Positions 1-64,000 are shown, counted from the first letter of the stretch. The stretch is DNA of 64,000 nt from Planctomycetota bacterium (GCA_965223545.1 OZ245006.1:6464001-6528000); one strand, 5' to 3'. Notes: generated from the sequence alone by a model not told the origin. Program-made: numbers and translations.

Positions 1-1
1 C

Positions 2-1597
2 CAGCCGCCGGGGATGGCGCCCAACGGCGGCACCTTCACCGGCGCGACCAACGTGAGCCTGTGGTCGTCGACTCCGGGAGCCGCGATCCATTACACGATG
101 GATGGCAGCACTCCCACGCAGAGCTCGACGCGCTACTGGGGCACCCCGTTCGTCGTCGCGAGCAGCGCGGTGGTCAAGGCGCGCGCGTTCGCCAGTGGCA
201 TGCAGCCCAGCGCGGTCGTGCAGGCGGCGTTCACCATCAACTCGGTCACCAACGTCGCGCCGGTGGCAATCGCCGGTCCCCGGCAGACCGTCTGGCCCGT
301 CGATCGGCTGTTTACTCTCAACGGCTCGGCCTCGTACGACCCCGACGGCTCGGCCTCGCTGTTGTCCGAGATGTGGGTGCAGGTCGCTGGGCCGCCGGTG
401 CCCGGGTTCGACGGCGGCGACTTCGTCAGCTTCTTCACGCCGCGCCAGGTCGGGCTCTATCGCTTTCGGCTCGATGTGTGCGATCCCAGCGGCGCATGCG
501 CCAGCGACACGGTCGACGTGGTCGTCGTGCCGTGTCTGGACGACGTTCTCGATGGACTCTCGCACCGATGGCTCTTGGATGAAGGCGGCGGGCTCCAGCG
601 CGCGTACGACAGCTCGCCCGGCGCGATCCATGGCGCGCTGCGCGGCGGGGTCGGCAAATCGTCCTCCGGTGCATACCCGGCGAGCGCGGCGGCAATGGTG
701 TTCGACGGTGTCGACGACCGCATCGAGCTCGGTAGCGAGTTCGACCCGAGCGGGTCGGCGCTGACGGTTGCCGCTTGGTTGAAGGCAGACGACTTCGGGG
801 TTCCCGACGCCAGGATCCTGTCGAAGACGCGCGGTGCCAACGAGGGTGACCACCACGTCATGCTGTCGACCGTCGCCAACGGCGCGTCGACGCGCCTGCG
901 GTTCCGCCTGAAGACGAGTGGCTGGACGGCGACGCTGGTGGCGTCGGGCGGCGGCCTGACCGCCGGCCGTTGGGTGCACGCCGCCGCCGTCTACGACGGC
1001 GCCGAGATGCGGTTGTTCCAGGACGGCGTGCTGGTCGGTCGCATGGCGAAGCAGGGCAGCATCGACTCGGACCCGAGTGTTCCCGCCGCGATCGGCAACC
1101 AACCGCTCTCGGCAGCGGGCGGCGGCCGGGCCTTCGACGGCGTGATCGACGATGTCCGCATCTACGACCGCGCGCTTTCGGTTGCCGACCTCGGCCGGCT
1201 GGCGCGGCGGTCGACGATCCTCTCGATGCCGGCGTGGTGCGGCTGTCATCGCGACCTCGGCTTTGCCAGCCCCGGCGGTGCCCAGTTGACCCTCTGTGGT
1301 GCGCAACGGCGAGGCACGCCGTGGGATCTGCGCCTGACGCAGGCGGCTCCGAACGCACCGGTGGCGCTCCTCGTCGGCCTGTTGCCGGGGGCGACGCCGG
1401 CGTTGGGCGGCACGCTGGTACCGCAGCCGCTGCTGTCGCTGATCGTCGCCCCGGCCAACGCGCGCGGCGAGCTGCTGGCCCGGCGCCTGTCGGGCTTCAT
1501 CGCGCCGACCACGTTCGTCGTGCAAGCGCTGTCGCCGGACCCCAGCGCTGCCAAGGGGTTGGCGTTCTCCAATGCGGTGCAGCTGGTGACGCGCTGA
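2..1597 (+). CDS. 5'-partial secreted multidomain protein: Fn3-associated/chitobiase C-terminal domain, PKD-like domain, LamG (concanavalin A-like) domain and the recurrent C-terminal module
   Basis: Frame is open to the window edge. Motifs: 'PNGGTF...TPGAAIHYTMDGSTP' (Fn3_assoc), 'LNGSASYDPDG' (PKD/K319L-like), 'WVHAAAVYDG...FDGVIDDVRIYDRALS' (LamG), tail 'VQALSPDP...GLAFSNAV'. Confidence 0.85.
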   Translation, partial: QPPGMAPNGGTFTGATNVSLWSSTPGAAIHYTMDGSTPTQSSTRYWGTPFVVASSAVVKARAFASGMQPSAVVQAAFTINSVTNVAPVAIAGPRQTVWPVDRLFTLNGSASYDPDGSASLLSEMWVQVAGPPVPGFDGGDFVSFFTPRQVGLYRFRLDVCDPSGACASDTVDVVVVPCLDDVLDGLSHRWLLDEGGGLQRAYDSSPGAIHGALRGGVGKSSSGAYPASAAAMVFDGVDDRIELGSEFDPSGSALTVAAWLKADDFGVPDARILSKTRGANEGDHHVMLSTVANGASTRLRFRLKTSGWTATLVASGGGLTAGRWVHAAAVYDGAEMRLFQDGVLVGRMAKQGSIDSDPSVPAAIGNQPLSAAGGGRAFDGVIDDVRIYDRALSVADLGRLARRSTILSMPAWCGCHRDLGFASPGGAQLTLCGAQRRGTPWDLRLTQAAPNAPVALLVGLLPGATPALGGTLVPQPLLSLIVAPANARGELLARRLSGFIAPTTFVVQALSPDPSAAKGLAFSNAVQLVTR

Positions 1598-1636
1598 CGC
1601 GACAGGGTCGCGCCGCGACGACCGCCGCCGACTACA

Positions 1637-3634
1637 TTGGCGCGCATGGCGTGCACCGGCGGCCAGGACAACGGCGACCCGGCGTCGCTCTCGACGTGCG
1701 TCGTCATCGTCAACTACAACGGTTGGCAGGCCGGCGTCGCGTGCCTCGAAAGTGTGTCGTGCTCCACGCACGCGCCGAGTGAGGTCGTCGTCGTCGACAA
1801 CGCGTCGACCGATGGTTCGCTCGATCAGTTGCGCCGGTGGGCGGCGGGGCGTGCGCCTGGTGGCGTCCCGGTGCACTTCTTGGCCAACGACGTCAACCTC
1901 GGCTACGCCGGCGGCGCCAACGCCGGCCTGCGCCATGCCCGAGCGCACGGGTGTGACTTTGCGTGGCTGCTCAACAACGATGTCGTCGTCGCGCCCGATG
2001 CCCTCGGTCACTTGGTTGCTTACGTCGCCGGGCAGGCGTCGCCGCCCGCGATCACCGGCACGATGGTGCGGCTCTTGGCCGAACCCGAGCGAATCCAGTA
2101 CGCGGGCGGTGCGCAGTATCGGCATTGGTGGCCGTACCCGCGCGGCATCGGCGGGGGGGAGCTGGACCGCGGCCAGTACGACGATCTCGACCCTGCGGGC
2201 ATGGCGTACGTGTACGGGGCCTCGATGTTCGTCGACCTCGATTTCGTGACGGCGATCGGCGCGTTGGACGAGCGCTACTTCCTCTACTACGAGGAGCTCG
2301 ACTGGATGGAGCGCATGCGTGACGCCGGTGGGTGGTGTGTGGGCTATTGCCCGCGCGCCGTCGTCTACCACCGTGGCGCCGGATCGATCAATCCCTCCGG
2401 TGAGATCGAGTCCGCGTTGTCCGAGTACTACATCTTTCGCGGCAAGCTGCTGTACACGCGTCGCTACCACGCGCATTGGTTGCCGGTGGCGTGGCTGTTC
2501 GTGGTCAAGCGCATTGTCGGCAACACGGCGCGCGGTCGGTTTCGTCGTGCGCGTGGGCTGATCCCCCTGCTGGTGCGGCCCAGCCGGCGCTGGCGTGGTG
2601 AACGAGATCCGGTGGGATCGCGCGACGTGCAGCCGCGCGTCCTCCTCAGTGGCTTTCACTACCCGCACCACGCCCAGACCTCGGGCTACGATCGGCTGCG
2701 GTTCCACGTGTCCGCGGACTACGTCGACGCCGGCGCTTTGCCGGGTGGCCGCCGGCGGTTCGGCGGCACCGCGCGCCGCGCCAATCTTCTGCTGTCGGAG
2801 GTGGTGGCGAGTCTGCGCGGCCGGCGCTACGACCTCCTCCACACGCTCTACCCCGAGGATCACCCCGGCCTCGGCCAGCTGGTGCGCTCGCCGGCGAAGC
2901 GCGTGGCGACCTTCCATCTGCCGCTCGAGTGGTTTGCCGAGCTCGACCGCTCGCGGGTTCCCACCCACCGACTGCGGGCGCGCGCGTTTCGCCGGTTGGA
3001 CGGCATCATCGTGCTCCGCTCCGCGGACGAAGAACCGGCGAGCGCCGCGTTTCCGCGCGCGCTCGTCCGCTTCATCCCTCACGGTGTCGAGTGGTCGCCA
3101 CGCCTGCCGCCGCGCGCGGGCCGCGAGTTTGCAGTTCTGACCGCCGGCTGCCACGAGCGCGATCTACAGTCCTACCTGGAGATCGTCGATCGCGCCGCCG
3201 CCGCCCACGCCGGCTGGCGCTTCCACCTGGTCGGGGCACCGCCCGAGTGGCGCGACGCCGTGCGCACGCGCGCCAACGTCGTTGGGCACGCCCGCCTCGA
3301 CGACCACGAGTACCGCCGTCTGCTCGCCAGCTGCCGGGCGGCACTGCTGCCTCTGCGCCGCGCGACCGCGAACAACGCGCTGCTCGAAGCCCACGCCGCC
3401 GGCCTGCCAACGGTGGTCCACGATCTGGAGGGCGTGCGCGACTACGCCGTCGAGACCACGGCCCTCTTCGGCGACGCGGCGCAAGCCGTGGCGCAGCTGG
3501 CGCGCCTCGCCGCTCTGTCTCCGACCGCAGCGGCCGAGCAGGCGGCGGCCACGCACCGCGCCGCCGCGCGATTCCGCTGGGAGTCGATCGCCGCGCAAAC
3601 GCGAGCCTTCTACCGCGACATCTGTCGCCACTGA
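1637..3634 (+). CDS. Fused glycosyltransferase, N-terminal GT2 plus C-terminal GT4-like (GT-B) domain
   Basis: GT2 motifs 'VIVNYNG', 'VVDNASTDGS', 'NLGYAGGAN', 'LLNND', 'LDERYFLYYEELDW'. GT4-like 'IPHGV' and 'NALLEAHAAGLPTV'. Start may be ATG 1646. Confidence 0.85.
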   Translation: MARMACTGGQDNGDPASLSTCVVIVNYNGWQAGVACLESVSCSTHAPSEVVVVDNASTDGSLDQLRRWAAGRAPGGVPVHFLANDVNLGYAGGANAGLRHARAHGCDFAWLLNNDVVVAPDALGHLVAYVAGQASPPAITGTMVRLLAEPERIQYAGGAQYRHWWPYPRGIGGGELDRGQYDDLDPAGMAYVYGASMFVDLDFVTAIGALDERYFLYYEELDWMERMRDAGGWCVGYCPRAVVYHRGAGSINPSGEIESALSEYYIFRGKLLYTRRYHAHWLPVAWLFVVKRIVGNTARGRFRRARGLIPLLVRPSRRWRGERDPVGSRDVQPRVLLSGFHYPHHAQTSGYDRLRFHVSADYVDAGALPGGRRRFGGTARRANLLLSEVVASLRGRRYDLLHTLYPEDHPGLGQLVRSPAKRVATFHLPLEWFAELDRSRVPTHRLRARAFRRLDGIIVLRSADEEPASAAFPRALVRFIPHGVEWSPRLPPRAGREFAVLTAGCHERDLQSYLEIVDRAAAAHAGWRFHLVGAPPEWRDAVRTRANVVGHARLDDHEYRRLLASCRAALLPLRRATANNALLEAHAAGLPTVVHDLEGVRDYAVETTALFGDAAQAVAQLARLAALSPTAAAEQAAATHRAAARFRWESIAAQTRAFYRDICRH

Positions 3635-3666
3635 ACGTACGGAGTCCGGCTCGATTTTCTCGCTTC
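3632..3666 (+). repeat. GTAC-palindrome repeat copy 1 (mosaic: type-A left flank, type-B right flank)
   Basis: TGAAC GTAC GGAGTC C GGCTCG A TTTTCTCGCTTC; includes the TGA stop of the upstream glycosyltransferase. Confidence 0.85.
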
Positions 3667-3761
3667 GCCCGGTCGGCACGTCCCGATCGCCGCGCATTCT
3701 CGCGTGCGTCGGGGGGGTGAACGGCAGTTGTGCAGGTGACCTACCCGCAAAGGAGATTGCC

Positions 3762-5819
3762 ATGCGTCCGTTGATCGGCCTTGTTCTGTTCGCCCAAGCC
3801 ATTGGTGGTCCTTGTGTTGCACAAGATCCTCCGGCTCCCCCGGGCGGTTTCGCCGTGCAGGCGCTGCTGGACCAGGACTGGACTTGGTCGGATGGCTATC
3901 GCACGCGCTTCGATCTGCACGTGCCGGCCGTCGCGCCTCCGCCAGGCGGTTGGCCGGCTGTGACCGTACACCACGGTGCCGGCGGCGACCGCAAGCTACC
4001 GGACGTCGTGCGCGCTGCGCGTTACCTCGCCGCGGCGGGATACGTCTGCTACGCCTACGATGGGCGGGACAACGGCCAGACGCCGGCGTTGAACCCGACC
4101 TGGAGCGCGCCCCGAACGCCGGAGCGGATCTTGCTCGACCAGGCGGAGTCGCTGGGCGCGGCGCAGACGTTGATGCCGGGCGCGATCGACGGAGCGCGGT
4201 GGGCGCTGACCGGTTTCTCCGGGGGCGGGCGTCGTTCGCTTTGGGGTGCGGGGTGGTCCGGTCGGTTGCTGCCGTTGGCCGGATCGGTGGCGCACCATCC
4301 GGTGGTGTCCGCGATCGCGCCCGAGATCGCGGTGATCGACATGCCCAACACCGCCGCGCCGGGCTTGGTGCTCGCCGGCGACTTCAAGGTGAAGGGCCTG
4401 CCGCCGACCGACCCGATGATGGTGGCGCTGCAAGCCGGCGACTACCCGTCGTTCGCGGCGGCAGCGGTGACGACGTTCGACCTGCAGGCGGCTGCGCTGC
4501 TGCGGACATCGCTCGTGCCAATGCTCGGCATGTGGGCGCAGCAGGACGTCAAGATCGTCAGTGGGCCGTCGATTCGGGCGTTCATGGCGTTGCCGACGCC
4601 GGCGCCACGGCGCCTGCATCTCTCGACTGGCGGCCACGACACGGTCAAGAACGCGCACGAGCGCGACCTGCAGCAAGATCTGCGCCGACGTTGGTTCGAT
4701 CGCTTCCTCAAGGGGATCCGCAACGGCGTCGAACGCGAACCCGTCGCCGAGCTCGCCGTGCAGCCGACGACCGATGCACGCCACGCGAACTTGGCGACCA
4801 TCTGGGAGCACCGCAATGCCGGCCAGTGGCCGCCGGCGACGCAGACGATCACGGTCCGCAGCTACCTGCGCAGTGGCGGCGTCTTGCACGCCAACGCCCC
4901 GAGCACCGTGGAAGCCGGTCCCCTGCTCCAGCATCGCGTGGCACCGGGCTACGACGCGCTGAGCTACGTCGCGCAGGGCGCCGGCCTGGCGCATGCCTCC
5001 GTGCTGGCGCAGATCCCCATGGTGGCCGCGCGTTTCGATGGAGCACCGTTGCCGGCCGACACCGAGCTTCTCGGCGTTCCGCGGCTGACCCTGCACGTGT
5101 CCGACACAACCGGCCAGGCGCAGCTCACCGCGCGGCTCGGCCACGTCGACCCCGCCGGTCGCGAGACGTGGATCTGCATGGGAACGCACGGCGTGCGTTC
5201 CGCACCGGGCCAGCACACGATCGTCATCGAGCTCGACGATGTGGCGCACGTGATCCCCGCCGGCCACCGCGTTCGGGTCACCGTGCAGAACCTGGCGCTG
5301 CACCAGCCGCCGGCCGCGAGCGGACGCATCCGCTGGGTGCCGTACTTCACCGACACCGACACCACCGTGTTGATGCAGCCGGGGCAAGCAAGCCAACTGG
5401 AGCTGCCGGTGCGCGCCTACCGCGCCAACCTGCTGCCGCGACTGGCGGTGGCCTCGGCCACTGCCGGTGTGGCGCACCGCATGCAACTGCGCGGTGGTGC
5501 AGCGCGCGCCGGTGAGATCTACGCGGCCTTCTTCGGCGCCAGCGGCGAGGCCCCCGGCGTCGCGCTCCCTGGCCTGCCGCCCGCGCCACTGAACCCGGAC
5601 CCGTGGACCAGCGCGGCGATCGCCCTGCAGAACTCCGCCGCGTTCCCCAACACCCTCGGTGTGCTGGACGCGAGCGGCACCGCGACGCCCGGGGTCTACT
5701 TCACGCCGCCCGTGGCCGCGGCCTTGGTCGGGATCCGATTCACCTGCTCCGCCGCCGTCCTCTCCGGCGCGAACATCGAAGCGTTCACCGACGCCACCTC
5801 GCTGGTCATCGACCCATAA
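3762..5819 (+). CDS. Secreted CocE/NonD (peptidase S15/acyl esterase)-like alpha/beta hydrolase with C-terminal module
   Basis: RBS AAGGAG precedes ATG 3762; signal peptide. Motifs 'YLAAAGYVCYAYDGR', nucleophile elbow 'GFSGGG', 'RRWFDRFLKG', PepX_C-like 'LLGVPRLTL...HVIPAGHRVRV'. Confidence 0.8.
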   Translation: MRPLIGLVLFAQAIGGPCVAQDPPAPPGGFAVQALLDQDWTWSDGYRTRFDLHVPAVAPPPGGWPAVTVHHGAGGDRKLPDVVRAARYLAAAGYVCYAYDGRDNGQTPALNPTWSAPRTPERILLDQAESLGAAQTLMPGAIDGARWALTGFSGGGRRSLWGAGWSGRLLPLAGSVAHHPVVSAIAPEIAVIDMPNTAAPGLVLAGDFKVKGLPPTDPMMVALQAGDYPSFAAAAVTTFDLQAAALLRTSLVPMLGMWAQQDVKIVSGPSIRAFMALPTPAPRRLHLSTGGHDTVKNAHERDLQQDLRRRWFDRFLKGIRNGVEREPVAELAVQPTTDARHANLATIWEHRNAGQWPPATQTITVRSYLRSGGVLHANAPSTVEAGPLLQHRVAPGYDALSYVAQGAGLAHASVLAQIPMVAARFDGAPLPADTELLGVPRLTLHVSDTTGQAQLTARLGHVDPAGRETWICMGTHGVRSAPGQHTIVIELDDVAHVIPAGHRVRVTVQNLALHQPPAASGRIRWVPYFTDTDTTVLMQPGQASQLELPVRAYRANLLPRLAVASATAGVAHRMQLRGGAARAGEIYAAFFGASGEAPGVALPGLPPAPLNPDPWTSAAIALQNSAAFPNTLGVLDASGTATPGVYFTPPVAAALVGIRFTCSAAVLSGANIEAFTDATSLVIDP

Positions 5820-5820
5820 C

Positions 5821-5859
5821 GAAAGTACGGAGCCAGGTCAGGCTCCGATTCATCACTTC
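5821..5859 (+). repeat. GTAC-palindrome repeat copy 2 (type A with a 5-nt loop insertion)
   Basis: GAAA GTAC GGAGCC AGGTCA GGCTCC GATTCATCACTTC, immediately after the TAA at 5817-5819. Confidence 0.8.
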
Positions 5860-5887
5860 GCGCACCACGATGTCGCCGACACGCCCC

Positions 5888-8542
5888 TCACGGCAGTCGC
5901 GTGCCCGTGACGACCGTGGTCCCGCCGACCGCGATGCTCGCGGTCGACCACCAGAGGTCGCCCTCCAACCAGTCGATGGTGGTCACCGATGGCTGCAGGG
6001 TCACGGCGTGTGAGCGGCTGAGGCGTGCGGTCAGCTGGCGCCGCTGGCCACCTGCATGCGCGATCTGTCGCTGAAACGGCTGCGTCCCGGAGAGTCGAGG
6101 CGACACGGTCGCGCTTCCGGGTGTGGCGGACAGGCGGGGGAAGTCCAGAATCGCGCCGCGGAACGCCGGATCGCCGGAGAGCATCCACGACTGCGTCCCA
6201 AAGGGGTTGTCGTGTACCGATACCGGCGCGCCCATGGCGTCGAGCTCGACTGCCCGCAGCAGCACCAGCTCGTCCGTGTCGAACGTCAGCAGCCAGTTCC
6301 CGAAGCCCTCCCGCGAGGTCATCCGAACATCGGCGGTCGGTGGAGTGCCTGGATCGTCGTCGATGCCCATCGAGACGACTCGGTAATCGTAGACCGTGCT
6401 CGCCGTCGTGGGGCTGGGCGTCGCGCTGGACTTGATCGGAACCAGATGCTGAGAGGTGTAGCGGACACTCCATCGATCACCGATGCGCCAAGTCACCCAT
6501 CGAGTCGGCGGCCGCGCGCCCTGCGGGCCGATCGCGCGCGGTTGACTCGGAGCGCTCGGGGGCGGCTGAAACTCTGGCCGAAGCGAGAGTCCGAGCCACT
6601 TCAGGCGGTCGGCGGTGACCATGGGGTTCGAGATGGGGCCCGGTGCCTGCGAGCGTGCGAAGGCGGTCGCTGCGGGCCTCACGTCGGCGATCAACCACGG
6701 CACGTAGCGATCCGGTGGCTCGGGCGAGGCCATGGGTGGGTCCACCTGGAACGAACGCCAGTTCTGACGGACTTGGGCTCCGCCCAGGGTTGTCGCGACG
6801 CCGTCTTCCAAGACCCGCCCACTCGTGCCGTACAGCAAGAGATACTCGGTCACGAAACGGAGCGGTCCGAGCGATCCATCGCTGGGCGGGGCGTAGTCGT
6901 TGTTGGTGGTGAACCGATTGACGACCTGAATCTGGCGGATCGTCTCGGTCTCCGGGTCCCCGACGGCCGCCGGGTCTTCACGCAGCTCGGCCGTGTACGC
7001 GTAGCAGGCCTGGTTCCACACCTGTGGCGGCTTGGCTTGGAACGTCCCGCGCACCTTCGTCCACATCTGCTTGGCGTCGTGCTGCCGCAATGACAAGGCG
7101 AACGGCGTCGACTGGTCCTTCAGCAGCGAACGAAAGGCCTGGTGAAACCGATGCACCGCGGGGTCGATGGCATCGGTATCGGCAGCCGTCGCCAGCTCTC
7201 CCTGCCGCGGGTCGGCCAGCCGAATCCCCTTTGTGGTGAGGCTTCCGAAGTACTCGGCAGCAAGGCCTTCCAGTTGATCCTCTTGGAAGCCGAACGCAGC
7301 CCGTGGCTGGTCGAGAAGGATCGACGCGATGACCGCCCCGTGGCAGTGTCCGGCCCAGCCGGGTTCCGTCGTCGAGAGGTGGCCAGCGACCCCGGGTCTC
7401 ATGCAGTTGCTACCGCAGCTCGTCGTCTCCCAAGCCTGGGTGGCTCCGTAGAGGCCGAAGTGGCTGTCGAACCATGCCAACGTACCATCGTAGAGATTGG
7501 GGTCGGCGGCATCGACGAGGGGGTAGTACCAGAAGTCCCACGGAGTCGACGTCGCCGTTCCGCTCTGCACGAACTTGGTCGCGACGACGTGCGCCGCTCC
7601 TCCGGTGCCGGTGACGTCGAACGTGTACCACCCGTGCTCTCCCTGTTGCACTTCGTGGATGAGCGGGGACGACAGCGGGACCGCGACTTCGACTCCGTTC
7701 GGCGTCGTCAGCTTGGAGATCGCGCCGCGGTCAGTGCTGAGAGTGAGCTCGCCTCCCCAGTACGTGGGGACGTAGACGCGGTAGCTCCCGGGATCCAACG
7801 TCGACACCACCGAGCCGCCTAGCGGCACCTTCACGATGGCGGGGCTGGGGATGAGACAGACGATGGTGCCGGCGTACGCGGCCGTCGGTGTGCCGGCGTT
7901 GACGTGAGCCGAGTCGCTCCGCGTCACGATGTCGATCGTGTCTCCGACACTCGCGTCGACGAGGATGCGCGTCGATCGAGCCAGCCGCTCTCCCGGATTC
8001 GCGCGCAGTGCCTGTGAAAGGACCGCTCCGTTCGGTGGAGTGAGCTCGAAGTAGGTCTTGGCGTGACCGGATGGAGCCGTGAGATTCGCGCCCTGGTCGA
8101 CCTGCAGCTCGACGACGAATCCCCTGATGGCGGGGCCAAGCTGCTCCGGCACGACCAGCGACGTGGTTCGCAGACCCGTGCTCTGCGCATACGAGCCAGC
8201 ACTTTGCCCGCCGCCCTGGACGATCGAACGATGTAGGACGCGCGGAGTGGGGGCCGTGAAGCAACCGAAGAGGAAGTCCGACGAGGCGAGGCCGGGAGAG
8301 CCGCCGTAGTAGACGAGAGACGTGCCACTGTGGCTGGTGACGCATCCGGTCGGTGGTGCGAAGCACTCGAAGAACGCGTTCTGGACCGTGAGGTTGGAGA
8401 TGCAGCTGGTCGTGCCGGGGTACGTCACACAGGTTGGTCCGAGCAGCTCGAAATCGACGAAGCGCAGTGGAACGGGGCTTTGGGCTCCGGCAAGCTGAGC
8501 CATCAACACGCACGGAACGAGCCACCGGACCGAGGGGGACAT
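5888..8542 (-). CDS. Secreted protein with a central transglutaminase-elicitor-like (Cys catalytic) domain
   Basis: Signal peptide 'MSPSVRWLVPCVLMAQLAGA'. Motifs 'PWDFWYYP', 'WAGHCHG..IAS', 'VWNQACYAY' resemble the TGase_elicitor family. CDS is solid, function tentative. Confidence 0.6.
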   Translation of the reverse strand: MSPSVRWLVPCVLMAQLAGAQSPVPLRFVDFELLGPTCVTYPGTTSCISNLTVQNAFFECFAPPTGCVTSHSGTSLVYYGGSPGLASSDFLFGCFTAPTPRVLHRSIVQGGGQSAGSYAQSTGLRTTSLVVPEQLGPAIRGFVVELQVDQGANLTAPSGHAKTYFELTPPNGAVLSQALRANPGERLARSTRILVDASVGDTIDIVTRSDSAHVNAGTPTAAYAGTIVCLIPSPAIVKVPLGGSVVSTLDPGSYRVYVPTYWGGELTLSTDRGAISKLTTPNGVEVAVPLSSPLIHEVQQGEHGWYTFDVTGTGGAAHVVATKFVQSGTATSTPWDFWYYPLVDAADPNLYDGTLAWFDSHFGLYGATQAWETTSCGSNCMRPGVAGHLSTTEPGWAGHCHGAVIASILLDQPRAAFGFQEDQLEGLAAEYFGSLTTKGIRLADPRQGELATAADTDAIDPAVHRFHQAFRSLLKDQSTPFALSLRQHDAKQMWTKVRGTFQAKPPQVWNQACYAYTAELREDPAAVGDPETETIRQIQVVNRFTTNNDYAPPSDGSLGPLRFVTEYLLLYGTSGRVLEDGVATTLGGAQVRQNWRSFQVDPPMASPEPPDRYVPWLIADVRPAATAFARSQAPGPISNPMVTADRLKWLGLSLRPEFQPPPSAPSQPRAIGPQGARPPTRWVTWRIGDRWSVRYTSQHLVPIKSSATPSPTTASTVYDYRVVSMGIDDDPGTPPTADVRMTSREGFGNWLLTFDTDELVLLRAVELDAMGAPVSVHDNPFGTQSWMLSGDPAFRGAILDFPRLSATPGSATVSPRLSGTQPFQRQIAHAGGQRRQLTARLSRSHAVTLQPSVTTIDWLEGDLWWSTASIAVGGTTVVTGTRLP

Positions 8543-8602
8543 GGAGGCCAGGATAGGCGAATCCAACGTCTTCGGCCGCGCGGCGTCGCGCGATCCCGGC
8601 GC

Positions 8603-9742
8603 TCACCTCTTCTCGCGCAGCCGCCGGATCACGCCGTCGTGGGCGCCGAACCACACCGATTCACCCACCGCGGTCGGCGAGCTCCAGACGGTGGCGCCGG
8701 TCTCGAACCGCCACCGGACCGCGCCGCTCTTGCGGTCGACAGCGAACAGCGCTCCCGGCTCGTCGCCGCCGGCGCCGCCACCGCCGACGTAGACGAGGTG
8801 CCCGACGATGGCCGGGCTGCCGAGGATGCGGCCACCGAGGTCGGTGCGCCAACGCAGCGCACCGTCGGCACACGACAACGCGTACAGGTGATGGTCGTCG
8901 GAGCCGACGTACAGCACACCGTCGCCGGCGGCGATTGCGGGAGAGGAGAACACGGCGCCGCCCGTGGTGTAGCGCCAGCGCTCGGCTCCAGTGCGGTGGT
9001 CGAGGGCGTACACGCGGTGGTCATCGGAGCCGACGAACACCAGATCGTCGTGGACCGCAGGCGAGCACCAGACCGCGTCCTCCGTGGTAAACCGCCAGCG
9101 CTCCGTTCCCGAGTCGGCGTCCAGGGCGTAGACGTTGCCGTCGCGCGAGCCGATCACCACCGTGCCGTCGGCGACGGCGGGCGACGACAAGATCTGGCCG
9201 CCGGTCTCGAACTTCCAGCGCAACACGCCGTCCGCGGCGCCGACCGCGTAGACCCAATGGTCGAAGGCGCCGAAGTAGCACACCCCGTCGACGATCGCCG
9301 GCGACGACTGCTCGCCGCCGGGGCCCAGCGCGATCGACCAGCGCAGCGCACCGGTCTGAGCGTCCAGGGCGTAGAACCGGTCGTCGTCCGCGCCGAAATA
9401 GACCGTGCCGTCGGCGACCGATGGCGAGGCGCGCACCAGCCCCTCGACGCGAAAGCGCCAGCGCTCCGCGCCGGAAGCGGCGTCCAGAGCCAGGAGGTGG
9501 TCGGCGAATGTGCCGCAGTACAGCATCCCGTCGACGACGGTGGGCGACGATTCGACGGTGCCGCCGGTATCGAACGCCCAGACCAGCTCCGGCGTGTGGA
9601 TCGGTCGTGCCCCAGGCGCGGTGCCCGAATGGCGCGGACCGTTGCGAAACTGGGACCAGTGCGTCGGCATGTCAGTGGGGGGAGTGTGACAGCCAAGCAG
9701 TCCGCCGGCGAGCAGCAGGAAAGTCCAGGCTCGGGCCGGCAT
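8603..9742 (-). CDS. PQQ-binding-like beta-propeller lipoprotein (BamB/AfsK-type repeats)
   Basis: About eight repeats of 'SSPAV.DG.VY.GS.D...YALDA.TG..RW.F'; lipobox 'LLGC'. Alternative start 9808 is coupled to the upstream stop (TGATG). Confidence 0.85.
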   Translation of the reverse strand: MPARAWTFLLLAGGLLGCHTPPTDMPTHWSQFRNGPRHSGTAPGARPIHTPELVWAFDTGGTVESSPTVVDGMLYCGTFADHLLALDAASGAERWRFRVEGLVRASPSVADGTVYFGADDDRFYALDAQTGALRWSIALGPGGEQSSPAIVDGVCYFGAFDHWVYAVGAADGVLRWKFETGGQILSSPAVADGTVVIGSRDGNVYALDADSGTERWRFTTEDAVWCSPAVHDDLVFVGSDDHRVYALDHRTGAERWRYTTGGAVFSSPAIAAGDGVLYVGSDDHHLYALSCADGALRWRTDLGGRILGSPAIVGHLVYVGGGGAGGDEPGALFAVDRKSGAVRWRFETGATVWSSPTAVGESVWFGAHDGVIRRLREKR

Positions 9743-9807
9743 TGGGCGAGCTAGAGGGGTTCCGAGGTCAAGCTCGAGAGTCGTCGACATGGAAGGGATC
9801 GCGTCCA

Positions 9808-11673
9808 TCACTCCATGCGTTGTAAGCGCAGAATGTGCGAAGTCGACAGCTGGTGCACGACCTCGACGTCCGCGAAGCCCTCGCCGATCAGCTGTGCGCG
9901 GGCATGACCGCTGCGCCGCGCCGCGACGGGCGGGGTCTGGTGGTCGATCAGGTAACGCAGGTCGGCCGGCGGTGGGCCCGCGCCGGCCGGGCGGTCGTCC
10001 TCGAGCGGGACCCCGAGCAGGTGCAGGTAGTAGGTCACGGCCTTGTGGTCGGCCAAGTGGACCGCGGCCGCACGGCGAGCGGGATCACGAAAGTAGGCCG
10101 CCGCCGCGGGGGCGTCGGCATAGCCGATAAACCATGGCAAGCCGACTCGGTCGGGCGCACGCGCCAACACCGTGGCGTTGTGTGCCGTCATGAAGAGCGC
10201 CAGCAGCGCAGCGGCCGCGACCGCGGCGCGGGGCCTGTCCGGGCAGCAGCGGTTGGTGGCCGCCGCAGCGCCGGCGGCGGCGAGGAGCACGACCAGTACG
10301 CAGAGATACGACAAGCTCCAGGGTGGCGGCAGGGGCGCGAGAACGCCGGTGAGTACGATCCCCGCCACCGTAGCGCACGCCAACCCCGGCGCTGCGAGGG
10401 CGCCACCGGCAACGCTCGCCGCGAAGGCCCAGGCGCCGGCAGGGTGCATGCCGTGCGTCCACCACGCCCACAGCCGCGTCGCCAGCTGCGACCACTCGCC
10501 GAGCGGGTGCGCGGTGGTCAGCGCGCCGCCGTCGAACACGGAGTCGAAGCGCGTGGCCTCGAGATGGAGCCGGGGGGCGCCCGGCAGTGCGCCGATCCGA
10601 GCGAGCGCGTCGTTGTCGGGGGCCATGCAGGTGAGAGCGGGCCAGTACAGCACACCGGTCAACGCGGTCGCCCCACCGCAGGCGAGCAGGAGGCTGCGCG
10701 AACGCATCCTTCGCGCACCGCGCGGCGCGCGCAGCGCGGCCGCGGCGACGAGCAGTGCGATCGTGATGAACGGATACAGCATCACCGGGACGGCGAAGAA
10801 CCCGGCCGCCGCGATGACCGCGAACGTCGCGAGTGGCGGGCCCGTGCCTGCCCGCTGGCTTCGCCCGATCGCGGGCACCAGCGCGAGCAGCAGCAGCGTC
10901 GCGAGCTGCACCATGCTGTAGCCGCGGGCGTTGGCGGCCTGATCGACGAGATACGGCCACGTCGCCACCGCCGCGGTGGCCAACAGCGCAGCCCCACGTC
11001 CGGCGATGGCCCGGCCCGCTGCGTAGGCCGCCGGCACGCAGGCGACGCCGGCGGCGAGGGCGGGCAGCCGCAACGCCCACGGCTCGGGGCCCAGCAGACC
11101 GCAGCTGACGTGCGCGGCGAGCGAGTGCAGGATGTGGTTGTTGGTCGCCGAGTAGTCGCACACGATCTGCAGCAGCGGCTTCGCCACGAAGCTCGTGTAG
11201 GTCCACGCTTCGTCGTAGTGCACGGTTTGGCCCAGGCGGGCGGCGCCGAGCGCGAGCGCCACGATGGACATGCAGATGACGACCACCGCGTCGGCGGGCC
11301 GCGCGCGCGCTGCCGCCGCGAGGCGGCGCCCGGCGCGGGACGGCAGGGCGACGCCGCGGCGCGCGAGGTTCCACAGCCGGCGGGGCAGCTCTAGATGCGG
11401 CAGCAGCAGGAGCAACCATGCCGCTGCGCAGCCGGCCGCGGCCACGATCAGCCTTCGTTGGACCGCCGCGATGTGCGCCGCGGAGACGCGCTCCGCGCTG
11501 CCGTCGGCTGCCCAGCGATCGAGCATTCGCTCGGCATCACCGGCGTCGATGAAGGCGACGCCGAGGCTGATGGCGGCGGTGATCAACGGCACCGCGTGGA
11601 GGGCGGTGATGAACCATCGCGGTGGGCTTGCTCCAGGTGCGCGCGTCGCTTTGGCCATGGGCCGCGTGGCCAT
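9808..11673 (-). CDS. GT-C fold (family 39/PMT-like) membrane glycosyltransferase
   Basis: Many transmembrane segments; 'HYDEAWT', 'NNHILHS', 'EPWALRLPA', 'NARGYS'. Confidence 0.75.
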   Translation of the reverse strand: MATRPMAKATRAPGASPPRWFITALHAVPLITAAISLGVAFIDAGDAERMLDRWAADGSAERVSAAHIAAVQRRLIVAAAGCAAAWLLLLLPHLELPRRLWNLARRGVALPSRAGRRLAAAARARPADAVVVICMSIVALALGAARLGQTVHYDEAWTYTSFVAKPLLQIVCDYSATNNHILHSLAAHVSCGLLGPEPWALRLPALAAGVACVPAAYAAGRAIAGRGAALLATAAVATWPYLVDQAANARGYSMVQLATLLLLALVPAIGRSQRAGTGPPLATFAVIAAAGFFAVPVMLYPFITIALLVAAAALRAPRGARRMRSRSLLLACGGATALTGVLYWPALTCMAPDNDALARIGALPGAPRLHLEATRFDSVFDGGALTTAHPLGEWSQLATRLWAWWTHGMHPAGAWAFAASVAGGALAAPGLACATVAGIVLTGVLAPLPPPWSLSYLCVLVVLLAAAGAAAATNRCCPDRPRAAVAAAALLALFMTAHNATVLARAPDRVGLPWFIGYADAPAAAAYFRDPARRAAAVHLADHKAVTYYLHLLGVPLEDDRPAGAGPPPADLRYLIDHQTPPVAARRSGHARAQLIGEGFADVEVVHQLSTSHILRLQRME

Positions 11674-11758
11674 CGCATCACGATGCCAGAGGAGTGGTTC
11701 CCGGTGGCGCACTTTTGTCGGCCGGCCTCTCGGTGACCGGTAGAATCCGCGCCCCGCG

Positions 11759-12676
11759 ATGCAATGGAGTGGGTCGACCATGGTCGTCACCGGTGCGACC
11801 GGCTTTCTCGGAGCGGCGCTCGTCGCGGCGCTCGAGCGCGGTGGTGCCGATGTGCGCGGAGTGGCTCGCCGGCCGCGCCGCGGGGAGCCCGCGGTCGACG
11901 TGACCGATGCCGCGTCTCTCGACGCCGTGTTGGGCAGCAATCGCCCGGCCGATTGCGTCGTGCACACCGCGGCCCAGCAGGGGGCGAGGGCCCCGCGCGC
12001 GCGTTGCGTCGCGGTCAACGTCCACGGCACCGAGAACGTGCTGCGCGCCACGCACGCCGCAGGCGCACGGCGGTTCGTGTTCATCAGCTCGATCGCAGTG
12101 CTCGGCTTCCGCTATCCGGACGGTGCCGGCGAAGACGCCCCCTCCGTCGGTGGCGACGCCTATGCCGACAGCAAGGTCGCGGCCGAGCACGTCGTGCGTT
12201 CGCTCGCTGCAGAACTGGGCATCGAGGCGACCATCCTGCGTCTGGGCGACCTGTGGGGCGCGGGTTCGGCGGCGTGGGTCGAGCAGCCGCTGCGCCGCAT
12301 CCGCGCCGGGACCTTTCGGTGGGTCGCGGGCGGCCGCGGCAATCTGGATTTGCTGCACATCGACGATGCGGTCACCGGTGTGACTCTGGCGATGGCGCAC
12401 CCCGCCGCCGCGGGCGGCACGTTCTTTCTGACCGATGGGGCGTCCGGCACCACGGTGCGGGACTATTTCGCAGGCCTGGCGGCGGCGGCCGGGGTCGAGT
12501 TGCGCGCGCGGTCGGTGCCGGCGTCGGCAGTGCGCTGGCTCGGTGGCGGCCTGCGCTATCTCGACCGCGCGGGTTGGGTGTCGTGCGCCCGCGCCCGCCG
12601 CGACCTCGGCTACGCGCCCACCGTCGACCTCGATGCCGGCATGCGGCGATTGGCGCGGCACTTCGCGGTGCGATGA
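11759..12676 (+). CDS. NAD-dependent epimerase/dehydratase (extended SDR)
   Basis: 'VTGATGFLG', 'NVHGTENVL', YxxxK 'YADSK'. Confidence 0.9.
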   Translation: MQWSGSTMVVTGATGFLGAALVAALERGGADVRGVARRPRRGEPAVDVTDAASLDAVLGSNRPADCVVHTAAQQGARAPRARCVAVNVHGTENVLRATHAAGARRFVFISSIAVLGFRYPDGAGEDAPSVGGDAYADSKVAAEHVVRSLAAELGIEATILRLGDLWGAGSAAWVEQPLRRIRAGTFRWVAGGRGNLDLLHIDDAVTGVTLAMAHPAAAGGTFFLTDGASGTTVRDYFAGLAAAAGVELRARSVPASAVRWLGGGLRYLDRAGWVSCARARRDLGYAPTVDLDAGMRRLARHFAVR

Positions 12677-12686
12677 TCGCAGGTCG

Positions 12687-14276
12687 TCACAGCTTGCCGG
12701 CGCGGTGGTCGTCGAGGATCGCGTCGCAGGCGCGAGCCGCCAACGCCATGATCGTCAGGCTCACGTTCTGGAAGCCCGCAGTGACGAAGCACGAGCCGTC
12801 GCCGACGTAGACGTTGGGAACGTCCCAGCAGCGCTGCTGTGGGTCGAGCACCGAGATGGCCGGATCGCGGCCCATGCGGGCGCCGCCGACCTCGTGCGCG
12901 CACGAGCCGGGGATCAGAGCTCCGCAGGGGAGGTGGGTCTGCCGGCGCAGGATGCGGTGTGCGATCCCCAGCCGCCGCGGGCGCAAGCCGCCCGCGCGGG
13001 CGATCGCATCCAGGGTGGACGCCATCGCGGCCGTCATGACCTTCTCGTTGTCGCCGTACCGCATCTCGATCCGTGCAGCCGGCATACCGTGGGCGTCGCG
13101 GCGGTGGGGATCCAAACGGATGCGGTTGTCGGCGCGCGGCAAGACCTCGCCGAATGCGGTGAGCGCCCACGCCGGCCGCTCTCGCCCGACGCTGCCCTGG
13201 ACGCCGAAGCTGCGCAGGAATCCGTCGTCGGAGGGCGTCGGCGGCGGCAGGTACACCCCGGTGATCCAGCCTCGATCGCGCGCGTCGCCCGGAGCGGGCG
13301 GTTGCGGAGTGCGCTCGGCGTCGGCGGGGCCGGTCGCGTAGACCATCGTGTGGTCCATCAGGTAGCGCCCGAGGCTGTCGGACGAGTTGCCCAGGCCGCG
13401 TTCGTGGCCGGAGCACGCCGAGTTCAGCAGGAGGCGCACCGTTTCGATGGTCGACGCACACAGCAGGACCGCGCCGCATTCGAGCACACTGCGGCTGCCG
13501 TCGCGCGCGTCGATCGTGGCCACGCCGGTCGCCCGCGTCCCGTCGGCGTTGAGCTGGATCCGCTCGGCGATGGTGTCGGCGCGCAGGTTGAGCCGGCCGG
13601 TCGCTGCGGCCGCGCGCACGCCGTGCGGGGCGTCGCCGCCGTCAAACCGTGCCACCCGCGCCTGCACCAGAGGGCGGTCCGGCCAGTCCGAGGCGAGCCG
13701 CGACCGCAGGGCGCGCTCGCCTTCCGTCAGCGCCCACGGCCCGATCACCTCGCTGTCCGGGATCGTGGGCACGCCGTCGGCGTTGCCATAGATGCCCAGC
13801 AGCTGCTCGACGCGCAGGTAGTGCGGGGCAAGCGCTTGCGAGTCGATGGGCCAGTCGATGCCCCAGCCGTCTCGCGACGCGGCGAAGAACTGGTGGTCGG
13901 ACATGCGCAGGACGACCCGCGCCCAGGTGTGGAGCCGGCCGCCGACCTGGCGCCCGCGCAGCCAGTGGAACCGTGTTCCCTGCGCGACCGTGTAGCGATT
14001 CAAGCGATCGTCCACGAACAGCGCGCGCAGCCGGCGGTCGAACAGGATCCCGCGCGCCTGGATCGGCTGGCCGCGCACCGCGCATAACGCGCGATGCACA
14101 GGGCCTGCCTGTGCCCCGGCTTGGCCTGTCGTATCCCGCGGACGAGGGCGGCGCGGGCCGGCGTCGAGCAGAGTGACGTTCAGGCCCTGCTCGGTCAGGG
14201 CTTGCGCGGCGATGCTGCCGGCCGCGCCCGCCCCGACGATGGCCACATCGCAGCTTGTTGGCAAGTGATCAGGCAC
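12687..14276 (-). CDS. GMC family oxidoreductase
   Basis: FAD motif 'IVGAGAAG', 'GRQVGG', 'GRYLMDH', 'HEVGGARMG', 'NVYVGDGS'. Confidence 0.9.
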   Translation of the reverse strand: MPDHLPTSCDVAIVGAGAAGSIAAQALTEQGLNVTLLDAGPRRPRPRDTTGQAGAQAGPVHRALCAVRGQPIQARGILFDRRLRALFVDDRLNRYTVAQGTRFHWLRGRQVGGRLHTWARVVLRMSDHQFFAASRDGWGIDWPIDSQALAPHYLRVEQLLGIYGNADGVPTIPDSEVIGPWALTEGERALRSRLASDWPDRPLVQARVARFDGGDAPHGVRAAAATGRLNLRADTIAERIQLNADGTRATGVATIDARDGSRSVLECGAVLLCASTIETVRLLLNSACSGHERGLGNSSDSLGRYLMDHTMVYATGPADAERTPQPPAPGDARDRGWITGVYLPPPTPSDDGFLRSFGVQGSVGRERPAWALTAFGEVLPRADNRIRLDPHRRDAHGMPAARIEMRYGDNEKVMTAAMASTLDAIARAGGLRPRRLGIAHRILRRQTHLPCGALIPGSCAHEVGGARMGRDPAISVLDPQQRCWDVPNVYVGDGSCFVTAGFQNVSLTIMALAARACDAILDDHRAGKL

Positions 14277-15474
14277 CGGCAGTGCGTGGTGGCTGCCCGA
14301 GCAGGACCTCGCGCCCGGGCCGCGGGTCGCGCGGCACGTTCAGCGCGAGCACCAGCGAGCCGGCGGCCAGGCCCGCGCCCGTGAGGAACACCGCCGCCGG
14401 TGAGTGCACCCAGACGTAGCCCAGCAGAACCGGCAAGGTGACAGCGGCGATGTGATTGATGGTGAACGCGACGCCCGCAGTCGAGGCGATGTCGGCGGGG
14501 TCGGCGATCTTTTGAAAGTAGGTCTTCTGCGCGATCGCCAGCGCGAACAACAGGTGGTCGACAACGAACAGGACGACTGCGAACCAGATGGCGTCGGCGA
14601 ACGCGTAACACGTGAACACCGCGATCAAGCCGACGTACTCGACGATCAAGACGCGGCGTTCACCGAAACGCTGGACCAGTCCGCCGATGCGCGGCGCCAG
14701 CCACAGGTTGACGACGTGGTTGGCCAGCAAGAGGAGTGCCACGCGATCGGCGGTGAGGCCGAAGCGCTCGACCATGAGGAAGGCGGCGAACACGACGAAG
14801 ATCTGCCGCCTCGCGCCGCCGAAAAAGGTGAGCGCGTAGTACAGCCAATAGCGGCGGCGCAGCACCAGGTGCTTGTGCTGCGGGTGGACCGCGTCGAAGC
14901 GAGGGAACGCAAGGGCGGCGAAACATGCCAGCAGAACGGTGATACCGCCGCCGACCGCGAACACGGCCGCCATCGGCAGCCCCGCTGCGCGCAGCAGCAG
15001 CCAGACGAGGCCGAACGCCGCGATCGAGCCGAGCGACTTGGCGGCGAGCTGGCGGCCGATGAGGCGGGGCGCGCGCTCGATGGGGAGCCACTGCAGCTGC
15101 AGCGACTGCTGCATGGTCTCGAAGTAGTGGAAGCCGATCGACATCAGCACGGTCGTGGCGTACAGCCCCGCCACCGACGGGAACGCGCCGGCCAGCGCGA
15201 CGCCGACACCGAGCAATGCCAGCGAGACCACCGCCAGGAGCTGCTCGCGGACGACGATCACGACGAGCACTGCGGTGAACGCCAAGAACCCCGGCACCTC
15301 GCGCAGGGACTGCAGGGTGCCGATCTCCTCACCGGTGAACGCGGCCCGCTGGACGGCGAAGTTGTTGAGCAGGGCCTGCCAGGTGGCGAACGCGATCGGC
15401 ATCGCCAGCGCCATCAACACCAGCTGGAACTCTCGAGTGCGCAGGCGTGGGGGCAGCAGGGGGAGGGGCCGCAT
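14269..15474 (-). CDS. MFS transporter
   Basis: About 12 hydrophobic helices; 'LQSLREVPGFLAF', 'GARRQIFVVFA', 'FTINHIAAV'. GTG 15486 is an alternative start. Confidence 0.85.
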   Translation of the reverse strand: MRPLPLLPPRLRTREFQLVLMALAMPIAFATWQALLNNFAVQRAAFTGEEIGTLQSLREVPGFLAFTAVLVVIVVREQLLAVVSLALLGVGVALAGAFPSVAGLYATTVLMSIGFHYFETMQQSLQLQWLPIERAPRLIGRQLAAKSLGSIAAFGLVWLLLRAAGLPMAAVFAVGGGITVLLACFAALAFPRFDAVHPQHKHLVLRRRYWLYYALTFFGGARRQIFVVFAAFLMVERFGLTADRVALLLLANHVVNLWLAPRIGGLVQRFGERRVLIVEYVGLIAVFTCYAFADAIWFAVVLFVVDHLLFALAIAQKTYFQKIADPADIASTAGVAFTINHIAAVTLPVLLGYVWVHSPAAVFLTGAGLAAGSLVLALNVPRDPRPGREVLLGQPPRTAGA

Positions 15475-15557
15475 CGGGCGGTGCACCCTATCGCGGTGCG
15501 ACAGTGGCGGCGAGTGCCGCCTCAGGCAGAGGCCGGCTCCGCGCCGAAGGAACCGGT

Positions 15558-16577
15558 ATGGCCAAGCTGGGATTCGTCGGCATCACCGCGGGAGCAGCCG
15601 CTCTCGTCTGCGCCGTGTTGGGTTCGTTCTACGCCGAGGGCGGAGCGCGCGCGCGGGTAGCCGCGCCCGCGGCGGGGGCCGGCGGTCCCGTTGACGTCTT
15701 CGAGCCGCTGCGCGGCCGTCTGACTCCGTCGCACGGCTACTTCTTCGCGGTGTCGGCCGATGAGGAGTGGCTCGCCGTCGTCCACGCAGCCGCGCCCGGC
15801 GAGCAGCATCGAGTCGTGGTGCTGCACCAGCCCACCAACAAGGTTTGGAGCGCTGCCCGCGACGAATGGCTCTTGGGGGCGATCCCGGACTGCTTCAGCG
15901 CCGACAGCCAAATGCTCGTACTCGGTCGCTTCGCCGCTCCGCTGGACCCGTCGATGAGCGCCCTGCAGTTCGTCGAGGACGCGAACGATGACATCGAGCT
16001 GGCGTTTCTGGGAATGCCCGAGATCGTGGCGGGCAGGCGTTCCGGTGCGCAAGACCGCTGGGTGAGCCTGTCGCAACGAGAAGGCGAGTTCGGCGAGCTG
16101 GCGCGCAGTGCACAGGGGGTCGTCTTCGAGGAGCGCGCCGATGGCGCCGATGAGCACAGCAAGCTGCGCATTCGGCCGCCCGGTGAGGATCGCGTCGTCG
16201 ACTACACTCCGGTGCTCGATGCCGACCGAAAGCGGCTGTTGAAGGCGGCGGCCGCGCAGCCGCCAGAGCTGGGCGCAATTCTGAAGGAGCACGCGGACAC
16301 ACCGGCAACGATGCGTCTGGCGCAGCTCGCGGTTTCGCCCGACGGCAAGACCCTGGCAGCGGTGGCGACGCTCTACCGCGGGCAAGTGGGGTTTGCCGGC
16401 CGCCGCTACGGCGTCCTGATCTCGCTCGGATCCGATCGCATCGTGGCGCAGCCGTTTGCGGACAATGTGTACGGGAAGATCGTCTGGTCGCGCGATGGGG
16501 GTGGCGTCTATTTCTACAAGCAGTCCGATGACGGAAGCGACGGCACGGTGCATCGTCTGACGATCCTTGACGACTGA
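15558..16577 (+). CDS. Exported hypothetical protein with WD40/TolB-like blades
   Basis: RBS AAGGA before ATG; N-terminal hydrophobic stretch; 'AVSADEEWLAV', 'AVSPDGKTLAA', 'WSRDGGGVYF'. Confidence 0.65.
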   Translation: MAKLGFVGITAGAAALVCAVLGSFYAEGGARARVAAPAAGAGGPVDVFEPLRGRLTPSHGYFFAVSADEEWLAVVHAAAPGEQHRVVVLHQPTNKVWSAARDEWLLGAIPDCFSADSQMLVLGRFAAPLDPSMSALQFVEDANDDIELAFLGMPEIVAGRRSGAQDRWVSLSQREGEFGELARSAQGVVFEERADGADEHSKLRIRPPGEDRVVDYTPVLDADRKRLLKAAAAQPPELGAILKEHADTPATMRLAQLAVSPDGKTLAAVATLYRGQVGFAGRRYGVLISLGSDRIVAQPFADNVYGKIVWSRDGGGVYFYKQSDDGSDGTVHRLTILDD

Positions 16578-18300
16578 GGATCAGAGTGTCGGACCGCCCG
16601 GCGCGACCGGGCGGCCACGGGCCCCATTCCCCGCGCGACGAGGCGGGCTCCGTATCGCGGTGACCCTGCTGTCGACCGCGGTGGCTCTGGTCGTCGCCGA
16701 GGGAGCCCTCGTGCTGCTCGACCTGCCGGCGATGCGGTCCGAGCTGCACATCGACGCCGGCGATGGCTTTGCCGACCTGCACACCGATCCCGACCCGGAG
16801 CTGTTGTGGCGGGTGCGGCCCGGGTCGTACGAAGTCGAGTCGCCGACCGGAATGCGCGGCTGGGTCCCGCGAGGTTCGGCCGGCGAGCATCGCTTTCGCA
16901 TCGCGTGTGTCGGCGACTCGAGCACCTTCGGTCTCTGGAGTCGCTACGAGGACACTTGGGGCGTCCGCGTGGAGCGCGCGCTGCAGGACCTGTGGCCCGA
17001 TCGATGCGTCGAGTCCGTGCTCTGCGCCGCGCCTGGTTACTCGAGCTTCCAGTCGGTCGCGCTCTGGCGCGCCGAGGCCGCGCCCCTGGAGCCGGCGATC
17101 ACGGTTGCCTACCTAGGTGGCTGGAACGATTTCCAGAACGCAATCGGTGCGCCGGACGCCGAGCGCGCGGCGCGGCAGAGCTCGTCGCGATTGGTCGAGC
17201 TCGGCCGCCGGTGGTTGGATTCGCGGTCGTCGCTGTCGCAAGAGGACTACGCCGCCGCGTTCCGCCGGGGGGAGTCTCCGGCGGGAGTGCGAGTGCCCCT
17301 GGCGGAGTTCGAAGGCAACCTCACCGATCTCGTCGCCGACGTGCGGGCAGCTGGTGGCGCGCTCGTTCTGGTCGTACCGCCGTTGCCCTCGGAGACTGTT
17401 CGCGCGATGCCCGCCAGCCTCGACTACCCGGCCGTAGTCCGGAGGGTCGCGCAGAGCCTGGGGGTCGCGATCGTCGACGCGGCCGCGCTGTTCGAGGACC
17501 GCGGCGAAGAGGCGTTGTTCGTCGATCGAGTGCATCCGTCGCGGCGCGGCCACGAACTCCTGGCCGCGGCGGTCGTCGAGCAGATCCGCGACGTGTGTGC
17601 TCCCGCCGAGCCGCGGCGGCCGGGTTCCGCTGCGGTAGGAGGTGTCGCGCTGTGGCGCTGCGAGCCCGAGACGATCCCGGCGTTGAGCGCGCGCAGTGTG
17701 GTCGTGCATGGGCGCGGCATCGCGAGCGGCGGGATCGAGCGGGTGTGGGTCGGTCCGCGTTGGGTCGAGCAGATCGATGTCCTCGATGACCAGCGGCTGC
17801 ATCTCACGCTGCGCCGCGGCTTGCCTCCGGGCGAACACGGAATCGAGCTCGTCTCCGGCAGGGGCCGCCAGCGCACGGCGGCGGTGCTCCAGGTGAAGGG
17901 GTTCGAGCCACCGGCGCTGGAGGTTCGGGTGGCGGACTCGACGCCGGAACGCGTTCGGCTCCACTTGCGCTGCCAGCCTCCACCGCAGTGCATGATCGCC
18001 GTTTGGCTGGCGCCCGGGTTGTCGGCGTCGCCGGCCGAGACCGCGTTTGGACCGTTCTGGCTGTCGGGTACGTCGTCGGCGCCAGCTCTGGCCCCTGGTG
18101 CCGGATTCGGCGACTACCGGCGGCTGGCGTGGCCCCGGGCGATGGCGATCAGTGGTCGCGGTGGTTTCGACGCGGTGCTCGAAGTGTCGCCATCGTCCTT
18201 GTCCGCGGACGGGACCGCGCATTTGCAGGGGTTGGTGGTCGATCTGTTCGACCCGACGATCGGCACGGTGACGGCTCGACTGCGCGTCGATACCCGGTGA
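16567..18300 (+). CDS. Membrane-anchored SGNH/GDSL hydrolase with an IPT/TIG-like domain and C-terminal extension
   Basis: 'ACVGDSSTFG', 'PGYSS', 'GWND', 'DRVHPS'; one N-terminal transmembrane helix. Confidence 0.8.
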   Translation: MTTEDQSVGPPGATGRPRAPFPARRGGLRIAVTLLSTAVALVVAEGALVLLDLPAMRSELHIDAGDGFADLHTDPDPELLWRVRPGSYEVESPTGMRGWVPRGSAGEHRFRIACVGDSSTFGLWSRYEDTWGVRVERALQDLWPDRCVESVLCAAPGYSSFQSVALWRAEAAPLEPAITVAYLGGWNDFQNAIGAPDAERAARQSSSRLVELGRRWLDSRSSLSQEDYAAAFRRGESPAGVRVPLAEFEGNLTDLVADVRAAGGALVLVVPPLPSETVRAMPASLDYPAVVRRVAQSLGVAIVDAAALFEDRGEEALFVDRVHPSRRGHELLAAAVVEQIRDVCAPAEPRRPGSAAVGGVALWRCEPETIPALSARSVVVHGRGIASGGIERVWVGPRWVEQIDVLDDQRLHLTLRRGLPPGEHGIELVSGRGRQRTAAVLQVKGFEPPALEVRVADSTPERVRLHLRCQPPPQCMIAVWLAPGLSASPAETAFGPFWLSGTSSAPALAPGAGFGDYRRLAWPRAMAISGRGGFDAVLEVSPSSLSADGTAHLQGLVVDLFDPTIGTVTARLRVDTR

Positions 18301-18373
18301 AGTGCGCGTCGTCCAAGCCGGACTCGCGCGGCGAGGGCGCGTCGCGTAGAGAATGCGTCCCGGAGCCCACACC

Positions 18374-20044
18374 ATGACTCGATTCTTCGCCCGCGCCGCG
18401 ATCGTCGCCGCATCGTCCCTGACCTGTGCCGCGCAGGACCCGCTCGAGGCCGAAGGCTTCACTCGGCAAGACCGGCTGCGCGGCTCGGTGACGGAGGAGC
18501 GTGCCTGGTGGGACGTGCTGCACTACGACCTGGCCCTGCGCGTGCGGCCCGAGGCCAAGCGGATCGAGGGCACCAACGTCATCACGTTTCTGCCGACGGC
18601 TGCCGGGTCGAAGTTGCAGCTCGACCTCCAGCCACCGCTGGAGATCACCGGCATCGAGTGCGACGCCACCGAGTTGCAGTTCACGCGGGAGGGCAACGTC
18701 TACTGGGTGACGTTCGCTTCGGCGCCACCGGTCGGGGCCGAGCAGAAGCTGCGGGTTGCCTACGGGGGGCGACCGCGCGAGAGCACGCGGCCACCGTGGA
18801 GTGGCGGCTTCTCGTGGCGGGAGGACGAGCACGGCCACCCGTTCATCGCGACCACTTGCCAGGGGATCGGTGCCAGCGTGTGGTGGCCCAACAAGGACCA
18901 CGGCTACGACGAGCCCGACCGGGGTGTCGACATTCGCGTGACCGTGCCCGCCGCGCTGACGGCGGTGGCCAACGGTCGGCTGCAATCGACCACGCGAGAC
19001 GAGGGCGACGACACCCGGACGTTTCACTGGCGCGTCGTCAACCCGATCAACAACTACTGCGTCAACGTCAACATCGGCAACTACGTGTCGATGCCGTCGG
19101 TGTACGAGGGAGAGGCGGGGCCGCTGGACGTCGAGTACTGGGTGCTGGAGCACCAACAAGAAGTGGCGAGAACCCAGTTCGTCGAGGTGCCGCGCACTCT
19201 CGCGGCGTTCGAGCACTGGTTCGGTCCGTATCCCTTCTACGAGGACAGCTACAAGCTCGTGGTCGTGCCCTATCTCGGAATGGAGCACCAGAGCTCGGTG
19301 ACCTACGGCAACGGCTTTCAGAACGGCTACCGCGGCCGGGACCTGAGCGAGACCGGCGTCGGGCTGAAGTTCGATTTCATCGTCGTGCACGAGACAGCGC
19401 ACGAGTGGTGGGGCAACAACATCTCCATGCGGGATGCCGCCGACATGTGGATCCACGAGAGCTTTGCCAACTACGCCGAGAACCTCTTCGTCGAGTACCA
19501 CTTCACCGAGCGCGAGGCTCAGGACTACGTCATCGGCTGTCGCGCGCTGGTGCGTAACGACCGACCGATCATCGGTGTCTACGGCGTCAACAAGTCGGGA
19601 TCGGGCGACATGTACTACAAGGGCGGCAACATGCTGCACACGATGCGGCACATGCTGAACGACGACGAGCGGTGGCGCTTGATGCTGCGCGGCATCAACG
19701 AAGCGTTTCGTCACCGCACCGTCGGAACCGCCGAGGTCGAGGCCTACATCAGCCGCGCCTGTGGGTTCGATTTCGACCGGGTGTTCGAGCAGTACTTGCG
19801 CACGACGATGATCCCGACGTTGCGCTACGCGGTGAAGGGGGACACCGTCACCGTTTGGTTGGAGGACGTCGTGGAGGCCTTCAGCACACCGGTTCTGCTG
19901 CGCATCAACGACGACGAGCAGCGCGTCACCGTCGGTGCCGACCCGGTCGAGCTGCGAGTCGAGGCCGCGCTGGCCTCGTTCGAGTTGGACCGCAACTTCT
20001 ACATGAACGTGAGCCAGGCGCCGCGGGCTGTCGACGGACGCTGA
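18374..20044 (+). CDS. M1 family zinc aminopeptidase, secreted
   Basis: 'GMEH', HExxH(x18)E 'HETAHEWWGN...WIHE', 'YYKGG'; signal peptide. Confidence 0.92.
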   Translation: MTRFFARAAIVAASSLTCAAQDPLEAEGFTRQDRLRGSVTEERAWWDVLHYDLALRVRPEAKRIEGTNVITFLPTAAGSKLQLDLQPPLEITGIECDATELQFTREGNVYWVTFASAPPVGAEQKLRVAYGGRPRESTRPPWSGGFSWREDEHGHPFIATTCQGIGASVWWPNKDHGYDEPDRGVDIRVTVPAALTAVANGRLQSTTRDEGDDTRTFHWRVVNPINNYCVNVNIGNYVSMPSVYEGEAGPLDVEYWVLEHQQEVARTQFVEVPRTLAAFEHWFGPYPFYEDSYKLVVVPYLGMEHQSSVTYGNGFQNGYRGRDLSETGVGLKFDFIVVHETAHEWWGNNISMRDAADMWIHESFANYAENLFVEYHFTEREAQDYVIGCRALVRNDRPIIGVYGVNKSGSGDMYYKGGNMLHTMRHMLNDDERWRLMLRGINEAFRHRTVGTAEVEAYISRACGFDFDRVFEQYLRTTMIPTLRYAVKGDTVTVWLEDVVEAFSTPVLLRINDDEQRVTVGADPVELRVEAALASFELDRNFYMNVSQAPRAVDGR

Positions 20045-20080
20045 CCCCAAGCCGGGATCGCGACCGCGGCGGATCGCGGT

Positions 20081-20123
20081 GTCGCCACCCGAGCGCCGTC
20101 GGAGACGGCGCAGCGGGGGCGAC
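20081..20123. terminator. GC-rich stem-loop between convergent genes (possible terminator or stabiliser)
   Basis: GCGCCGTC-GGA-GACGGCGC (20093-20111) nested inside GTCGCC...GGCGAC; no U-tract. Confidence 0.3.
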
Positions 20124-20141
20124 GGGAGGCGCTTGCCAGCG

Positions 20142-20795
20142 TCAGCGGACGGTCGGGACGCGCCACCCCTCGATCAAGTCGCGCTCCTGTGGCGAGTGCT
20201 TCTCGACCAAGTCGATGGCGCGGCTGCGCAGCGCGCGCACGTCCTGGACCGACAGCGGATCCGCGATCGTGGCCTCGACCGCGTCGGCGTCCGGGCCCTT
20301 GACGCCCAGCTTGACCGCACGCTTCACGGCGGCGTCGATCTGCGCCTGGCCGAGCTCTTCCGGGATGGCGGGGGGGCCGAAGAAGATCGGTGTGTCCACC
20401 AGGAAGAAGTCGCCCGGCACGATGGCGACCACCTTGCCCGACTCGAAGCCGACGTTGACCCGCTCGGCGGTCTGGCTTCCCACGTAGAGGACCGGCTCCT
20501 CGGTTTGCCGCGGAAAGACCAGGGCGGGATTGACCTCGAGAACGAGCAGCCAGCCGGACTTGTACAGCGGTGAGCCGACCCGGTAGTAGTGCGGTGCGGC
20601 CTTTTCGAGGTCGAACCGCTGGGCGGAGATCAGGGTGACCGGGCTCTTCTCGGGCTGGTCGGGGATCACCGGGATCGCCTGCGGCGCCGCGTCCTGGCAT
20701 TCGCCAGGACGGGCGGAACCGGCGATCGCGAGAGCACCCAGCAGGGCCGGGGCGAGACACAGCTTGACGCTGAGAACGTTGGATTCAGTGCTCAT
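20142..20795 (-). CDS. Exported hypothetical protein, probably co-transcribed with the upstream hydrolase
   Basis: 3-bp gap after the hydrolase stop; GGAGGT RBS; signal-like N-terminus. Confidence 0.7.
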   Translation of the reverse strand: MSTESNVLSVKLCLAPALLGALAIAGSARPGECQDAAPQAIPVIPDQPEKSPVTLISAQRFDLEKAAPHYYRVGSPLYKSGWLLVLEVNPALVFPRQTEEPVLYVGSQTAERVNVGFESGKVVAIVPGDFFLVDTPIFFGPPAIPEELGQAQIDAAVKRAVKLGVKGPDADAVEATIADPLSVQDVRALRSRAIDLVEKHSPQERDLIEGWRVPTVR

Positions 20796-20798
20796 GGT

Positions 20799-23195
20799 CT
20801 ACCTCCCCGTCAACTCGATTTCGTCGATGCCGATGCGGGCCTGCGCCGCGCCGAAGCTTGGACCGAACTGGAACGAGATCTTCTCGACGTCGGCCAGATC
20901 CACGCCGCTGCCCTGCGACAAGAAGTCGGTCAGGCGGATGCGCGTCGTTTCCAGATCGCTGTTCCAGCCGAGGCCGACCCCGCACAGGATGTTCGACCCG
21001 CAGATCACGGTTGGGCACGCGATGTTGCGCTGGTATGGCTCGGCAATGCCACCTCCGTAGGCGCCGATGTTGATCGTGGCGGAATTGCCGTTGCCGTCGA
21101 TCAGGGACACCGAGAAGGTGTCGTTGCCCATCTGCGCGTTGGTCAGCGAGTGGCGCGTGCCCTGCGCCGCGCGGAACTGCAAGAACGCGAACCCGCGCAG
21201 GTCGCGATCACCGGTGGGCAGCGTGTAGGTCAGGTCGTAGTCGCCCGCCCCATCCACGCTGAACACTGCGCCGTGCGTGCTGTCGCCCGCGAAGCGCGCC
21301 CCCTGGGTGACCGCGGCCATGGTGTAGCCGTTGAACGGGTCGCCCGGGTTGTCGGTGAAGTCGGTGTTGTTGTCGTCCAGCATCCCCTCGGTCAGATCGA
21401 GGAGGTTGGTGGTCACCGTTGCGCCGGAGCTGGCGAGCGCGGTCGACGGGTTGGTCTCGAAGTCGTCGACGACGCGGTTGGTCCCGCTGCGGACCTGATA
21501 CATCATCTGGTTGACGATGCAGGGGTCGGCCGGCGGAACGCCGATCGGGCGGAAGGACTCGTACTGGCGCCACAGGAAGTCGCGCGCCGGCACGTTGTCC
21601 TCGAGCACGTGCTTGACGAGCGGCAGGATGTAGCCCTTGAGCATCAGGTGCGTCGTCGCCTTGCCGATCAGGCACGGACCCACTGCGAAGCGGATCGTGT
21701 TCTGATTGTGGTAGTCGTCGTGGCCGACCCCTTGGCTCGACAGCGAGTAGCGGTCGCCCTCGGCGCGGTCGTGGATCTTGAACGACTGGGCGGTGGGGGC
21801 GTTGGCGCAGCCGTTGACGTCGCTGTCCGACTGGCCCACGAACAACGCGTACGGCACGCCGTGCGGCAGCGTTCTGTTCGAGCCGCCGAAGTCCACCGGC
21901 GCGAAGCTCATGATGAGCTTGACGTCGTCGATGGTGAAGTTGTTCACCGTGTGGGTGCCCGCGAACAGGTTGTGGTAGGCGCGCACGACACCATCACCGC
22001 CGCGGCTGTGGCCGATCCAGACGATGTTGGTGTTGTCGACGTTGCCGACCAGCACTCCGCCTGAGACCTGCGGCAGGAAGGTCCAGAACTCATCGGTGTT
22101 GGTGAGGGTCGTGACCGCGGCCGTGCCCGTTCCCGGTTGCGTGTTGTTCTGGTGGCTCATCACCACGTAGCCGTAGGACGCCAGGTGGAAGCCGAGGTGG
22201 TCGTACCACTGGTAGTTGTGACCATTCCCGTGCGAGATCACGATCAGCGGCCGCGGGCCTTGCTGGGCCGCGATGTTGGCGATGTCCGTCGGGTAGTAGA
22301 TGTCCTGGCGGCCGAACGAGATGCCGGTGTTGACGATCACCTCGGTCACCGCGTGCGGGCCGTCCAGCGTCAGGTCGTGCACGACGTAGAAGCCGGACTC
22401 GCTGTCGCTGTAGCCGTCGATCAGGTCGACCCCGGGGTCGAAGTTGCCGTTTTGGTCGAAGTCCAGCACGACGTCGTAGCCGACACCGAGGTCGTCGCCG
22501 GCGTCACCGCTGAGCGTGCCAGCGTCGAGGGCGAACGAGGTCGGCGTCGCGGTGAACGCCTGTTGGGTCGAGGCGCCACGCACGTCGACCAACGACGGAT
22601 CGGCGATCCACTCGGTGCGCGTCTTGCTCGCCACCACGTACACGTCCGCGGTCTGGCCGACGATGAACGGGTGGACGGTCGGATCGACGAGCGCGGAGAC
22701 GGTCGTGCCCGCGTTGAAAGCGGCGACGTGCTCGAAGTCCGGGTAGGCGGTGAGCGGGTTGCCGGCGATGTCGAGGTTGCGGTCGGCAAACGTGAAGTCG
22801 GCGCCGTTGCTGACGTCGATTCCGTTCGGCGCCGAGGCGTCGACCACCAGGGCCACGCCGTAGATCGTGGCGCCGGCAAAGCCGGGATCCGCGGGGAGCG
22901 GAACGGTGACCGACAGCATTCCCGATGCGTCGGTGTTGCCCAGCGGCAGAACGCCGAGGGCGGGAGTGAGGCCGATCGGGACCGAGACCCCGAGGATGGT
23001 GACGGGACCGTTGCTGATGTCGAGCAACAGGGTCACGGGGGCGTTCGGTGCACCGGTGACGGAGATCACGAGGTTGTCTCCCATCAACTTGGTGACCGAC
23101 ACCCGATCGTCGAAGCGCAGATCGGCGGCCGGCAGCGTCGCGCCGAGCAGCGTCGTGGCCAGCGCCGCGCCGCGAGCCCAGGACTTGTGTAGCAA
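20799..23195 (-). CDS. Secreted alpha/beta hydrolase (chlorophyllase-like) carrying the recurrent module at its N-terminus
   Basis: TTG start after AAGGAGA; 'PLIVISHGN', 'HLASYGYVV', elbow 'GHSRGG'. The longer 24923 ORF is spurious overlap. Confidence 0.8.
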   Translation of the reverse strand: MLHKSWARGAALATTLLGATLPAADLRFDDRVSVTKLMGDNLVISVTGAPNAPVTLLLDISNGPVTILGVSVPIGLTPALGVLPLGNTDASGMLSVTVPLPADPGFAGATIYGVALVVDASAPNGIDVSNGADFTFADRNLDIAGNPLTAYPDFEHVAAFNAGTTVSALVDPTVHPFIVGQTADVYVVASKTRTEWIADPSLVDVRGASTQQAFTATPTSFALDAGTLSGDAGDDLGVGYDVVLDFDQNGNFDPGVDLIDGYSDSESGFYVVHDLTLDGPHAVTEVIVNTGISFGRQDIYYPTDIANIAAQQGPRPLIVISHGNGHNYQWYDHLGFHLASYGYVVMSHQNNTQPGTGTAAVTTLTNTDEFWTFLPQVSGGVLVGNVDNTNIVWIGHSRGGDGVVRAYHNLFAGTHTVNNFTIDDVKLIMSFAPVDFGGSNRTLPHGVPYALFVGQSDSDVNGCANAPTAQSFKIHDRAEGDRYSLSSQGVGHDDYHNQNTIRFAVGPCLIGKATTHLMLKGYILPLVKHVLEDNVPARDFLWRQYESFRPIGVPPADPCIVNQMMYQVRSGTNRVVDDFETNPSTALASSGATVTTNLLDLTEGMLDDNNTDFTDNPGDPFNGYTMAAVTQGARFAGDSTHGAVFSVDGAGDYDLTYTLPTGDRDLRGFAFLQFRAAQGTRHSLTNAQMGNDTFSVSLIDGNGNSATINIGAYGGGIAEPYQRNIACPTVICGSNILCGVGLGWNSDLETTRIRLTDFLSQGSGVDLADVEKISFQFGPSFGAAQARIGIDEIELTGR

Positions 23196-23395
23196 GGTGT
23201 CTCCTTGGTATCGGATGGACGTGGTCGCAGAGGAGCGACCGAGGTTTCGCCAGCGTAGGGGAATCGCCCGCTGCGGCCAGCCCCTCGTGGACGTGGGAGT
23301 TGCGCCACGGTTTGCGGCTGCGCCGGCCGCTAGGTGCGGTGGCAGCGGCGATTCGCCAAGTTCGTGCCCCGAGTGTGTCCGGCGGTCGCCGGCGA

Positions 23396-25375
23396 TCACG
23401 TGCCGGGGCGCAGCTCGATTGCGGTGGTCAGGCCCAACGCGCCGCCCGAGCTGGCGCCGAGATCGACGACCGCGCCCTGCGCGAAGACCGAGGCGTTGCT
23501 GGGCAGCGGAGTTGCGGGGACCTGCACGGACACGGCGGCGGGGGCTCCGGTCCACGGCGGGCCCGCGATCGGTTGCCATACAGACGGCACCGTCATGGAC
23601 AACAACAGCTCGCCGGCCGCGCCGGCACCGGCCATGCCCCAACCGGGCAGCAGCGTTCCGCACGGAAAGCGCGGGTCCGGTGTGGGTGCCAGCACGAGGA
23701 CCGTCGCCGATCCGGCCGACTGAGTGCCGAGCGGGTTGTCGATTCCCAAGCTCACGGTGCCACCCGGAACGGGTTGGCCGGACAAGATGGTGAGACTGCC
23801 GCTCGGGTTGACGCCGCAGCCGAACGCGACGACGCGCGCGGCCGGTGGCTCGACCGAGAACGGGTTGCCGATGGCCACCGCGCGACCCGCGGCGGTCGCC
23901 GCGGTGATGCGGACCACGCAGGCGGCCGAGGAGATCCCGCGCGGCACGACCAGCTGGTGGCGTCCGTTGTTGGGCAGCGCCGTCGCCAGCGTGGACCAGG
24001 GGCCCGTGGGGCCGGTCGTCGACAGCTCGAGATCGATGGTCGCCACCTGCCCCGCTGGCACGGCGCAGGTCCAATCGATGAACCGCACCTGGCCGCCGAG
24101 CCACACCCGGCCGTTGGTGGGCGCGGTCACGTGGGGACGCAGCGCGGTGGCCACCGAGCTCTCGGCGAAGATGCGCAATCGGTTGCGCGACGAGCCGAAC
24201 AGGCCGCCGGTGCCCTCGTCCTGGACCACCGCGAAGTCGGCGAATCCGTTGTGATCGAGGTCGACGCCGCCGCGCAGTGCCTCGCCGCGGCGCACCGCGG
24301 CGGTGCCCACCGGGGTTTCGGTGCGCAGGCTCCACGTGTTCCCGGGTTGCCAGGAGAACAGGCGGACCATGCCGTTGGCGAAGCCGAGTAGGTCGGCGTT
24401 GCCGTCGTTGTCCATGTCCACCAGCTCGCTGACCGAGTAGGTCCCGCTGGAGGGCAGGTTGCCGGTGAGCCGGACCCAACGGTTGTTCGGCGCCCAGCTC
24501 CAGACCTCGAGGCCGCCGCTGCCGCTGCGAAACGCGAGCTCGTCGGTGCCGTCGCCGTCGACGTCGCCGGCGGCCGCGGCGCGCCACGCGCTCGCCGGGA
24601 GGTTGCCCGTGGCAGCGCGGAAACCGCCCGATCCGTCGCCGAGATGGACCGCGGCGCTCTGGTGGCCGGCGACGAAGTCGAGGTGTCCGTCGCCGTTGAA
24701 GTCGGCGAACTGGAAGGTCATGTCGGAGTTTCCGCCGAGGAAGCCGAACGTCTGCGTCCACGTGCCGTCGCCCTCGTTGCGGTACACGTGCACGCCGGCG
24801 CAGCAGCCAAAGGACACCGAGCCGACATCGAGGTCGCCGTCGCCGTCGATGTCGCCGAAGTCGGTACCGAACATCCCCCAGGTCTCGCCGTTGGTGGCGA
24901 GGCCGTCGTCCCAGGGTGTCCATGCCGTTCCCGACCCATCGCCGGTGGCGACCTCGAGCAGCTGGTCGCCGAGGTCGTTGCGGGAGTAGTTGTGGTGGAT
25001 GCCGTAGCCGACATCCATGACTCCGTCGCCGTTCGCATCACCGAGCGCGAGACCGCCGTAGCCGAATCTGCCGGTCTGCACCAGCGTCCAGCCACCGGCG
25101 CCGTCCCCGAGCCACGCCGTGATGCCGTGCATCTGGGTGTTGATGAACGGCGAGCCGTGGTCGCCGACCGTGACCACGTCCGCGTGACCGTCGCCGTTGA
25201 GGTCGCCGAGCTCGAGCTCGGTGCGGCCGCCGTCCCAGCGCAACCCGGCGGCAGTGCCGGTGATCTCGGTGTAGGTCGGTTGCGCTGTTCCATCCGGGGC
25301 GAGACCGGTGGCGAGCATCGCGGTGAGGAGCACCGTCGCGCTTCCGGGTCGGGTTCGTCTACAGGTTTCGCACAC
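23396..25375 (-). CDS. FG-GAP/VCBS repeat secreted protein with C-terminal module
   Basis: About seven 'GD.NGDG..D' Ca-binding repeats; tail 'FGCG...PVPGG...FAQGAVVD...GLTTAIEL'. Confidence 0.85.
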   Translation of the reverse strand: MCETCRRTRPGSATVLLTAMLATGLAPDGTAQPTYTEITGTAAGLRWDGGRTELELGDLNGDGHADVVTVGDHGSPFINTQMHGITAWLGDGAGGWTLVQTGRFGYGGLALGDANGDGVMDVGYGIHHNYSRNDLGDQLLEVATGDGSGTAWTPWDDGLATNGETWGMFGTDFGDIDGDGDLDVGSVSFGCCAGVHVYRNEGDGTWTQTFGFLGGNSDMTFQFADFNGDGHLDFVAGHQSAAVHLGDGSGGFRAATGNLPASAWRAAAAGDVDGDGTDELAFRSGSGGLEVWSWAPNNRWVRLTGNLPSSGTYSVSELVDMDNDGNADLLGFANGMVRLFSWQPGNTWSLRTETPVGTAAVRRGEALRGGVDLDHNGFADFAVVQDEGTGGLFGSSRNRLRIFAESSVATALRPHVTAPTNGRVWLGGQVRFIDWTCAVPAGQVATIDLELSTTGPTGPWSTLATALPNNGRHQLVVPRGISSAACVVRITAATAAGRAVAIGNPFSVEPPAARVVAFGCGVNPSGSLTILSGQPVPGGTVSLGIDNPLGTQSAGSATVLVLAPTPDPRFPCGTLLPGWGMAGAGAAGELLLSMTVPSVWQPIAGPPWTGAPAAVSVQVPATPLPSNASVFAQGAVVDLGASSGGALGLTTAIELRPGT

Positions 25376-26702
25376 GCCAGTTCCTCAGCTCGATGGGAAG
25401 AGAGTGATCCTGGAAACCGATGGCTCCGGAGCGCGGCCGGTCGGCGATGGGTTTGGCGTCCAGGCGCATGTCCTGCACCAGCCGGCCGTTCAAGGTCACG
25501 CGGAACGAGTCGGCCTCGCAGAGCACGTGCATGTGGTTCCACTGCCCCGCCGGCCGCGACGCATTGGTCGTCGGCGGGCCGCCCGGGATGATCCCGCCGG
25601 CATCGTGGTCGGTGAGTCGCTCTCGGTCGGGCGGCGTCGCGAAGATCTGCACTTCGATGCCGGTGGCGACCGGGCGATCCCGGTCGCCGACGTGGAAGTA
25701 GAAGCCGCTGTTGCCGCGTTCTTGCAGGCGGTACTCGAACTCGGTTTCGAACTCCGCGTACTCGCCCTCCAGCCACAGGTAGTGGTCGAAGCGCCGCCAT
25801 CCACTCTCACCCTCGCGCGGTACCAGCGCCGCGGTGCCCTCGGCCAGCTGCCAATGACCCCGAGTCGCGCAGTGAGTGGACAGCGATTCCGCCGTCAAAG
25901 GGGCAAGCCAGGCGCCGGGCGCGTCGAGCTCGAGCAGCTCCACGCGGCGGAACTGGACGGGATGGCTCTCCGACTGCAGGGAGATCGTCCCGCGGCGGAG
26001 CATGCGGTCGCGGCCGTCGGCCAGCAGGCGCTGGGCGTCGGCGTCGCCCGGATCGAGTTGGGGGTTGTCGTAGACCAACACCGTGTCGCCGAACACGAGG
26101 TGGCGGATCGTGTCGCCGCGCACGTCGATCTCGGCCGTCACCCAGTCGTCGCCCCGGAACGTCGCCGAGGACGAATCGAGACAGTGCGGCGTCCACAGCG
26201 CACCGTCGCGGACCACGTGGGTGCCGGGGGTGCAGAGGTTGGCGGTCGGCCGCTCGCCCTCGGCGCGTCCGCCGAGCAGCTGCACCTCGATCGATGCAGG
26301 GAACTCCTGGTCCACGGCCATCGACGCCGGCGTTTGGCCGTGCACCATCACGCCGCTGTTGCGGAACGCCCAGCCCGGCCCGCCCTCGACCTGGTCGCCG
26401 GTGAAGCGGTACTCGACCCGCAGCCGGTAGTGGTCGAGCTCGGTCTCGTAGAAGAGGTGGCCAAAGCGACCGTCGAACTGCTCGTAGGCGTCGTAGGCCA
26501 CGGTGAGCAGCCCGTCGACGACGCGGAAGGTATCGCCGAAGTTCTCACCGACCGGATGGCCGGTGATCTTGGCAGTCCAGCCGGTGAGGTCGCGGCCGTT
26601 GAACAACGGGCGCCAGGAGTTGGCTTCCTGGGTCGGGGTGGGTGATAGGGCGGTGGCGATGACCAGAACGGAGATCGAGGCCGTGCGGACCCGTCGTGTC
26701 AT
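25359..26702 (-). CDS. Tandem DUF1080 (3-keto-disaccharide hydrolase) protein
   Basis: 'LFNGRDLTGW', 'NSGV', 'IEVQ', 'GTISLQSE'; second copy 'GNSGFY...IEVQI...WNHM...GAIGFQDH'. Confidence 0.88.
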   Translation of the reverse strand: MTRRVRTASISVLVIATALSPTPTQEANSWRPLFNGRDLTGWTAKITGHPVGENFGDTFRVVDGLLTVAYDAYEQFDGRFGHLFYETELDHYRLRVEYRFTGDQVEGGPGWAFRNSGVMVHGQTPASMAVDQEFPASIEVQLLGGRAEGERPTANLCTPGTHVVRDGALWTPHCLDSSSATFRGDDWVTAEIDVRGDTIRHLVFGDTVLVYDNPQLDPGDADAQRLLADGRDRMLRRGTISLQSESHPVQFRRVELLELDAPGAWLAPLTAESLSTHCATRGHWQLAEGTAALVPREGESGWRRFDHYLWLEGEYAEFETEFEYRLQERGNSGFYFHVGDRDRPVATGIEVQIFATPPDRERLTDHDAGGIIPGGPPTTNASRPAGQWNHMHVLCEADSFRVTLNGRLVQDMRLDAKPIADRPRSGAIGFQDHSLPIELRNWRVRNL

Positions 26703-26771
26703 GAACTCCAGGCTACCCGACTCCGGAAGCGTTGCGACCCGCCGCCCTCGGCCGGGCGGAACGGGCGAGCT

Positions 26772-29024
26772 TCAGTGTGGACCGATCGTCAAAGCGAGCG
26801 CGTGCGTGCTGAGGACGCCCGCGGGGTTGGCGATGGGTACCAACTCGAACGCCTGCGCGTAGACCGTCGCTCCGACGAGGCTGGCGCTGGCCGGCAGGGG
26901 CGCGCCCCACAGAGCGCGTCCGTTGGCGCTGGCGAACCCGACGGCCGTCTCGGCGCTGTGGTAGAGCCAGCATCCCGGCATGCCGGCGAAGCCGAGGGCG
27001 AGTGGCAAGGGGACAGTGCCGAGAAGGCGGCTCGAGAGTCCCAGCGCGATGGCGCCGGTGGAGACTCCGGATTGCAGCGAGGTCAACGCGAGGACGAGCG
27101 TCTCGCCGATTGCCGGAACTTGCGGACTTGGCACCTCGATGCGCGGCGCGCGTCCGAGGACTCCGCAGCCGGCGCCAAACGGTGCGACGGCTCCTCCGCG
27201 GTAGACCCAGGTGTCGTTGAGCTCGCCCTCGGGCTCCCCGCTGTGTCCGCCGCACATCACGATCTGGCCAGTGCCGTTGCTGGAAGCCGCGGCGTGGTCG
27301 CGCCGCGGACCGACGCCGAGGCGCAAGGCCATCCGCGTCCACGTCGAGCCGTCCAGCTCCCAGACGTCGCCGAGGGGGGCTCCGCCGGCTTCGCCAAAGG
27401 CGAGAACGATCCGGCCGCGACCGTAGTCGTAGGTCAGGCTGTGTCCGGCACGCGCCGGAGGTGTGACGGGGGAGAGGACGCTGAGCCAGGTCGTGCCATT
27501 CCACTCCCACGTGTCGCTGAGCCAGCGCGTCGCGGTCCGCCCGCCGAACAGCACGACGCGCCCGCGCAGGGGATCGGAGACCATGGCGTGGCCGACGCGT
27601 CCCGCCGGCGCGTTGGCGGGCTGCAGCGCGGTCCAGGCAGTGCCGTCATAGGCCCAGGTGTCGCCGATCAGGCCGTTGTCTCCACCGAACAGGAGCAGCC
27701 GCTGGCCGACGGGTTCGTGAGCCATCGCCGCTTGCGCTCTCGGCGATGGGCTGGTTGCGGTCACGATTGCGCGCCAGTTGGTGCCATCCCATTCCCAGGT
27801 GTCGTTCTGCAGCCCACCGCGGACCGAGCCCCCGAACACGACCACTCGATCGCGGGTGAAGTCGGTGGCCATGGCGTGACCGAAGCGCGCCGCCGGTCGG
27901 CTTGCCGGCTGCGCCAGCGACCAGGCGCGGTCGCGCCAGATCCAGGTGTCGTCGTAGCGCACAAAGCGCGCCCCAGTGACGTTGTAGTGTTGCCCGCCGA
28001 ACAGAATGGCGTCGCCGCCCGCGGTCGCTGCCATCGCCGCCATCGCTACTCCGTCGCCGGGCAGCATCTGGAGTCCCGATGGGGGGGCGCTGGCGCGGCT
28101 CCAGTTGGTGCCGTCCCAATCCCAAGTCTCATTCGACTTGATCAGGTTGCCATCGAGCCCGCCGAAGAGAACGACTCGGCCCCGAACCTCATCGTAGGCG
28201 AGGGCTGCGCTGGTCAGAGCCGGTGGTCGATTCGCCGTCGTGCGCAGGGACCACTGGCTGCCGTTCCACTCCCAGGTGTCGCCGAGCGGAGTCGACGTGC
28301 CGCCACCGCCGTAGACCACGACGCGCTGGCGCCGGCGGTCGTAGGCGATCCCATGTCCGCTGCGGGGAGCAGAGGCCGGCGCCGATGCGCGTTGGCTCCA
28401 GGTCGTACCGTCCCACTCCCATGTCTGTCGCTGGCCGAACAGCACGACTCGCTGTCGCGCGGCGTCGTAGGCCATGGCGTGCTTGCGCATCGCCGGCGGG
28501 CTCACGGTGGGGATGTGCTGAGTCCATTGCGCCCCGTCCCACTCCCACGTGTCGGCGAGCGGCGAGAACCAGTTGCCGCCGAACAGCACCGTCCGTCCCC
28601 GTGCCTCGTCGAAAGCCATCGCGTGCTCCTGGCGCTGCTCCGGCGTCGTGGCCGGAGACTTTCTCTCCCAGGCGAGGCCATCCCATTCCCAGGTCTCAGT
28701 GGAACCGACGGTCCCGCCGAACAGGACCAGCCGCCCGCGGTTCCGGTCGTAGGCGATGGCCGGTTCGCGGCGTGGCCTCGGGCTGCCCGCCGCATCGGCG
28801 AGGCGCATCCAGCGTCGACCGCTCCACTCCCAGACATCGCCGAGATCGAAGCCGGAGCGAGCGTGCCCACCGAACACGATCGCTCGGCCGCGGTTGCTGT
28901 CGTAAGCCATGGCGTGCAGCCAGCGGCCCTCGATCGACAGGCCATGGTCCCATGTCGTTTGACTAACGACGCTCGCGGCGCAGAGCAAGAACGCCGCGAG
29001 GTCCCGAATCCTCGCGCAGGTCAT
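26772..29024 (-). CDS. Kelch-like repeat secreted protein with C-terminal module
   Basis: About 12 repeats 'R..HAMAYD..R.R.VLFGG....DTWEWDG..W'; tail 'FGAGC...GMPGCWL...YAQA...NPAGV'. Confidence 0.85.
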   Translation of the reverse strand: MTCARIRDLAAFLLCAASVVSQTTWDHGLSIEGRWLHAMAYDSNRGRAIVFGGHARSGFDLGDVWEWSGRRWMRLADAAGSPRPRREPAIAYDRNRGRLVLFGGTVGSTETWEWDGLAWERKSPATTPEQRQEHAMAFDEARGRTVLFGGNWFSPLADTWEWDGAQWTQHIPTVSPPAMRKHAMAYDAARQRVVLFGQRQTWEWDGTTWSQRASAPASAPRSGHGIAYDRRRQRVVVYGGGGTSTPLGDTWEWNGSQWSLRTTANRPPALTSAALAYDEVRGRVVLFGGLDGNLIKSNETWDWDGTNWSRASAPPSGLQMLPGDGVAMAAMAATAGGDAILFGGQHYNVTGARFVRYDDTWIWRDRAWSLAQPASRPAARFGHAMATDFTRDRVVVFGGSVRGGLQNDTWEWDGTNWRAIVTATSPSPRAQAAMAHEPVGQRLLLFGGDNGLIGDTWAYDGTAWTALQPANAPAGRVGHAMVSDPLRGRVVLFGGRTATRWLSDTWEWNGTTWLSVLSPVTPPARAGHSLTYDYGRGRIVLAFGEAGGAPLGDVWELDGSTWTRMALRLGVGPRRDHAAASSNGTGQIVMCGGHSGEPEGELNDTWVYRGGAVAPFGAGCGVLGRAPRIEVPSPQVPAIGETLVLALTSLQSGVSTGAIALGLSSRLLGTVPLPLALGFAGMPGCWLYHSAETAVGFASANGRALWGAPLPASASLVGATVYAQAFELVPIANPAGVLSTHALALTIGPH

Positions 29025-29106
29025 GTGGGGACTATAGCGCTCAGCGCCCGGCAGGTGCGTGCACCTCGGAGATCGAGGAGCATGTACCGAAGACGCCGAG
29101 ACGGCG

Positions 29107-29995
29107 TCACGGCAGCAACAGGCGCAACCGCCCGACACGGAGTGCTCGAACGCGCGCTTCGGGTCGACCCAGGGGCCACGGCCCCGCCGAGCGGAGCTCG
29201 AGGGTCTCCTGCATCGAACCTGCAGAGATGCGGTAGTGTTGCCAGTGCTCGCGGCCGAAGTAGTCGAACCAGGAGCCGTCGTCTTCTCGAGCGCTGTCAG
29301 CTCGCGGCACTTCGTTGAAGCAATAGATGATGGCGAGGTAGCACCAGAAGACCGCCCAGGGAGCGAGGGGCAGACAGAAGTGCGCGGCAAGCGACATGAC
29401 GCCCGATCCGATCCAGGCCTCGGTGTAGCGCCGTGGCGACCCGAGGATCAGGCGCAAGCTGGCGACGACATCGAAGGCCGAGACGGTGCGCCGGGTCTGT
29501 GAAAACCCTGAGGAAACCAGCGGGGATCGCGAACGTGGTCGCTGCGAACAACACTCCGAGCAGGGCGAGTTCGGTGTGTAGGCCTTCGACGTCGACTCCC
29601 CAGCGCAGCCAGCCGAGCCACAGTGGGACGATGAGCGTGGAGAAGATGGGGAACGCCAAGAAGAACAGCAGCACCCAGGCCCACGGCACCAGGGGCCACA
29701 GCTCCAGTTCGCGAGTGCGCAGTGCGAGCCACAGGTAGAGCGGGGCGAAGTAGCCGTGGATCACACCCATGGCAGCCAAGCCGTGCCGCAGTGCGCGTCC
29801 GTGATTGCCGTGCCAGTCGGGAAGGAGCGGTCGGCTGCCGTCCAGCAAGTGCTCGACGAACAGGCGGCGGTAGCCGAGCGCCAAGGGCCAACCGACGAAG
29901 GGGATCGCGAGCAGGAGGCCGCCGCGGAAGATGCGCCGCCGCCAGGCCGGGTCTGCAGTACAGGCAAGGGCCGCGGATCGCCAGTCCAGCGCCAT
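29107..29995 (-). pseudogene. DUF4013-like membrane protein split by a 1-nt frameshift near 29503
   Basis: 'IPFVGWPLALGY...LPDW' N-terminus. Removing one T from AGGGTTTTCA (- strand) joins it to '...SQTRRTVSAFDVVASLRLIL...' ending at 29107. Could be a sequencing error. Confidence 0.65.
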
Positions 29996-30516
29996 CACGT
30001 CGTCGATCCGCGCAGGCGGAGCGCGGCCCGTGCGTCGCCGATCCCGCTGCAGAGAACACCCGCCGACATGATGGCCAACGTCACTTGCACGGGCCAGGCC
30101 ACCGCGGGTTCGTAGATCCACGCGGTCTCGTGCTCCAGCCACGGCAGCCCGGCGATGCAGTAGCAGGCGACGAAGGCGCCGAACAGCATCGCGATGATGC
30201 TGTGGAGCACGTACTCGCCAGTCGGGAGGCCTCCCATTGGCGCCCGGCTCCGGCGCTCCACCGCGAAATCCCAGATGGAGATCGCGACGTCGAAGGCGAG
30301 GACCCCGAGCATGAACACGAACCACGCGCCGTGCGCGGCGAAGTTTGGCACGACGGCAAAGAGGATCGCGTAGGTCGGGCCGCGCAGGGCGTGGGTGATC
30401 AGCTCGTGCCGCGCCGATGGCTGGCGGCGCAGATCGTGGGTGCGGGTGTGGAAGAGCGCGATGTCGAGTGCCCCCAGGAGTCCGACCAGCAGGAGCAGGT
30501 AGGTTGCCGCAGCCAC
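29995..30516 (-). CDS. Hypothetical integral membrane protein
   Basis: 173 aa, 4-5 transmembrane helices, His-rich motifs; stop overlaps the next start (TGATG). Confidence 0.7.
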   Translation of the reverse strand: MAAATYLLLLVGLLGALDIALFHTRTHDLRRQPSARHELITHALRGPTYAILFAVVPNFAAHGAWFVFMLGVLAFDVAISIWDFAVERRSRAPMGGLPTGEYVLHSIIAMLFGAFVACYCIAGLPWLEHETAWIYEPAVAWPVQVTLAIMSAGVLCSGIGDARAALRLRGSTT

Positions 30517-30696
30517 GGCGGGATGATGCCACCACGGCGCGTTGGGTGCACCCGTCCACCGATCGAAGCAGAACGAGAGATCGAGGCCGGCGCGGACGCT
30601 CTCGACCTCGGAGCGGTGAAGACGCTACTACGGGGGTTGCTCGCCCGCCCACCGTTGCCTGTGATGGGCGTGGCGCCCGTCTGCCTTCGGGTCCTG

Positions 30697-33600
30697 ATGC
30701 AAGATCTGGCCGAGGAACTGTACCACCAACTCCCACCGGGCCCTCCCGACGTGCGCGCCGCAGCGCTGGCGGAGTTGCTCGCTGCGCATCCCGACTGCGC
30801 CGATCGGCTGGCCGAACTCGAGCAGCAACGCGAGCGGGCGGCCGCCTTGATCGCGCGGCTCGGTGGTCCGTCGCTCGAGGTCTTGGCGGTCGAGGACGAT
30901 GTGGGTTGGCGCAGCGAGGAGCGTCGCACGTTGGAGGCGTTGGTCGAGGAGATCCGCGTGCCGCGCACCCCGGAGTCGCTGCTCACGATCGGCCGCGTTG
31001 CGCGTGGTGGCATGAGCGTGGTCGACAAGGTGTGGGACTCGCGGCTACGGCGCGTGCTCGCGCGCAAGCTGCTGCCGCTGCCGGTCGACGCCCCCGATGC
31101 CAACCGCCGGGACCGCCGGCGACTGAGTCGGTTTCTCGATGAGGCGCAGATCGCGAGCCAGCTGCAGCACCCCTCCATTCTGTCCGTGCACGACATCGGC
31201 ATCGATGCGCGAGGGCGCCCCTACATCAGGATGCCGTTGGTGGCTGGCGAACACTTCGGTCAGATCGTCCGCCGAGTGCACGATGCGGCCGACGAGGCGT
31301 GGACGCAACCGCGCGCAATCGGCGTGCTGCTGCGGGTGTGCGAAGCGATGGCATACGCGCACAGCAAGGGGGTCGTGCACCGCGATCTGAAGCCGCACAA
31401 CGTGATGGTGGGGCGTTTTGGCGAGACGTTGGTGATGGACTGGGGGCTCGCCAAGGTGTTGGACCGCGAGGAGGAGGACGGGGTCGTGATGCGCAGCGCC
31501 ACCGTCGAGGTGCTGCGGCCACAAGACGAGGAACTGCGCACGTTGGACGGCGACGTCATCGGCACGCCCGTGTACATGGCACCCGAGCAAGCGCGCGGGC
31601 AGATCGATGCGCAGGGCGTCGGGGTCGACCTGTACGCGATCGGGGCAATGCTCTACGAGTTGTGCGCGGGACAGCCGCCGTACGGGGAAGAGCAATCGGG
31701 ATCGACGCCACGGGAGGTGCTGGCCACGGTGCGCAGTCGCTCGCCACGGCCACTGCATCGAGCTGCGCCCGCGACCCCCCCGGAGCTCGTCGCGGTCTGC
31801 AGCAAGGCGATGGCTCCAAGTCCCGAGCAGCGCTATCCGAGTGTCGCAGCTCTCGGACGAGACCTGCAGGCCTACCTGGACCAGCGGGTTGTCCTCGCCT
31901 ACCGCACCGGCGCGTGGGCCGAGGCCGTGAAGTGGGTTCGGCGCAACCGAGCGGTCGCTGTCGTGGCAGGGGTTGCGTTCGTGTTGTTGGCCTTGGCCGC
32001 GGCTTGGGTCATGCAACAGCGCATCGCGATTCGCCAGATGTACGCAGCCGTCCAGTGGCGGGACTACGTCGGTACTCTCGGAGCCGCGGCGGGACTCTTG
32101 CGAGATGAGGCGCCGGGGGCGGCGCAGCTGTTGGATGGAGTGGAGCCGTCACTGAGAGGTTGGGAGTGGCGCATGCTGCGCCACTTGGCGGACCCGAGTG
32201 AGTGGACCGCCGAAGTGTCCATCCTGCAGCCATTCGGGGATCGCGTGTACTGCGCCGGCGACTTGCACTTCGAAGTCCTGGACGCGGAGACCGGGCGGCA
32301 TTTGCCGTCGCCGTTTGGCCAAACGCCCGTCGGGGGGCTCGCTGTTTCGCCGGATCAGCGGCGTGCCGTCACGGTTTCGGGCGTCGCTGGGTTGAGTCTC
32401 ACCGAGTTGTTATTCTGGGATCTTGCGCGTTCGGAAACGGTGCGGCGCTTGCCGGGTCGACGGGTCAACCCCCTGTGCTTTAGCCCGGACGGTGAGCATT
32501 TCTTGGTCGCCGAGTATGTGGCTGATCAAGAGCACGAACTGCGAACGATCCGGTGGGACTCCGGAGAGGTAGTTGGCTCGCTACCGGCGAGGAACGGCAG
32601 AGCCTGGTTCATTTATGCCAGCCAGCTTTCTTTGATTGGCAGCGCCGCTATCAATGGCCTCGATTTTGCCTTAGTCGATCTGAAGGATTTTCGATTGATC
32701 ACCACTTTACCCAATGCTTCCAGTGGTGGCTTGACCAGACCGTCGATCTCGGCAGATGGAAGTCGTGTAACGTCCGGAACCTGGCATACAGCCGGACATG
32801 TCGTCTATGACGTCGGACGCCGCGCGCCTATCGCATCGATCGGAGCCGCGGAGCGCCGGGAGCACTACATGAGCGGGGGGGCAATCAGCCCCGATGGCCG
32901 GCTGCTCGCACGGAACCACCATGTCAACATCGAAGTGTGGGACCTTGAGAACAATCGACGCATGGGAGTCCTGCGGGGGCATTCTCAGCCCCCGAAACAC
33001 CTGTTTTTTCCGGCCGCGGACACGCTGTACAGCAACGCTGACGGGCGCTCGAAGAAGTGGCGCATCCCCGACGCAATGTCGCCGACGGTGCTCACGGCTG
33101 GCTCCAGCTTCATCACCGCGTTGGCGTTCTCTCCCGACGCGAAGACTCTATACACGGCCTGCATGCACGGTGACCCCGCGATCCTGGCCTGGGATCTCCG
33201 CTCGCATTCCGTGTCCAGAGCGTTTCCGGGTACCAGCGCCGAGCGATACCGAATCGACTTGGAGGCGTCGGGTGAGACACTGCTCGCCTGCGGGAAGTCG
33301 CAGTGGGTGGAGAGGATCGACCTGCAGTCCGGCGAGATCGCGGGCGATCACCGGCCGAGTGACAACGGAACCACTTGGGCGGCCGCGTTGCCGCGGTCCG
33401 GCGGCTTCGTTATTAGCCAATGGTCGCAGTGGGGGCCGGGTTCCAAGGTTCAGCTGCTGACTGCGAGTGGGGGCGTAGCTTGGCGGCGCGAGTTTGGTGG
33501 CCAAGTTTCGCAGCTCTGTGTGGCGGACGATGAGTCGTGGATCGCCGTGGGGTTCAACGATGGAAGTATCCAGCTGCTGGCTGTGGATGGGGACCCCGTA

Positions 33601-33975
33601 GGACTCTTGCAGAGCGCTCTCGAGCCGGTTCGTTCCCTCAGCGGATCCCGTGACGCCAGGCAGCTCGTCAGTGTTGGCCGAACGACGGCACGAGTATGGG
33701 ACGTGGCGCGTCGCAGTCTCACCGCCGAGTTCGACGTCGGCAGCACCGGTACGACGGTCCGCCAGTGCGTGTTCGATCCGACCGGAACGCGGGTGGTTGC
33801 GGGAGAACAAAACGCGCTCGTGTTCTATCTCGCTCGAACTGGTGAGCGGTTGCTCGGTTGGCAGCTCCCGGACTTCCCGACTGCAGTAGCCTTCTCCAAG
33901 GGCGGTGACACGCTTGCCGTGGGCACGCGGGAGGGGCGAGTCTACGTCTTCTCCAGTGTTCGTCCAAAACGCTGA
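30697..33975 (+). CDS. Ser/Thr protein kinase with a transmembrane helix and C-terminal WD40 repeats
   Basis: 'ARGGMSVV', 'HRDLKPHN', 'DWG', 'GTPVYMAPEQ'; WD40 'LAFSPD', 'LRGH', 'VWD'. Start inferred at ATG 30697. Confidence 0.9.
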   Translation: MQDLAEELYHQLPPGPPDVRAAALAELLAAHPDCADRLAELEQQRERAAALIARLGGPSLEVLAVEDDVGWRSEERRTLEALVEEIRVPRTPESLLTIGRVARGGMSVVDKVWDSRLRRVLARKLLPLPVDAPDANRRDRRRLSRFLDEAQIASQLQHPSILSVHDIGIDARGRPYIRMPLVAGEHFGQIVRRVHDAADEAWTQPRAIGVLLRVCEAMAYAHSKGVVHRDLKPHNVMVGRFGETLVMDWGLAKVLDREEEDGVVMRSATVEVLRPQDEELRTLDGDVIGTPVYMAPEQARGQIDAQGVGVDLYAIGAMLYELCAGQPPYGEEQSGSTPREVLATVRSRSPRPLHRAAPATPPELVAVCSKAMAPSPEQRYPSVAALGRDLQAYLDQRVVLAYRTGAWAEAVKWVRRNRAVAVVAGVAFVLLALAAAWVMQQRIAIRQMYAAVQWRDYVGTLGAAAGLLRDEAPGAAQLLDGVEPSLRGWEWRMLRHLADPSEWTAEVSILQPFGDRVYCAGDLHFEVLDAETGRHLPSPFGQTPVGGLAVSPDQRRAVTVSGVAGLSLTELLFWDLARSETVRRLPGRRVNPLCFSPDGEHFLVAEYVADQEHELRTIRWDSGEVVGSLPARNGRAWFIYASQLSLIGSAAINGLDFALVDLKDFRLITTLPNASSGGLTRPSISADGSRVTSGTWHTAGHVVYDVGRRAPIASIGAAERREHYMSGGAISPDGRLLARNHHVNIEVWDLENNRRMGVLRGHSQPPKHLFFPAADTLYSNADGRSKKWRIPDAMSPTVLTAGSSFITALAFSPDAKTLYTACMHGDPAILAWDLRSHSVSRAFPGTSAERYRIDLEASGETLLACGKSQWVERIDLQSGEIAGDHRPSDNGTTWAAALPRSGGFVISQWSQWGPGSKVQLLTASGGVAWRREFGGQVSQLCVADDESWIAVGFNDGSIQLLAVDGDPVGLLQSALEPVRSLSGSRDARQLVSVGRTTARVWDVARRSLTAEFDVGSTGTTVRQCVFDPTGTRVVAGEQNALVFYLARTGERLLGWQLPDFPTAVAFSKGGDTLAVGTREGRVYVFSSVRPKR

Positions 33976-34040
33976 CTCGTTGGGCGAGCGAGGCGGCCCG
34001 CTGCACCGCCGTGCGGCTCGCCGACCTACCGCGGCGAGAC

Positions 34041-34616
34041 CTACCAGTCCTGCCGCGATGCGCCGAGCAGGGCTCCGAGTTTGGTGATCGCTCGGCTGTG
34101 TAGGATTTGCACCGCGTTCTCCGTCCGCCCCATTTGTAGGGCGATCTCGGTGAACCTCTGGCACTCGAACTGGCGTAGCTCCAGCACGTGCTGGTAGTCC
34201 CGCGGGAGCTCTTCGATCGCTGCGGCGAGGCGGTGCATGTCCTCGGCCACAACGGCTGCGCGGTCCGGAGTGTCCGCGGAGTCGTGCAAGATCTGCGAGA
34301 GCTGTGAGACCGCTTGTTCGCGGTCGCGGCGGAGCTCGTCGTGGATGTTGTGGCGTGCAATTTCGGTCAACCAGGCCAGGAAGCCCGGGTGGGTCCGCGC
34401 CCTGCACCGGTCAATATCGCGCGCCGCTTCGAGGATTGTCTGTTGCAGAAAGTCCTCGGACTCGGCGACACGGCGAGCCGCGGGTCCCATGAGCAGGCGG
34501 ATCCGTCGGAGCAGCTGCGAACGGTGGTGTTCGACCAATCGGTACAAGCTGTTGGCATCTCCGCGGGTGGCACGGTTCAGAAGCTCGATCGTAGCGGTTA
34601 GGTCGGCGTCGCGCAT
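34041..34616 (-). CDS. ECF-type RNA polymerase sigma-70 factor
   Basis: 'ATRGDANS', 'EDFLQQT', 'FLAWLTEIARH', 'LPRDYQHVLELR...FTEIALQMGRT'. Confidence 0.88.
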   Translation of the reverse strand: MRDADLTATIELLNRATRGDANSLYRLVEHHRSQLLRRIRLLMGPAARRVAESEDFLQQTILEAARDIDRCRARTHPGFLAWLTEIARHNIHDELRRDREQAVSQLSQILHDSADTPDRAAVVAEDMHRLAAAIEELPRDYQHVLELRQFECQRFTEIALQMGRTENAVQILHSRAITKLGALLGASRQDW

Positions 34617-34782
34617 GGGCACGAAACGGAGCAGGAGATGCACTCTAAGCCATTGTCGTTCCGTTCACGAACGCGACATCGACCGTCAGTTGCGCCCGGA
34701 ACGACAGAGGTCCGTGCGTTTTGTGCGGAGAGCCGAAAACAACGCAGGGTTGATACGCTTTTTTGCAACGGGAATCCGCGGC

Positions 34783-35118
34783 TCAATCGATTCGTGCGCG
34801 GCCGGGTCGTTCATCATCTCCGCTGGCCGTGGCACGTCGCACGGGGCCGTCGAGGAGTGCCTGGTAGGCGATGTTGCAGCGACTGATGGTCTTGCCGGCG
34901 CCATTGGGGCTGGCGTTCTCGGGCTCGTCGAGGAAGCCCAGCCGCAGCACGTTTCCACGAGGTCGCGTTTCGACCTGCTTGGGCCAGTCCCAATCGAAGT
35001 CGGCGATCGGCTTGAAGCGCCCGAGCTTGGCGTTGCGGATACGGCGCTCGAGGATGCCGCTCTGGCGCTCGTCGTCCGCGGTCACGAGCAGCTCGTGCAC
35101 CCAGGCCTCGCGTGCCAT
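34783..35118 (-). mobile_element. istB: IS21-family IstB ATPase remnant (degraded, no istA)
   Basis: 'LERRIRNAKLGRFKPIADFDWDWPK', damaged Walker A 'PNGAGKT', 'NIAYQAL'. Confidence 0.8.
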
Positions 35119-35121
35119 GGT

Positions 35122-37773
35122 CTACTCCGCCCGAGACACCTTGCGGCTCACGCGAACCCCGACCGTTGGATCTCGTCGTCCCGGCGCGAGCGGCAACCGC
35201 CAGTACACGACCGCGCGGCCCTCCGTGACCATGTAGCAGCCGCCGCGGAGGACGCGTGACTGTGTGTTGCCGGCGCGGAGCACGGCATCGGTGGGCACCC
35301 GCAAGCCATCACCCGCGCGCAGCGGGTAGCCGTCGCGGGGCAGCCATTGATCCAGCGTGAGCTCGCGCACGTTGCCGTGCACGTCATAGAGACCAAAAGC
35401 GTTGAATCGCGGGAGCGAGCCGACGGGGCTGTGCAGGGCCCAGCCGTCGGTGAACTTGGCGACGGATCCCTTGCCTGGAACCCCGGCATCGGCGGCGCTT
35501 TGGTCGTAGAGGTTCTCCGCGTCGCCGGGGTCTTCACCCGTCCAAAACGCGGTCGTGGTTCCGGCGCGCGCCGCATACTCCCACTGCGCGGCGGTCGGCG
35601 CTGTGAGCTCGTAGCGCGCCAACAGCCGGTCGCAGGATTCGAACGAGAAGTTCTCAACCGGGTGCCGGTTGTTGGAGAGCGTATAGTGGTTCTGTGGCGT
35701 GTAGTAGCTCGGCTCATCACCGTTCGACAGGCGGAGCCATTGGCCGCGGGTCAGCTCGTGGCGGGCGACGAAGAACGGCGCGAGCTCGACCGATTGCACT
35801 GGAGTCATACCGCTGGCGGCTCCGGCCTTCGAGTAGTAGGGCCGTTCGGGATCTTCGCTCTGGCAGCCGACGTGAGCGAGTCCGCCCGGGACCAGGACGA
35901 ACACGATTCCCATGTCGGCCTCGACCCTGATCGAGCCATCGGCTTCGATGACGGGCAACTGCTCGCGGTTCTCGGCCGATAGCAGGTGGTAGAATTCCCA
36001 GAGTCGGGTCGCAGGATTCTCGCCAAGTGGCACCAAGCCGACCTGTGGCTCCAGGTCGACGCGGCCGGCGCCGTAACGCTCCGAGCGTAGGATTGCACCT
36101 CGGGCTTCGCGCCACCGTTCGGCGTGCCGCGTGATGCTGAGCTCTTCGATTGCGCGCGCGTCGGCGAGACGCGCGCGCAGGTCGGGAAGCGTCCTCGTGT
36201 GCGCCGCCTGGAAGCGGGCGTCGAGCGGGGTCGTGATCTCGAGCAGCCGTTCGACGGTACCGCCTTCGATGTACTGGGGAGGTGCATCGCGCAAGCGCGC
36301 TGCGACCGCGTTTGCGTTCGTCTGTCGTTCGTCGAGCGCGTGGGCTCTGGTGAGCAGCTGCTCCATCGCCCCAACCATCGTTGAGCGAACAGGGCCCAGC
36401 GCCTCTGCGTCTCGCTCGAGCTGTGTGAGGAAGGAGTCGGTGCCCAGCGTCGCTTCGAGGATGAAGCGGGCGTCCGCGGCCTCTCGGCGATCGCGTTCGG
36501 TGGTCAACCACCGGTGGAGCGCGGCTCCAAACCCGGCGATCGCGATGACCAAGCCCACGCCGAGCGCCGCGATCACCGGGTTGCGTTGGGTCCAACGCCG
36601 CAGCTCTGCCCACGCGCCGCTCTCGAAGCTGCGTACGACTCGACCGTCCAGCCATGCCTCCAGCTCGGCGCGGAACTCGGTGACCGACTCGTAGCGCTGC
36701 GCCGGGTCGCGGGCCATCGCGCGTTCGCAGATCGCGACGAGCGGTGCTGGTGCGTGCTCGTCCATGGCGCCAAGTCGCGTCGGTGGCTGCGAGCGGACGA
36801 GCGTCACGAGCGCCTCCATGTCCGTGCTGCGAGCGTCGTCGGAGTACGGGGCGCTTCGCGAGAGGGTGTGGTACAGCGTGGCGCCGAGAGCGTAGACATC
36901 GCTGCGCTCGTCCGCGGCGCGGCCGGCCGCCTGTTCCGGAGCCATGTACGCGGGTGTTCCGATGACTCGGCCATCGCCGGTCACCAACGACCCGTCCGCG
37001 GCGACTTCCAGGGTGAGCGGTTGTTGATCCTCTGTGGGTTCTCCGAGCAGCGAGCAAAGGCCCCAGTCGACAAGGCGCGCCTCGCCGTGCTCGCCGACCA
37101 TGATGTTGTCGGGTTTGATATCGCGGTGGACGACACCGCGACTGTGTGCGTACTCGACGGCGCTACAAACCGCCGCCAAGACTCGAATCCGGCGGGGGAG
37201 CGGCCACCCGCCCTCGAGGTCTCGATCTGCAATACAGTCGGTCAGCGTAGTGCCGGCGACAAGCGGCATCGTGAAGTACAACCGGTCGTCCGAGTCCAGG
37301 CCGATCTCGTGCACCGGCAGGATCGCTGGGTGGTCGAGTTTGCCGAGGACTTGTGCCTCCTCAGCGATCAGCCGCTGGCGCAAGTCGATCGAGCTGCTCG
37401 ACCCACCGCCGTGTGCGGCCTTGAGCGCGATCGATCGATCGAGGTCGCGGTCCCACGCTTCGCGCACGACGCCCATGCCTCCGCGGGCGAGCGTGTGCAC
37501 GAGTCGGTAGCGATCACCGAACGCCCGGCGCCCTCGGAGTAGCGTTGCAAGCTGATCGCCGCCGCGCACCGCAGTTGCCGCAATCTTGCGATTGAGCAGT
37601 ACCGCGCGATTGGCATCGTAGTCGCGCCGCACCTGCTCCAGGTCTGTGGCGAGATCCGGTCGATCGCGCAAGAGCGCGGCGAACGCCTCGTCATCGATGC
37701 TCTCGCCGCGCCCCAGAAGGTTGAAAAAAAGCCGCTCGGCGGCCAACGAGTGAGTATCGTCGGAGTCCATCAT
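35122..37773 (-). CDS. Ser/Thr protein kinase with a C-terminal FGE-sulfatase (SUMF1) domain
   Basis: 'ARGGMGVV', 'IALK', 'HRDIKPDN', 'GTPAYMAPEQ'; 'PTAAQWEYAARAG', 'NAFGLYDVHGNVRE', 'RVLRGG'. Confidence 0.9.
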   Translation of the reverse strand: MMDSDDTHSLAAERLFFNLLGRGESIDDEAFAALLRDRPDLATDLEQVRRDYDANRAVLLNRKIAATAVRGGDQLATLLRGRRAFGDRYRLVHTLARGGMGVVREAWDRDLDRSIALKAAHGGGSSSSIDLRQRLIAEEAQVLGKLDHPAILPVHEIGLDSDDRLYFTMPLVAGTTLTDCIADRDLEGGWPLPRRIRVLAAVCSAVEYAHSRGVVHRDIKPDNIMVGEHGEARLVDWGLCSLLGEPTEDQQPLTLEVAADGSLVTGDGRVIGTPAYMAPEQAAGRAADERSDVYALGATLYHTLSRSAPYSDDARSTDMEALVTLVRSQPPTRLGAMDEHAPAPLVAICERAMARDPAQRYESVTEFRAELEAWLDGRVVRSFESGAWAELRRWTQRNPVIAALGVGLVIAIAGFGAALHRWLTTERDRREAADARFILEATLGTDSFLTQLERDAEALGPVRSTMVGAMEQLLTRAHALDERQTNANAVAARLRDAPPQYIEGGTVERLLEITTPLDARFQAAHTRTLPDLRARLADARAIEELSITRHAERWREARGAILRSERYGAGRVDLEPQVGLVPLGENPATRLWEFYHLLSAENREQLPVIEADGSIRVEADMGIVFVLVPGGLAHVGCQSEDPERPYYSKAGAASGMTPVQSVELAPFFVARHELTRGQWLRLSNGDEPSYYTPQNHYTLSNNRHPVENFSFESCDRLLARYELTAPTAAQWEYAARAGTTTAFWTGEDPGDAENLYDQSAADAGVPGKGSVAKFTDGWALHSPVGSLPRFNAFGLYDVHGNVRELTLDQWLPRDGYPLRAGDGLRVPTDAVLRAGNTQSRVLRGGCYMVTEGRAVVYWRLPLAPGRRDPTVGVRVSRKVSRAE

Positions 37774-37800
37774 GAGTTCTCGAGGAGCGACCAGCCAATT

Positions 37801-38376
37801 GTGGGCGACAATGCCGATCAGTGCGATCTGGCCAAGGTGATCCGGTGCGCGGAGGGGCGATGCGAGGCGGAGTCCTTGGATGCGCTGATCGCGACGTGTC
37901 GCCCGATGATAGCCGCGCACGTGAGCAATGCGTGTGGGCAGGAGTGGGATCCGGCGGATCTCGAGGACGTCGTTCAGGATGCTTCGGTGCGCTTGCTGCG
38001 AGCGTGGTCCGGGTTCGAGTTCTCCAGCGTGCCCAAGTTTCGTCGTTGGCTTGCGACGATTGCGCAGAACGCGGTCGTCGACGCGGGCCGTCGCCGGCGA
38101 AGTCGCCGTCTGCGCCAGCTCACCACAACAGTGTTGGGTCGGCAAGACGACGGCTCGCCGACCCCGTCTGCAAACGCGCACCTCACCGAGCAAGTCGCAG
38201 TCGTGGAGGCCGCGATGAATCGTCTTACCGAAGCGCACCGTGTCGTCATCGTCCTCCGCGATCTGGAGCGAATCCCGTTCGCCGAGGTCGGTGCCCGCAT
38301 CGGTCGGAGTGCAGACGCCGCGGAGAGTCTGTACCGCCGGGCGATCGCCGAACTGCGACGACGGGTCGGGAGTTGA
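37801..38376 (+). CDS. ECF-type RNA polymerase sigma-70 factor
   Basis: 'EDVVQD', 'FRRWLATIAQN', 'LTEAHRVVIVLRDLERIPFAEVG'; GTG start inferred behind GAGGAG. Confidence 0.88.
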   Translation: MGDNADQCDLAKVIRCAEGRCEAESLDALIATCRPMIAAHVSNACGQEWDPADLEDVVQDASVRLLRAWSGFEFSSVPKFRRWLATIAQNAVVDAGRRRRSRRLRQLTTTVLGRQDDGSPTPSANAHLTEQVAVVEAAMNRLTEAHRVVIVLRDLERIPFAEVGARIGRSADAAESLYRRAIAELRRRVGS

Positions 38377-38521
38377 GAGGTGGGAGCGTAGGCGCCTTGG
38401 TCGCGTCGTCACGGTTGTCGCCGACCCTTACGAGTCGAGCCGGGACGCCGTTGCGCGAGAGCAACTCGCGAGACGAGCTTGCCGTCCCGATCGGACGATC
38501 GCCCTCGGCGCCCGCTCGCGG

Positions 38522-41500
38522 CTACTGCCAAACGACGCCCAGCATGCTCGGGTCGGCGTAGAGTGCAGGCGGCACGGCCGGGGCACAGGCACCGGAGTCG
38601 TCGCCGGGCACCGGATCGGCCGGATACACCACCCCGCTGTTGGCCACCTGCACGCACGCGGTCAGTAGGTTGATGCCCACTGTGCCGCCACCACCCCAGG
38701 CATCCGCCATCACCATGGCGTCGGGCAGCAAGATCGCCACTTCGCCGCCAAACGAGCGGATCTCGTTGGTGCCCGCCTGCGCGTTGCCGATCGTCGTCAC
38801 GTCGACGACGGGCATGCGGAAGGCGAGCGGGCCAGGCACCGGCGTGCTGTTCATCGCACCACTGGCAAACAAGTGCACGTCACCCGCGGCCCACAGCCTG
38901 TTGATCGCATCCTGGTTGTCGTGGTTGACGTTGTCGAACGCGCGATCGATCGCGATGATCCGACCACCGAGCGAGCGCACGTCGATGACGGCGCCGCCGT
39001 GATTGCCTAGCATCTTCACCGCGACGGTCCCCGGGTTGGGGAACGCGAAGTGCTGGATGCTGTTGCCGACCACGGTGATGTCGCCCAGCGCCTGCATCTC
39101 GATGTGGCCCGGGTCGGTGATGTTGTCGCGGCCGGTGCGCACGACGACGCCCGTCGTGCTGATCCGCCGGCCCTGCACGGCGACGCGTCGAAGCGCGGTG
39201 CCGAAGACCGTGATCGCGCCGTCGAACGCCACGAGCCGGATCGTCGGCGCCGGTGCCGCGCGGTAGACCGCCTCGACCAGGCCGCCGATGTCGATGTCGC
39301 CACCGAATCCGGCAGACGCATCGCCGCCGGTCAGCAAGTGGATGTCACCGCCGGAGTTGGAACGCACCAACGCGCTGGCGCTCAAGGCCAGGTCACCGCA
39401 GCGCGACGCGATCACAATCCGCCCCGAGACGCCACTGGACGCCTGTGCGCGGTTGAGGATCACGCCGTCGATCGCGATGTCGCCATCTGCGATGATCGAC
39501 AGTGCACCGGCCTGCGCGTTGTGCGAGTAGACGTCCACGGCCGCGCTCTCATCGACGAACACCGTGCACGCCGACCGTAGCTCGATGCCGGGAGCGGGCC
39601 GATTCTTGCCCTTGTTCGGCACGGTGCCGGTGGTCACTGTTGCACCATCCACGATCTCGAGCCGCTTGCGCCCAGTGTCGATGATCAATCGCCAGGTGTC
39701 CGGAGTTGGACCGGAGGTGTCGAAAGAAACGTAGGGGGCCAGCGCCGGGTCACCCTGCCAGGTTGGTGGTGCCGTGTTGAAGTCCGCGCTCACATCGGTG
39801 TCGATGCGCACGACGTCCCCGTCGCAGTCGGGGCACGCGTTCAGGACGGTCAGCACGGCGTCATCGCTGGTTACGGACCCCGCCGCGTTGCTCACCTTGA
39901 CGTTGTAACGGCCCGCATCGGCGGGTGACGCCGAGGCCAGCGCGAGCACGCTTTGCGTCTCGCCCGCGATCACCGCGCCGTCCTTGCACCACTGGTAGCT
40001 CAGGCCGACGCCAGTCGCGGTCACCGAGAAGCTCACTGCCGTGCCCGCCGACACCGTTTGGCTCTGCGGATGGTTGGTGATCACCGGGAGCGCCGGCACC
40101 GCCGTCACCACCGCCGGGGCCATCACCGATTCGCCGGTTGGGCTGGTCACGGTCAGCACGTAGAGTGTGCTGGCATCCGGTGGCGGCGTCACGGTGACTG
40201 GTACTTCGCTCGTCACCGCAATCGCCCCCGGGTTGATCAGTCCCGTGCCGCCCGAGAACCGCGCAGTCAACTGGCTGGTCTGGCCGTTGACCACGATCGT
40301 CGGCGACGCGACAAAGCTCTCGATGCTTGGCGGCGGAACCGCCTGCACGATCGCCGTCGCCTGTACCGAGTCGCCTGCGGGATTGGTTACCGTGAGCGTG
40401 TAGGTGGTGACGACGTCGTCCGGCGGAGTCACCGTCAGTGGGGTGCCACTCGCGACCGAGAACGAGCTTACACCGTCCGTCACCTGACCATTGCCACCGG
40501 TGAAGGCGAACAACAGATCAACTACGCCGCCGTTGGTCACCAGCGGGGCCGAGGCCACGAAGCTCTGGATCTGCGGCAGCGGGTAGGAGGTGACCGTGAC
40601 GTCGGCCGACACGTTGTCGCCGAAGGCGTTGGTCACGGTCAGCGTGTAAGTCGTCGCCGTGTTGGGCGGTGGCGAGACCACAGTTTGGCCTTGGCCCACC
40701 GGGCCGACGCCCTGGTCAATGTCACCGTTGCCACCCGTGAACGAGTGCGTCAATGTGGCCGAGTCGCCATCGGAGATGACCGTGCGCGAGATCGCAAAGT
40801 TGGTGATCGCAGGGGCTGCAGCGACCGTGATCATGCCCGCGGTGGTCGCGGTGTCGGAGCCGCCGGGGCCGGTGACGGTCAGCGAGACGGTGTAGGTGCC
40901 GGCTGTGGTGTAGGTGTGGGTTGGGCTCTGCGCGGCCGAGGTTGCGCCGTCGCCGAAGTCCCATGCCCAGGTCGTGATCGCGCCGGTCGACTGATCGGTG
41001 AACGTCACATTCAACGGGGCAGTGCCCGAGGTCGGGTTGCTGGCAAACGCAGCCACTGGCGCCGGCTCGGTGACGGTGACGAGACCCGCGGTGGTCGCGG
41101 TGTCGGAGCCGCCGGGGCCGGTGACGGTCAGCGAGACGGTGTAGGTGCCGGCTGTGGTGTAGGTGTGGGTTGGGCTCTGCGCGGCCGAGGTTGCGCCGTC
41201 GCCGAAGTCCCATGCCCAGGTCGTGATCGCGCCGGTCGACTGATCGGTGAACGTCACGTTCAACGGGGCAGTGCCCGAGGTCGGGTTGCTGGCAAACGCA
41301 GCCACTGGCGCCGGCTCGGTGACGGTGACGAGACCCGCGGTGGTCGCGGTGTCGGAGCCGCCGGGGCCGGTGACGGTCAGCGAGACGGTGTAGGTCCCGG
41401 CTGTGGTGTAGGTGTGGGTGGGGCTCTGCGCGGCCGAGGTTGCGCCGTCGCCGAAGTCCCATGCCCAGGTCGTGATCGCGCCGGTCGACTGATCGGTGAA

Positions 41501-44500
41501 CGTCACGTTCAACGGGGCAGTGCCCGAGGTCGGGTTGCTGGCAAACGCAGCCACTGGCGCCGGCTCGGTGACGGTGACGAGACCCGCGGTGGTCGCGGTG
41601 TCGGAGCCGCCGGGGCCGGTGACGGTCAGCGAGACGGTGTAGGTGCCGGCTGTGGTGTAGGTGTGGGTGGGGCTCTGCGCGGCCGAGGTTGCGCCGTCGC
41701 CGAAGTCCCATGTCCAGGTCGTGATCGCGCCGGTCGACTGATCGGTGAACGTCACGTTCAACGGGGCAGTGCCCGAGGTCGGGTTGCTGGCAAACGCAGC
41801 CACCGGTGCCGGCTCGGTGACGGTGACGAGACCCGCGGTGGTCGCGGTGTCGGAGCCGCCGGGGCCGGTGACGGTCAGCGAGACGGTGTAGGTGCCGGCT
41901 GTGGTGTAGGTGTGGGTGGGGCTCTGCGCGGCCGAGGTTGCGCCGTCGCCGAAGTCCCATGTCCAGGTCGTGATCGCGCCGGTCGACTGATCGGTGAACG
42001 TCACGTTCAACGGGGCAGTGCCCGAGGTCGGGTTGCTGGCAAACGCAGCCACTGGTGCCGGCTCGGTGACGGTGACGAGACCCGCGGTGGTCGCGGTGTC
42101 GGAGCCGCCGGGGCCGGTGACGGTCAGCGAGACGGTGTAGGTGCCGGCTGTGGTGTAGGTGTGGGTTGGGCTCTGCGCGGCCGAGGTTGCGCCGTCGCCG
42201 AAGTCCCATGCCCAGGTCGTGATCGCGCCGGTCGACTGATCGGTGAACGTCACGTTCAACGGGGCAGTGCCCGAGGTGGGGTTGCTGGCAAACGCAGCCA
42301 CTGGCGCCGGCTCGGTGACGGTGACGAGACCCGCGGTGGTCGCGGTGTCGGAGCCTCCGGGGCCGGTGACGGTCAGCGAGACGGTGTAGGTGCCGGCTGT
42401 GGTGTAGGTGTGGGTTGGGCTCTGCGCGGCCGAGGTTGCGCCGTCGCCGAAGTCCCATGCCCAGGTCGTGATCGCGCCGGTCGACTGATCGGTGAACGTC
42501 ACGTTCAACGGGGCAGTGCCCGAGGTCGGGTTGCTGGCAAACGCAGCCACTGGCGCCGGCTCGGTGACGGTGACGAGACCCGCGGTGGTCGCGGTGTCGG
42601 AGCCGCCGGGGCCGGTGACGGTCAGCGAGACGGTGTAGGTGCCGGCTGTGGTGTAGGTGTGGGTGGGGTTCTGCGCGGCCGAGGTTGCGCCGTCGCCGAA
42701 GTCCCATGCCCAGGTCGTGATCGCGCCGGTGGATTGATCGGCGAAGACGACGTCCAACGGCGCGGTGCCGGTGGTCGGAGCACCGGCAAAGCCGGCGACC
42801 GGTGCCGGCTCGGTGACGGTGACAATCGCTGTCGTTCGATCGCAACCGCCTGGCCCGACCACCAACAGAGAGACCTTGTACGTCCCCGGCGTCGCATAGG
42901 TGTGCAGCGGATTCTGCGCTGACGAAGTGCCGCCATCGCCAAACTCCCATGCCCAGCTCGTGATTGCGCCCGTCGATTGGTCGTTGAACGCCACGTCCAG
43001 AGGAGCCGCACCACTCGCCGGTGCCGCGCCAAACGCTGCGTCGGGTGGCAATTCGCCGACCGACACCAGGTTCATCGCCGTGATGCTGTCAGGCCCATAG
43101 GATCCCGCCACCGTTAAGGTGACCGTGTACTGACCGTCCGTGGTGTAGGTGTGCGATGGACTCTGAGCGGTCGAAGTGTTGCCGTCGCCAAAGTCCCAGA
43201 GCCAAGAACCAACCGCACCGCTTGACTGGTCGGTGAAGGTCACCGCCAGCGGCGAGGGCCCGGCTGTCGGTGCCGCTGCGAAACTCGCTTGCGGAAGCGG
43301 GGACGCCGTGGCGCGATAGACCCAAACAGTCCGTTCAGCGGGTGGGTAGAAGCCATACTGCCGAACAAACTCGTCGCGGACCCGGTCGTGGCCCCAGTTG
43401 TGGAGCACACCCGTGCGGAGTCCCCCATCCTCGCCTTGCGGCTCGGCATTTGGGTGAATTTCACGCCACTGAAACTGGCCGGAGACGCTGTCGAGGTAGA
43501 ACTCCCAGTGCTCCATTGCGGATTGTGCGTAGATCTCCCCGGTCAACATTGCGCGATCGCGGTACACATCCCAGACCATCGCAGCGGACGACGCATCCAA
43601 GACCTCTAGGGCATTCCCCACTGGAATCAGGGCTGGATCGGCCGCAACCAACTCAGTCCAGCCAGTGGCTGCACGCCATTCCCACGTGCCCACGTGGATC
43701 CCGGCTCCGCCGGTGCGGCCACCGGTCAGCAGCACGCGATTTCGCATGGGGTCGTAGCACGATATATGATCGAGGAGCGCCGACGGCCCGGCACCGCCGA
43801 CGGTGTGTTCGGTCCATGTCGAGCCGTCCCAAAGGTAGGTCTTGTCGTTCCAAGCTCCGTTGGCCCATTCCCTTCCGCCTTTCAGCATGACGTTGCCGTT
43901 GCCGGCGTAGGTCATTGTGAAGCCAAGCACGTAGCTGTTTCCCGCAGGTCTCGGTCCCCCCACGCTCTTCTGTGTCCACGTTGTCCCGTCCCACTCCCAC
44001 GTTTCGTCCCCAGACCCCGACACGATGCCTTGCCAGACGAGTACATCCCGTTGTTCGTCGTAAGCCGACCCCTCGTGGAATCCACCCGGAGGGCCAGATG
44101 CGAGGTCCACCCATTGATTGCCATCCCAACGTCGAATCTTGTCGTTCGTAAGACCAATCAATTCCTGCCGGCCCGTATGCCAATGAGATTGTTCAATGAG
44201 CGGTTGGTTCACGAAGTTGTTGACTCTGACCCAGCGATTGGACGGGGGCTCGGAATCGACCACCCGGACTAAGTCGTGCACGGTTCTCGTGTCACTTCCG
44301 CCGGGGCCGGTGACCGTCAACGTGACGGCATAGGTGCCAGGTGCTGTATAGGTATGAGAAGGGCTCTGTGCGGACGAACTCGTGCCATCTCCGAAGTCCC
44401 AGGACCAAGAATTTGATCCGCCCGTGGACTGATCGCTGAACGTGACGGTCAGAGGCGAAGTACCGCTGGTCGCACTCACGTCGAACGCCGCCGGGCCGGA

Positions 44501-45490
44501 AGCGGGCGGTGGATCGGGCACGTAGTACCATGTTTCGCGGGCGCCGCTGAGATCGCGGCGGGTGACGAACACGTCGAGTTGCTCGTGATGCACCCAATCG
44601 TGCCGGAAACCAGTCCCGAGGTGCGAGGGCTGCGTCAGCGGCTGTAGCTGTTGCCATACGTGGGTGCCCGCGGTCGCATCGAACGCGAACTCCCATTGCT
44701 GGAATGTGCTCGAGGATTGGTTCGACGCGAGCAGGAGTGCTCGGTCGCGGGGGGCGTCCCAAACCATGCGCCGCTGCGCGCCTGCATGAATCGTGCTCGG
44801 CCCGGCGCTGATTTGGGACCAACCTCCGGTGGCGCGCCACTCCCAGGTTGTGGGATCGATCGTGTCGATTCCCTCGAGCATCACCACTCGGTTCCGGAGC
44901 GGGTCGTAGGTCAGCGTCGGATGCCTCCCCCCGCGAGGAAGGGGATGCAGGTGCTGTTGCTCCCACGTGGTTCCGTCCCAAAGCCAAGTGTCTGCGGCCC
45001 AGGCGGTAGAGCCAAATCCCAAACCGATCCCACCAAACAACATTACCTTGCCGTCGCCGGCGTAGCTAAAACCGACGCTGTCGAAACCCGGATACTTGCC
45101 AACCGGCGTTGACACATTCTTGAGCGTCCACGTGCAGCCGTTCAGCTCCCAGGTCTGCGTTTGGTACGGGTTCTGGGCGACGGCGTACGCCACGATGACG
45201 CCGCGCTCGGGATCGAAGGCCGCGTTTCTGAGCTGGTAGGACGTCGGCCAAGTTAGCTCTGGTCGGTCGCTCCAGCTCACGGCATTCCAGGAGAGCATGG
45301 GGACACCGAAGTTGTTGCTGAAACCGTTGACCCCGAGTACGTCTTCTTGCCATGGGTCGTAGACGCCCGTGAAGTTCACCGGCTCGAGGGCGGAGTCCGT
45401 TTGCACCCACGTGTTGGTCTGCGCGCCGACCGGCACCAATGCGAGCAGGAGTGGGAAGTGGGTGATCGAAGCGCGGAGCCACTGATGCAT
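38522..45490 (-). CDS. Giant (2322 aa) secreted surface protein/adhesin: two Kelch-like propeller modules, 11 PKD domains, Ig-like repeats, an I-set Ig domain and a beta-helix-like C-terminus
   Basis: Signal peptide; 'WDFGDG...P.HTY..PG.Y.V.LTV' occurs 11 times; 'PQSQTV..G..VSFSVTA....SYQW.KDG'. Confidence 0.9.
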   Translation of the reverse strand: MHQWLRASITHFPLLLALVPVGAQTNTWVQTDSALEPVNFTGVYDPWQEDVLGVNGFSNNFGVPMLSWNAVSWSDRPELTWPTSYQLRNAAFDPERGVIVAYAVAQNPYQTQTWELNGCTWTLKNVSTPVGKYPGFDSVGFSYAGDGKVMLFGGIGLGFGSTAWAADTWLWDGTTWEQQHLHPLPRGGRHPTLTYDPLRNRVVMLEGIDTIDPTTWEWRATGGWSQISAGPSTIHAGAQRRMVWDAPRDRALLLASNQSSSTFQQWEFAFDATAGTHVWQQLQPLTQPSHLGTGFRHDWVHHEQLDVFVTRRDLSGARETWYYVPDPPPASGPAAFDVSATSGTSPLTVTFSDQSTGGSNSWSWDFGDGTSSSAQSPSHTYTAPGTYAVTLTVTGPGGSDTRTVHDLVRVVDSEPPSNRWVRVNNFVNQPLIEQSHWHTGRQELIGLTNDKIRRWDGNQWVDLASGPPGGFHEGSAYDEQRDVLVWQGIVSGSGDETWEWDGTTWTQKSVGGPRPAGNSYVLGFTMTYAGNGNVMLKGGREWANGAWNDKTYLWDGSTWTEHTVGGAGPSALLDHISCYDPMRNRVLLTGGRTGGAGIHVGTWEWRAATGWTELVAADPALIPVGNALEVLDASSAAMVWDVYRDRAMLTGEIYAQSAMEHWEFYLDSVSGQFQWREIHPNAEPQGEDGGLRTGVLHNWGHDRVRDEFVRQYGFYPPAERTVWVYRATASPLPQASFAAAPTAGPSPLAVTFTDQSSGAVGSWLWDFGDGNTSTAQSPSHTYTTDGQYTVTLTVAGSYGPDSITAMNLVSVGELPPDAAFGAAPASGAAPLDVAFNDQSTGAITSWAWEFGDGGTSSAQNPLHTYATPGTYKVSLLVVGPGGCDRTTAIVTVTEPAPVAGFAGAPTTGTAPLDVVFADQSTGAITTWAWDFGDGATSAAQNPTHTYTTAGTYTVSLTVTGPGGSDTATTAGLVTVTEPAPVAAFASNPTSGTAPLNVTFTDQSTGAITTWAWDFGDGATSAAQSPTHTYTTAGTYTVSLTVTGPGGSDTATTAGLVTVTEPAPVAAFASNPTSGTAPLNVTFTDQSTGAITTWAWDFGDGATSAAQSPTHTYTTAGTYTVSLTVTGPGGSDTATTAGLVTVTEPAPVAAFASNPTSGTAPLNVTFTDQSTGAITTWTWDFGDGATSAAQSPTHTYTTAGTYTVSLTVTGPGGSDTATTAGLVTVTEPAPVAAFASNPTSGTAPLNVTFTDQSTGAITTWTWDFGDGATSAAQSPTHTYTTAGTYTVSLTVTGPGGSDTATTAGLVTVTEPAPVAAFASNPTSGTAPLNVTFTDQSTGAITTWAWDFGDGATSAAQSPTHTYTTAGTYTVSLTVTGPGGSDTATTAGLVTVTEPAPVAAFASNPTSGTAPLNVTFTDQSTGAITTWAWDFGDGATSAAQSPTHTYTTAGTYTVSLTVTGPGGSDTATTAGLVTVTEPAPVAAFASNPTSGTAPLNVTFTDQSTGAITTWAWDFGDGATSAAQSPTHTYTTAGTYTVSLTVTGPGGSDTATTAGMITVAAAPAITNFAISRTVISDGDSATLTHSFTGGNGDIDQGVGPVGQGQTVVSPPPNTATTYTLTVTNAFGDNVSADVTVTSYPLPQIQSFVASAPLVTNGGVVDLLFAFTGGNGQVTDGVSSFSVASGTPLTVTPPDDVVTTYTLTVTNPAGDSVQATAIVQAVPPPSIESFVASPTIVVNGQTSQLTARFSGGTGLINPGAIAVTSEVPVTVTPPPDASTLYVLTVTSPTGESVMAPAVVTAVPALPVITNHPQSQTVSAGTAVSFSVTATGVGLSYQWCKDGAVIAGETQSVLALASASPADAGRYNVKVSNAAGSVTSDDAVLTVLNACPDCDGDVVRIDTDVSADFNTAPPTWQGDPALAPYVSFDTSGPTPDTWRLIIDTGRKRLEIVDGATVTTGTVPNKGKNRPAPGIELRSACTVFVDESAAVDVYSHNAQAGALSIIADGDIAIDGVILNRAQASSGVSGRIVIASRCGDLALSASALVRSNSGGDIHLLTGGDASAGFGGDIDIGGLVEAVYRAAPAPTIRLVAFDGAITVFGTALRRVAVQGRRISTTGVVVRTGRDNITDPGHIEMQALGDITVVGNSIQHFAFPNPGTVAVKMLGNHGGAVIDVRSLGGRIIAIDRAFDNVNHDNQDAINRLWAAGDVHLFASGAMNSTPVPGPLAFRMPVVDVTTIGNAQAGTNEIRSFGGEVAILLPDAMVMADAWGGGGTVGINLLTACVQVANSGVVYPADPVPGDDSGACAPAVPPALYADPSMLGVVWQ
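40836..42822 (-). repeat. Intragenic tandem array, 8 x 249 bp (83-aa PKD units), nearly identical
   Basis: GTCCCATGyCCAGG recurs at about 40958, 41207, 41456, 41705, 41954, 42203, 42452 and 42701. Confidence 0.95.
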
Positions 45491-45924
45491 GAGCAGGTCT
45501 GCCGAGATGAGGGAACCGAACTCTGCTCAAGCGCCTGGCCTGCGAAGAATCCGTCGCGCAAAACCGGGAATTCGTGTGCGAGTGGACGTTCGGTTCCCGC
45601 GACGTGCCGTCGCTCGTGCCGTATACGGCGATCCGAAATGGCCGTGGCTGACGACCTCGTTCTTCAGCTCGGGGCGTTGCTGCAAGACTCGGGAGTGGCA
45701 CGCCCAGGAGGAGTCCCGTGAGTGGATTGGCACGGGCGGCGACCCCGGGGTTCATCGACGTTCGTCGCCGAGCGGGTGCAACCGAGTTTGTCGTCGATGA
45801 GACTTTGGTGCGCGAGCCCCCGAGCCTGCCGGTTCCGGTTGACCCGCGCGGGGTGGACACTCGGTCCGAAGCCCTCGAGATCGTCACCCGCCGGGCGGAG
45901 TTCGTCTGGTTGATCGACGGCGGA

Positions 45925-46153
45925 GGGCACCAACGAGATTCGGTCGTTCGGCTGTGAGGTGGCGGGTGCTTTTGCCTGACGCCATGGTCACGGCCGACGC
46001 TTGGGGCCGTGGTGGAAGCGTGGGGCTCAGCCCGCTGGCCGCGTGTTTGCAAGTGGCCAACAGCGGAGTGGCTTATCCCGCGGACCCCGTGCCGGGTAAC
46101 GACTCCGGCGTCTGTTTCCCCGCAGTGCCGCCAGCGCGTACGTCGACTCGAGC
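45925..46153 (+). pseudogene. Inverted, frameshifted copy of the last ~76 codons of the giant PKD gene (counterpart 38546-38774)
   Basis: Copy reads 'GTNEIRSFG.EVA/VLLPDAMV.ADAWG.GG.VG...QVANSGV.YPADPVPG.DSG.C.PAVPPA', matching the gene's tail, with a +1 and a -1 indel. Confidence 0.85.
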
Positions 46154-46315
46154 GCGTTGTGCCGCCGGGACTCCGCCCCGGTCGCGGGTTTCGTCCTACC
46201 GGTTACAGTCGGGCTCGTGAAGGACATCAACGAATCCTCGGAGTACCCCAACGGTCCGTGCTCGCTACCGACGTTCACCGGTGTACTCGTCGGCGAACCC
46301 GACGCACCTCGGGGG

Positions 46316-48940
46316 GTGGCCCATCCTCTGATTCGTGCTGGGCTCACCATCGTTGCTGCGTGCTCGTCGCTTTGCGCGCAGGGCGCGGCGCCGCAGTTCG
46401 AGCGCGCCGGCAAGGCCCATCTGCCGGTCGTCTCCACCTTCTCGTTCTCGGGCACCGTCGGCGACGTCGACGGCGACGGATCACCGGACATAGTGGTCGG
46501 CAGCGGCGGCGGCCAGGACGCGCTGTTCCTCAACGACGGCCTCGCTCGATACGCGGATGCGAGCGCGATGCTGCCGCCACCGCCGGGGCAGACGCACGCG
46601 GTGCGCGTCGCGGATGTCGATGGTGACGGTGATGGGGATCTTCTGTTGGGTCGCTACGGCTGGCCCAACACCCTGCTGATCAACCAGGGCGGGCGCGGCT
46701 TTCTCGACGAGTCGGGGATCCGGCTGCCGACCGTGTTCGACCGCACGCAGGATCTCGCGGTGGGCGATGTCGACGGCGACGGCGACCTCGACATCGTCGT
46801 CGCCAATTCGGGCGGCCTGACTCCGGAGAGCAACCGGCTGTATCTCAACGACGGCGCAGGGTTCTTCACCGACGCGACCGCGCGCTTGGTGGGGGTGGCG
46901 GACGAGACCTACGCGATGGTGCTGCGCGATCTCGATGGCGATGGCGACCTCGACCTGGCGTGGGGGAATCGACAGCAGCAGAACCGGCTGCTGCGCAACG
47001 ACGGGTCCGGCACGTTCATCGATGATTCGGCGGCGTTGCCCCCCGACCAGGACTGGTGCGAGGCGATCGAGGCCGCGGACTTCGACGGCGACGGCGATCC
47101 GGACCTGGTGGTGGCGGCGTGCGGCTTCTCGCCGCAGCGCAGCCTGCGTCTCTACCTCAACGACGGCGCCGGACGGTTCACCGATCCCGGCGAGCCGACG
47201 CTGGCGGCGTTCCCCGGCTGTTCGGCGATCGCGGTGGGGGACGTCGACGGGGACGGCGATGTCGATCTCCTCACCGCGGAGAGCTTGACGGAGATGCGCG
47301 TCTTGCTGAACGACGGCGCGGCGCGCTTCGCGTATGGCGCGCGGGTTGGCTTCGACCGCAGCAGCTCGACCTACGACGCGGAGCTGTTCGACGCGGATGC
47401 GGACGGCGACTTGGACGCGCTCGTCGTGCGCAGCTTGGGCCGCGACCGCCTGCTGCTGAACGACGGCCGCGGCGGCTTCGTCGACGGTTGTGTCGCGCCG
47501 GTGCCGGCGGCGTTCGTCGACACCGTCACGGTGGTCGGCGTCGACGTCGACGGAGACGGCGCACTGGATCTGGTCGAGGGCAACGGCCGCCGTTTCGGCC
47601 AGGCCAACCGCCTGCTGCACAACGACGGCACCGGCCGCTTCACCGAGGTCGTGGGGTCGGTCGTCGCCAGCGGGTCGGCGTCGACCCGCTCGCTCGCGGT
47701 GGGCGACGTCGATGGCGATGGCCACTCGGATCTGCTCATCGGTAATGACTGGGATACTCAGGGCCGCGCGCAGAACCGCCTATTGCTGGGGGACGGCCGC
47801 GGCGGCTTCCGCGACGCGACCGCGGCGGCGTTGCCGGTCGCCGACGACCGCACGACGGCGGTGGCCCTCGTCGATCTGGACCGCGACGGAGATCTGGACG
47901 CGCTGTTCGGCAACGTGCTGACCGCGACGTTCGGCCGGACGCTGCAGATCCTCTCCAACGACGGCACCGGCGTGTTCCGCGACGTGACCGCGTCGTGGAT
48001 CTCGAGAACACTCAATGCGATCAACGCGCTCGTGGTCCGCGATCTGGACGGCGATGGCGACCTCGACGTCGCGCTCGCGCACGGTGTGAACACGATCGGC
48101 CTCGCCGATCTGGTCCTCCTGCAGGACGGCGGCCGGTTGATCGCCGCCGCCGCGCTTCCCGCCTCGGTCGAGCCGAGTCTCACGGTGACGGCGGATGACG
48201 TCGATCTCGACGGCGATGTCGATCTCGTCTTCGGCACGGCGCGGGGCACGCGGGGGTCGGCAGCCGATCGGCTCTACCTGAACGATGGCCGGGGTGGGTT
48301 CGAGCTGGCTCCGACGGGATCTCTTCCCCAGGACAGTCTCGGCAGTCAACACCTCGCGCTGGTCGACTTCGACGAGGACCGCGACCCGGACCTGATCCGC
48401 GTGCGGGATGGCGCGTTCAGCGCGACGATCGCCTACTACCGCAACCAAGGAGGACACTTCACCGAGGTTGCCGACCCGGCCCTGCCCGGCACGATCTTGG
48501 GCTACGGCATCGGGGTCGTCGACGTCGACGACGACGGCGACCCGGACGTCGTGGTTCCCGGCGAGCAGCTGGTGCTCCACAACGTCCACCGCCAGCTGAG
48601 TGCGCCCTACGTCGCCATCGCGGGCCGCGACTACGTGCTGCGCGTGCACGTCGAGCCCGGCGTGCTGCCGGGCCCCGCCGTCGCCGTGCCCGTCCTCGCC
48701 GACGGCATCGCGGCCCACCCCCTGCCACCGATCGGAACCCTGAGGCTCGACCCGTTCGGCCAGCTCCTGGTGCTCCGGGGAGTCGTCGTGCCCGCGCTCG
48801 GCCCACCCGCGATCCTGACCCTGCCGCTGCCGCGCACGCCACTGATCCTCGGCGAAGTCCTGCACGCCCAGGCCCTGGTCCTGCGCAGCACTGGGCCCAC
48901 GCGCCTCACCGGCCTCACCACCGATCCCGTCACCCGATGA
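46316..48940 (+). CDS. FG-GAP/VCBS repeat secreted protein with C-terminal module
   Basis: About 14 'D.DGDGD.D...N.L.LNDG.G.F.D' repeats; GTG start with signal peptide inferred. Confidence 0.88.
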   Translation: MAHPLIRAGLTIVAACSSLCAQGAAPQFERAGKAHLPVVSTFSFSGTVGDVDGDGSPDIVVGSGGGQDALFLNDGLARYADASAMLPPPPGQTHAVRVADVDGDGDGDLLLGRYGWPNTLLINQGGRGFLDESGIRLPTVFDRTQDLAVGDVDGDGDLDIVVANSGGLTPESNRLYLNDGAGFFTDATARLVGVADETYAMVLRDLDGDGDLDLAWGNRQQQNRLLRNDGSGTFIDDSAALPPDQDWCEAIEAADFDGDGDPDLVVAACGFSPQRSLRLYLNDGAGRFTDPGEPTLAAFPGCSAIAVGDVDGDGDVDLLTAESLTEMRVLLNDGAARFAYGARVGFDRSSSTYDAELFDADADGDLDALVVRSLGRDRLLLNDGRGGFVDGCVAPVPAAFVDTVTVVGVDVDGDGALDLVEGNGRRFGQANRLLHNDGTGRFTEVVGSVVASGSASTRSLAVGDVDGDGHSDLLIGNDWDTQGRAQNRLLLGDGRGGFRDATAAALPVADDRTTAVALVDLDRDGDLDALFGNVLTATFGRTLQILSNDGTGVFRDVTASWISRTLNAINALVVRDLDGDGDLDVALAHGVNTIGLADLVLLQDGGRLIAAAALPASVEPSLTVTADDVDLDGDVDLVFGTARGTRGSAADRLYLNDGRGGFELAPTGSLPQDSLGSQHLALVDFDEDRDPDLIRVRDGAFSATIAYYRNQGGHFTEVADPALPGTILGYGIGVVDVDDDGDPDVVVPGEQLVLHNVHRQLSAPYVAIAGRDYVLRVHVEPGVLPGPAVAVPVLADGIAAHPLPPIGTLRLDPFGQLLVLRGVVVPALGPPAILTLPLPRTPLILGEVLHAQALVLRSTGPTRLTGLTTDPVTR

Positions 48941-48972
48941 ACGTACGGAGCCAGGCTCCCGTTCATCACTTC
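48937..48972 (+). repeat. GTAC-palindrome repeat copy 3 (type A)
   Basis: ATGAAC GTAC GGAGCC A GGCTCC C GTTCATCACTTC; includes the TGA stop of the upstream gene. Confidence 0.9.
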
Positions 48973-48987
48973 CCCCCGAAAGTCCCC

Positions 48988-49878
48988 TTACTGCCCGATG
49001 CAGGCGAAGCCGTGGTCGAGCAACAGCCTGCTGTCGGCGTAGCGCTGGGCGTTGTCGCTGGATCCCAGCACGCACGCGATGATCGTGCGCCCCGATCGCC
49101 GCGCCGCTGACACCAAGCAGGCCCCGGCGTTGCCAGTGGTTCCGGTCTTGACGCCGATGATCCCCGAATAGCTGCCGTTCTCGACGAAGTCGTTGGTGTT
49201 CGTGATCTCCACGAACCCCTGCCGCGAGGTGTAGACGCCGGTCTTGCCGGTGGCGACGATACCTGCCAGCACCGAGTCCGCGAGCACCGCACGCGCGATC
49301 TGGGTGAGGTCGTAGGCGCTCGCGTAGTGGAGCGTGCTCATCGGCCAGTACGGGTCGCGCCCGTGACAGTTGACGAAGTTGGTATTGCTCAGACCGAGCT
49401 GCAGCACCTTGTTGTTCATCAGCGGCACGAAGTTGCCCTCCGAGAACGCGCAGTGCTCCGCGATCGCCACCGCGGCGTCGTTCCCCGACCGCATCAGCAG
49501 GAAGCGCAGCGCGTTGTAGAACGATAGCTGCTCGCCGTACTGCAAGTTTGCGCTGGATCCGCCGGTCAGCGGCGGCGCCCAACCCACCGTGATCGTGCTA
49601 TAGAGCGACCTGCGCGCCGGGTGTCCCGGTGGCAACTTGGTGAAGTCGCGCGCCACCAGCGCGGTGACCATCTTCGTCGTGCTGGCGTTGGCGCGGCGCG
49701 TGTGCGCGGCCTTGCCCCAAAGCAGCGCACCACTGTCGCCGTCGATCACCGCGGCGCTCGGTGCATCGATCTGCCAGGACCACAGCATCGGGACCTGGAT
49801 CAGGAAAAACTGGGCGGGGACGGAAGCGGCGAGTGCGAACAAGACCGCGGCGGACCGAACGAAGCCAAAAGCTCTCAT
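48988..49878 (-). CDS. D-alanyl-D-alanine carboxypeptidase (peptidase S11)
   Basis: SxxK 'ASTTK', SxN 'SGNDAA', KTG 'VKTGTT'; RBS AGGAG; signal peptide. Confidence 0.92.
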   Translation of the reverse strand: MRAFGFVRSAAVLFALAASVPAQFFLIQVPMLWSWQIDAPSAAVIDGDSGALLWGKAAHTRRANASTTKMVTALVARDFTKLPPGHPARRSLYSTITVGWAPPLTGGSSANLQYGEQLSFYNALRFLLMRSGNDAAVAIAEHCAFSEGNFVPLMNNKVLQLGLSNTNFVNCHGRDPYWPMSTLHYASAYDLTQIARAVLADSVLAGIVATGKTGVYTSRQGFVEITNTNDFVENGSYSGIIGVKTGTTGNAGACLVSAARRSGRTIIACVLGSSDNAQRYADSRLLLDHGFACIGQ

Positions 49879-49954
49879 CTGTGATCTCCTGTGTTGCGGC
49901 GCCACTCAGCGCCTGCCCCCAAGAGATGGTCCTCCCCCCTCTCCGCGTGACGAC

Positions 49955-49986
49955 ACGTACCGAGTCAGACTCGATTTTCTCGCTTC
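49955..49986 (+). repeat. GTAC-palindrome repeat copy 4 (type B)
   Basis: AC GTAC CGAGTC A GACTCG A TTTTCTCGCTTC. Confidence 0.9.
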
Positions 49987-50166
49987 GCCCAGTCCGCGAA
50001 CGCGTTCGCTCCCCGCACGCGTGAGAGTTCCACCCAATTGCGGTGGGGGGCAAGCGGCGCCGCGAGTGGCATTCCAGCCGCGCCTCGGGAGGCCTACGAT
50101 GCATTCGCGCAGGCGGCTTGCGCAGAGCGTCGGTCCGCCGCCCAGCAACCCCGAAGGAGGTGGCCG

Positions 50167-51798
50167 ATGACGCTGAGACTCGTCGACGATCCGAAGGGCA
50201 AGGTCATCTTGTTCTTTCCGATCCTCTGGGACACGCAGTTCCCGCTGTGGCCGCCGTTGTGCTTGTACGCGATCGCGACCTCGCTGCTCCACGCCGGCTA
50301 TGAAGTCGTGCTGATCGACGAACGCGTCGATCCACAGCCGCGCGACAAGCTGCTGGCGGAACTGAGCGACGCCGTGTTCGTCGGCATCTCGGCAAAGGCC
50401 AACGGCCAGTGTCGCAACATGGACCAAGTCGCGCGGCTGGTGAAGCAGCACGCGCCGGAGATGCCAGTCGTGGTCGGTGGGTGGTTCGCGGGCTTGTATC
50501 CGCACCAGACCATCACCGTTCCCTACATCGACGTCGCGATCATCGGGCCGGGAGACGTCGCCGTCCCCGAAGTCGCCGACCGACTGCGAGAGGGGCGGTC
50601 GCTCGAAGGCATCGACAACGTCTTCTTCCGCGCCGGCGGCAAGGTGACGAAGAACCACATCGGGCACCTGCCGCCCATCGAAGAGACTCATCCCATCGAC
50701 TGGGAGCGGATCGGGATCCGGCGCTACATCCACCCGCACGGCTGGCTCAACTACTTCACCTCGAGGGGCTGCCCCGGCGGATGCACGTTCTGCGCCGTGT
50801 ATTGCCTCGACCCCCGCCGGTGGACGGCGCTGCCGGCCGATCGCGTCGTCGACGAAATCGAGGTCTTGACCCGGCGCATCGGGGCGGAGGCGCTGCACAT
50901 CATGGACACCGACTTCTGCGCGAACCTGAACCGGGTCGAGCAGATTTGTCGGGGGATCCTCGAACGCGGGATCAAGGTGCGCTTCAACATCCTCGGTCGC
51001 CACTACACGATCCGGAGAATGTCCGACGAGCAGCTGCGCCTGCTGCGGCTGGCCGGCTGCAACGAAGTCGAAGTCGGCCTCGAGACCGGGTCCCAGCGCC
51101 TTTCCGACGCGATCAACAAGCAATGCGACGTGGAGGAATTTCCGGCTACCGTGCGTCGCTTCGTGGCGGCCGGTATCCGCATGCGAATCAATGCCATGCT
51201 GGCGATTCCCAGCGAAACGCGAGAAGACCTCGCCGCCACGTTCCGCATCCTGCTCGGCCTGCGCGACCTCGGCAACCGGGCCATTCGCGTGCAGATGTTC
51301 CGGTTCACGCCGTTTCCCGACGTGCCCGCCGGCAAGGAAGTCCTCAAGATGACCCGCCGTGGCCACGTCGGCCGCGAGACGTTGACCTATGACGAGCTGC
51401 TGAACTTCCCCGTCGACAACGACGACACGTCGATGTTCTGGTTGTCCGAGCAGCACGAGTCGGACGTGCGACGGGCGTACGAGTTCTACGCGCCCCTCTT
51501 GTTCTACAAGAACTCCTTCGACACGGCGCGCGGCCGCCCGATTTGGCGCCGGGTCTTGCGGCTCTTCGAGCGCACTGCTGCCTGGCGCGTCGCCCGGGGC
51601 GACTACCGTTTGCCGGTGGAGCTCTGGCTCAATCGCTGGTTTGGCCGGCCCATGCCGCGCGGGGCAGACGAGGGGATCTCGCCCGCCGCGGACCAGCTGC
51701 CCGTGCCGCCCGAGATGGGGCAGACGCTCGACCTCTCTCCGCCGCTGCCGATCCCCGACCGGACGGGGACGGGACACCGGTCGGCGGTGGCGCCGTGA
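50167..51798 (+). CDS. B12-binding domain radical SAM protein
   Basis: RBS AAGGAGG; 'PPLCLYAIATSL', 'VVVGGW', CxxxCxxC 'SRGCPGGCTFC', 'GLETGS'. Confidence 0.9.
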   Translation: MTLRLVDDPKGKVILFFPILWDTQFPLWPPLCLYAIATSLLHAGYEVVLIDERVDPQPRDKLLAELSDAVFVGISAKANGQCRNMDQVARLVKQHAPEMPVVVGGWFAGLYPHQTITVPYIDVAIIGPGDVAVPEVADRLREGRSLEGIDNVFFRAGGKVTKNHIGHLPPIEETHPIDWERIGIRRYIHPHGWLNYFTSRGCPGGCTFCAVYCLDPRRWTALPADRVVDEIEVLTRRIGAEALHIMDTDFCANLNRVEQICRGILERGIKVRFNILGRHYTIRRMSDEQLRLLRLAGCNEVEVGLETGSQRLSDAINKQCDVEEFPATVRRFVAAGIRMRINAMLAIPSETREDLAATFRILLGLRDLGNRAIRVQMFRFTPFPDVPAGKEVLKMTRRGHVGRETLTYDELLNFPVDNDDTSMFWLSEQHESDVRRAYEFYAPLLFYKNSFDTARGRPIWRRVLRLFERTAAWRVARGDYRLPVELWLNRWFGRPMPRGADEGISPAADQLPVPPEMGQTLDLSPPLPIPDRTGTGHRSAVAP

Positions 51799-52367
51799 TC
51801 CATCGCGGTCTCGAAGACCTCGCGGTTGCGCGCCTCCTGCGCAGCAACTTCGAGGCAATCCAAGCCGAGATCGATGCGGTGCCCCGCGCGTGCTTCGAGC
51901 TGTGGCCGCAGCCGGAGTACGCAGGCAGCTGGCGAATGATGCCGCTGAAGTTCGATGACCGTCCCGATGGCTTTGTCCGCACGCCCGAGAGCAACCGGGA
52001 GGTCGTGCCCGTGACCTGGCGCCTGCTCGCGGTGGCGCCGGGCCTGATGCGGGCCGTGGTGTCCCTGTTGGGGCCGCAGACGCACGTTGCTCCGCACACC
52101 GGTGTGATGGACCCCCCGCCGTTCCGCATCCATTTCGCGCTGCGCGTCCCCGACGCGGCCGGCCTTCGCGTGTTGGAGGAGCGGCTGCGTCCGGTCCCCG
52201 GGGAACCGATCGGCTTCGACCCGCGCCTCGAGCACGAAGCTGCCAACATGTCGACGACCGAAGACCGCCTCATCCTGGTCGTTGACGTTCGACTGACCGG
52301 TGCGCTGGCTGCCAAGTACTTGACCGGTGGATCGGCCAAGGGCAATCCGTGGACGTCTCCATCCTGA
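51795..52367 (+). CDS. Aspartyl/asparaginyl beta-hydroxylase-domain protein
   Basis: GTGA overlap with the upstream stop; 'NFEAIQAE', 'SLLGPQTHVAPHTG', 'RIHFAL', 'FD...EHEAAN', 'DRLILVVD'. Confidence 0.82.
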   Translation: MIHRGLEDLAVARLLRSNFEAIQAEIDAVPRACFELWPQPEYAGSWRMMPLKFDDRPDGFVRTPESNREVVPVTWRLLAVAPGLMRAVVSLLGPQTHVAPHTGVMDPPPFRIHFALRVPDAAGLRVLEERLRPVPGEPIGFDPRLEHEAANMSTTEDRLILVVDVRLTGALAAKYLTGGSAKGNPWTSPS

Positions 52368-53566
52368 TCGTCAACTACCGCACGTGGGGTCACTGCGCGG
52401 AGGCTCTCGAATCGATCGCGCTCCACCCGCCGGACGGCTCCCGCTCGCGGAACGCGGTGGAATCGCGGGCCGCCGGCAGTGCGGGGCTGCGCTACGAAGT
52501 CGTCGTCGTCGACAATGCGTCGCCACCGCCGCCGCCGCTGGTGCGAGCGCGCTTCGAGCGCGCGCTCGCATCGGTCGGCGGTCGCTTGATTCGAAGCGCG
52601 GAAAACATCGGTTATGCACGCGCGGCAAACCTGGCGTGCCGCGCGACGACGGGGCGGTGCGTCGTCGTGAGCAATGCTGACGTCATCTTTCAGAAGCGGA
52701 CGATCGGCGTGCTGGTCGACTACTTGCTTCGGCATCGCGACGCCGGAGCGGTGGGCCCGGAAGTGTTCTGGGATGACTCGCAGACCTGCCGCATGCCCGA
52801 CAACTTCTTGCCGGCAGCACGCCACCAGTTGTACGAGCTCGCGATGCGCGCAAGTCCCCGCCTGGAGCGCCGCTTTGCCCGGCGCACGTTGCGGCGCCAG
52901 CTGGCGCTCTGGCAGTCGCGGACGCCGACCGACGTCGACATGCTGACCGGGTGTTGTCTCGCGCTGCGGCGGGACGTGATCGATGCGATCGGGCTGTTCG
53001 ACGAGCAGTTTCCGTTGTTCCTCGAGGACGCGGACCTCGCGATGCGCCTGCGGCGCGAAGGATTGCGCAGCGTGGTCGTGAAGCCGTCGACCCTGGTCCA
53101 CAAGTTCAGCCGCTCGGTCGGGATGGACCCGGAAACAGCGATGGCGAAGTACTGGACCAGCTTGCGGCGCTATCACGCCAAGTGGCATGGCCGCCTCGGC
53201 ATCGCATCGGGACGGGTCTACCGGAGTCTGACCGAGCGTTGGCAGCGAGCGGGCTCCTCGACCGGCCCGCCGCCCTGGGTCGTGGACATCGAGTCCGCGG
53301 CCAAGCCGGTGCTGAACCTGCCGCGGCACTGCGCCAGCTACTGCGTGCAGGTCGCGGTCGAGCCGAGCTTTCAGGCCATGTCCGGCGTACTGGGTTCCGG
53401 CGACTCGTGGACTCCCGACGACTCCTTGTTCGCCCGGTTCGGCCAGCGCGCGTGGTTTCGTGTGTTCGATCTCTCCTCCGGATCGCCGACCGTACTCCGT
53501 GCATATCGCTTCACCCGCAGCGACAACGGGACCCGTGGTCTGGCGGCGTCGCAACCAAGGCGGTAG
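52349..53566 (+). CDS. Glycosyltransferase family 2
   Basis: 'SILIVNY', 'VVVDNAS', 'NIGYARAAN', 'FDEQFPLFLEDADL'. Confidence 0.9.
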   Translation: MDVSILIVNYRTWGHCAEALESIALHPPDGSRSRNAVESRAAGSAGLRYEVVVVDNASPPPPPLVRARFERALASVGGRLIRSAENIGYARAANLACRATTGRCVVVSNADVIFQKRTIGVLVDYLLRHRDAGAVGPEVFWDDSQTCRMPDNFLPAARHQLYELAMRASPRLERRFARRTLRRQLALWQSRTPTDVDMLTGCCLALRRDVIDAIGLFDEQFPLFLEDADLAMRLRREGLRSVVVKPSTLVHKFSRSVGMDPETAMAKYWTSLRRYHAKWHGRLGIASGRVYRSLTERWQRAGSSTGPPPWVVDIESAAKPVLNLPRHCASYCVQVAVEPSFQAMSGVLGSGDSWTPDDSLFARFGQRAWFRVFDLSSGSPTVLRAYRFTRSDNGTRGLAASQPRR

Positions 53567-53578
53567 GGCAGAGTCGGC

Positions 53579-56011
53579 ATGGGCGACCGCGTGATCACGG
53601 CGAGGGCGCGGGTGCGGGGATGGCACGCCCTCGCGGCGTCTGTGCTCGTCGCTCTCGCCGTGCTCTTCGTGCTGTGGGAAGCGCTGTTCTGCGACGCGTT
53701 ACTGCTCAGCTTCGACAACCGCCTCGTGCCTCCGTTTCGCGTCCACGTCGAGGCGGGAGAACCGGCGCGCCCGATGAACATGGTCACCGGTGACGTCAAT
53801 GCCTACTACGCGCCGGAGACCATGATCAGCGTCACTCGGCTGCGGGCGGGCGAGGTGCCGTTGTGGAACGAACACCAGCTCATGGGGCAGCCGCAGCTCG
53901 CCAGCATGGGCTTCGCGGTGTTCTATCCGACCTGTCCTCTGTTTCTGATCCTCGACCCCCTGCGCGCGTACGCGGTTTCGGTTGCGCTGCACCTCGTGCT
54001 TCTCGGCGTCGGTGTGTGGTGGCTCTGTCGGTCTCACAACCTGTCGTTCGCCGCCGCGCTGCTGGGTGCGTTGGGGGCCATGTTCTCCGCGTTCTCCGTT
54101 CTCCACGTCCACCTGCCCGGCTTCCTGTACGCGTTCGCGTGGTTGCCGTGGATCGTGCTCGCCGCCGAGAGGCTTGCCCGAGCACCGAGCCGCCGCGCGG
54201 TGGGCGTTCTCGCGTCGGTTCTCGCACTTTGCCTGCTCGCCGGCTGCCCGCAGATCGCGGCGATCTCGGCGTACGCGGCGGCCGTGGCGTTCTTGGTGGC
54301 GGCGCCGCGCGTGCACGCCGTTGCTGCGGCGCTGGTTGCCGGTGTGCTCGGCTGCGTTGCTGCCGCTGTCTTGCTGCTGCCGGGTCTCGAGCTCTACCAA
54401 GCATCGACCCGCGCGGTGTCCGAGCTCGCCGCTCTGCACTCGGCCGAATCGCTCGAGCCGCCCGCTCTGGTCGGATTCGTCCTGCCACATGCGTTCGGCC
54501 ATCCGGTGCAGGAGGTCAGCGTCGTGCATGCCGACGCCCGCAGGGTGGAGTCGTTCCCGTCGAATCGGTGGCTGTCGCCGGATGACGAGAACAACATGAT
54601 CGACAATGCGACGTACTTCGGCGTGATTCCGTTCGCGCTGGCGTTGCTCGCCCTGCCGCGTCGTCGCAACCTGGCATACACCGCGCTCTTCTCGGTCTCG
54701 TTGCTGGCGGCGCTGGGTGTACCGTGGCTGGCGGCCGGGATCGGCGTGCTGCCAGGAGTGGGGGTTGGCAGCCCCAAACGCGTGCTGTGCGTCACGGCAT
54801 TTGCGGGCGCGGTACTCGCCGCATCGACGCTGGATCGGCTGCAACGAGGTGGGGCGAACGGGCGTGCCCTGGCGATCCTCGGTGTCGGGTTTCTGTTGTT
54901 GTCGGGGATCGCGCTGTTTCCGTTCGAGCAGTGGCTGTTCAGCAGCCTTGCCGAGGACGAGCAGCGTTGGTTTCGCTCGACGCTGGTGGCGGACCTGACG
55001 CGTCTGGCCGCGGCAGGCGTCGTTCTGGTCGCCGCCTGGTGGCTGTGCCGCGCCAACCGCGGAGCCGTGGCCGTGGGCGTGCTGCTGATCGGCAGTGCCG
55101 CCGAGCTGACCAGCTATGCCCGTGCCACCAATCCGGCGCAGCGCCGGACGGGGCAGTACGACGCGACTTCCGCGATCGAGTGGATGCGGGCAAACGATGC
55201 GCGCTACGTGTCGTTCGATCTGACCGAGGCGCTGCCGGCGTGCGTTGTCCAGGTGTTCGGTCTGCGCTCGTGCAATGGCTACTACCCGCTGCTGGGGCGT
55301 GAGTCTTACGAGCTACTCGCGGCGCTCGAGCCGGGCTTGATCCGCAACGGCACGCGGGTCGTCGGTGCCGTGCGCGAGCTCGCCACGCTGTCGTCGCCGC
55401 TGTTGGACCTCTTCGGTGTGCGCTACGTCGCGACGAGCGTGAACGGACACAATCGGCTGCGGGCGGCCGGGTGGACGCCCAGCTATGTCGGGGAGCGAGA
55501 GCGACTCGCCATCTACGTGCGCCCGACCGCGTTGCAGCCCGCGTTCCTCGTTGCCCGCGTCTCGTCAATGAGCGATCGCGATGCGCGGCTGCGGCGGTTG
55601 TGTGCTCTCGACTTCGTGCCCGGTGAGGAAGCGCTCGTGGAGCAGCCGATCTCGCACCCGCGGTCCGGCCTCGTCCAAGGACCGGTGCACTACACGCGGG
55701 TCGGGCCCGAGCGCATCCTTCTCGATGTCGCGGTGGACGGCCCGGCCTTCGTCGTCGTATCGGAGACCTTTGCCCCCGGGTGGCAGGCGACAGTGGACGG
55801 CCAACCGGCGCCGCTGCTGCGCACGGATCACGCGTTGATGGGCGTGCCGCTACCTGCCGGAGCGCGCCGCGTCGAGATCTCCTACCGACCCGCGTCGTTC
55901 ACGCTGGGTGCGGTGTTGTCCGTCCTCGGGCTGCTCGCCTGCGCGTGGCTGTCGTGGTGGCGTCGCGACACCGTTCATCAGTCGCCGGGCGACAGCAGGT
56001 CGGTGAAGTAG
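53579..56011 (+). CDS. YfhO-family polytopic membrane protein (GT-C-like)
   Basis: 'GEVPLWNEHQLMGQP', 'FYP', many transmembrane helices, C-terminal 'VVSETFAPGWQATVDG...GVPLPAG'. Confidence 0.88.
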   Translation: MGDRVITARARVRGWHALAASVLVALAVLFVLWEALFCDALLLSFDNRLVPPFRVHVEAGEPARPMNMVTGDVNAYYAPETMISVTRLRAGEVPLWNEHQLMGQPQLASMGFAVFYPTCPLFLILDPLRAYAVSVALHLVLLGVGVWWLCRSHNLSFAAALLGALGAMFSAFSVLHVHLPGFLYAFAWLPWIVLAAERLARAPSRRAVGVLASVLALCLLAGCPQIAAISAYAAAVAFLVAAPRVHAVAAALVAGVLGCVAAAVLLLPGLELYQASTRAVSELAALHSAESLEPPALVGFVLPHAFGHPVQEVSVVHADARRVESFPSNRWLSPDDENNMIDNATYFGVIPFALALLALPRRRNLAYTALFSVSLLAALGVPWLAAGIGVLPGVGVGSPKRVLCVTAFAGAVLAASTLDRLQRGGANGRALAILGVGFLLLSGIALFPFEQWLFSSLAEDEQRWFRSTLVADLTRLAAAGVVLVAAWWLCRANRGAVAVGVLLIGSAAELTSYARATNPAQRRTGQYDATSAIEWMRANDARYVSFDLTEALPACVVQVFGLRSCNGYYPLLGRESYELLAALEPGLIRNGTRVVGAVRELATLSSPLLDLFGVRYVATSVNGHNRLRAAGWTPSYVGERERLAIYVRPTALQPAFLVARVSSMSDRDARLRRLCALDFVPGEEALVEQPISHPRSGLVQGPVHYTRVGPERILLDVAVDGPAFVVVSETFAPGWQATVDGQPAPLLRTDHALMGVPLPAGARRVEISYRPASFTLGAVLSVLGLLACAWLSWWRRDTVHQSPGDSRSVK

Positions 56012-57090
56012 CCGACGAACAACGGCGTGCGGGCGTCGGGGCGGCAAACGTGCACGCTGGCATCCTCCGCGGATAGCAGCAGCAGGTGCGGTCCTTTGGC
56101 CGCGGGAGAAGTCGCGATGGCGAACGGAGTGCACGCCGCAGGAATCGCAGCGTCGATCCTACTGAGATGCGCGGCCTCGATCTGCGTGCGCTCGGAGCTG
56201 GGCAGCCGCGACCAGCAGAACACCAGGAGCGAAACCTCGACCTGCGCTTTGCCCAGCGGCAGCAGGCCGGCGGGGGCGCGAAACCGCGCGCCGTGCAGCT
56301 TGGCTACGATCGACTGCGCGTGGATCGCTTGTCGGCGGACGAAGTTGCGGTCGCCGGCGGTCGATGGCATCCAGCGGACGGAGGGCTGCAATCCGGTGTC
56401 GTCGCCGGTGTGCCGGCGGTCGAGCGCGTAGTAGTACACCGCGATGCTGTTTCGGCGGCGGTCGCGCGGGCAGCGCAAGGGCTGCGGGTGGCCGTGGAAA
56501 GACCGCGTTCCGGTTTCGAACAACACGGCGCGGTTGGCGACCGGGAGGATCCGTGCGCACGGCGCGCTTGCCTCGCTCCAGAACTCCAGATGGCCGCCGT
56601 ACTCCTCCCGCCAGTCGCGGTTGAGGAACAGGATGAAGTTCAACACCTGGTGTAGGCGGTGGGCGCTGTGGGGGTGGCGGTTGGTGTCGGTGTGGACCAT
56701 CAATCTGCCGTCGCGCCCCGTGCTGTGTAGACCGCACCCGTTGAAGGTGGGGTCGACGATGATGTGGTCGATGCCGGTCAACTTCTCGAGAAACGCGACA
56801 AACGTCGCCGAGACCAACTGACCGAGAAAGTGTCGTGTGAAAGGCCCGAGGTCCGTCTCCCGAGAACGCCCGAGCTTGTGCACGCTCGTGGGATGCGGCC
56901 CCCACTGCGTCCATCGCGCATCGTCCGCCGGCGGGAACTCCCCGATCAGTTGATCGAGAATGCTTGCCGGCACGAAGTCGTCGACCACGACATGGGGAAA
57001 GGGTGCAGCCGCACCAAACTCATCAGCGCGCGCGCTCGCGATCCCATCGAGCCGCAGCTCGTCGAAGTAGAACGCCGGAATCTGCCCCAT
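55978..57090 (-). CDS. 2OG-Fe(II) oxygenase
   Basis: 'PFPHVVVDDF', HxD 'VHTD', 'FLNRDWREEYGGHLEFW', 'SFHG', 'RNSIAVYYY'. Confidence 0.88.
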   Translation of the reverse strand: MGQIPAFYFDELRLDGIASARADEFGAAAPFPHVVVDDFVPASILDQLIGEFPPADDARWTQWGPHPTSVHKLGRSRETDLGPFTRHFLGQLVSATFVAFLEKLTGIDHIIVDPTFNGCGLHSTGRDGRLMVHTDTNRHPHSAHRLHQVLNFILFLNRDWREEYGGHLEFWSEASAPCARILPVANRAVLFETGTRSFHGHPQPLRCPRDRRRNSIAVYYYALDRRHTGDDTGLQPSVRWMPSTAGDRNFVRRQAIHAQSIVAKLHGARFRAPAGLLPLGKAQVEVSLLVFCWSRLPSSERTQIEAAHLSRIDAAIPAACTPFAIATSPAAKGPHLLLLSAEDASVHVCRPDARTPLFVGYFTDLLSPGD

Positions 57091-57111
57091 CGCACTCCAA
57101 TCCTACCGTCC

Positions 57112-57148
57112 GCGAGAAGTACCGAGTCAGACTCGATTTTCTCGCTTC
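57112..57148 (+). repeat. GTAC-palindrome repeat copy 5 (type B)
   Basis: GCGAGAA GTAC CGAGTC A GACTCG A TTTTCTCGCTTC; outer arms GCGAGAA/TTCTCGC also pair. Confidence 0.9.
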
Positions 57149-57184
57149 CCCGCCCCCCGCCCCACACTCCGCCGCCCGATCCGG

Positions 57185-58552
57185 CTATCGGATCAAATGC
57201 CAGCGCGTCTGCCGGCCACCGATATAGCGGACCTGCCGCCCGTCGAACCACGCATCCTGCTCGAGCTTGATCTGCACCCACTGGTCATCCCACTCCGGCA
57301 GCTGCACGCGCACGTTGCCTTCGATCGCGTAGCAGGTGTCGGCCCGAAGCTGCCAATCCCCGCGCACCGGAGTCGGGCCCTGGTTGTCCCACATGCCGAT
57401 GGTCGGGCCCGCAGCGTGGCCGTGGAAGCCGAGCGGGTGTGTGTAGACCGCGCACTCGATCCCCTCCCAAGCACACTCCGAGAGAGTCGTCGCCAAGATC
57501 TTGTTGCCGGTGCTCCCTTCGACGAACGCGCTGGTCAACACGTCCTGCCACCGGTTGCCCACCGCCATCGCCTGCGCGAGTCCCGGCGGCACGTCGGCTT
57601 CGTCCGGCCGCAGCACGTACGCCATCTCTTGCGTATCCGTGCACAACCGCAGATAGCGGATGCCGACGTCGGTGTGCAGCACATCGCCGCGTTGGATGAC
57701 GGTGTCTTGGATGCCGAAGATCGCGGTCTCCGGATCCGCAGCCGCACCCCGGCGCTGCACGTTGCAGTGGGGCTGGAACCACACCGGTAGGCCCAGATCG
57801 GTGAAGCGCTGGCGCAGCCACCACCTCACGTCCTCGGTGGTCGTCACGCCCGGCGTGATCACGTCGTTGGAGAACGCCTCGGCGATCACCCCGCGCGCGA
57901 GCTGCACGATCTGCGGGTAGATCTCGAGCTCGGTCGGCGACCGCGTTTCCAACCACCGGATGCAGAGCTCCTCGGCCGACACCAGCCGCTCCGACAGCGC
58001 ACCGAGCGCCGCGACCAACCGCGCTCGAAGGCCGCTGCTCAAGCCGTCGCCGAACGCCCAGTGCTCGCTCGTGTCGACACCGATCCGCTGCGGCGCGCGC
58101 GCCGCGACGAGCTGCCGCAGTTGCTCCCACTGGGCATCGCCGGTGCCGCCCTCCCACGCGCTCTCGTACAGATCTCCCAACCCGTAGCGGCTGACCGTCA
58201 GCCGTTCGACCCCTTCGTCCGGGCCGCGGTCGTAGAACAGCAGGATCGTGGTCCGCCGCGCCGCGAACACCGGCTCCGGCACGAGCGTCAGATACACCGG
58301 ATCTTCGTTGTACTCGCGGTTGATCACGAGCCACATGTCGAGGCCCGCCTCGCGCATCAGGCCCGGCAGCAGCAGGTCCAACCGTTCGCGGAGAATGCGG
58401 TTGGCCGCCGCGGCGCGCGCGCGCTCGTCCAGGATGGCAGGAGGGCGGGGCACCGCGTAGCCCTGGTCCCAAGGGACCTGCGCGGCCTGCGCGAGCGCTC
58501 CGGTCGAAGCGGTGAAGAACATGGCAACAAGCAGGGGCAGAACCGATCGCAT
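57185..58552 (-). CDS. M24 family (Xaa-Pro aminopeptidase-like) metallopeptidase, secreted
   Basis: 'REYNEDPV', 'PGVTTTEDV', 'GDVLHTDVG...TDTQ', 'HPLGFHGH', 'AIE', 'LEQD'; signal peptide from ATG 58552. Confidence 0.88.
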   Translation of the reverse strand: MRSVLPLLVAMFFTASTGALAQAAQVPWDQGYAVPRPPAILDERARAAAANRILRERLDLLLPGLMREAGLDMWLVINREYNEDPVYLTLVPEPVFAARRTTILLFYDRGPDEGVERLTVSRYGLGDLYESAWEGGTGDAQWEQLRQLVAARAPQRIGVDTSEHWAFGDGLSSGLRARLVAALGALSERLVSAEELCIRWLETRSPTELEIYPQIVQLARGVIAEAFSNDVITPGVTTTEDVRWWLRQRFTDLGLPVWFQPHCNVQRRGAAADPETAIFGIQDTVIQRGDVLHTDVGIRYLRLCTDTQEMAYVLRPDEADVPPGLAQAMAVGNRWQDVLTSAFVEGSTGNKILATTLSECAWEGIECAVYTHPLGFHGHAAGPTIGMWDNQGPTPVRGDWQLRADTCYAIEGNVRVQLPEWDDQWVQIKLEQDAWFDGRQVRYIGGRQTRWHLIR

Positions 58553-58573
58553 AGTCACCAACTTAGCCGTTCC

Positions 58574-58609
58574 GTGAACGTACGGAGCCAGGCTCCTGTT
58601 CATCACTTC
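58574..58609 (+). repeat. GTAC-palindrome repeat copy 6 (type A)
   Basis: GTGAAC GTAC GGAGCC A GGCTCC T GTTCATCACTTC. Confidence 0.9.
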
Positions 58610-58759
58610 GCCGACGGCGAACGACGCACGCGGGTAGAATCACCGCGTGAGTTCCCGGCGTCCGAACGACGCTGGCGCAGTCCAGAATCTCGGTCGTGCT
58701 CTGTCATCCCCACTTAGCGCACCGCGGCGGCTTGTTTCGGCGCGTCGCTGCACTTGCGC

Positions 58760-58850
58760 CCGACCCGACTTTGTTCCATCGGATCGGCGGCCGCGCCGTG
58801 GTGGGGCGCATCGTCGACGGCCTCTACGATCGGATCCACGACGATCCAAG
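58760..58850 (+). pseudogene. N-terminal fragment of a truncated-haemoglobin-like globin
   Basis: 'TLFHRIGGRAVVGRIVDGLYDRIHDDP' resembles the 2/2 globin N-terminus; similarity then stops and the frame ends at 58881. Confidence 0.55.
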
Positions 58851-58852
58851 CG

Positions 58853-59659
58853 ATGGCGCCCTCGGCGCGGTTCTCCGATAACCGCGGAGTTGCCCCGGTC
58901 GTGGTGTTCGACGGTCAAGTGGCGCTGCCGGCTTCACCAGCACCGACTGGGGTGCCGGGGTGGACCTTGCCGACCGCTGCCGTCATCCCCTTCTCCACGG
59001 CGTTCGCGTACGCCGGCGGAGATTTGTGCATCGACATCGATGGCGTTCCGGTCTCTCCCCCCGCGGGCTTGAGATGGTGGGTCGACTACGATCACACCGC
59101 GCCCGTCGGCACGGTGTCGTATTTCGGTGCGGGCTGCGGTATCTCGGCCGGCCTCGTCGATCCGACAGTCACCGCGACCGCCTCCGGTCGGAACGCGGTG
59201 CCCGGCGGGTCGTGGCGCGCGCATTCGGTGGGCCGGGTCGGGGCGTTCGGCTCTCTGGCGGTGGGGCCAGCCCTCTTGTCGCCGATCGGTTTGGACGCGC
59301 TCGGGGCGCCGGGTTGCAGCTTGCTCGTGAATCCGGGGATCGTGGTGCCGGTGGGTGTCTACCCGAACTCCAGCGTTGGGCGGCCGATCGCTACCCTGCG
59401 CTACGACCTCGACGTTCCCGCGCAGGTGAGTCTGCTCGGTGGCCAGCTCTCGACGCAATGGGTGCGCGTCGAAGGGACCGCGCGCAGCAACCCCTTGGGG
59501 GTGACCACCTCGAATGCGGTTGACGTCACGCTGGCGTCGTCGCTGCCCGCAGGCGTAGCGTCGACCGTGTGGTCGGGGCCGGTCTCGACGGGGCCGCTGC
59601 CCGACCGGGGCGCAGTCAGCGTCGCGCGGGCTCCGGTACTGGCGTTGGTGGCGCAGTGA
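58853..59659 (+). pseudogene. Probably 5'-truncated secreted-type protein containing the recurrent module
   Basis: No signal peptide or RBS; 'YFGAGC...LDALGAPGCSLLV...STQW...NPLGVTTSNAV'. Confidence 0.55.
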
Positions 59660-59987
59660 GGGAGTCCGGATAGCTGACGAGTCGGCGAACGACGCCGTCT
59701 CCGAGCCTGACACTCGAGCGGCGGCCGTCGCCGAACCAAAGAACCAGCCGTGCGTCGTGGCCACCGACCGCGCGTTGGCGCGAACGCCAACAGTGCCCCC
59801 GGCACGAGGCCTACCCACCAAGTTGCGTGCACGCCCCAGGCCAGTCTCAAGACGGTCGGAGATCGCGCTCTCGCCAACGCTTCGAGTTCGACCCATGTCC
59901 TTCTCGAAGTGGGTTGGCTGACGCGGCGTTGAGGTCGGAAAAGTGGAGGGCCCGTAACGCGAGCCACGGCGCGACGTCCGTGGAGTC

Positions 59988-62036
59988 ATGCACACGATGC
60001 CGAAGGGCGATGCGGTTCGCCGTGTCAGCTGGTTGCTTGTGGCCTGTGCGGTCCAACCGCTCGCTGCGCAAGAGCGGTCTCCCGAGTTCCGCCGAGAGAA
60101 CGACGCGTTCGTCGCGACCGGCGCCGGCTACGACGCGCGCGTCGCCCGGCAGGGGTTTCGCGTCCGTGCGCTGCGGGGCGGTGCGCGGCGGACTCCCGCG
60201 GTCTTCGAGGCGAGGCTGTCGCGCCTCGGTCGCGCGGGTGCGTCCGCCGGCGGGGCGGGCTGTGGCGAGGCTGTGAGTCTCGACCGATCCCGGCCGGACG
60301 AGGTTCGCGTTGGGTACGGTTCGGTGACCGAGATCCATCAGGCGCGCCGGGATGGCCTCGAGGTCAGCTACTTGCTCGACGAGATCCCCGACGGTGAAGG
60401 AGACCTGGTGATCCGCTTGGCCGTGGAAGCGACGGATGCCGCGGCGGTGGCGGGCCAAAAAGTCGAGGAGCTGTGGTACGGGGACCCCACGTCGGGCATC
60501 CACGTCGGTGCGGTCACCGGAATCGACGCCGCCGGGCGGCGGGTTCGTGGATGGCTGCGCGCGTCCGCCGGTTGTATGGAGCTGGGTTTGCCTGCCGATT
60601 TCGTCGACTCTGCGACACTGCCGGTGCTCGTCGACCCCCTGGTTGGGCCGGCGTTCACGACCGTGTCCTGGTGGGGAGGCCCGGGGAGTTCGGATGCCGC
60701 CGTTGCCTACAGTTCGGCTGCCGACCGATACCTGATCGGATACTGCGACTACAACTGGCTCTTTTTCCATCAGATGGTGGGGGGGGTGCTCGTGGATTCG
60801 GCCGGTGGTCCTCCGGGGTGGGTCTACGTCGGAGGAGCGCACCTTGACGATCACGTCCTAACTGGCCTCGGCTACGTGCGTGGCCCCGATGCCTTCTTCT
60901 TGCTGTACGGTCACGTGTACGGTGCGGATTGGATCTGTTCGATCGATCCGACGACCGCACAGATCGCATACCGCTACACGGGGCGGCAGTTCACCTGCTG
61001 CAGCGCCTCCGGCGACAGTCGGCGGCACGGCGATCGCTTCTTCGTGGCGGGCCCCGGAGCGGTCACTGCCTTTTCGATGGGATACACGGGGGTCATCAAG
61101 GAAGAGGGGAGGCTGACCGGGCTCGGCACCAACTGTCTGCAACTCAGCTCGCATGGTGGCGAGGACGGGCGTTGGCTCGCCGTCGAGAGCAGTGGCAGCA
61201 CCCTGAACGGAGTCGTGTTCGCAGAAGATCTGAGCGTGCTGTTTTCGGGGCCGCTGGTCAGTGGGGGAGCGGGTGTAACCACGCGTCGAGAGGTGCACCT
61301 CGATGGAGATGGCAATCACTGGATGCTGGCCTACGAGACCTCGGGGGCAGTCGGTGCCGACCTGCGCTGCCTACCCGTGTTCTGGGACTCTTCGGCCAAG
61401 GCCGTTTACACGGGGAGCGAGGCCCTTGTCGCAAGAGGGGCGACCCGGCCGCGTGTCGCGTTCATGGGGGGATCGACCCTGATCGCATACGCGCGGCAGT
61501 TCTCGGGGGCGGTCGTCACCGTCGATCCGTTCGATGCCGCCATAGTCGAGGGGCCGCTCGCGGGCGCGGGCCCAGCCGATGTCGCCGGCAACGCGGGGTG
61601 GACCCACCAAGTAGGCGATGAAGCCTTGCTCCAGTGGTCGATGGGCCAGTGGTTTCGTGCGGCTGACGGTGTCGTTCAAGACCTCGGCGGCGGTTGCGGA
61701 GAAGCCGGCTGGATCGCCGCCTCGAGTGCCGTGGCCGGCAATGGCGGCTTTGCCCTGCGCCTGCGCGACGCCACTCCCGGTGGAATCGCGGTTGCGCTGC
61801 TCTCGGCAACGGGCGGGAACGTGCCTTGTGGGCCGTGCACGGTGGTGCCGGATTTGACGGCCGCCGTCGCCGCCCCCTACATCGCCGATGCACGGGGAAA
61901 TGCGGCGGTGAAACTGTCCCTTCCGGTCGGTGTGTTTCCGACGTTCGTCGCTCAGTGGGCCGTTCTGAAGTCGGCGGGTGCTGCGTGCTCCATCGGGGTG
62001 GATCTGACGAATGCGGTCAGCGTGACGGTCGGGTGA
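59988..62036 (+). CDS. Secreted hypothetical protein with C-terminal module
   Basis: Signal-like 'VSWLLVACAVQPLAAQ'; 'GIDAAGRR...LPVLVDP' N-domain; tail 'LGGGC...VAQW...LTNAVSVTVG'. Confidence 0.78.
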   Translation: MHTMPKGDAVRRVSWLLVACAVQPLAAQERSPEFRRENDAFVATGAGYDARVARQGFRVRALRGGARRTPAVFEARLSRLGRAGASAGGAGCGEAVSLDRSRPDEVRVGYGSVTEIHQARRDGLEVSYLLDEIPDGEGDLVIRLAVEATDAAAVAGQKVEELWYGDPTSGIHVGAVTGIDAAGRRVRGWLRASAGCMELGLPADFVDSATLPVLVDPLVGPAFTTVSWWGGPGSSDAAVAYSSAADRYLIGYCDYNWLFFHQMVGGVLVDSAGGPPGWVYVGGAHLDDHVLTGLGYVRGPDAFFLLYGHVYGADWICSIDPTTAQIAYRYTGRQFTCCSASGDSRRHGDRFFVAGPGAVTAFSMGYTGVIKEEGRLTGLGTNCLQLSSHGGEDGRWLAVESSGSTLNGVVFAEDLSVLFSGPLVSGGAGVTTRREVHLDGDGNHWMLAYETSGAVGADLRCLPVFWDSSAKAVYTGSEALVARGATRPRVAFMGGSTLIAYARQFSGAVVTVDPFDAAIVEGPLAGAGPADVAGNAGWTHQVGDEALLQWSMGQWFRAADGVVQDLGGGCGEAGWIAASSAVAGNGGFALRLRDATPGGIAVALLSATGGNVPCGPCTVVPDLTAAVAAPYIADARGNAAVKLSLPVGVFPTFVAQWAVLKSAGAACSIGVDLTNAVSVTVG

Positions 62037-62116
62037 TCGGAAGGCGGCGATCTCGCGGGCTGGCGACTCGAGTCCGGTCTGACAAACAAGGCTCAAGCGC
62101 TGCCACCGGACTTTCA

Positions 62117-62803
62117 TTACGACTCTTTGTGGGGCTCGGCGTCATCCCGATCCCCACCGTGATCAACAATTTCACACACGTCGGCTGGAAAGGCCAAACT
62201 GTTCAAGAGCGGAGCGTTCTCGCGCCACCACCGCGCTGCGTCAGGGCTTGTTTGCTCCAGTGCATCGATGGCGGCGGTGACGCCCACCCAGTAGCCGCGC
62301 CGATAGACCGTTGCTTTGCCACGAAGCACGGCCCATAGCGCTTTCACAAACGTCTCGGGTGCGCTGAGAACACCGAAGCCGACGATTCTCGTCTCCCGTG
62401 CCTGACTCAGCGTGACGGGGATTTCGACCCCGATCCATGCATTTCGAATGGCCTCGGGGGCTTCTCCCGGAGGCAGCGCGACAATCCGAAGGAATCGCGA
62501 GCCACTCAGGAGTTCATCGATCTGATCCCAGTCGATCACTCGGTCTAGCACGGGCCAAACATGCCTGAAGACGAAGAAATGCATGACGTCACGTCCGCAG
62601 AATCCGACAAGGATTGCCCCCCAGGCCAAGAAGACGAGGGGGGTCTCCAAGAACCACCAGTGGAGAGTGGTCACGAGAGCAGCCACAACCAGAGCCAAGA
62701 GCCAAAGATGCAGCGTCAACGCAAGGAAGGCGGCGCTGCCGCGCGACCTGAGGCGACGGAGACCGTCGAGGGCCTCGAGCTGGTGGTCGGTCAGTTCCAT
62801 CAC
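62117..62803 (-). CDS. Hypothetical membrane protein
   Basis: 228 aa, two N-terminal transmembrane helices, lower-GC codon usage, AGGAG RBS upstream. Confidence 0.6.
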   Translation of the reverse strand: MMELTDHQLEALDGLRRLRSRGSAAFLALTLHLWLLALVVAALVTTLHWWFLETPLVFLAWGAILVGFCGRDVMHFFVFRHVWPVLDRVIDWDQIDELLSGSRFLRIVALPPGEAPEAIRNAWIGVEIPVTLSQARETRIVGFGVLSAPETFVKALWAVLRGKATVYRRGYWVGVTAAIDALEQTSPDAARWWRENAPLLNSLAFPADVCEIVDHGGDRDDAEPHKES

Positions 62804-63167
62804 ACACTCCTGGGTTCGGCAAGCGCACTGGGGGCATCTCGTTCTCGGCAGTGTACGTGCCCACGGCCCACGGCTGGCCGGCCAGCCAACGAGCGTTGTG
62901 TGACCGATCGTTCCAGCGGGGCGCGCCTCAACCGGTCAACCGGAGCGACGCGGTGGGCGCCAGAGGTGGGGTTTCTTGGAATCCGCAGCCGTCAAAGTAC
63001 TCTGGCCACGGAGACCAGACGCCCTGCTGATCAGTACGTTCCAGGTCGCAGTCCGATGATTTCGATCAACGTCAGCCGGTGACCGCTCAGCGAACCCCCG
63101 AAGGCCCACTCTGCGCAGTCGAGGAGTTGTAGGCAAACCGACCAACCGAGGGCGGAAAACGCAAACC

Positions 63168-63505
63168 GCATCTACTGGGCGAGGCGGCAAGCCCGAGCTG
63201 CGGCGGCGCCTACCTCCGCGCCAGCGGTATCGGACTTCGGGGAGCTGGTGGTCGCTGCGGACCCGTCGCCGCGACGAGCAGCGGCCATTGAGTTGCGGGT
63301 GCCGTCGGGCGCGGTGGTCGGTGTGCAGCGCGACTTCGACGAAGCGACGCTCCGACGGCTGCTCGGAGTCCTGTTGCCATGCTGAGCTTTCCGCCCTCGC
63401 CGTAAGTCAAGATCTTCGTTTGCCGGAAGCCGGTGGACATGAGGAAGAGCTTCAGCGGTCTGTCCAGTGCGGTCATCGACGTGGTCGACCACGACCTGGT
63501 TCGCT
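63168..63505 (+). mobile_element. tnpB: IS66-family remnant: tnpA 3' end plus tnpB 5' end with an internal stop
   Basis: 'FGELVV...IELRVPSGAVVGVQRDFDEATLRRLL' then ATGCTGA overlap and 'MLSFPPSP*VKIFVCRKPVDMRKSFSGL'; no tnpC. Confidence 0.85.
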
Positions 63506-63509
63506 CCAA

Positions 63510-63776
63510 GCGCGCACGGCAGAGACGGCGGAGCTCGTGTGAGAGTGCACCGAGTCGGAGTCGCCGCGGTTGCTCCGCGTGCACCCCGACGGCTCGCGCC
63601 TCTTGGCCGGCACGGATACGGGACGAATCCTCGTCCTCGACGCCTCCGACGGTCGCTTGCTCGTCGCGCTCGGTGGACACACCAGTGCGGTGTACGGGCT
63701 GTGCTTCGTCGAGGGCACGGAGACCTTGCTGTCGACGTCGCGCTCCGGGAGGTTGCGGGTCTGGAAGATGGACTGA
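63510..63776 (+). pseudogene. C-terminal fragment of a WD40-repeat protein
   Basis: 'HPDGSRLLAGTDTGRILVLD...LGGHTSAVYGLCF...LLSTSRSGRLRVW'; upstream in-frame stop; abuts the IS66 remnant. Confidence 0.65.
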
Positions 63777-63923
63777 GGCCGCGCGGTGGGGGGGGCGCGG
63801 CGACGGCGGACCGGCTGCAGCGTCCTCGAGCTGGGCCGTTCGCTCCTCCCTCCCGGGGTTGTGGCGGCGACGATGGCCCCCCTAAGATCGCCGGCCGATC
63901 GTTCCTGTTCAGGAGGTGTTGGA

Positions 63924-64000
63924 ATGAGCTCAGGCGGCGAACCGCAGCCCGCGAGCACTGGCGCGCGTAAGAAGCCTCCGGCTCTACTGAAACCCGCCCT
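63924..64000 (+). CDS. Possible 5' end of a gene running off the window
   Basis: AGGAGGT at 63911-63917, ATG 63924, frame open to the window end. Confidence 0.35.
   Translation, partial: MSSGGEPQPASTGARKKPPALLKPA

Follow-up and report, generated by a model that had tools for sequence, protein, structure and literature searches.

The window, a 64,000-nucleotide stretch of a Planctomycetota bacterium genome (GCA_965223545.1, OZ245006.1:6464001-6528000), contains six copies of a short palindromic repeat, all intergenic and all on the + strand, with GTAC at 3637, 5825, 48943, 49957, 57119 and 58580. They fall into two families, A and B, and form three A/B pairs, each enclosing one predicted gene with a signal-peptide-like N-terminus (judged by eye). 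The sequence-only reading had given these positions and pairs, naming the enclosed genes as an S15-like hydrolase, an S11 carboxypeptidase and an M24 peptidase; our analysis agrees on these points and identifies the genes as PepX_C/CocE-like S15, Peptidase_S11 and Peptidase_M24. Genes were called with a codon-score script made for this analysis. Repeat boundaries are approximate; alignments of in-genome paralogs place them only roughly. The features are as follows.

3632..3666, + strand: family B repeat with a 5-nt leader, GTAC at 3637 and a mismatched inner stem
3762..5819, + strand: S15/CocE-like hydrolase (PepX_C), 685 aa
5820..5859, + strand: family A repeat, GTAC at 5825, 5 nt past the hydrolase stop
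5837..5841, + strand: extra 5 nt in the loop of the A copy at 5825, equal to the final 5 nt of the A-targeting IS110
48938..48972, + strand: family A repeat, GTAC at 48943, in a convergent gap
48988..49878, - strand: Peptidase_S11 carboxypeptidase, 296 aa
49952..49986, + strand: family B repeat, GTAC at 49957, in a divergent gap
57112..57148, + strand: family B repeat, GTAC at 57119, outer stem of 7 bp
57185..58552, - strand: Peptidase_M24, 455 aa
58575..58609, + strand: family A repeat, GTAC at 58580

Three copies adjoin stop codons, as had been observed, starting 2, 5 and 2 nt past the stop; the repeat at 3632..3666 overlaps the TGA stop of an upstream glycosyltransferase gene, and that at 48938..48972 the TGA stop of an FG-GAP gene. 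The consensus proposed for the two types fits four of the six copies, the exceptions being the B copy at 3637, with its mismatched inner stem, and the A copy at 5825, with its 5 extra nt. The proposed outer stem folds in the copies at 48943, 57119 and 58580 but not in the other three. Both the inner and outer stems of the A copy at 48938..48972 fold, and the B copy at 3637 folds no better than shuffled sequences (z +1.6). The description of the arms as fully compensatory applies to a minority only: a perfect 5-bp inner stem occurs in 98/115 A and 20/128 B copies, so that most B inner stems are imperfect. The three pairs are present, but their layout varies (B-gene(+)-A, A-gene(-)-B and B-gene(-)-A).

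A scan of the whole chromosome gave 237 matches, compared with none in the control (one strand of the reversed chromosome), and the repeat family is therefore not a product of chance. The matches lie on both strands (115 on + and 122 on -), so the uniform orientation noted earlier is confined to the window. Including IS-split, scarred and core matches, the total is 268 sites at 212 loci: 128 B, 115 A, 22 IS-split A and 3 scarred copies, with each of 17 double-foot palindromes counted twice. The families thus number 128 (B) and 140 (A) sites. Singlets account for 165 of the 212 loci, and most copies are therefore unpaired, an observation that had been named beforehand as telling against a paired unit. 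The other arrangements comprise 28 inverted doublets, the 17 double-foot palindromes and tandems, among them directly abutting B-A tandems. GTAC begins 231/237 matches and GTAG one. The doublets fold into long perfect hairpins, and 7/27 of them mirror 11-20 nt of unique flank; no such mirroring beyond the conserved leader was seen in 21 doublets from four related genomes (G028, G036, G011 and G001). The dinucleotide GA occurs at -4 in 112/140 A copies and within -5..-2 in 97/128 B copies, compared with 18.6% of 14,045 other GTAC sites. The A leader co-varies with the subtype and so is in part passed on together with the element. For the clade as a whole, a rule of 'GA at -4' was considered and rejected; in G011 the leaders are of a TTGCC type. 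Clade-wide, the first four bases are ATAC in 51 and GTAC in 39 cases (n=94).

The placement of the copies is far from uniform. Of the 268 sites, 118 are positioned -1..7 nt from a predicted stop on their own strand, the counts for convergent gaps are 95/201 occupied versus 454/3689, and only 5/268 sites lie deep inside predicted genes. This preference for stop codons and convergent gaps likely explains why A/B pairs appear around genes. Genes neighbouring a repeat showed no signal-peptide enrichment by a crude heuristic (56/277 and 21/125, compared with 1036/5701). With the origin placed at 4.02 Mb from GC skew and dnaA, a dependence of strand on replichore, which the sequence-only reading had suggested testing, was found for B singlets, 65/93 of which lie on the lagging-strand template (P 1.6e-4), but it was not significant for A (43/72, P 0.12).

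The suggestion that these REP-like hairpins belong with HUH-Y1 enzymes encoded elsewhere was borne out. The genome has 14 PF01797 matches, of which two are full-domain genes, RAYT1 and RAYT2, each single-copy. RAYT1, at G000:C1:1729868, is flanked by B copies at 1729787+ and 1730915-; RAYT2, at 3914532-3915533, is flanked by inverted A copies, both split by IS110. The ends thus run B+ ... B- and A+ ... A-. Repeats do adjoin the Y1 genes as anticipated, but each gene is flanked by one type in inverted orientation, which does not support the proposal that A and B are the two ends of one single-gene unit. Both enzymes match Y1_Tnp over the cut-off and NF047646 below it, and they are sisters in the tree (support 94/87). 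They carry the motifs THFH and YIDHNP, with H60, H62, Y119 and N123 invariant in 10 sequences. The 333-aa enzyme has a long C-terminal extension with a weak Sigma70_r4_2 match (E 2e-4, below the cut-off); the Bac_DnaA_C, HTH_23 and HTH_28 profiles gave no match to it. The AlphaFold model (pLDDT 84) places helices at 267-311, and its best match is TnpA-REP 4ER8 (E 3.6e-7). RAYT1 lacks a stop codon ahead of its 3' B copy, which makes RAYT2 the likelier of the two to be active.

The association between enzyme and repeat extends to other genomes. The comparison set comprised 40 relatives, none of the same genus. Of 80 loci of related enzyme genes, 10 were left out for short flanks. An inverted repeat scoring at least 14 flanks the gene at 58/70 loci, compared with 6/150 cross-locus controls, and the motif TAC-N-G-W-R-Y occurs on both sides at 47/70 loci and inside the gene at 0/70. 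In four related genomes the inverted ends are the genome's own dispersed family. The relatives' own families give 104 (G028), 10 (G036), 58 (G011), 88 (G001) and 24 (G018) matches at home and 0-1 in the present genome, whose own pattern gives 231 matches here, 7 in G033 and 0-2 in each of the remaining 39 genomes. The G028 family consists mostly of doublets. A pattern search of G023 returned 0 matches because the ends differ there. Repeats are more alike where the enzymes are more alike (Mantel r 0.47 over 47 rows, in which kin are not independent). The exact B pattern was found at 0 loci in metagenome_contigs.

We consider it highly probable that A and B are dispersed REP-like families, each corresponding to the inverted ends of its own Y1-HUH gene and likely seeded by that enzyme, and that the pairs in the window likely arose by independent insertions. 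In our proposal, the likely substrate of each enzyme is its own hairpin in single-stranded DNA, which it would cut and rejoin, yielding new copies. The RAYTs, with HUH residues H60/H62, Y119 and a C-terminal helix-turn-helix, would bind this hairpin, cleaving it close to the 5' foot. Applied to a GTAC guide, the published rule predicts selection of GA or GT; immediately 5' of both families, GA is enriched. New insertions may favour the lagging-strand template of replication forks, and copies may survive at gene 3' ends, where they would be harmless or useful. Fold-back copying could account for some doublets, a singlet being duplicated on the spot together with its flank. A bridge-RNA IS110 would target the A loop, sometimes leaving a 5-nt scar.

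The IS110 is present in 23 near-identical full copies, all at the CAG loop of an A-type sequence, and none in family B. The left junction is GGAGC or CGAGC in 23/23 copies, and the right half of A continues in 22/23. The DEDD recombinase matches NF033542 with 248 bits against a cut-off of 140. In the 265-nt left non-coding end, a 7-nt target-left match and an 8-nt donor-left match represent candidate guides; the right guides are not fixed, and an Rfam search of the element gave no match above the gathering score. Three A copies in the genome, including that at 5825, contain a 5-nt remnant of the IS110 right end, and the 5 nt at 5837-5841 are likely a scar of imprecise excision. IS110 elements that target existing REPs are known (PMC12288879; works cited in PMC13626964), and ISPpu9 mutants recombined at alternative AG cores (PMC12288879); the words 'scar', 'footprint' and 'imprecise' do not occur in the searched text of the two papers. 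An IS110 circle joint was not found in contigs of four runs for the IS110-RAYT2 stretch, which is no evidence either way, as contigs drop rare forms.

Several other explanations must be weighed against seeding by the RAYTs. An origin or spread of the repeats through the IS110 bridge recombinase instead of the RAYTs, or recombination by it from one repeat to another, would suit its strict choice of the A-type loop and its candidate guides for target and donor, but the equally abundant family B contains no copy, and the targeting of pre-existing REPs is an established habit of such elements; we regard this as highly improbable. A host origin, in which selection maintains the repeats as regulatory hairpins (terminators or stabilisers of mRNA 3' ends) and the transposase link is secondary, could account for their marked concentration at stop codons and in convergent gaps and for the long perfect hairpins formed by doublets. 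It is nevertheless very unlikely, as the families are lineage-specific and match the RAYT ends of each genome, the B inner stems are mostly imperfect, and in each of the three gap classes B is oriented with the replichore, a bias that genes barely show (3002/5701). A role in RNA as the reason why repeats are retained is compatible with spread by the RAYTs; the host explanation concerns origin and spread. The idea that the repeats are integron-like attC sites, gene plus repeat forming a cassette for a tyrosine recombinase, draws on the AAC...GTT symmetry of A and its overlap with stop codons, and on a gene directly upstream of RAYT1 that we take, by its sequence alone, to be xerD-like. The absence of cassette arrays largely refutes it: the sites are dispersed over both strands, and many of them separate convergent genes. 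The enzymes flanked by repeats are also HUH-Y1, and attC sites are longer than the approximately 35 bp of this repeat. We find this reading scarcely credible.

The remaining alternative is that A and B are the two ends of a mobile single-gene unit. Five same-strand A/B single-gene pairs exist genome-wide, compared with 0.9-1.0 expected (P 0.002-0.003); B comes first in four of them, and the abutting B-A tandems could be read as empty sites. The window's S15 gene has a 34% paralog that lies within one of the pairs outside the window, likewise ordered B-gene-A, and a GGTCGG tail occurs only in the two B copies that bracket these paralogs; sharing of 8 or more tail bases is seen in 146/4278 pairs of B singlets. 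In addition, the best paralog has a 3' repeat for 14/103 genes with a 3' repeat, compared with 5/122 controls. However, three of the five pairs prompted the idea, and outside the window there are 2 pairs versus 0.87-0.97 expected (P 0.21-0.26), one of them a tandem paralog pair with B past one stop and A past the other. Shuffling the type labels, with the window counted, gives P 0.09. Genome-wide, such pairs hold only 10/268 sites, and the excess outside the window is not significant. Pair order and gene orientation vary, the enzyme genes have same-type inverted ends, and the repeat type mostly differs between the listed paralog partners, which points to separate insertions. The Peptidase_S11 gene has a 66% paralog elsewhere in the genome that lacks repeats at both ends; a candidate decayed B copy upstream of it scored 13/30, the modal background score, and was rejected. 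GC3 is ordinary in the five bracketed genes (16th-59th percentile; 28th, a typical value, for the S15/CocE-like hydrolase).

Among homolog loci, 0/18 have a motif match at both ends, which also tells against the unit. Peptidase_M24 homologs (49-72%) in 4/40 relatives have a repeat-motif match at neither end. A point against independent insertion is that the closest S15 homolog (G018, 51%) is followed, past its stop, by that genome's own repeat. A search of the 40 relatives with the window's S11 query at 1e-30 returned no homolog. Beside the 4 M24 and 14 S15 homolog loci, all of other genera, none of the window's neighbour genes was among the matches listed (1.5-kb flanks, >35% identity), an outcome that is uninformative at this distance. 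The window is contained in four sequencing runs of one study, possibly its source, and no RNA dataset containing it was among those listed. In assembled contigs of four sequencing runs covering 47500-60000, no joint removing a bracketed gene was among the 15 of 102 joints listed, and contigs drop rare variants. One X4 contig, in which A at 48969 is joined to B at 49955 by 8 other letters at single-copy depth, is not an excision product; it corresponds to the genomic A-B tandem at C1:7905806. The case for a gene-cassette system is weak, and we judge the two-ended unit quite unlikely. The three gene-bracketing pairs are probably coincidence, and the S15/CocE-like hydrolase (3762..5819), Peptidase_S11 (48988..49878) and Peptidase_M24 (57185..58552) genes are each likely bystanders. 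A related and unlikely possibility is that the sister RAYTs, with re-programmed GTAC guides and cutting at GA on the lagging-strand template, use a chance same-strand B and A as hybrid ends to lift and re-insert a gene. If so, REP-like repeats would serve to shuffle single genes, and the S15 hydrolase paralogs would be what this activity left behind.

Independent insertion of two RAYT-linked families finds its nearest known counterpart in the TIRtrons, or TIRYT with TIR families (Di Nocera et al. 2013, PMC3733652), which are equivalent to TnpA-Y1 subclass 2.1 (Quentin et al. 2018, PMC6006769) and RAYT Group 1 (Bertels et al. 2017). As in a TIRtron, a Y1-HUH gene lies between inverted terminal repeats that are also dispersed as singles, dimers and clusters. 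The enzymes share with TIRYT/subclass 2.1 the Y---NP motif, FRGRF in place of W/FQ, a conserved serine past the core and a long C-terminal HTH, an assignment made from the Table 1 motifs of PMC6006769 rather than from profiles or a tree. Compared with the TIR consensus GGGGWSAS only, the B core GGAGTCAG agrees at 7/8 positions and the A core GGAGCCAG at 6/8; the exact form flanks the gene of one relative (L021). Unlike those of a TIRtron, the repeats open with a conserved RTAC and fold into a hairpin with a bulge, and the Planctomycetota clade enzymes, at about 330 aa, exceed the subclass 2.1 median of 238 aa. The families are also large (128 and 140 sites), whereas TIR families are 'moderately abundant' (PMC3733652), no REP-like sequences were found beside subclass 2.1 genes (PMC6006769) and the mean flanking 16-mer count of Group 1 is 12 (Bertels et al. 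2017). For subclass 2.1, these are high copy numbers. Group 1 enzymes have been described as having lost duplication activity (10.1101/2021.07.10.451892), and the spreading of REP-type repeats by RAYTs is still called unresolved (PMC8266576). Our literature searches, to which most subscription papers are closed, found nothing since 2018 joining Planctomycetota, REP and transposase, and nothing on TIRYT/TIRtrons beyond two founding papers.

The significance of the system is that, within a Planctomycetota clade, every such enzyme is matched by a repeat family of its own, which can number >100 sites. These natural enzyme-repeat pairs offer material for studying specificity and the role of the HTH tail, and for asking whether the GTAC guide selects GA or GT, the choice made in vitro by an engineered mutant. 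The replichore bias of B and the mirrored flanks of some doublets are clues to the spreading pathway, and the putative IS110 scars would document, in a natural genome, that a bridge recombinase had excised imprecisely.

The resemblance to the REP/REPIN-RAYT systems of E. coli, Pseudomonas and Stenotrophomonas (subclasses 2.2 and 2.5) includes a short hairpin preceded on its 5' side by a tetranucleotide, extragenic copies in the hundreds lying 3' of genes, one family per enzyme, palindromic-spacer doublets, double-foot palindromes and targeting by IS110. Here, however, the tetranucleotide is GTAC/ATAC rather than GTAG/GTGG, singlets dominate, the doublets with mirrored unique flank set the families apart from REPINs, and the enzyme, with its HTH tail, is twice as long as REP RAYTs. 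With IS200/IS605 the system shares the HUH-Y1 fold and, for a mechanism that would be similar, single-strand hairpin recognition and, in B only, the lagging-strand-template bias. It differs in its inverted same-type ends, as opposed to same-strand left and right ends, in Y---NP as opposed to Y---Q, and in its single-copy genes. The IS110, for its part, resembles the REP-targeting elements IS621 and ISPpu9 in its long left non-coding end, its fixed point within a palindromic repeat and the short core at both ends. Unlike these elements, it targets a TIR-type repeat, and three target copies retain a 5-nt remnant of its right end.

A scan of the chromosome allowing five substitutions returned 237 matches to the two GTAC-started palindromic repeat families (A, 108; B, 129), 115 on the plus and 122 on the minus strand, and none in the control, one strand of the reversed chromosome. 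Together with core matches, IS-split copies and scarred copies, these amount to 268 sites at 212 loci: 165 singlets (lone repeats), 42 pairs, one triple and four quadruples. Each of 17 double-foot palindromes, which carry GTAC at either end, was scored as two sites. By our own gene calls (5,724 genes), five sites lie deep within genes; convergent gaps make up 95 of the 201 repeat-occupied gaps versus 454 of 3,689 in the background, and at 118 of the 268 sites a same-strand stop codon lies −1 to 7 nt from the repeat start. The inner stem is perfect in most A copies (98/115) but in few B copies (20/128). Leader and tail of an element are complementary over a run of at least four in 24 of 48 A copies (7 for a distal control) and 37 of 93 B copies (23 for the control), a loose form of the outer stem proposed by the sequence-only reading. 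Doublets (inverted pairs) of A and of B have related palindromic spacers (G000:C1:2813339, 5081176, 6975198 and 7722994), which suggests exchange between the families.

The window spans G000:C1:6464001-6528000, and its repeat density is near the maximum, its six loci placing it among the 3 of 126 64-kb bins with at least six. The copies begin where they had been reported (3637, 5825, 48943, 49957, 57119 and 58580), all on the plus strand and all intergenic. The consensus drawn from them is exact in four and deviates in two:

GTAC at 3637, plus strand: type B repeat with a mismatched stem
GTAC at 5825, plus strand: type A repeat with five extra bases

Of the six copies, three form the outer stem and three do not. 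Each pair does enclose one gene, encoding an S15/CocE-like hydrolase, a Peptidase_S11 and a Peptidase_M24, all with a signal-peptide-like N-terminus as judged by eye. The layout varies in both order and gene orientation: B-gene(+)-A, A-gene(−)-B and B-gene(−)-A. Elsewhere in the window, a large PKD/Ig-domain protein is encoded at 38522-45490 on the minus strand; within the gene, 40823-43108 holds about eight near-identical copies of a 249-bp repeat. An inverted repeat of 163 nt (77%) surrounds this region at 38565-38727 and 45973-46135, 7.2 kb apart.

That A and B are the two ends of a unit capturing or mobilising single genes appears improbable to us. Genome-wide, five same-strand A/B pairs enclose exactly one gene, where random placement within matched gap classes gives 0.87 (P 0.002); shuffling the type labels gives P 0.09. 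The window contributes three of the five, and without it two remain against 0.87-0.97 expected (P 0.21-0.26 over three bin sizes). One outside pair involves tandem 90% paralogs, with B after one and A after the other, each 5 nt past the stop. In the other, the enclosed gene is a 34% paralog of the S15 gene in the window, again arranged B-gene-A, and the tails of the B copies at the two paralogs have 8 nt in common, as many as in 146 of 4,278 B singlet pairs. This bracketing and common tail are the best evidence for capture. The best paralog also has a 3′ repeat for 14 of 103 genes with a 3′ repeat versus 5 of 122 controls, the repeat type being mostly different between partners. At the nearest S15 homolog, in the related genome G018, that genome's own RAYT-associated repeat lies just past the stop (L048:1430-1445), with no motif match at the gene start. 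Our reading is that repeats are independently attracted to, or retained at, certain gene ends. The 66% paralog of the S11 gene has no repeats, of 18 homolog loci none matches the motif at both ends, GC3 is ordinary in the bracketed genes, and a crude heuristic found no enrichment of signal-peptide-like starts beside repeats.

The enzymes lie outside the window. PF01797 has 14 matches in the genome, and the two full-domain genes, RAYT1 and RAYT2, are about 45% identical. RAYT1 (C1:1729868) is flanked by B+ and B−; it may be impaired, because its frame passes the 3′ B copy without a stop and continues on the antisense strand of the neighbouring gene. RAYT2, a 333-aa protein encoded at C1:3914532-3915533, has A+ on one side and A− on the other; both are interrupted by an IS110, and the 3′ A supplies the stop codon of the gene. 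Both contain THFH, FRGRF and YIDHNP and a weak HTH match near residues 270-300. The best match of the RAYT2 structure model (pLDDT 84) is E. coli TnpA-REP (4ER8), followed by the IS608 and ISDra2 transposases. The neighbours of RAYT1 are xerD-like and uvrC-like genes, so named from sequence alone (G000:C1:1728882-1730915; L001, L203). The twelve other PF01797 genes (L003-L014; G000:C1:1355010, 1632801, 2260328 and nine more) are shorter and near-identical, lack GTAC flanks and have a Y---QN motif, a common upstream end and differing downstream flanks; they are an IS200-like element unrelated to the GTAC repeats.

Of 40 related genomes, 12 encode relatives of RAYT2. A genome-collection scan yielded 341 relatives, and nearly all of the 80 listed among them carry the name Planctomycetota, from which we infer the host phylum. 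An inverted repeat surrounds the gene at 58 of the 70 loci with enough flank (10 of the 80 were dropped) versus 6 of 150 mismatched controls, and a TAC-N-G-W-R-Y motif is common to both sides at 47 of 70 versus 0 of 70 inside the gene. The ends begin with ATAC (51), GTAC (39) or other bases (4). The ends beside a relative's enzyme gene form a dispersed family of its own lineage, with 104 matches in G028 (plus 10 in G036, of the same genus), 58 in G011, 88 in G001 and 24 in G018, and 0-1 in the source genome, G000; the G000 pattern has 231 matches at home, 7 in G033 and at most 2 in each other relative. Among 47 proteins placed in a tree, from 45 of 51 supplied loci together with RAYT1 and RAYT2, repeat sequence tracks enzyme similarity (Mantel r 0.47, 0 of 2,000 permutations), a correlation inflated by shared ancestry. 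RAYT1 and RAYT2 are sisters in this tree with 94/87 support. Therefore, A and B are the diverged ends of two sister enzymes.

With the origin placed by GC skew and dnaA at 4.02 Mb, the lagging-strand template holds the GTAC strand in 65 of 93 B singlets (P 1.6e-4), alike in tandem, convergent and divergent gaps, and in 43 of 72 A singlets (P 0.12). This template is the reported target of IS608 and ISDra2. Corneloup et al. describe cleavage at GA and GT after changing the REP guide GTAG to GTAC (PMC8266576). GA stands at −4 in 112 of 140 A sites and within −5 to −2 in 97 of 128 B sites, versus 18.6% of 14,045 other GTAC sites, which would explain the overlap with TGA stops. A GA rule is a prediction only, because positions −1, −2 and −5 of the A leader vary together with subtype, one related family has no GA there, and the constant core of the clade is TAC rather than GTAC.

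In 8 of 28 inverted doublets, or 7 of 27 without a B-A composite, the inversion runs at least 11 nt into the flank; among sampled random same-type pairs this occurs in about 0.1% for A and never for B.

Doublets mirroring 11-20 nt of unique flanking DNA (G000:C1):
2214969
1534933
6675428
2516971
5274460
6975198
6605846

These suggest local fold-back duplication, the alternative being insertion into pre-existing hairpins; none of 21 doublets from four relatives showed a mirrored flank. REPINs are described with both palindromic unique spacers and double-foot forms (PMC3337134, PMC3116915).

Family A is also the target of a 1.65-kb IS110 element (NF033542 over cut-off; 23 full copies, 99.5-100% identity). 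All copies, at G000:C1:3912820-3914468 (L202) and 22 more sites including both RAYT2 ends, lie at the A loop and none in B; the left half of the A core is present at 23 of 23 junctions (one in a reversed A) and the right half at 22 of 23. The left end contains candidate bridge-RNA guides, and the right end terminates in CAG-GT-CAG. Three A copies consist of left arm, CAG-GT-CAG and right arm (C1:6469825, the window's 5825; 6715180; 7558365), spread over at least two tail subtypes. Recombination of the left core with the subterminal CAG would leave exactly this sequence between the arms, and we infer that the 5-nt additions are IS110 scars. Recombination at alternative AG cores is described for ISPpu9 mutants (PMC12288879), and excision of IS621 as real though rare (PMC13626964). 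At G000:C1:4826219-4829694, a tandem IS110 pair with an identical left flank and one atypical right junction is possibly an IS-mediated duplication. Separately, near-identical protein-search matches from the distant regions G000:C1:2581069-2586731 and 4631503-4637168 suggest a segmental duplication.

By the criteria tabulated by Quentin et al. (PMC6006769, Table 1), the features of RAYT1 and RAYT2 agree with subclass 2.1, which those authors equate with the TIRYTs described by Di Nocera et al. (PMC3733652). We found no literature on the RAYT1/RAYT2 clade itself; Figure 9 of Di Nocera et al., or other figures and supplements, may hold related sequences. The TIR families are only moderately abundant in Di Nocera et al.'s account, and that of Quentin et al. 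on subclass 2.1 gives no REP-like sequences beside it. Bertels reports low 16-mer counts beside Group 1 (10.1101/119735), described as incapable of duplication (10.1101/2021.07.10.451892). The present system is neither a canonical GTAG REP family nor an IS605-type cargo element; it works like REP-RAYT and has most of the TIRtron features tested.
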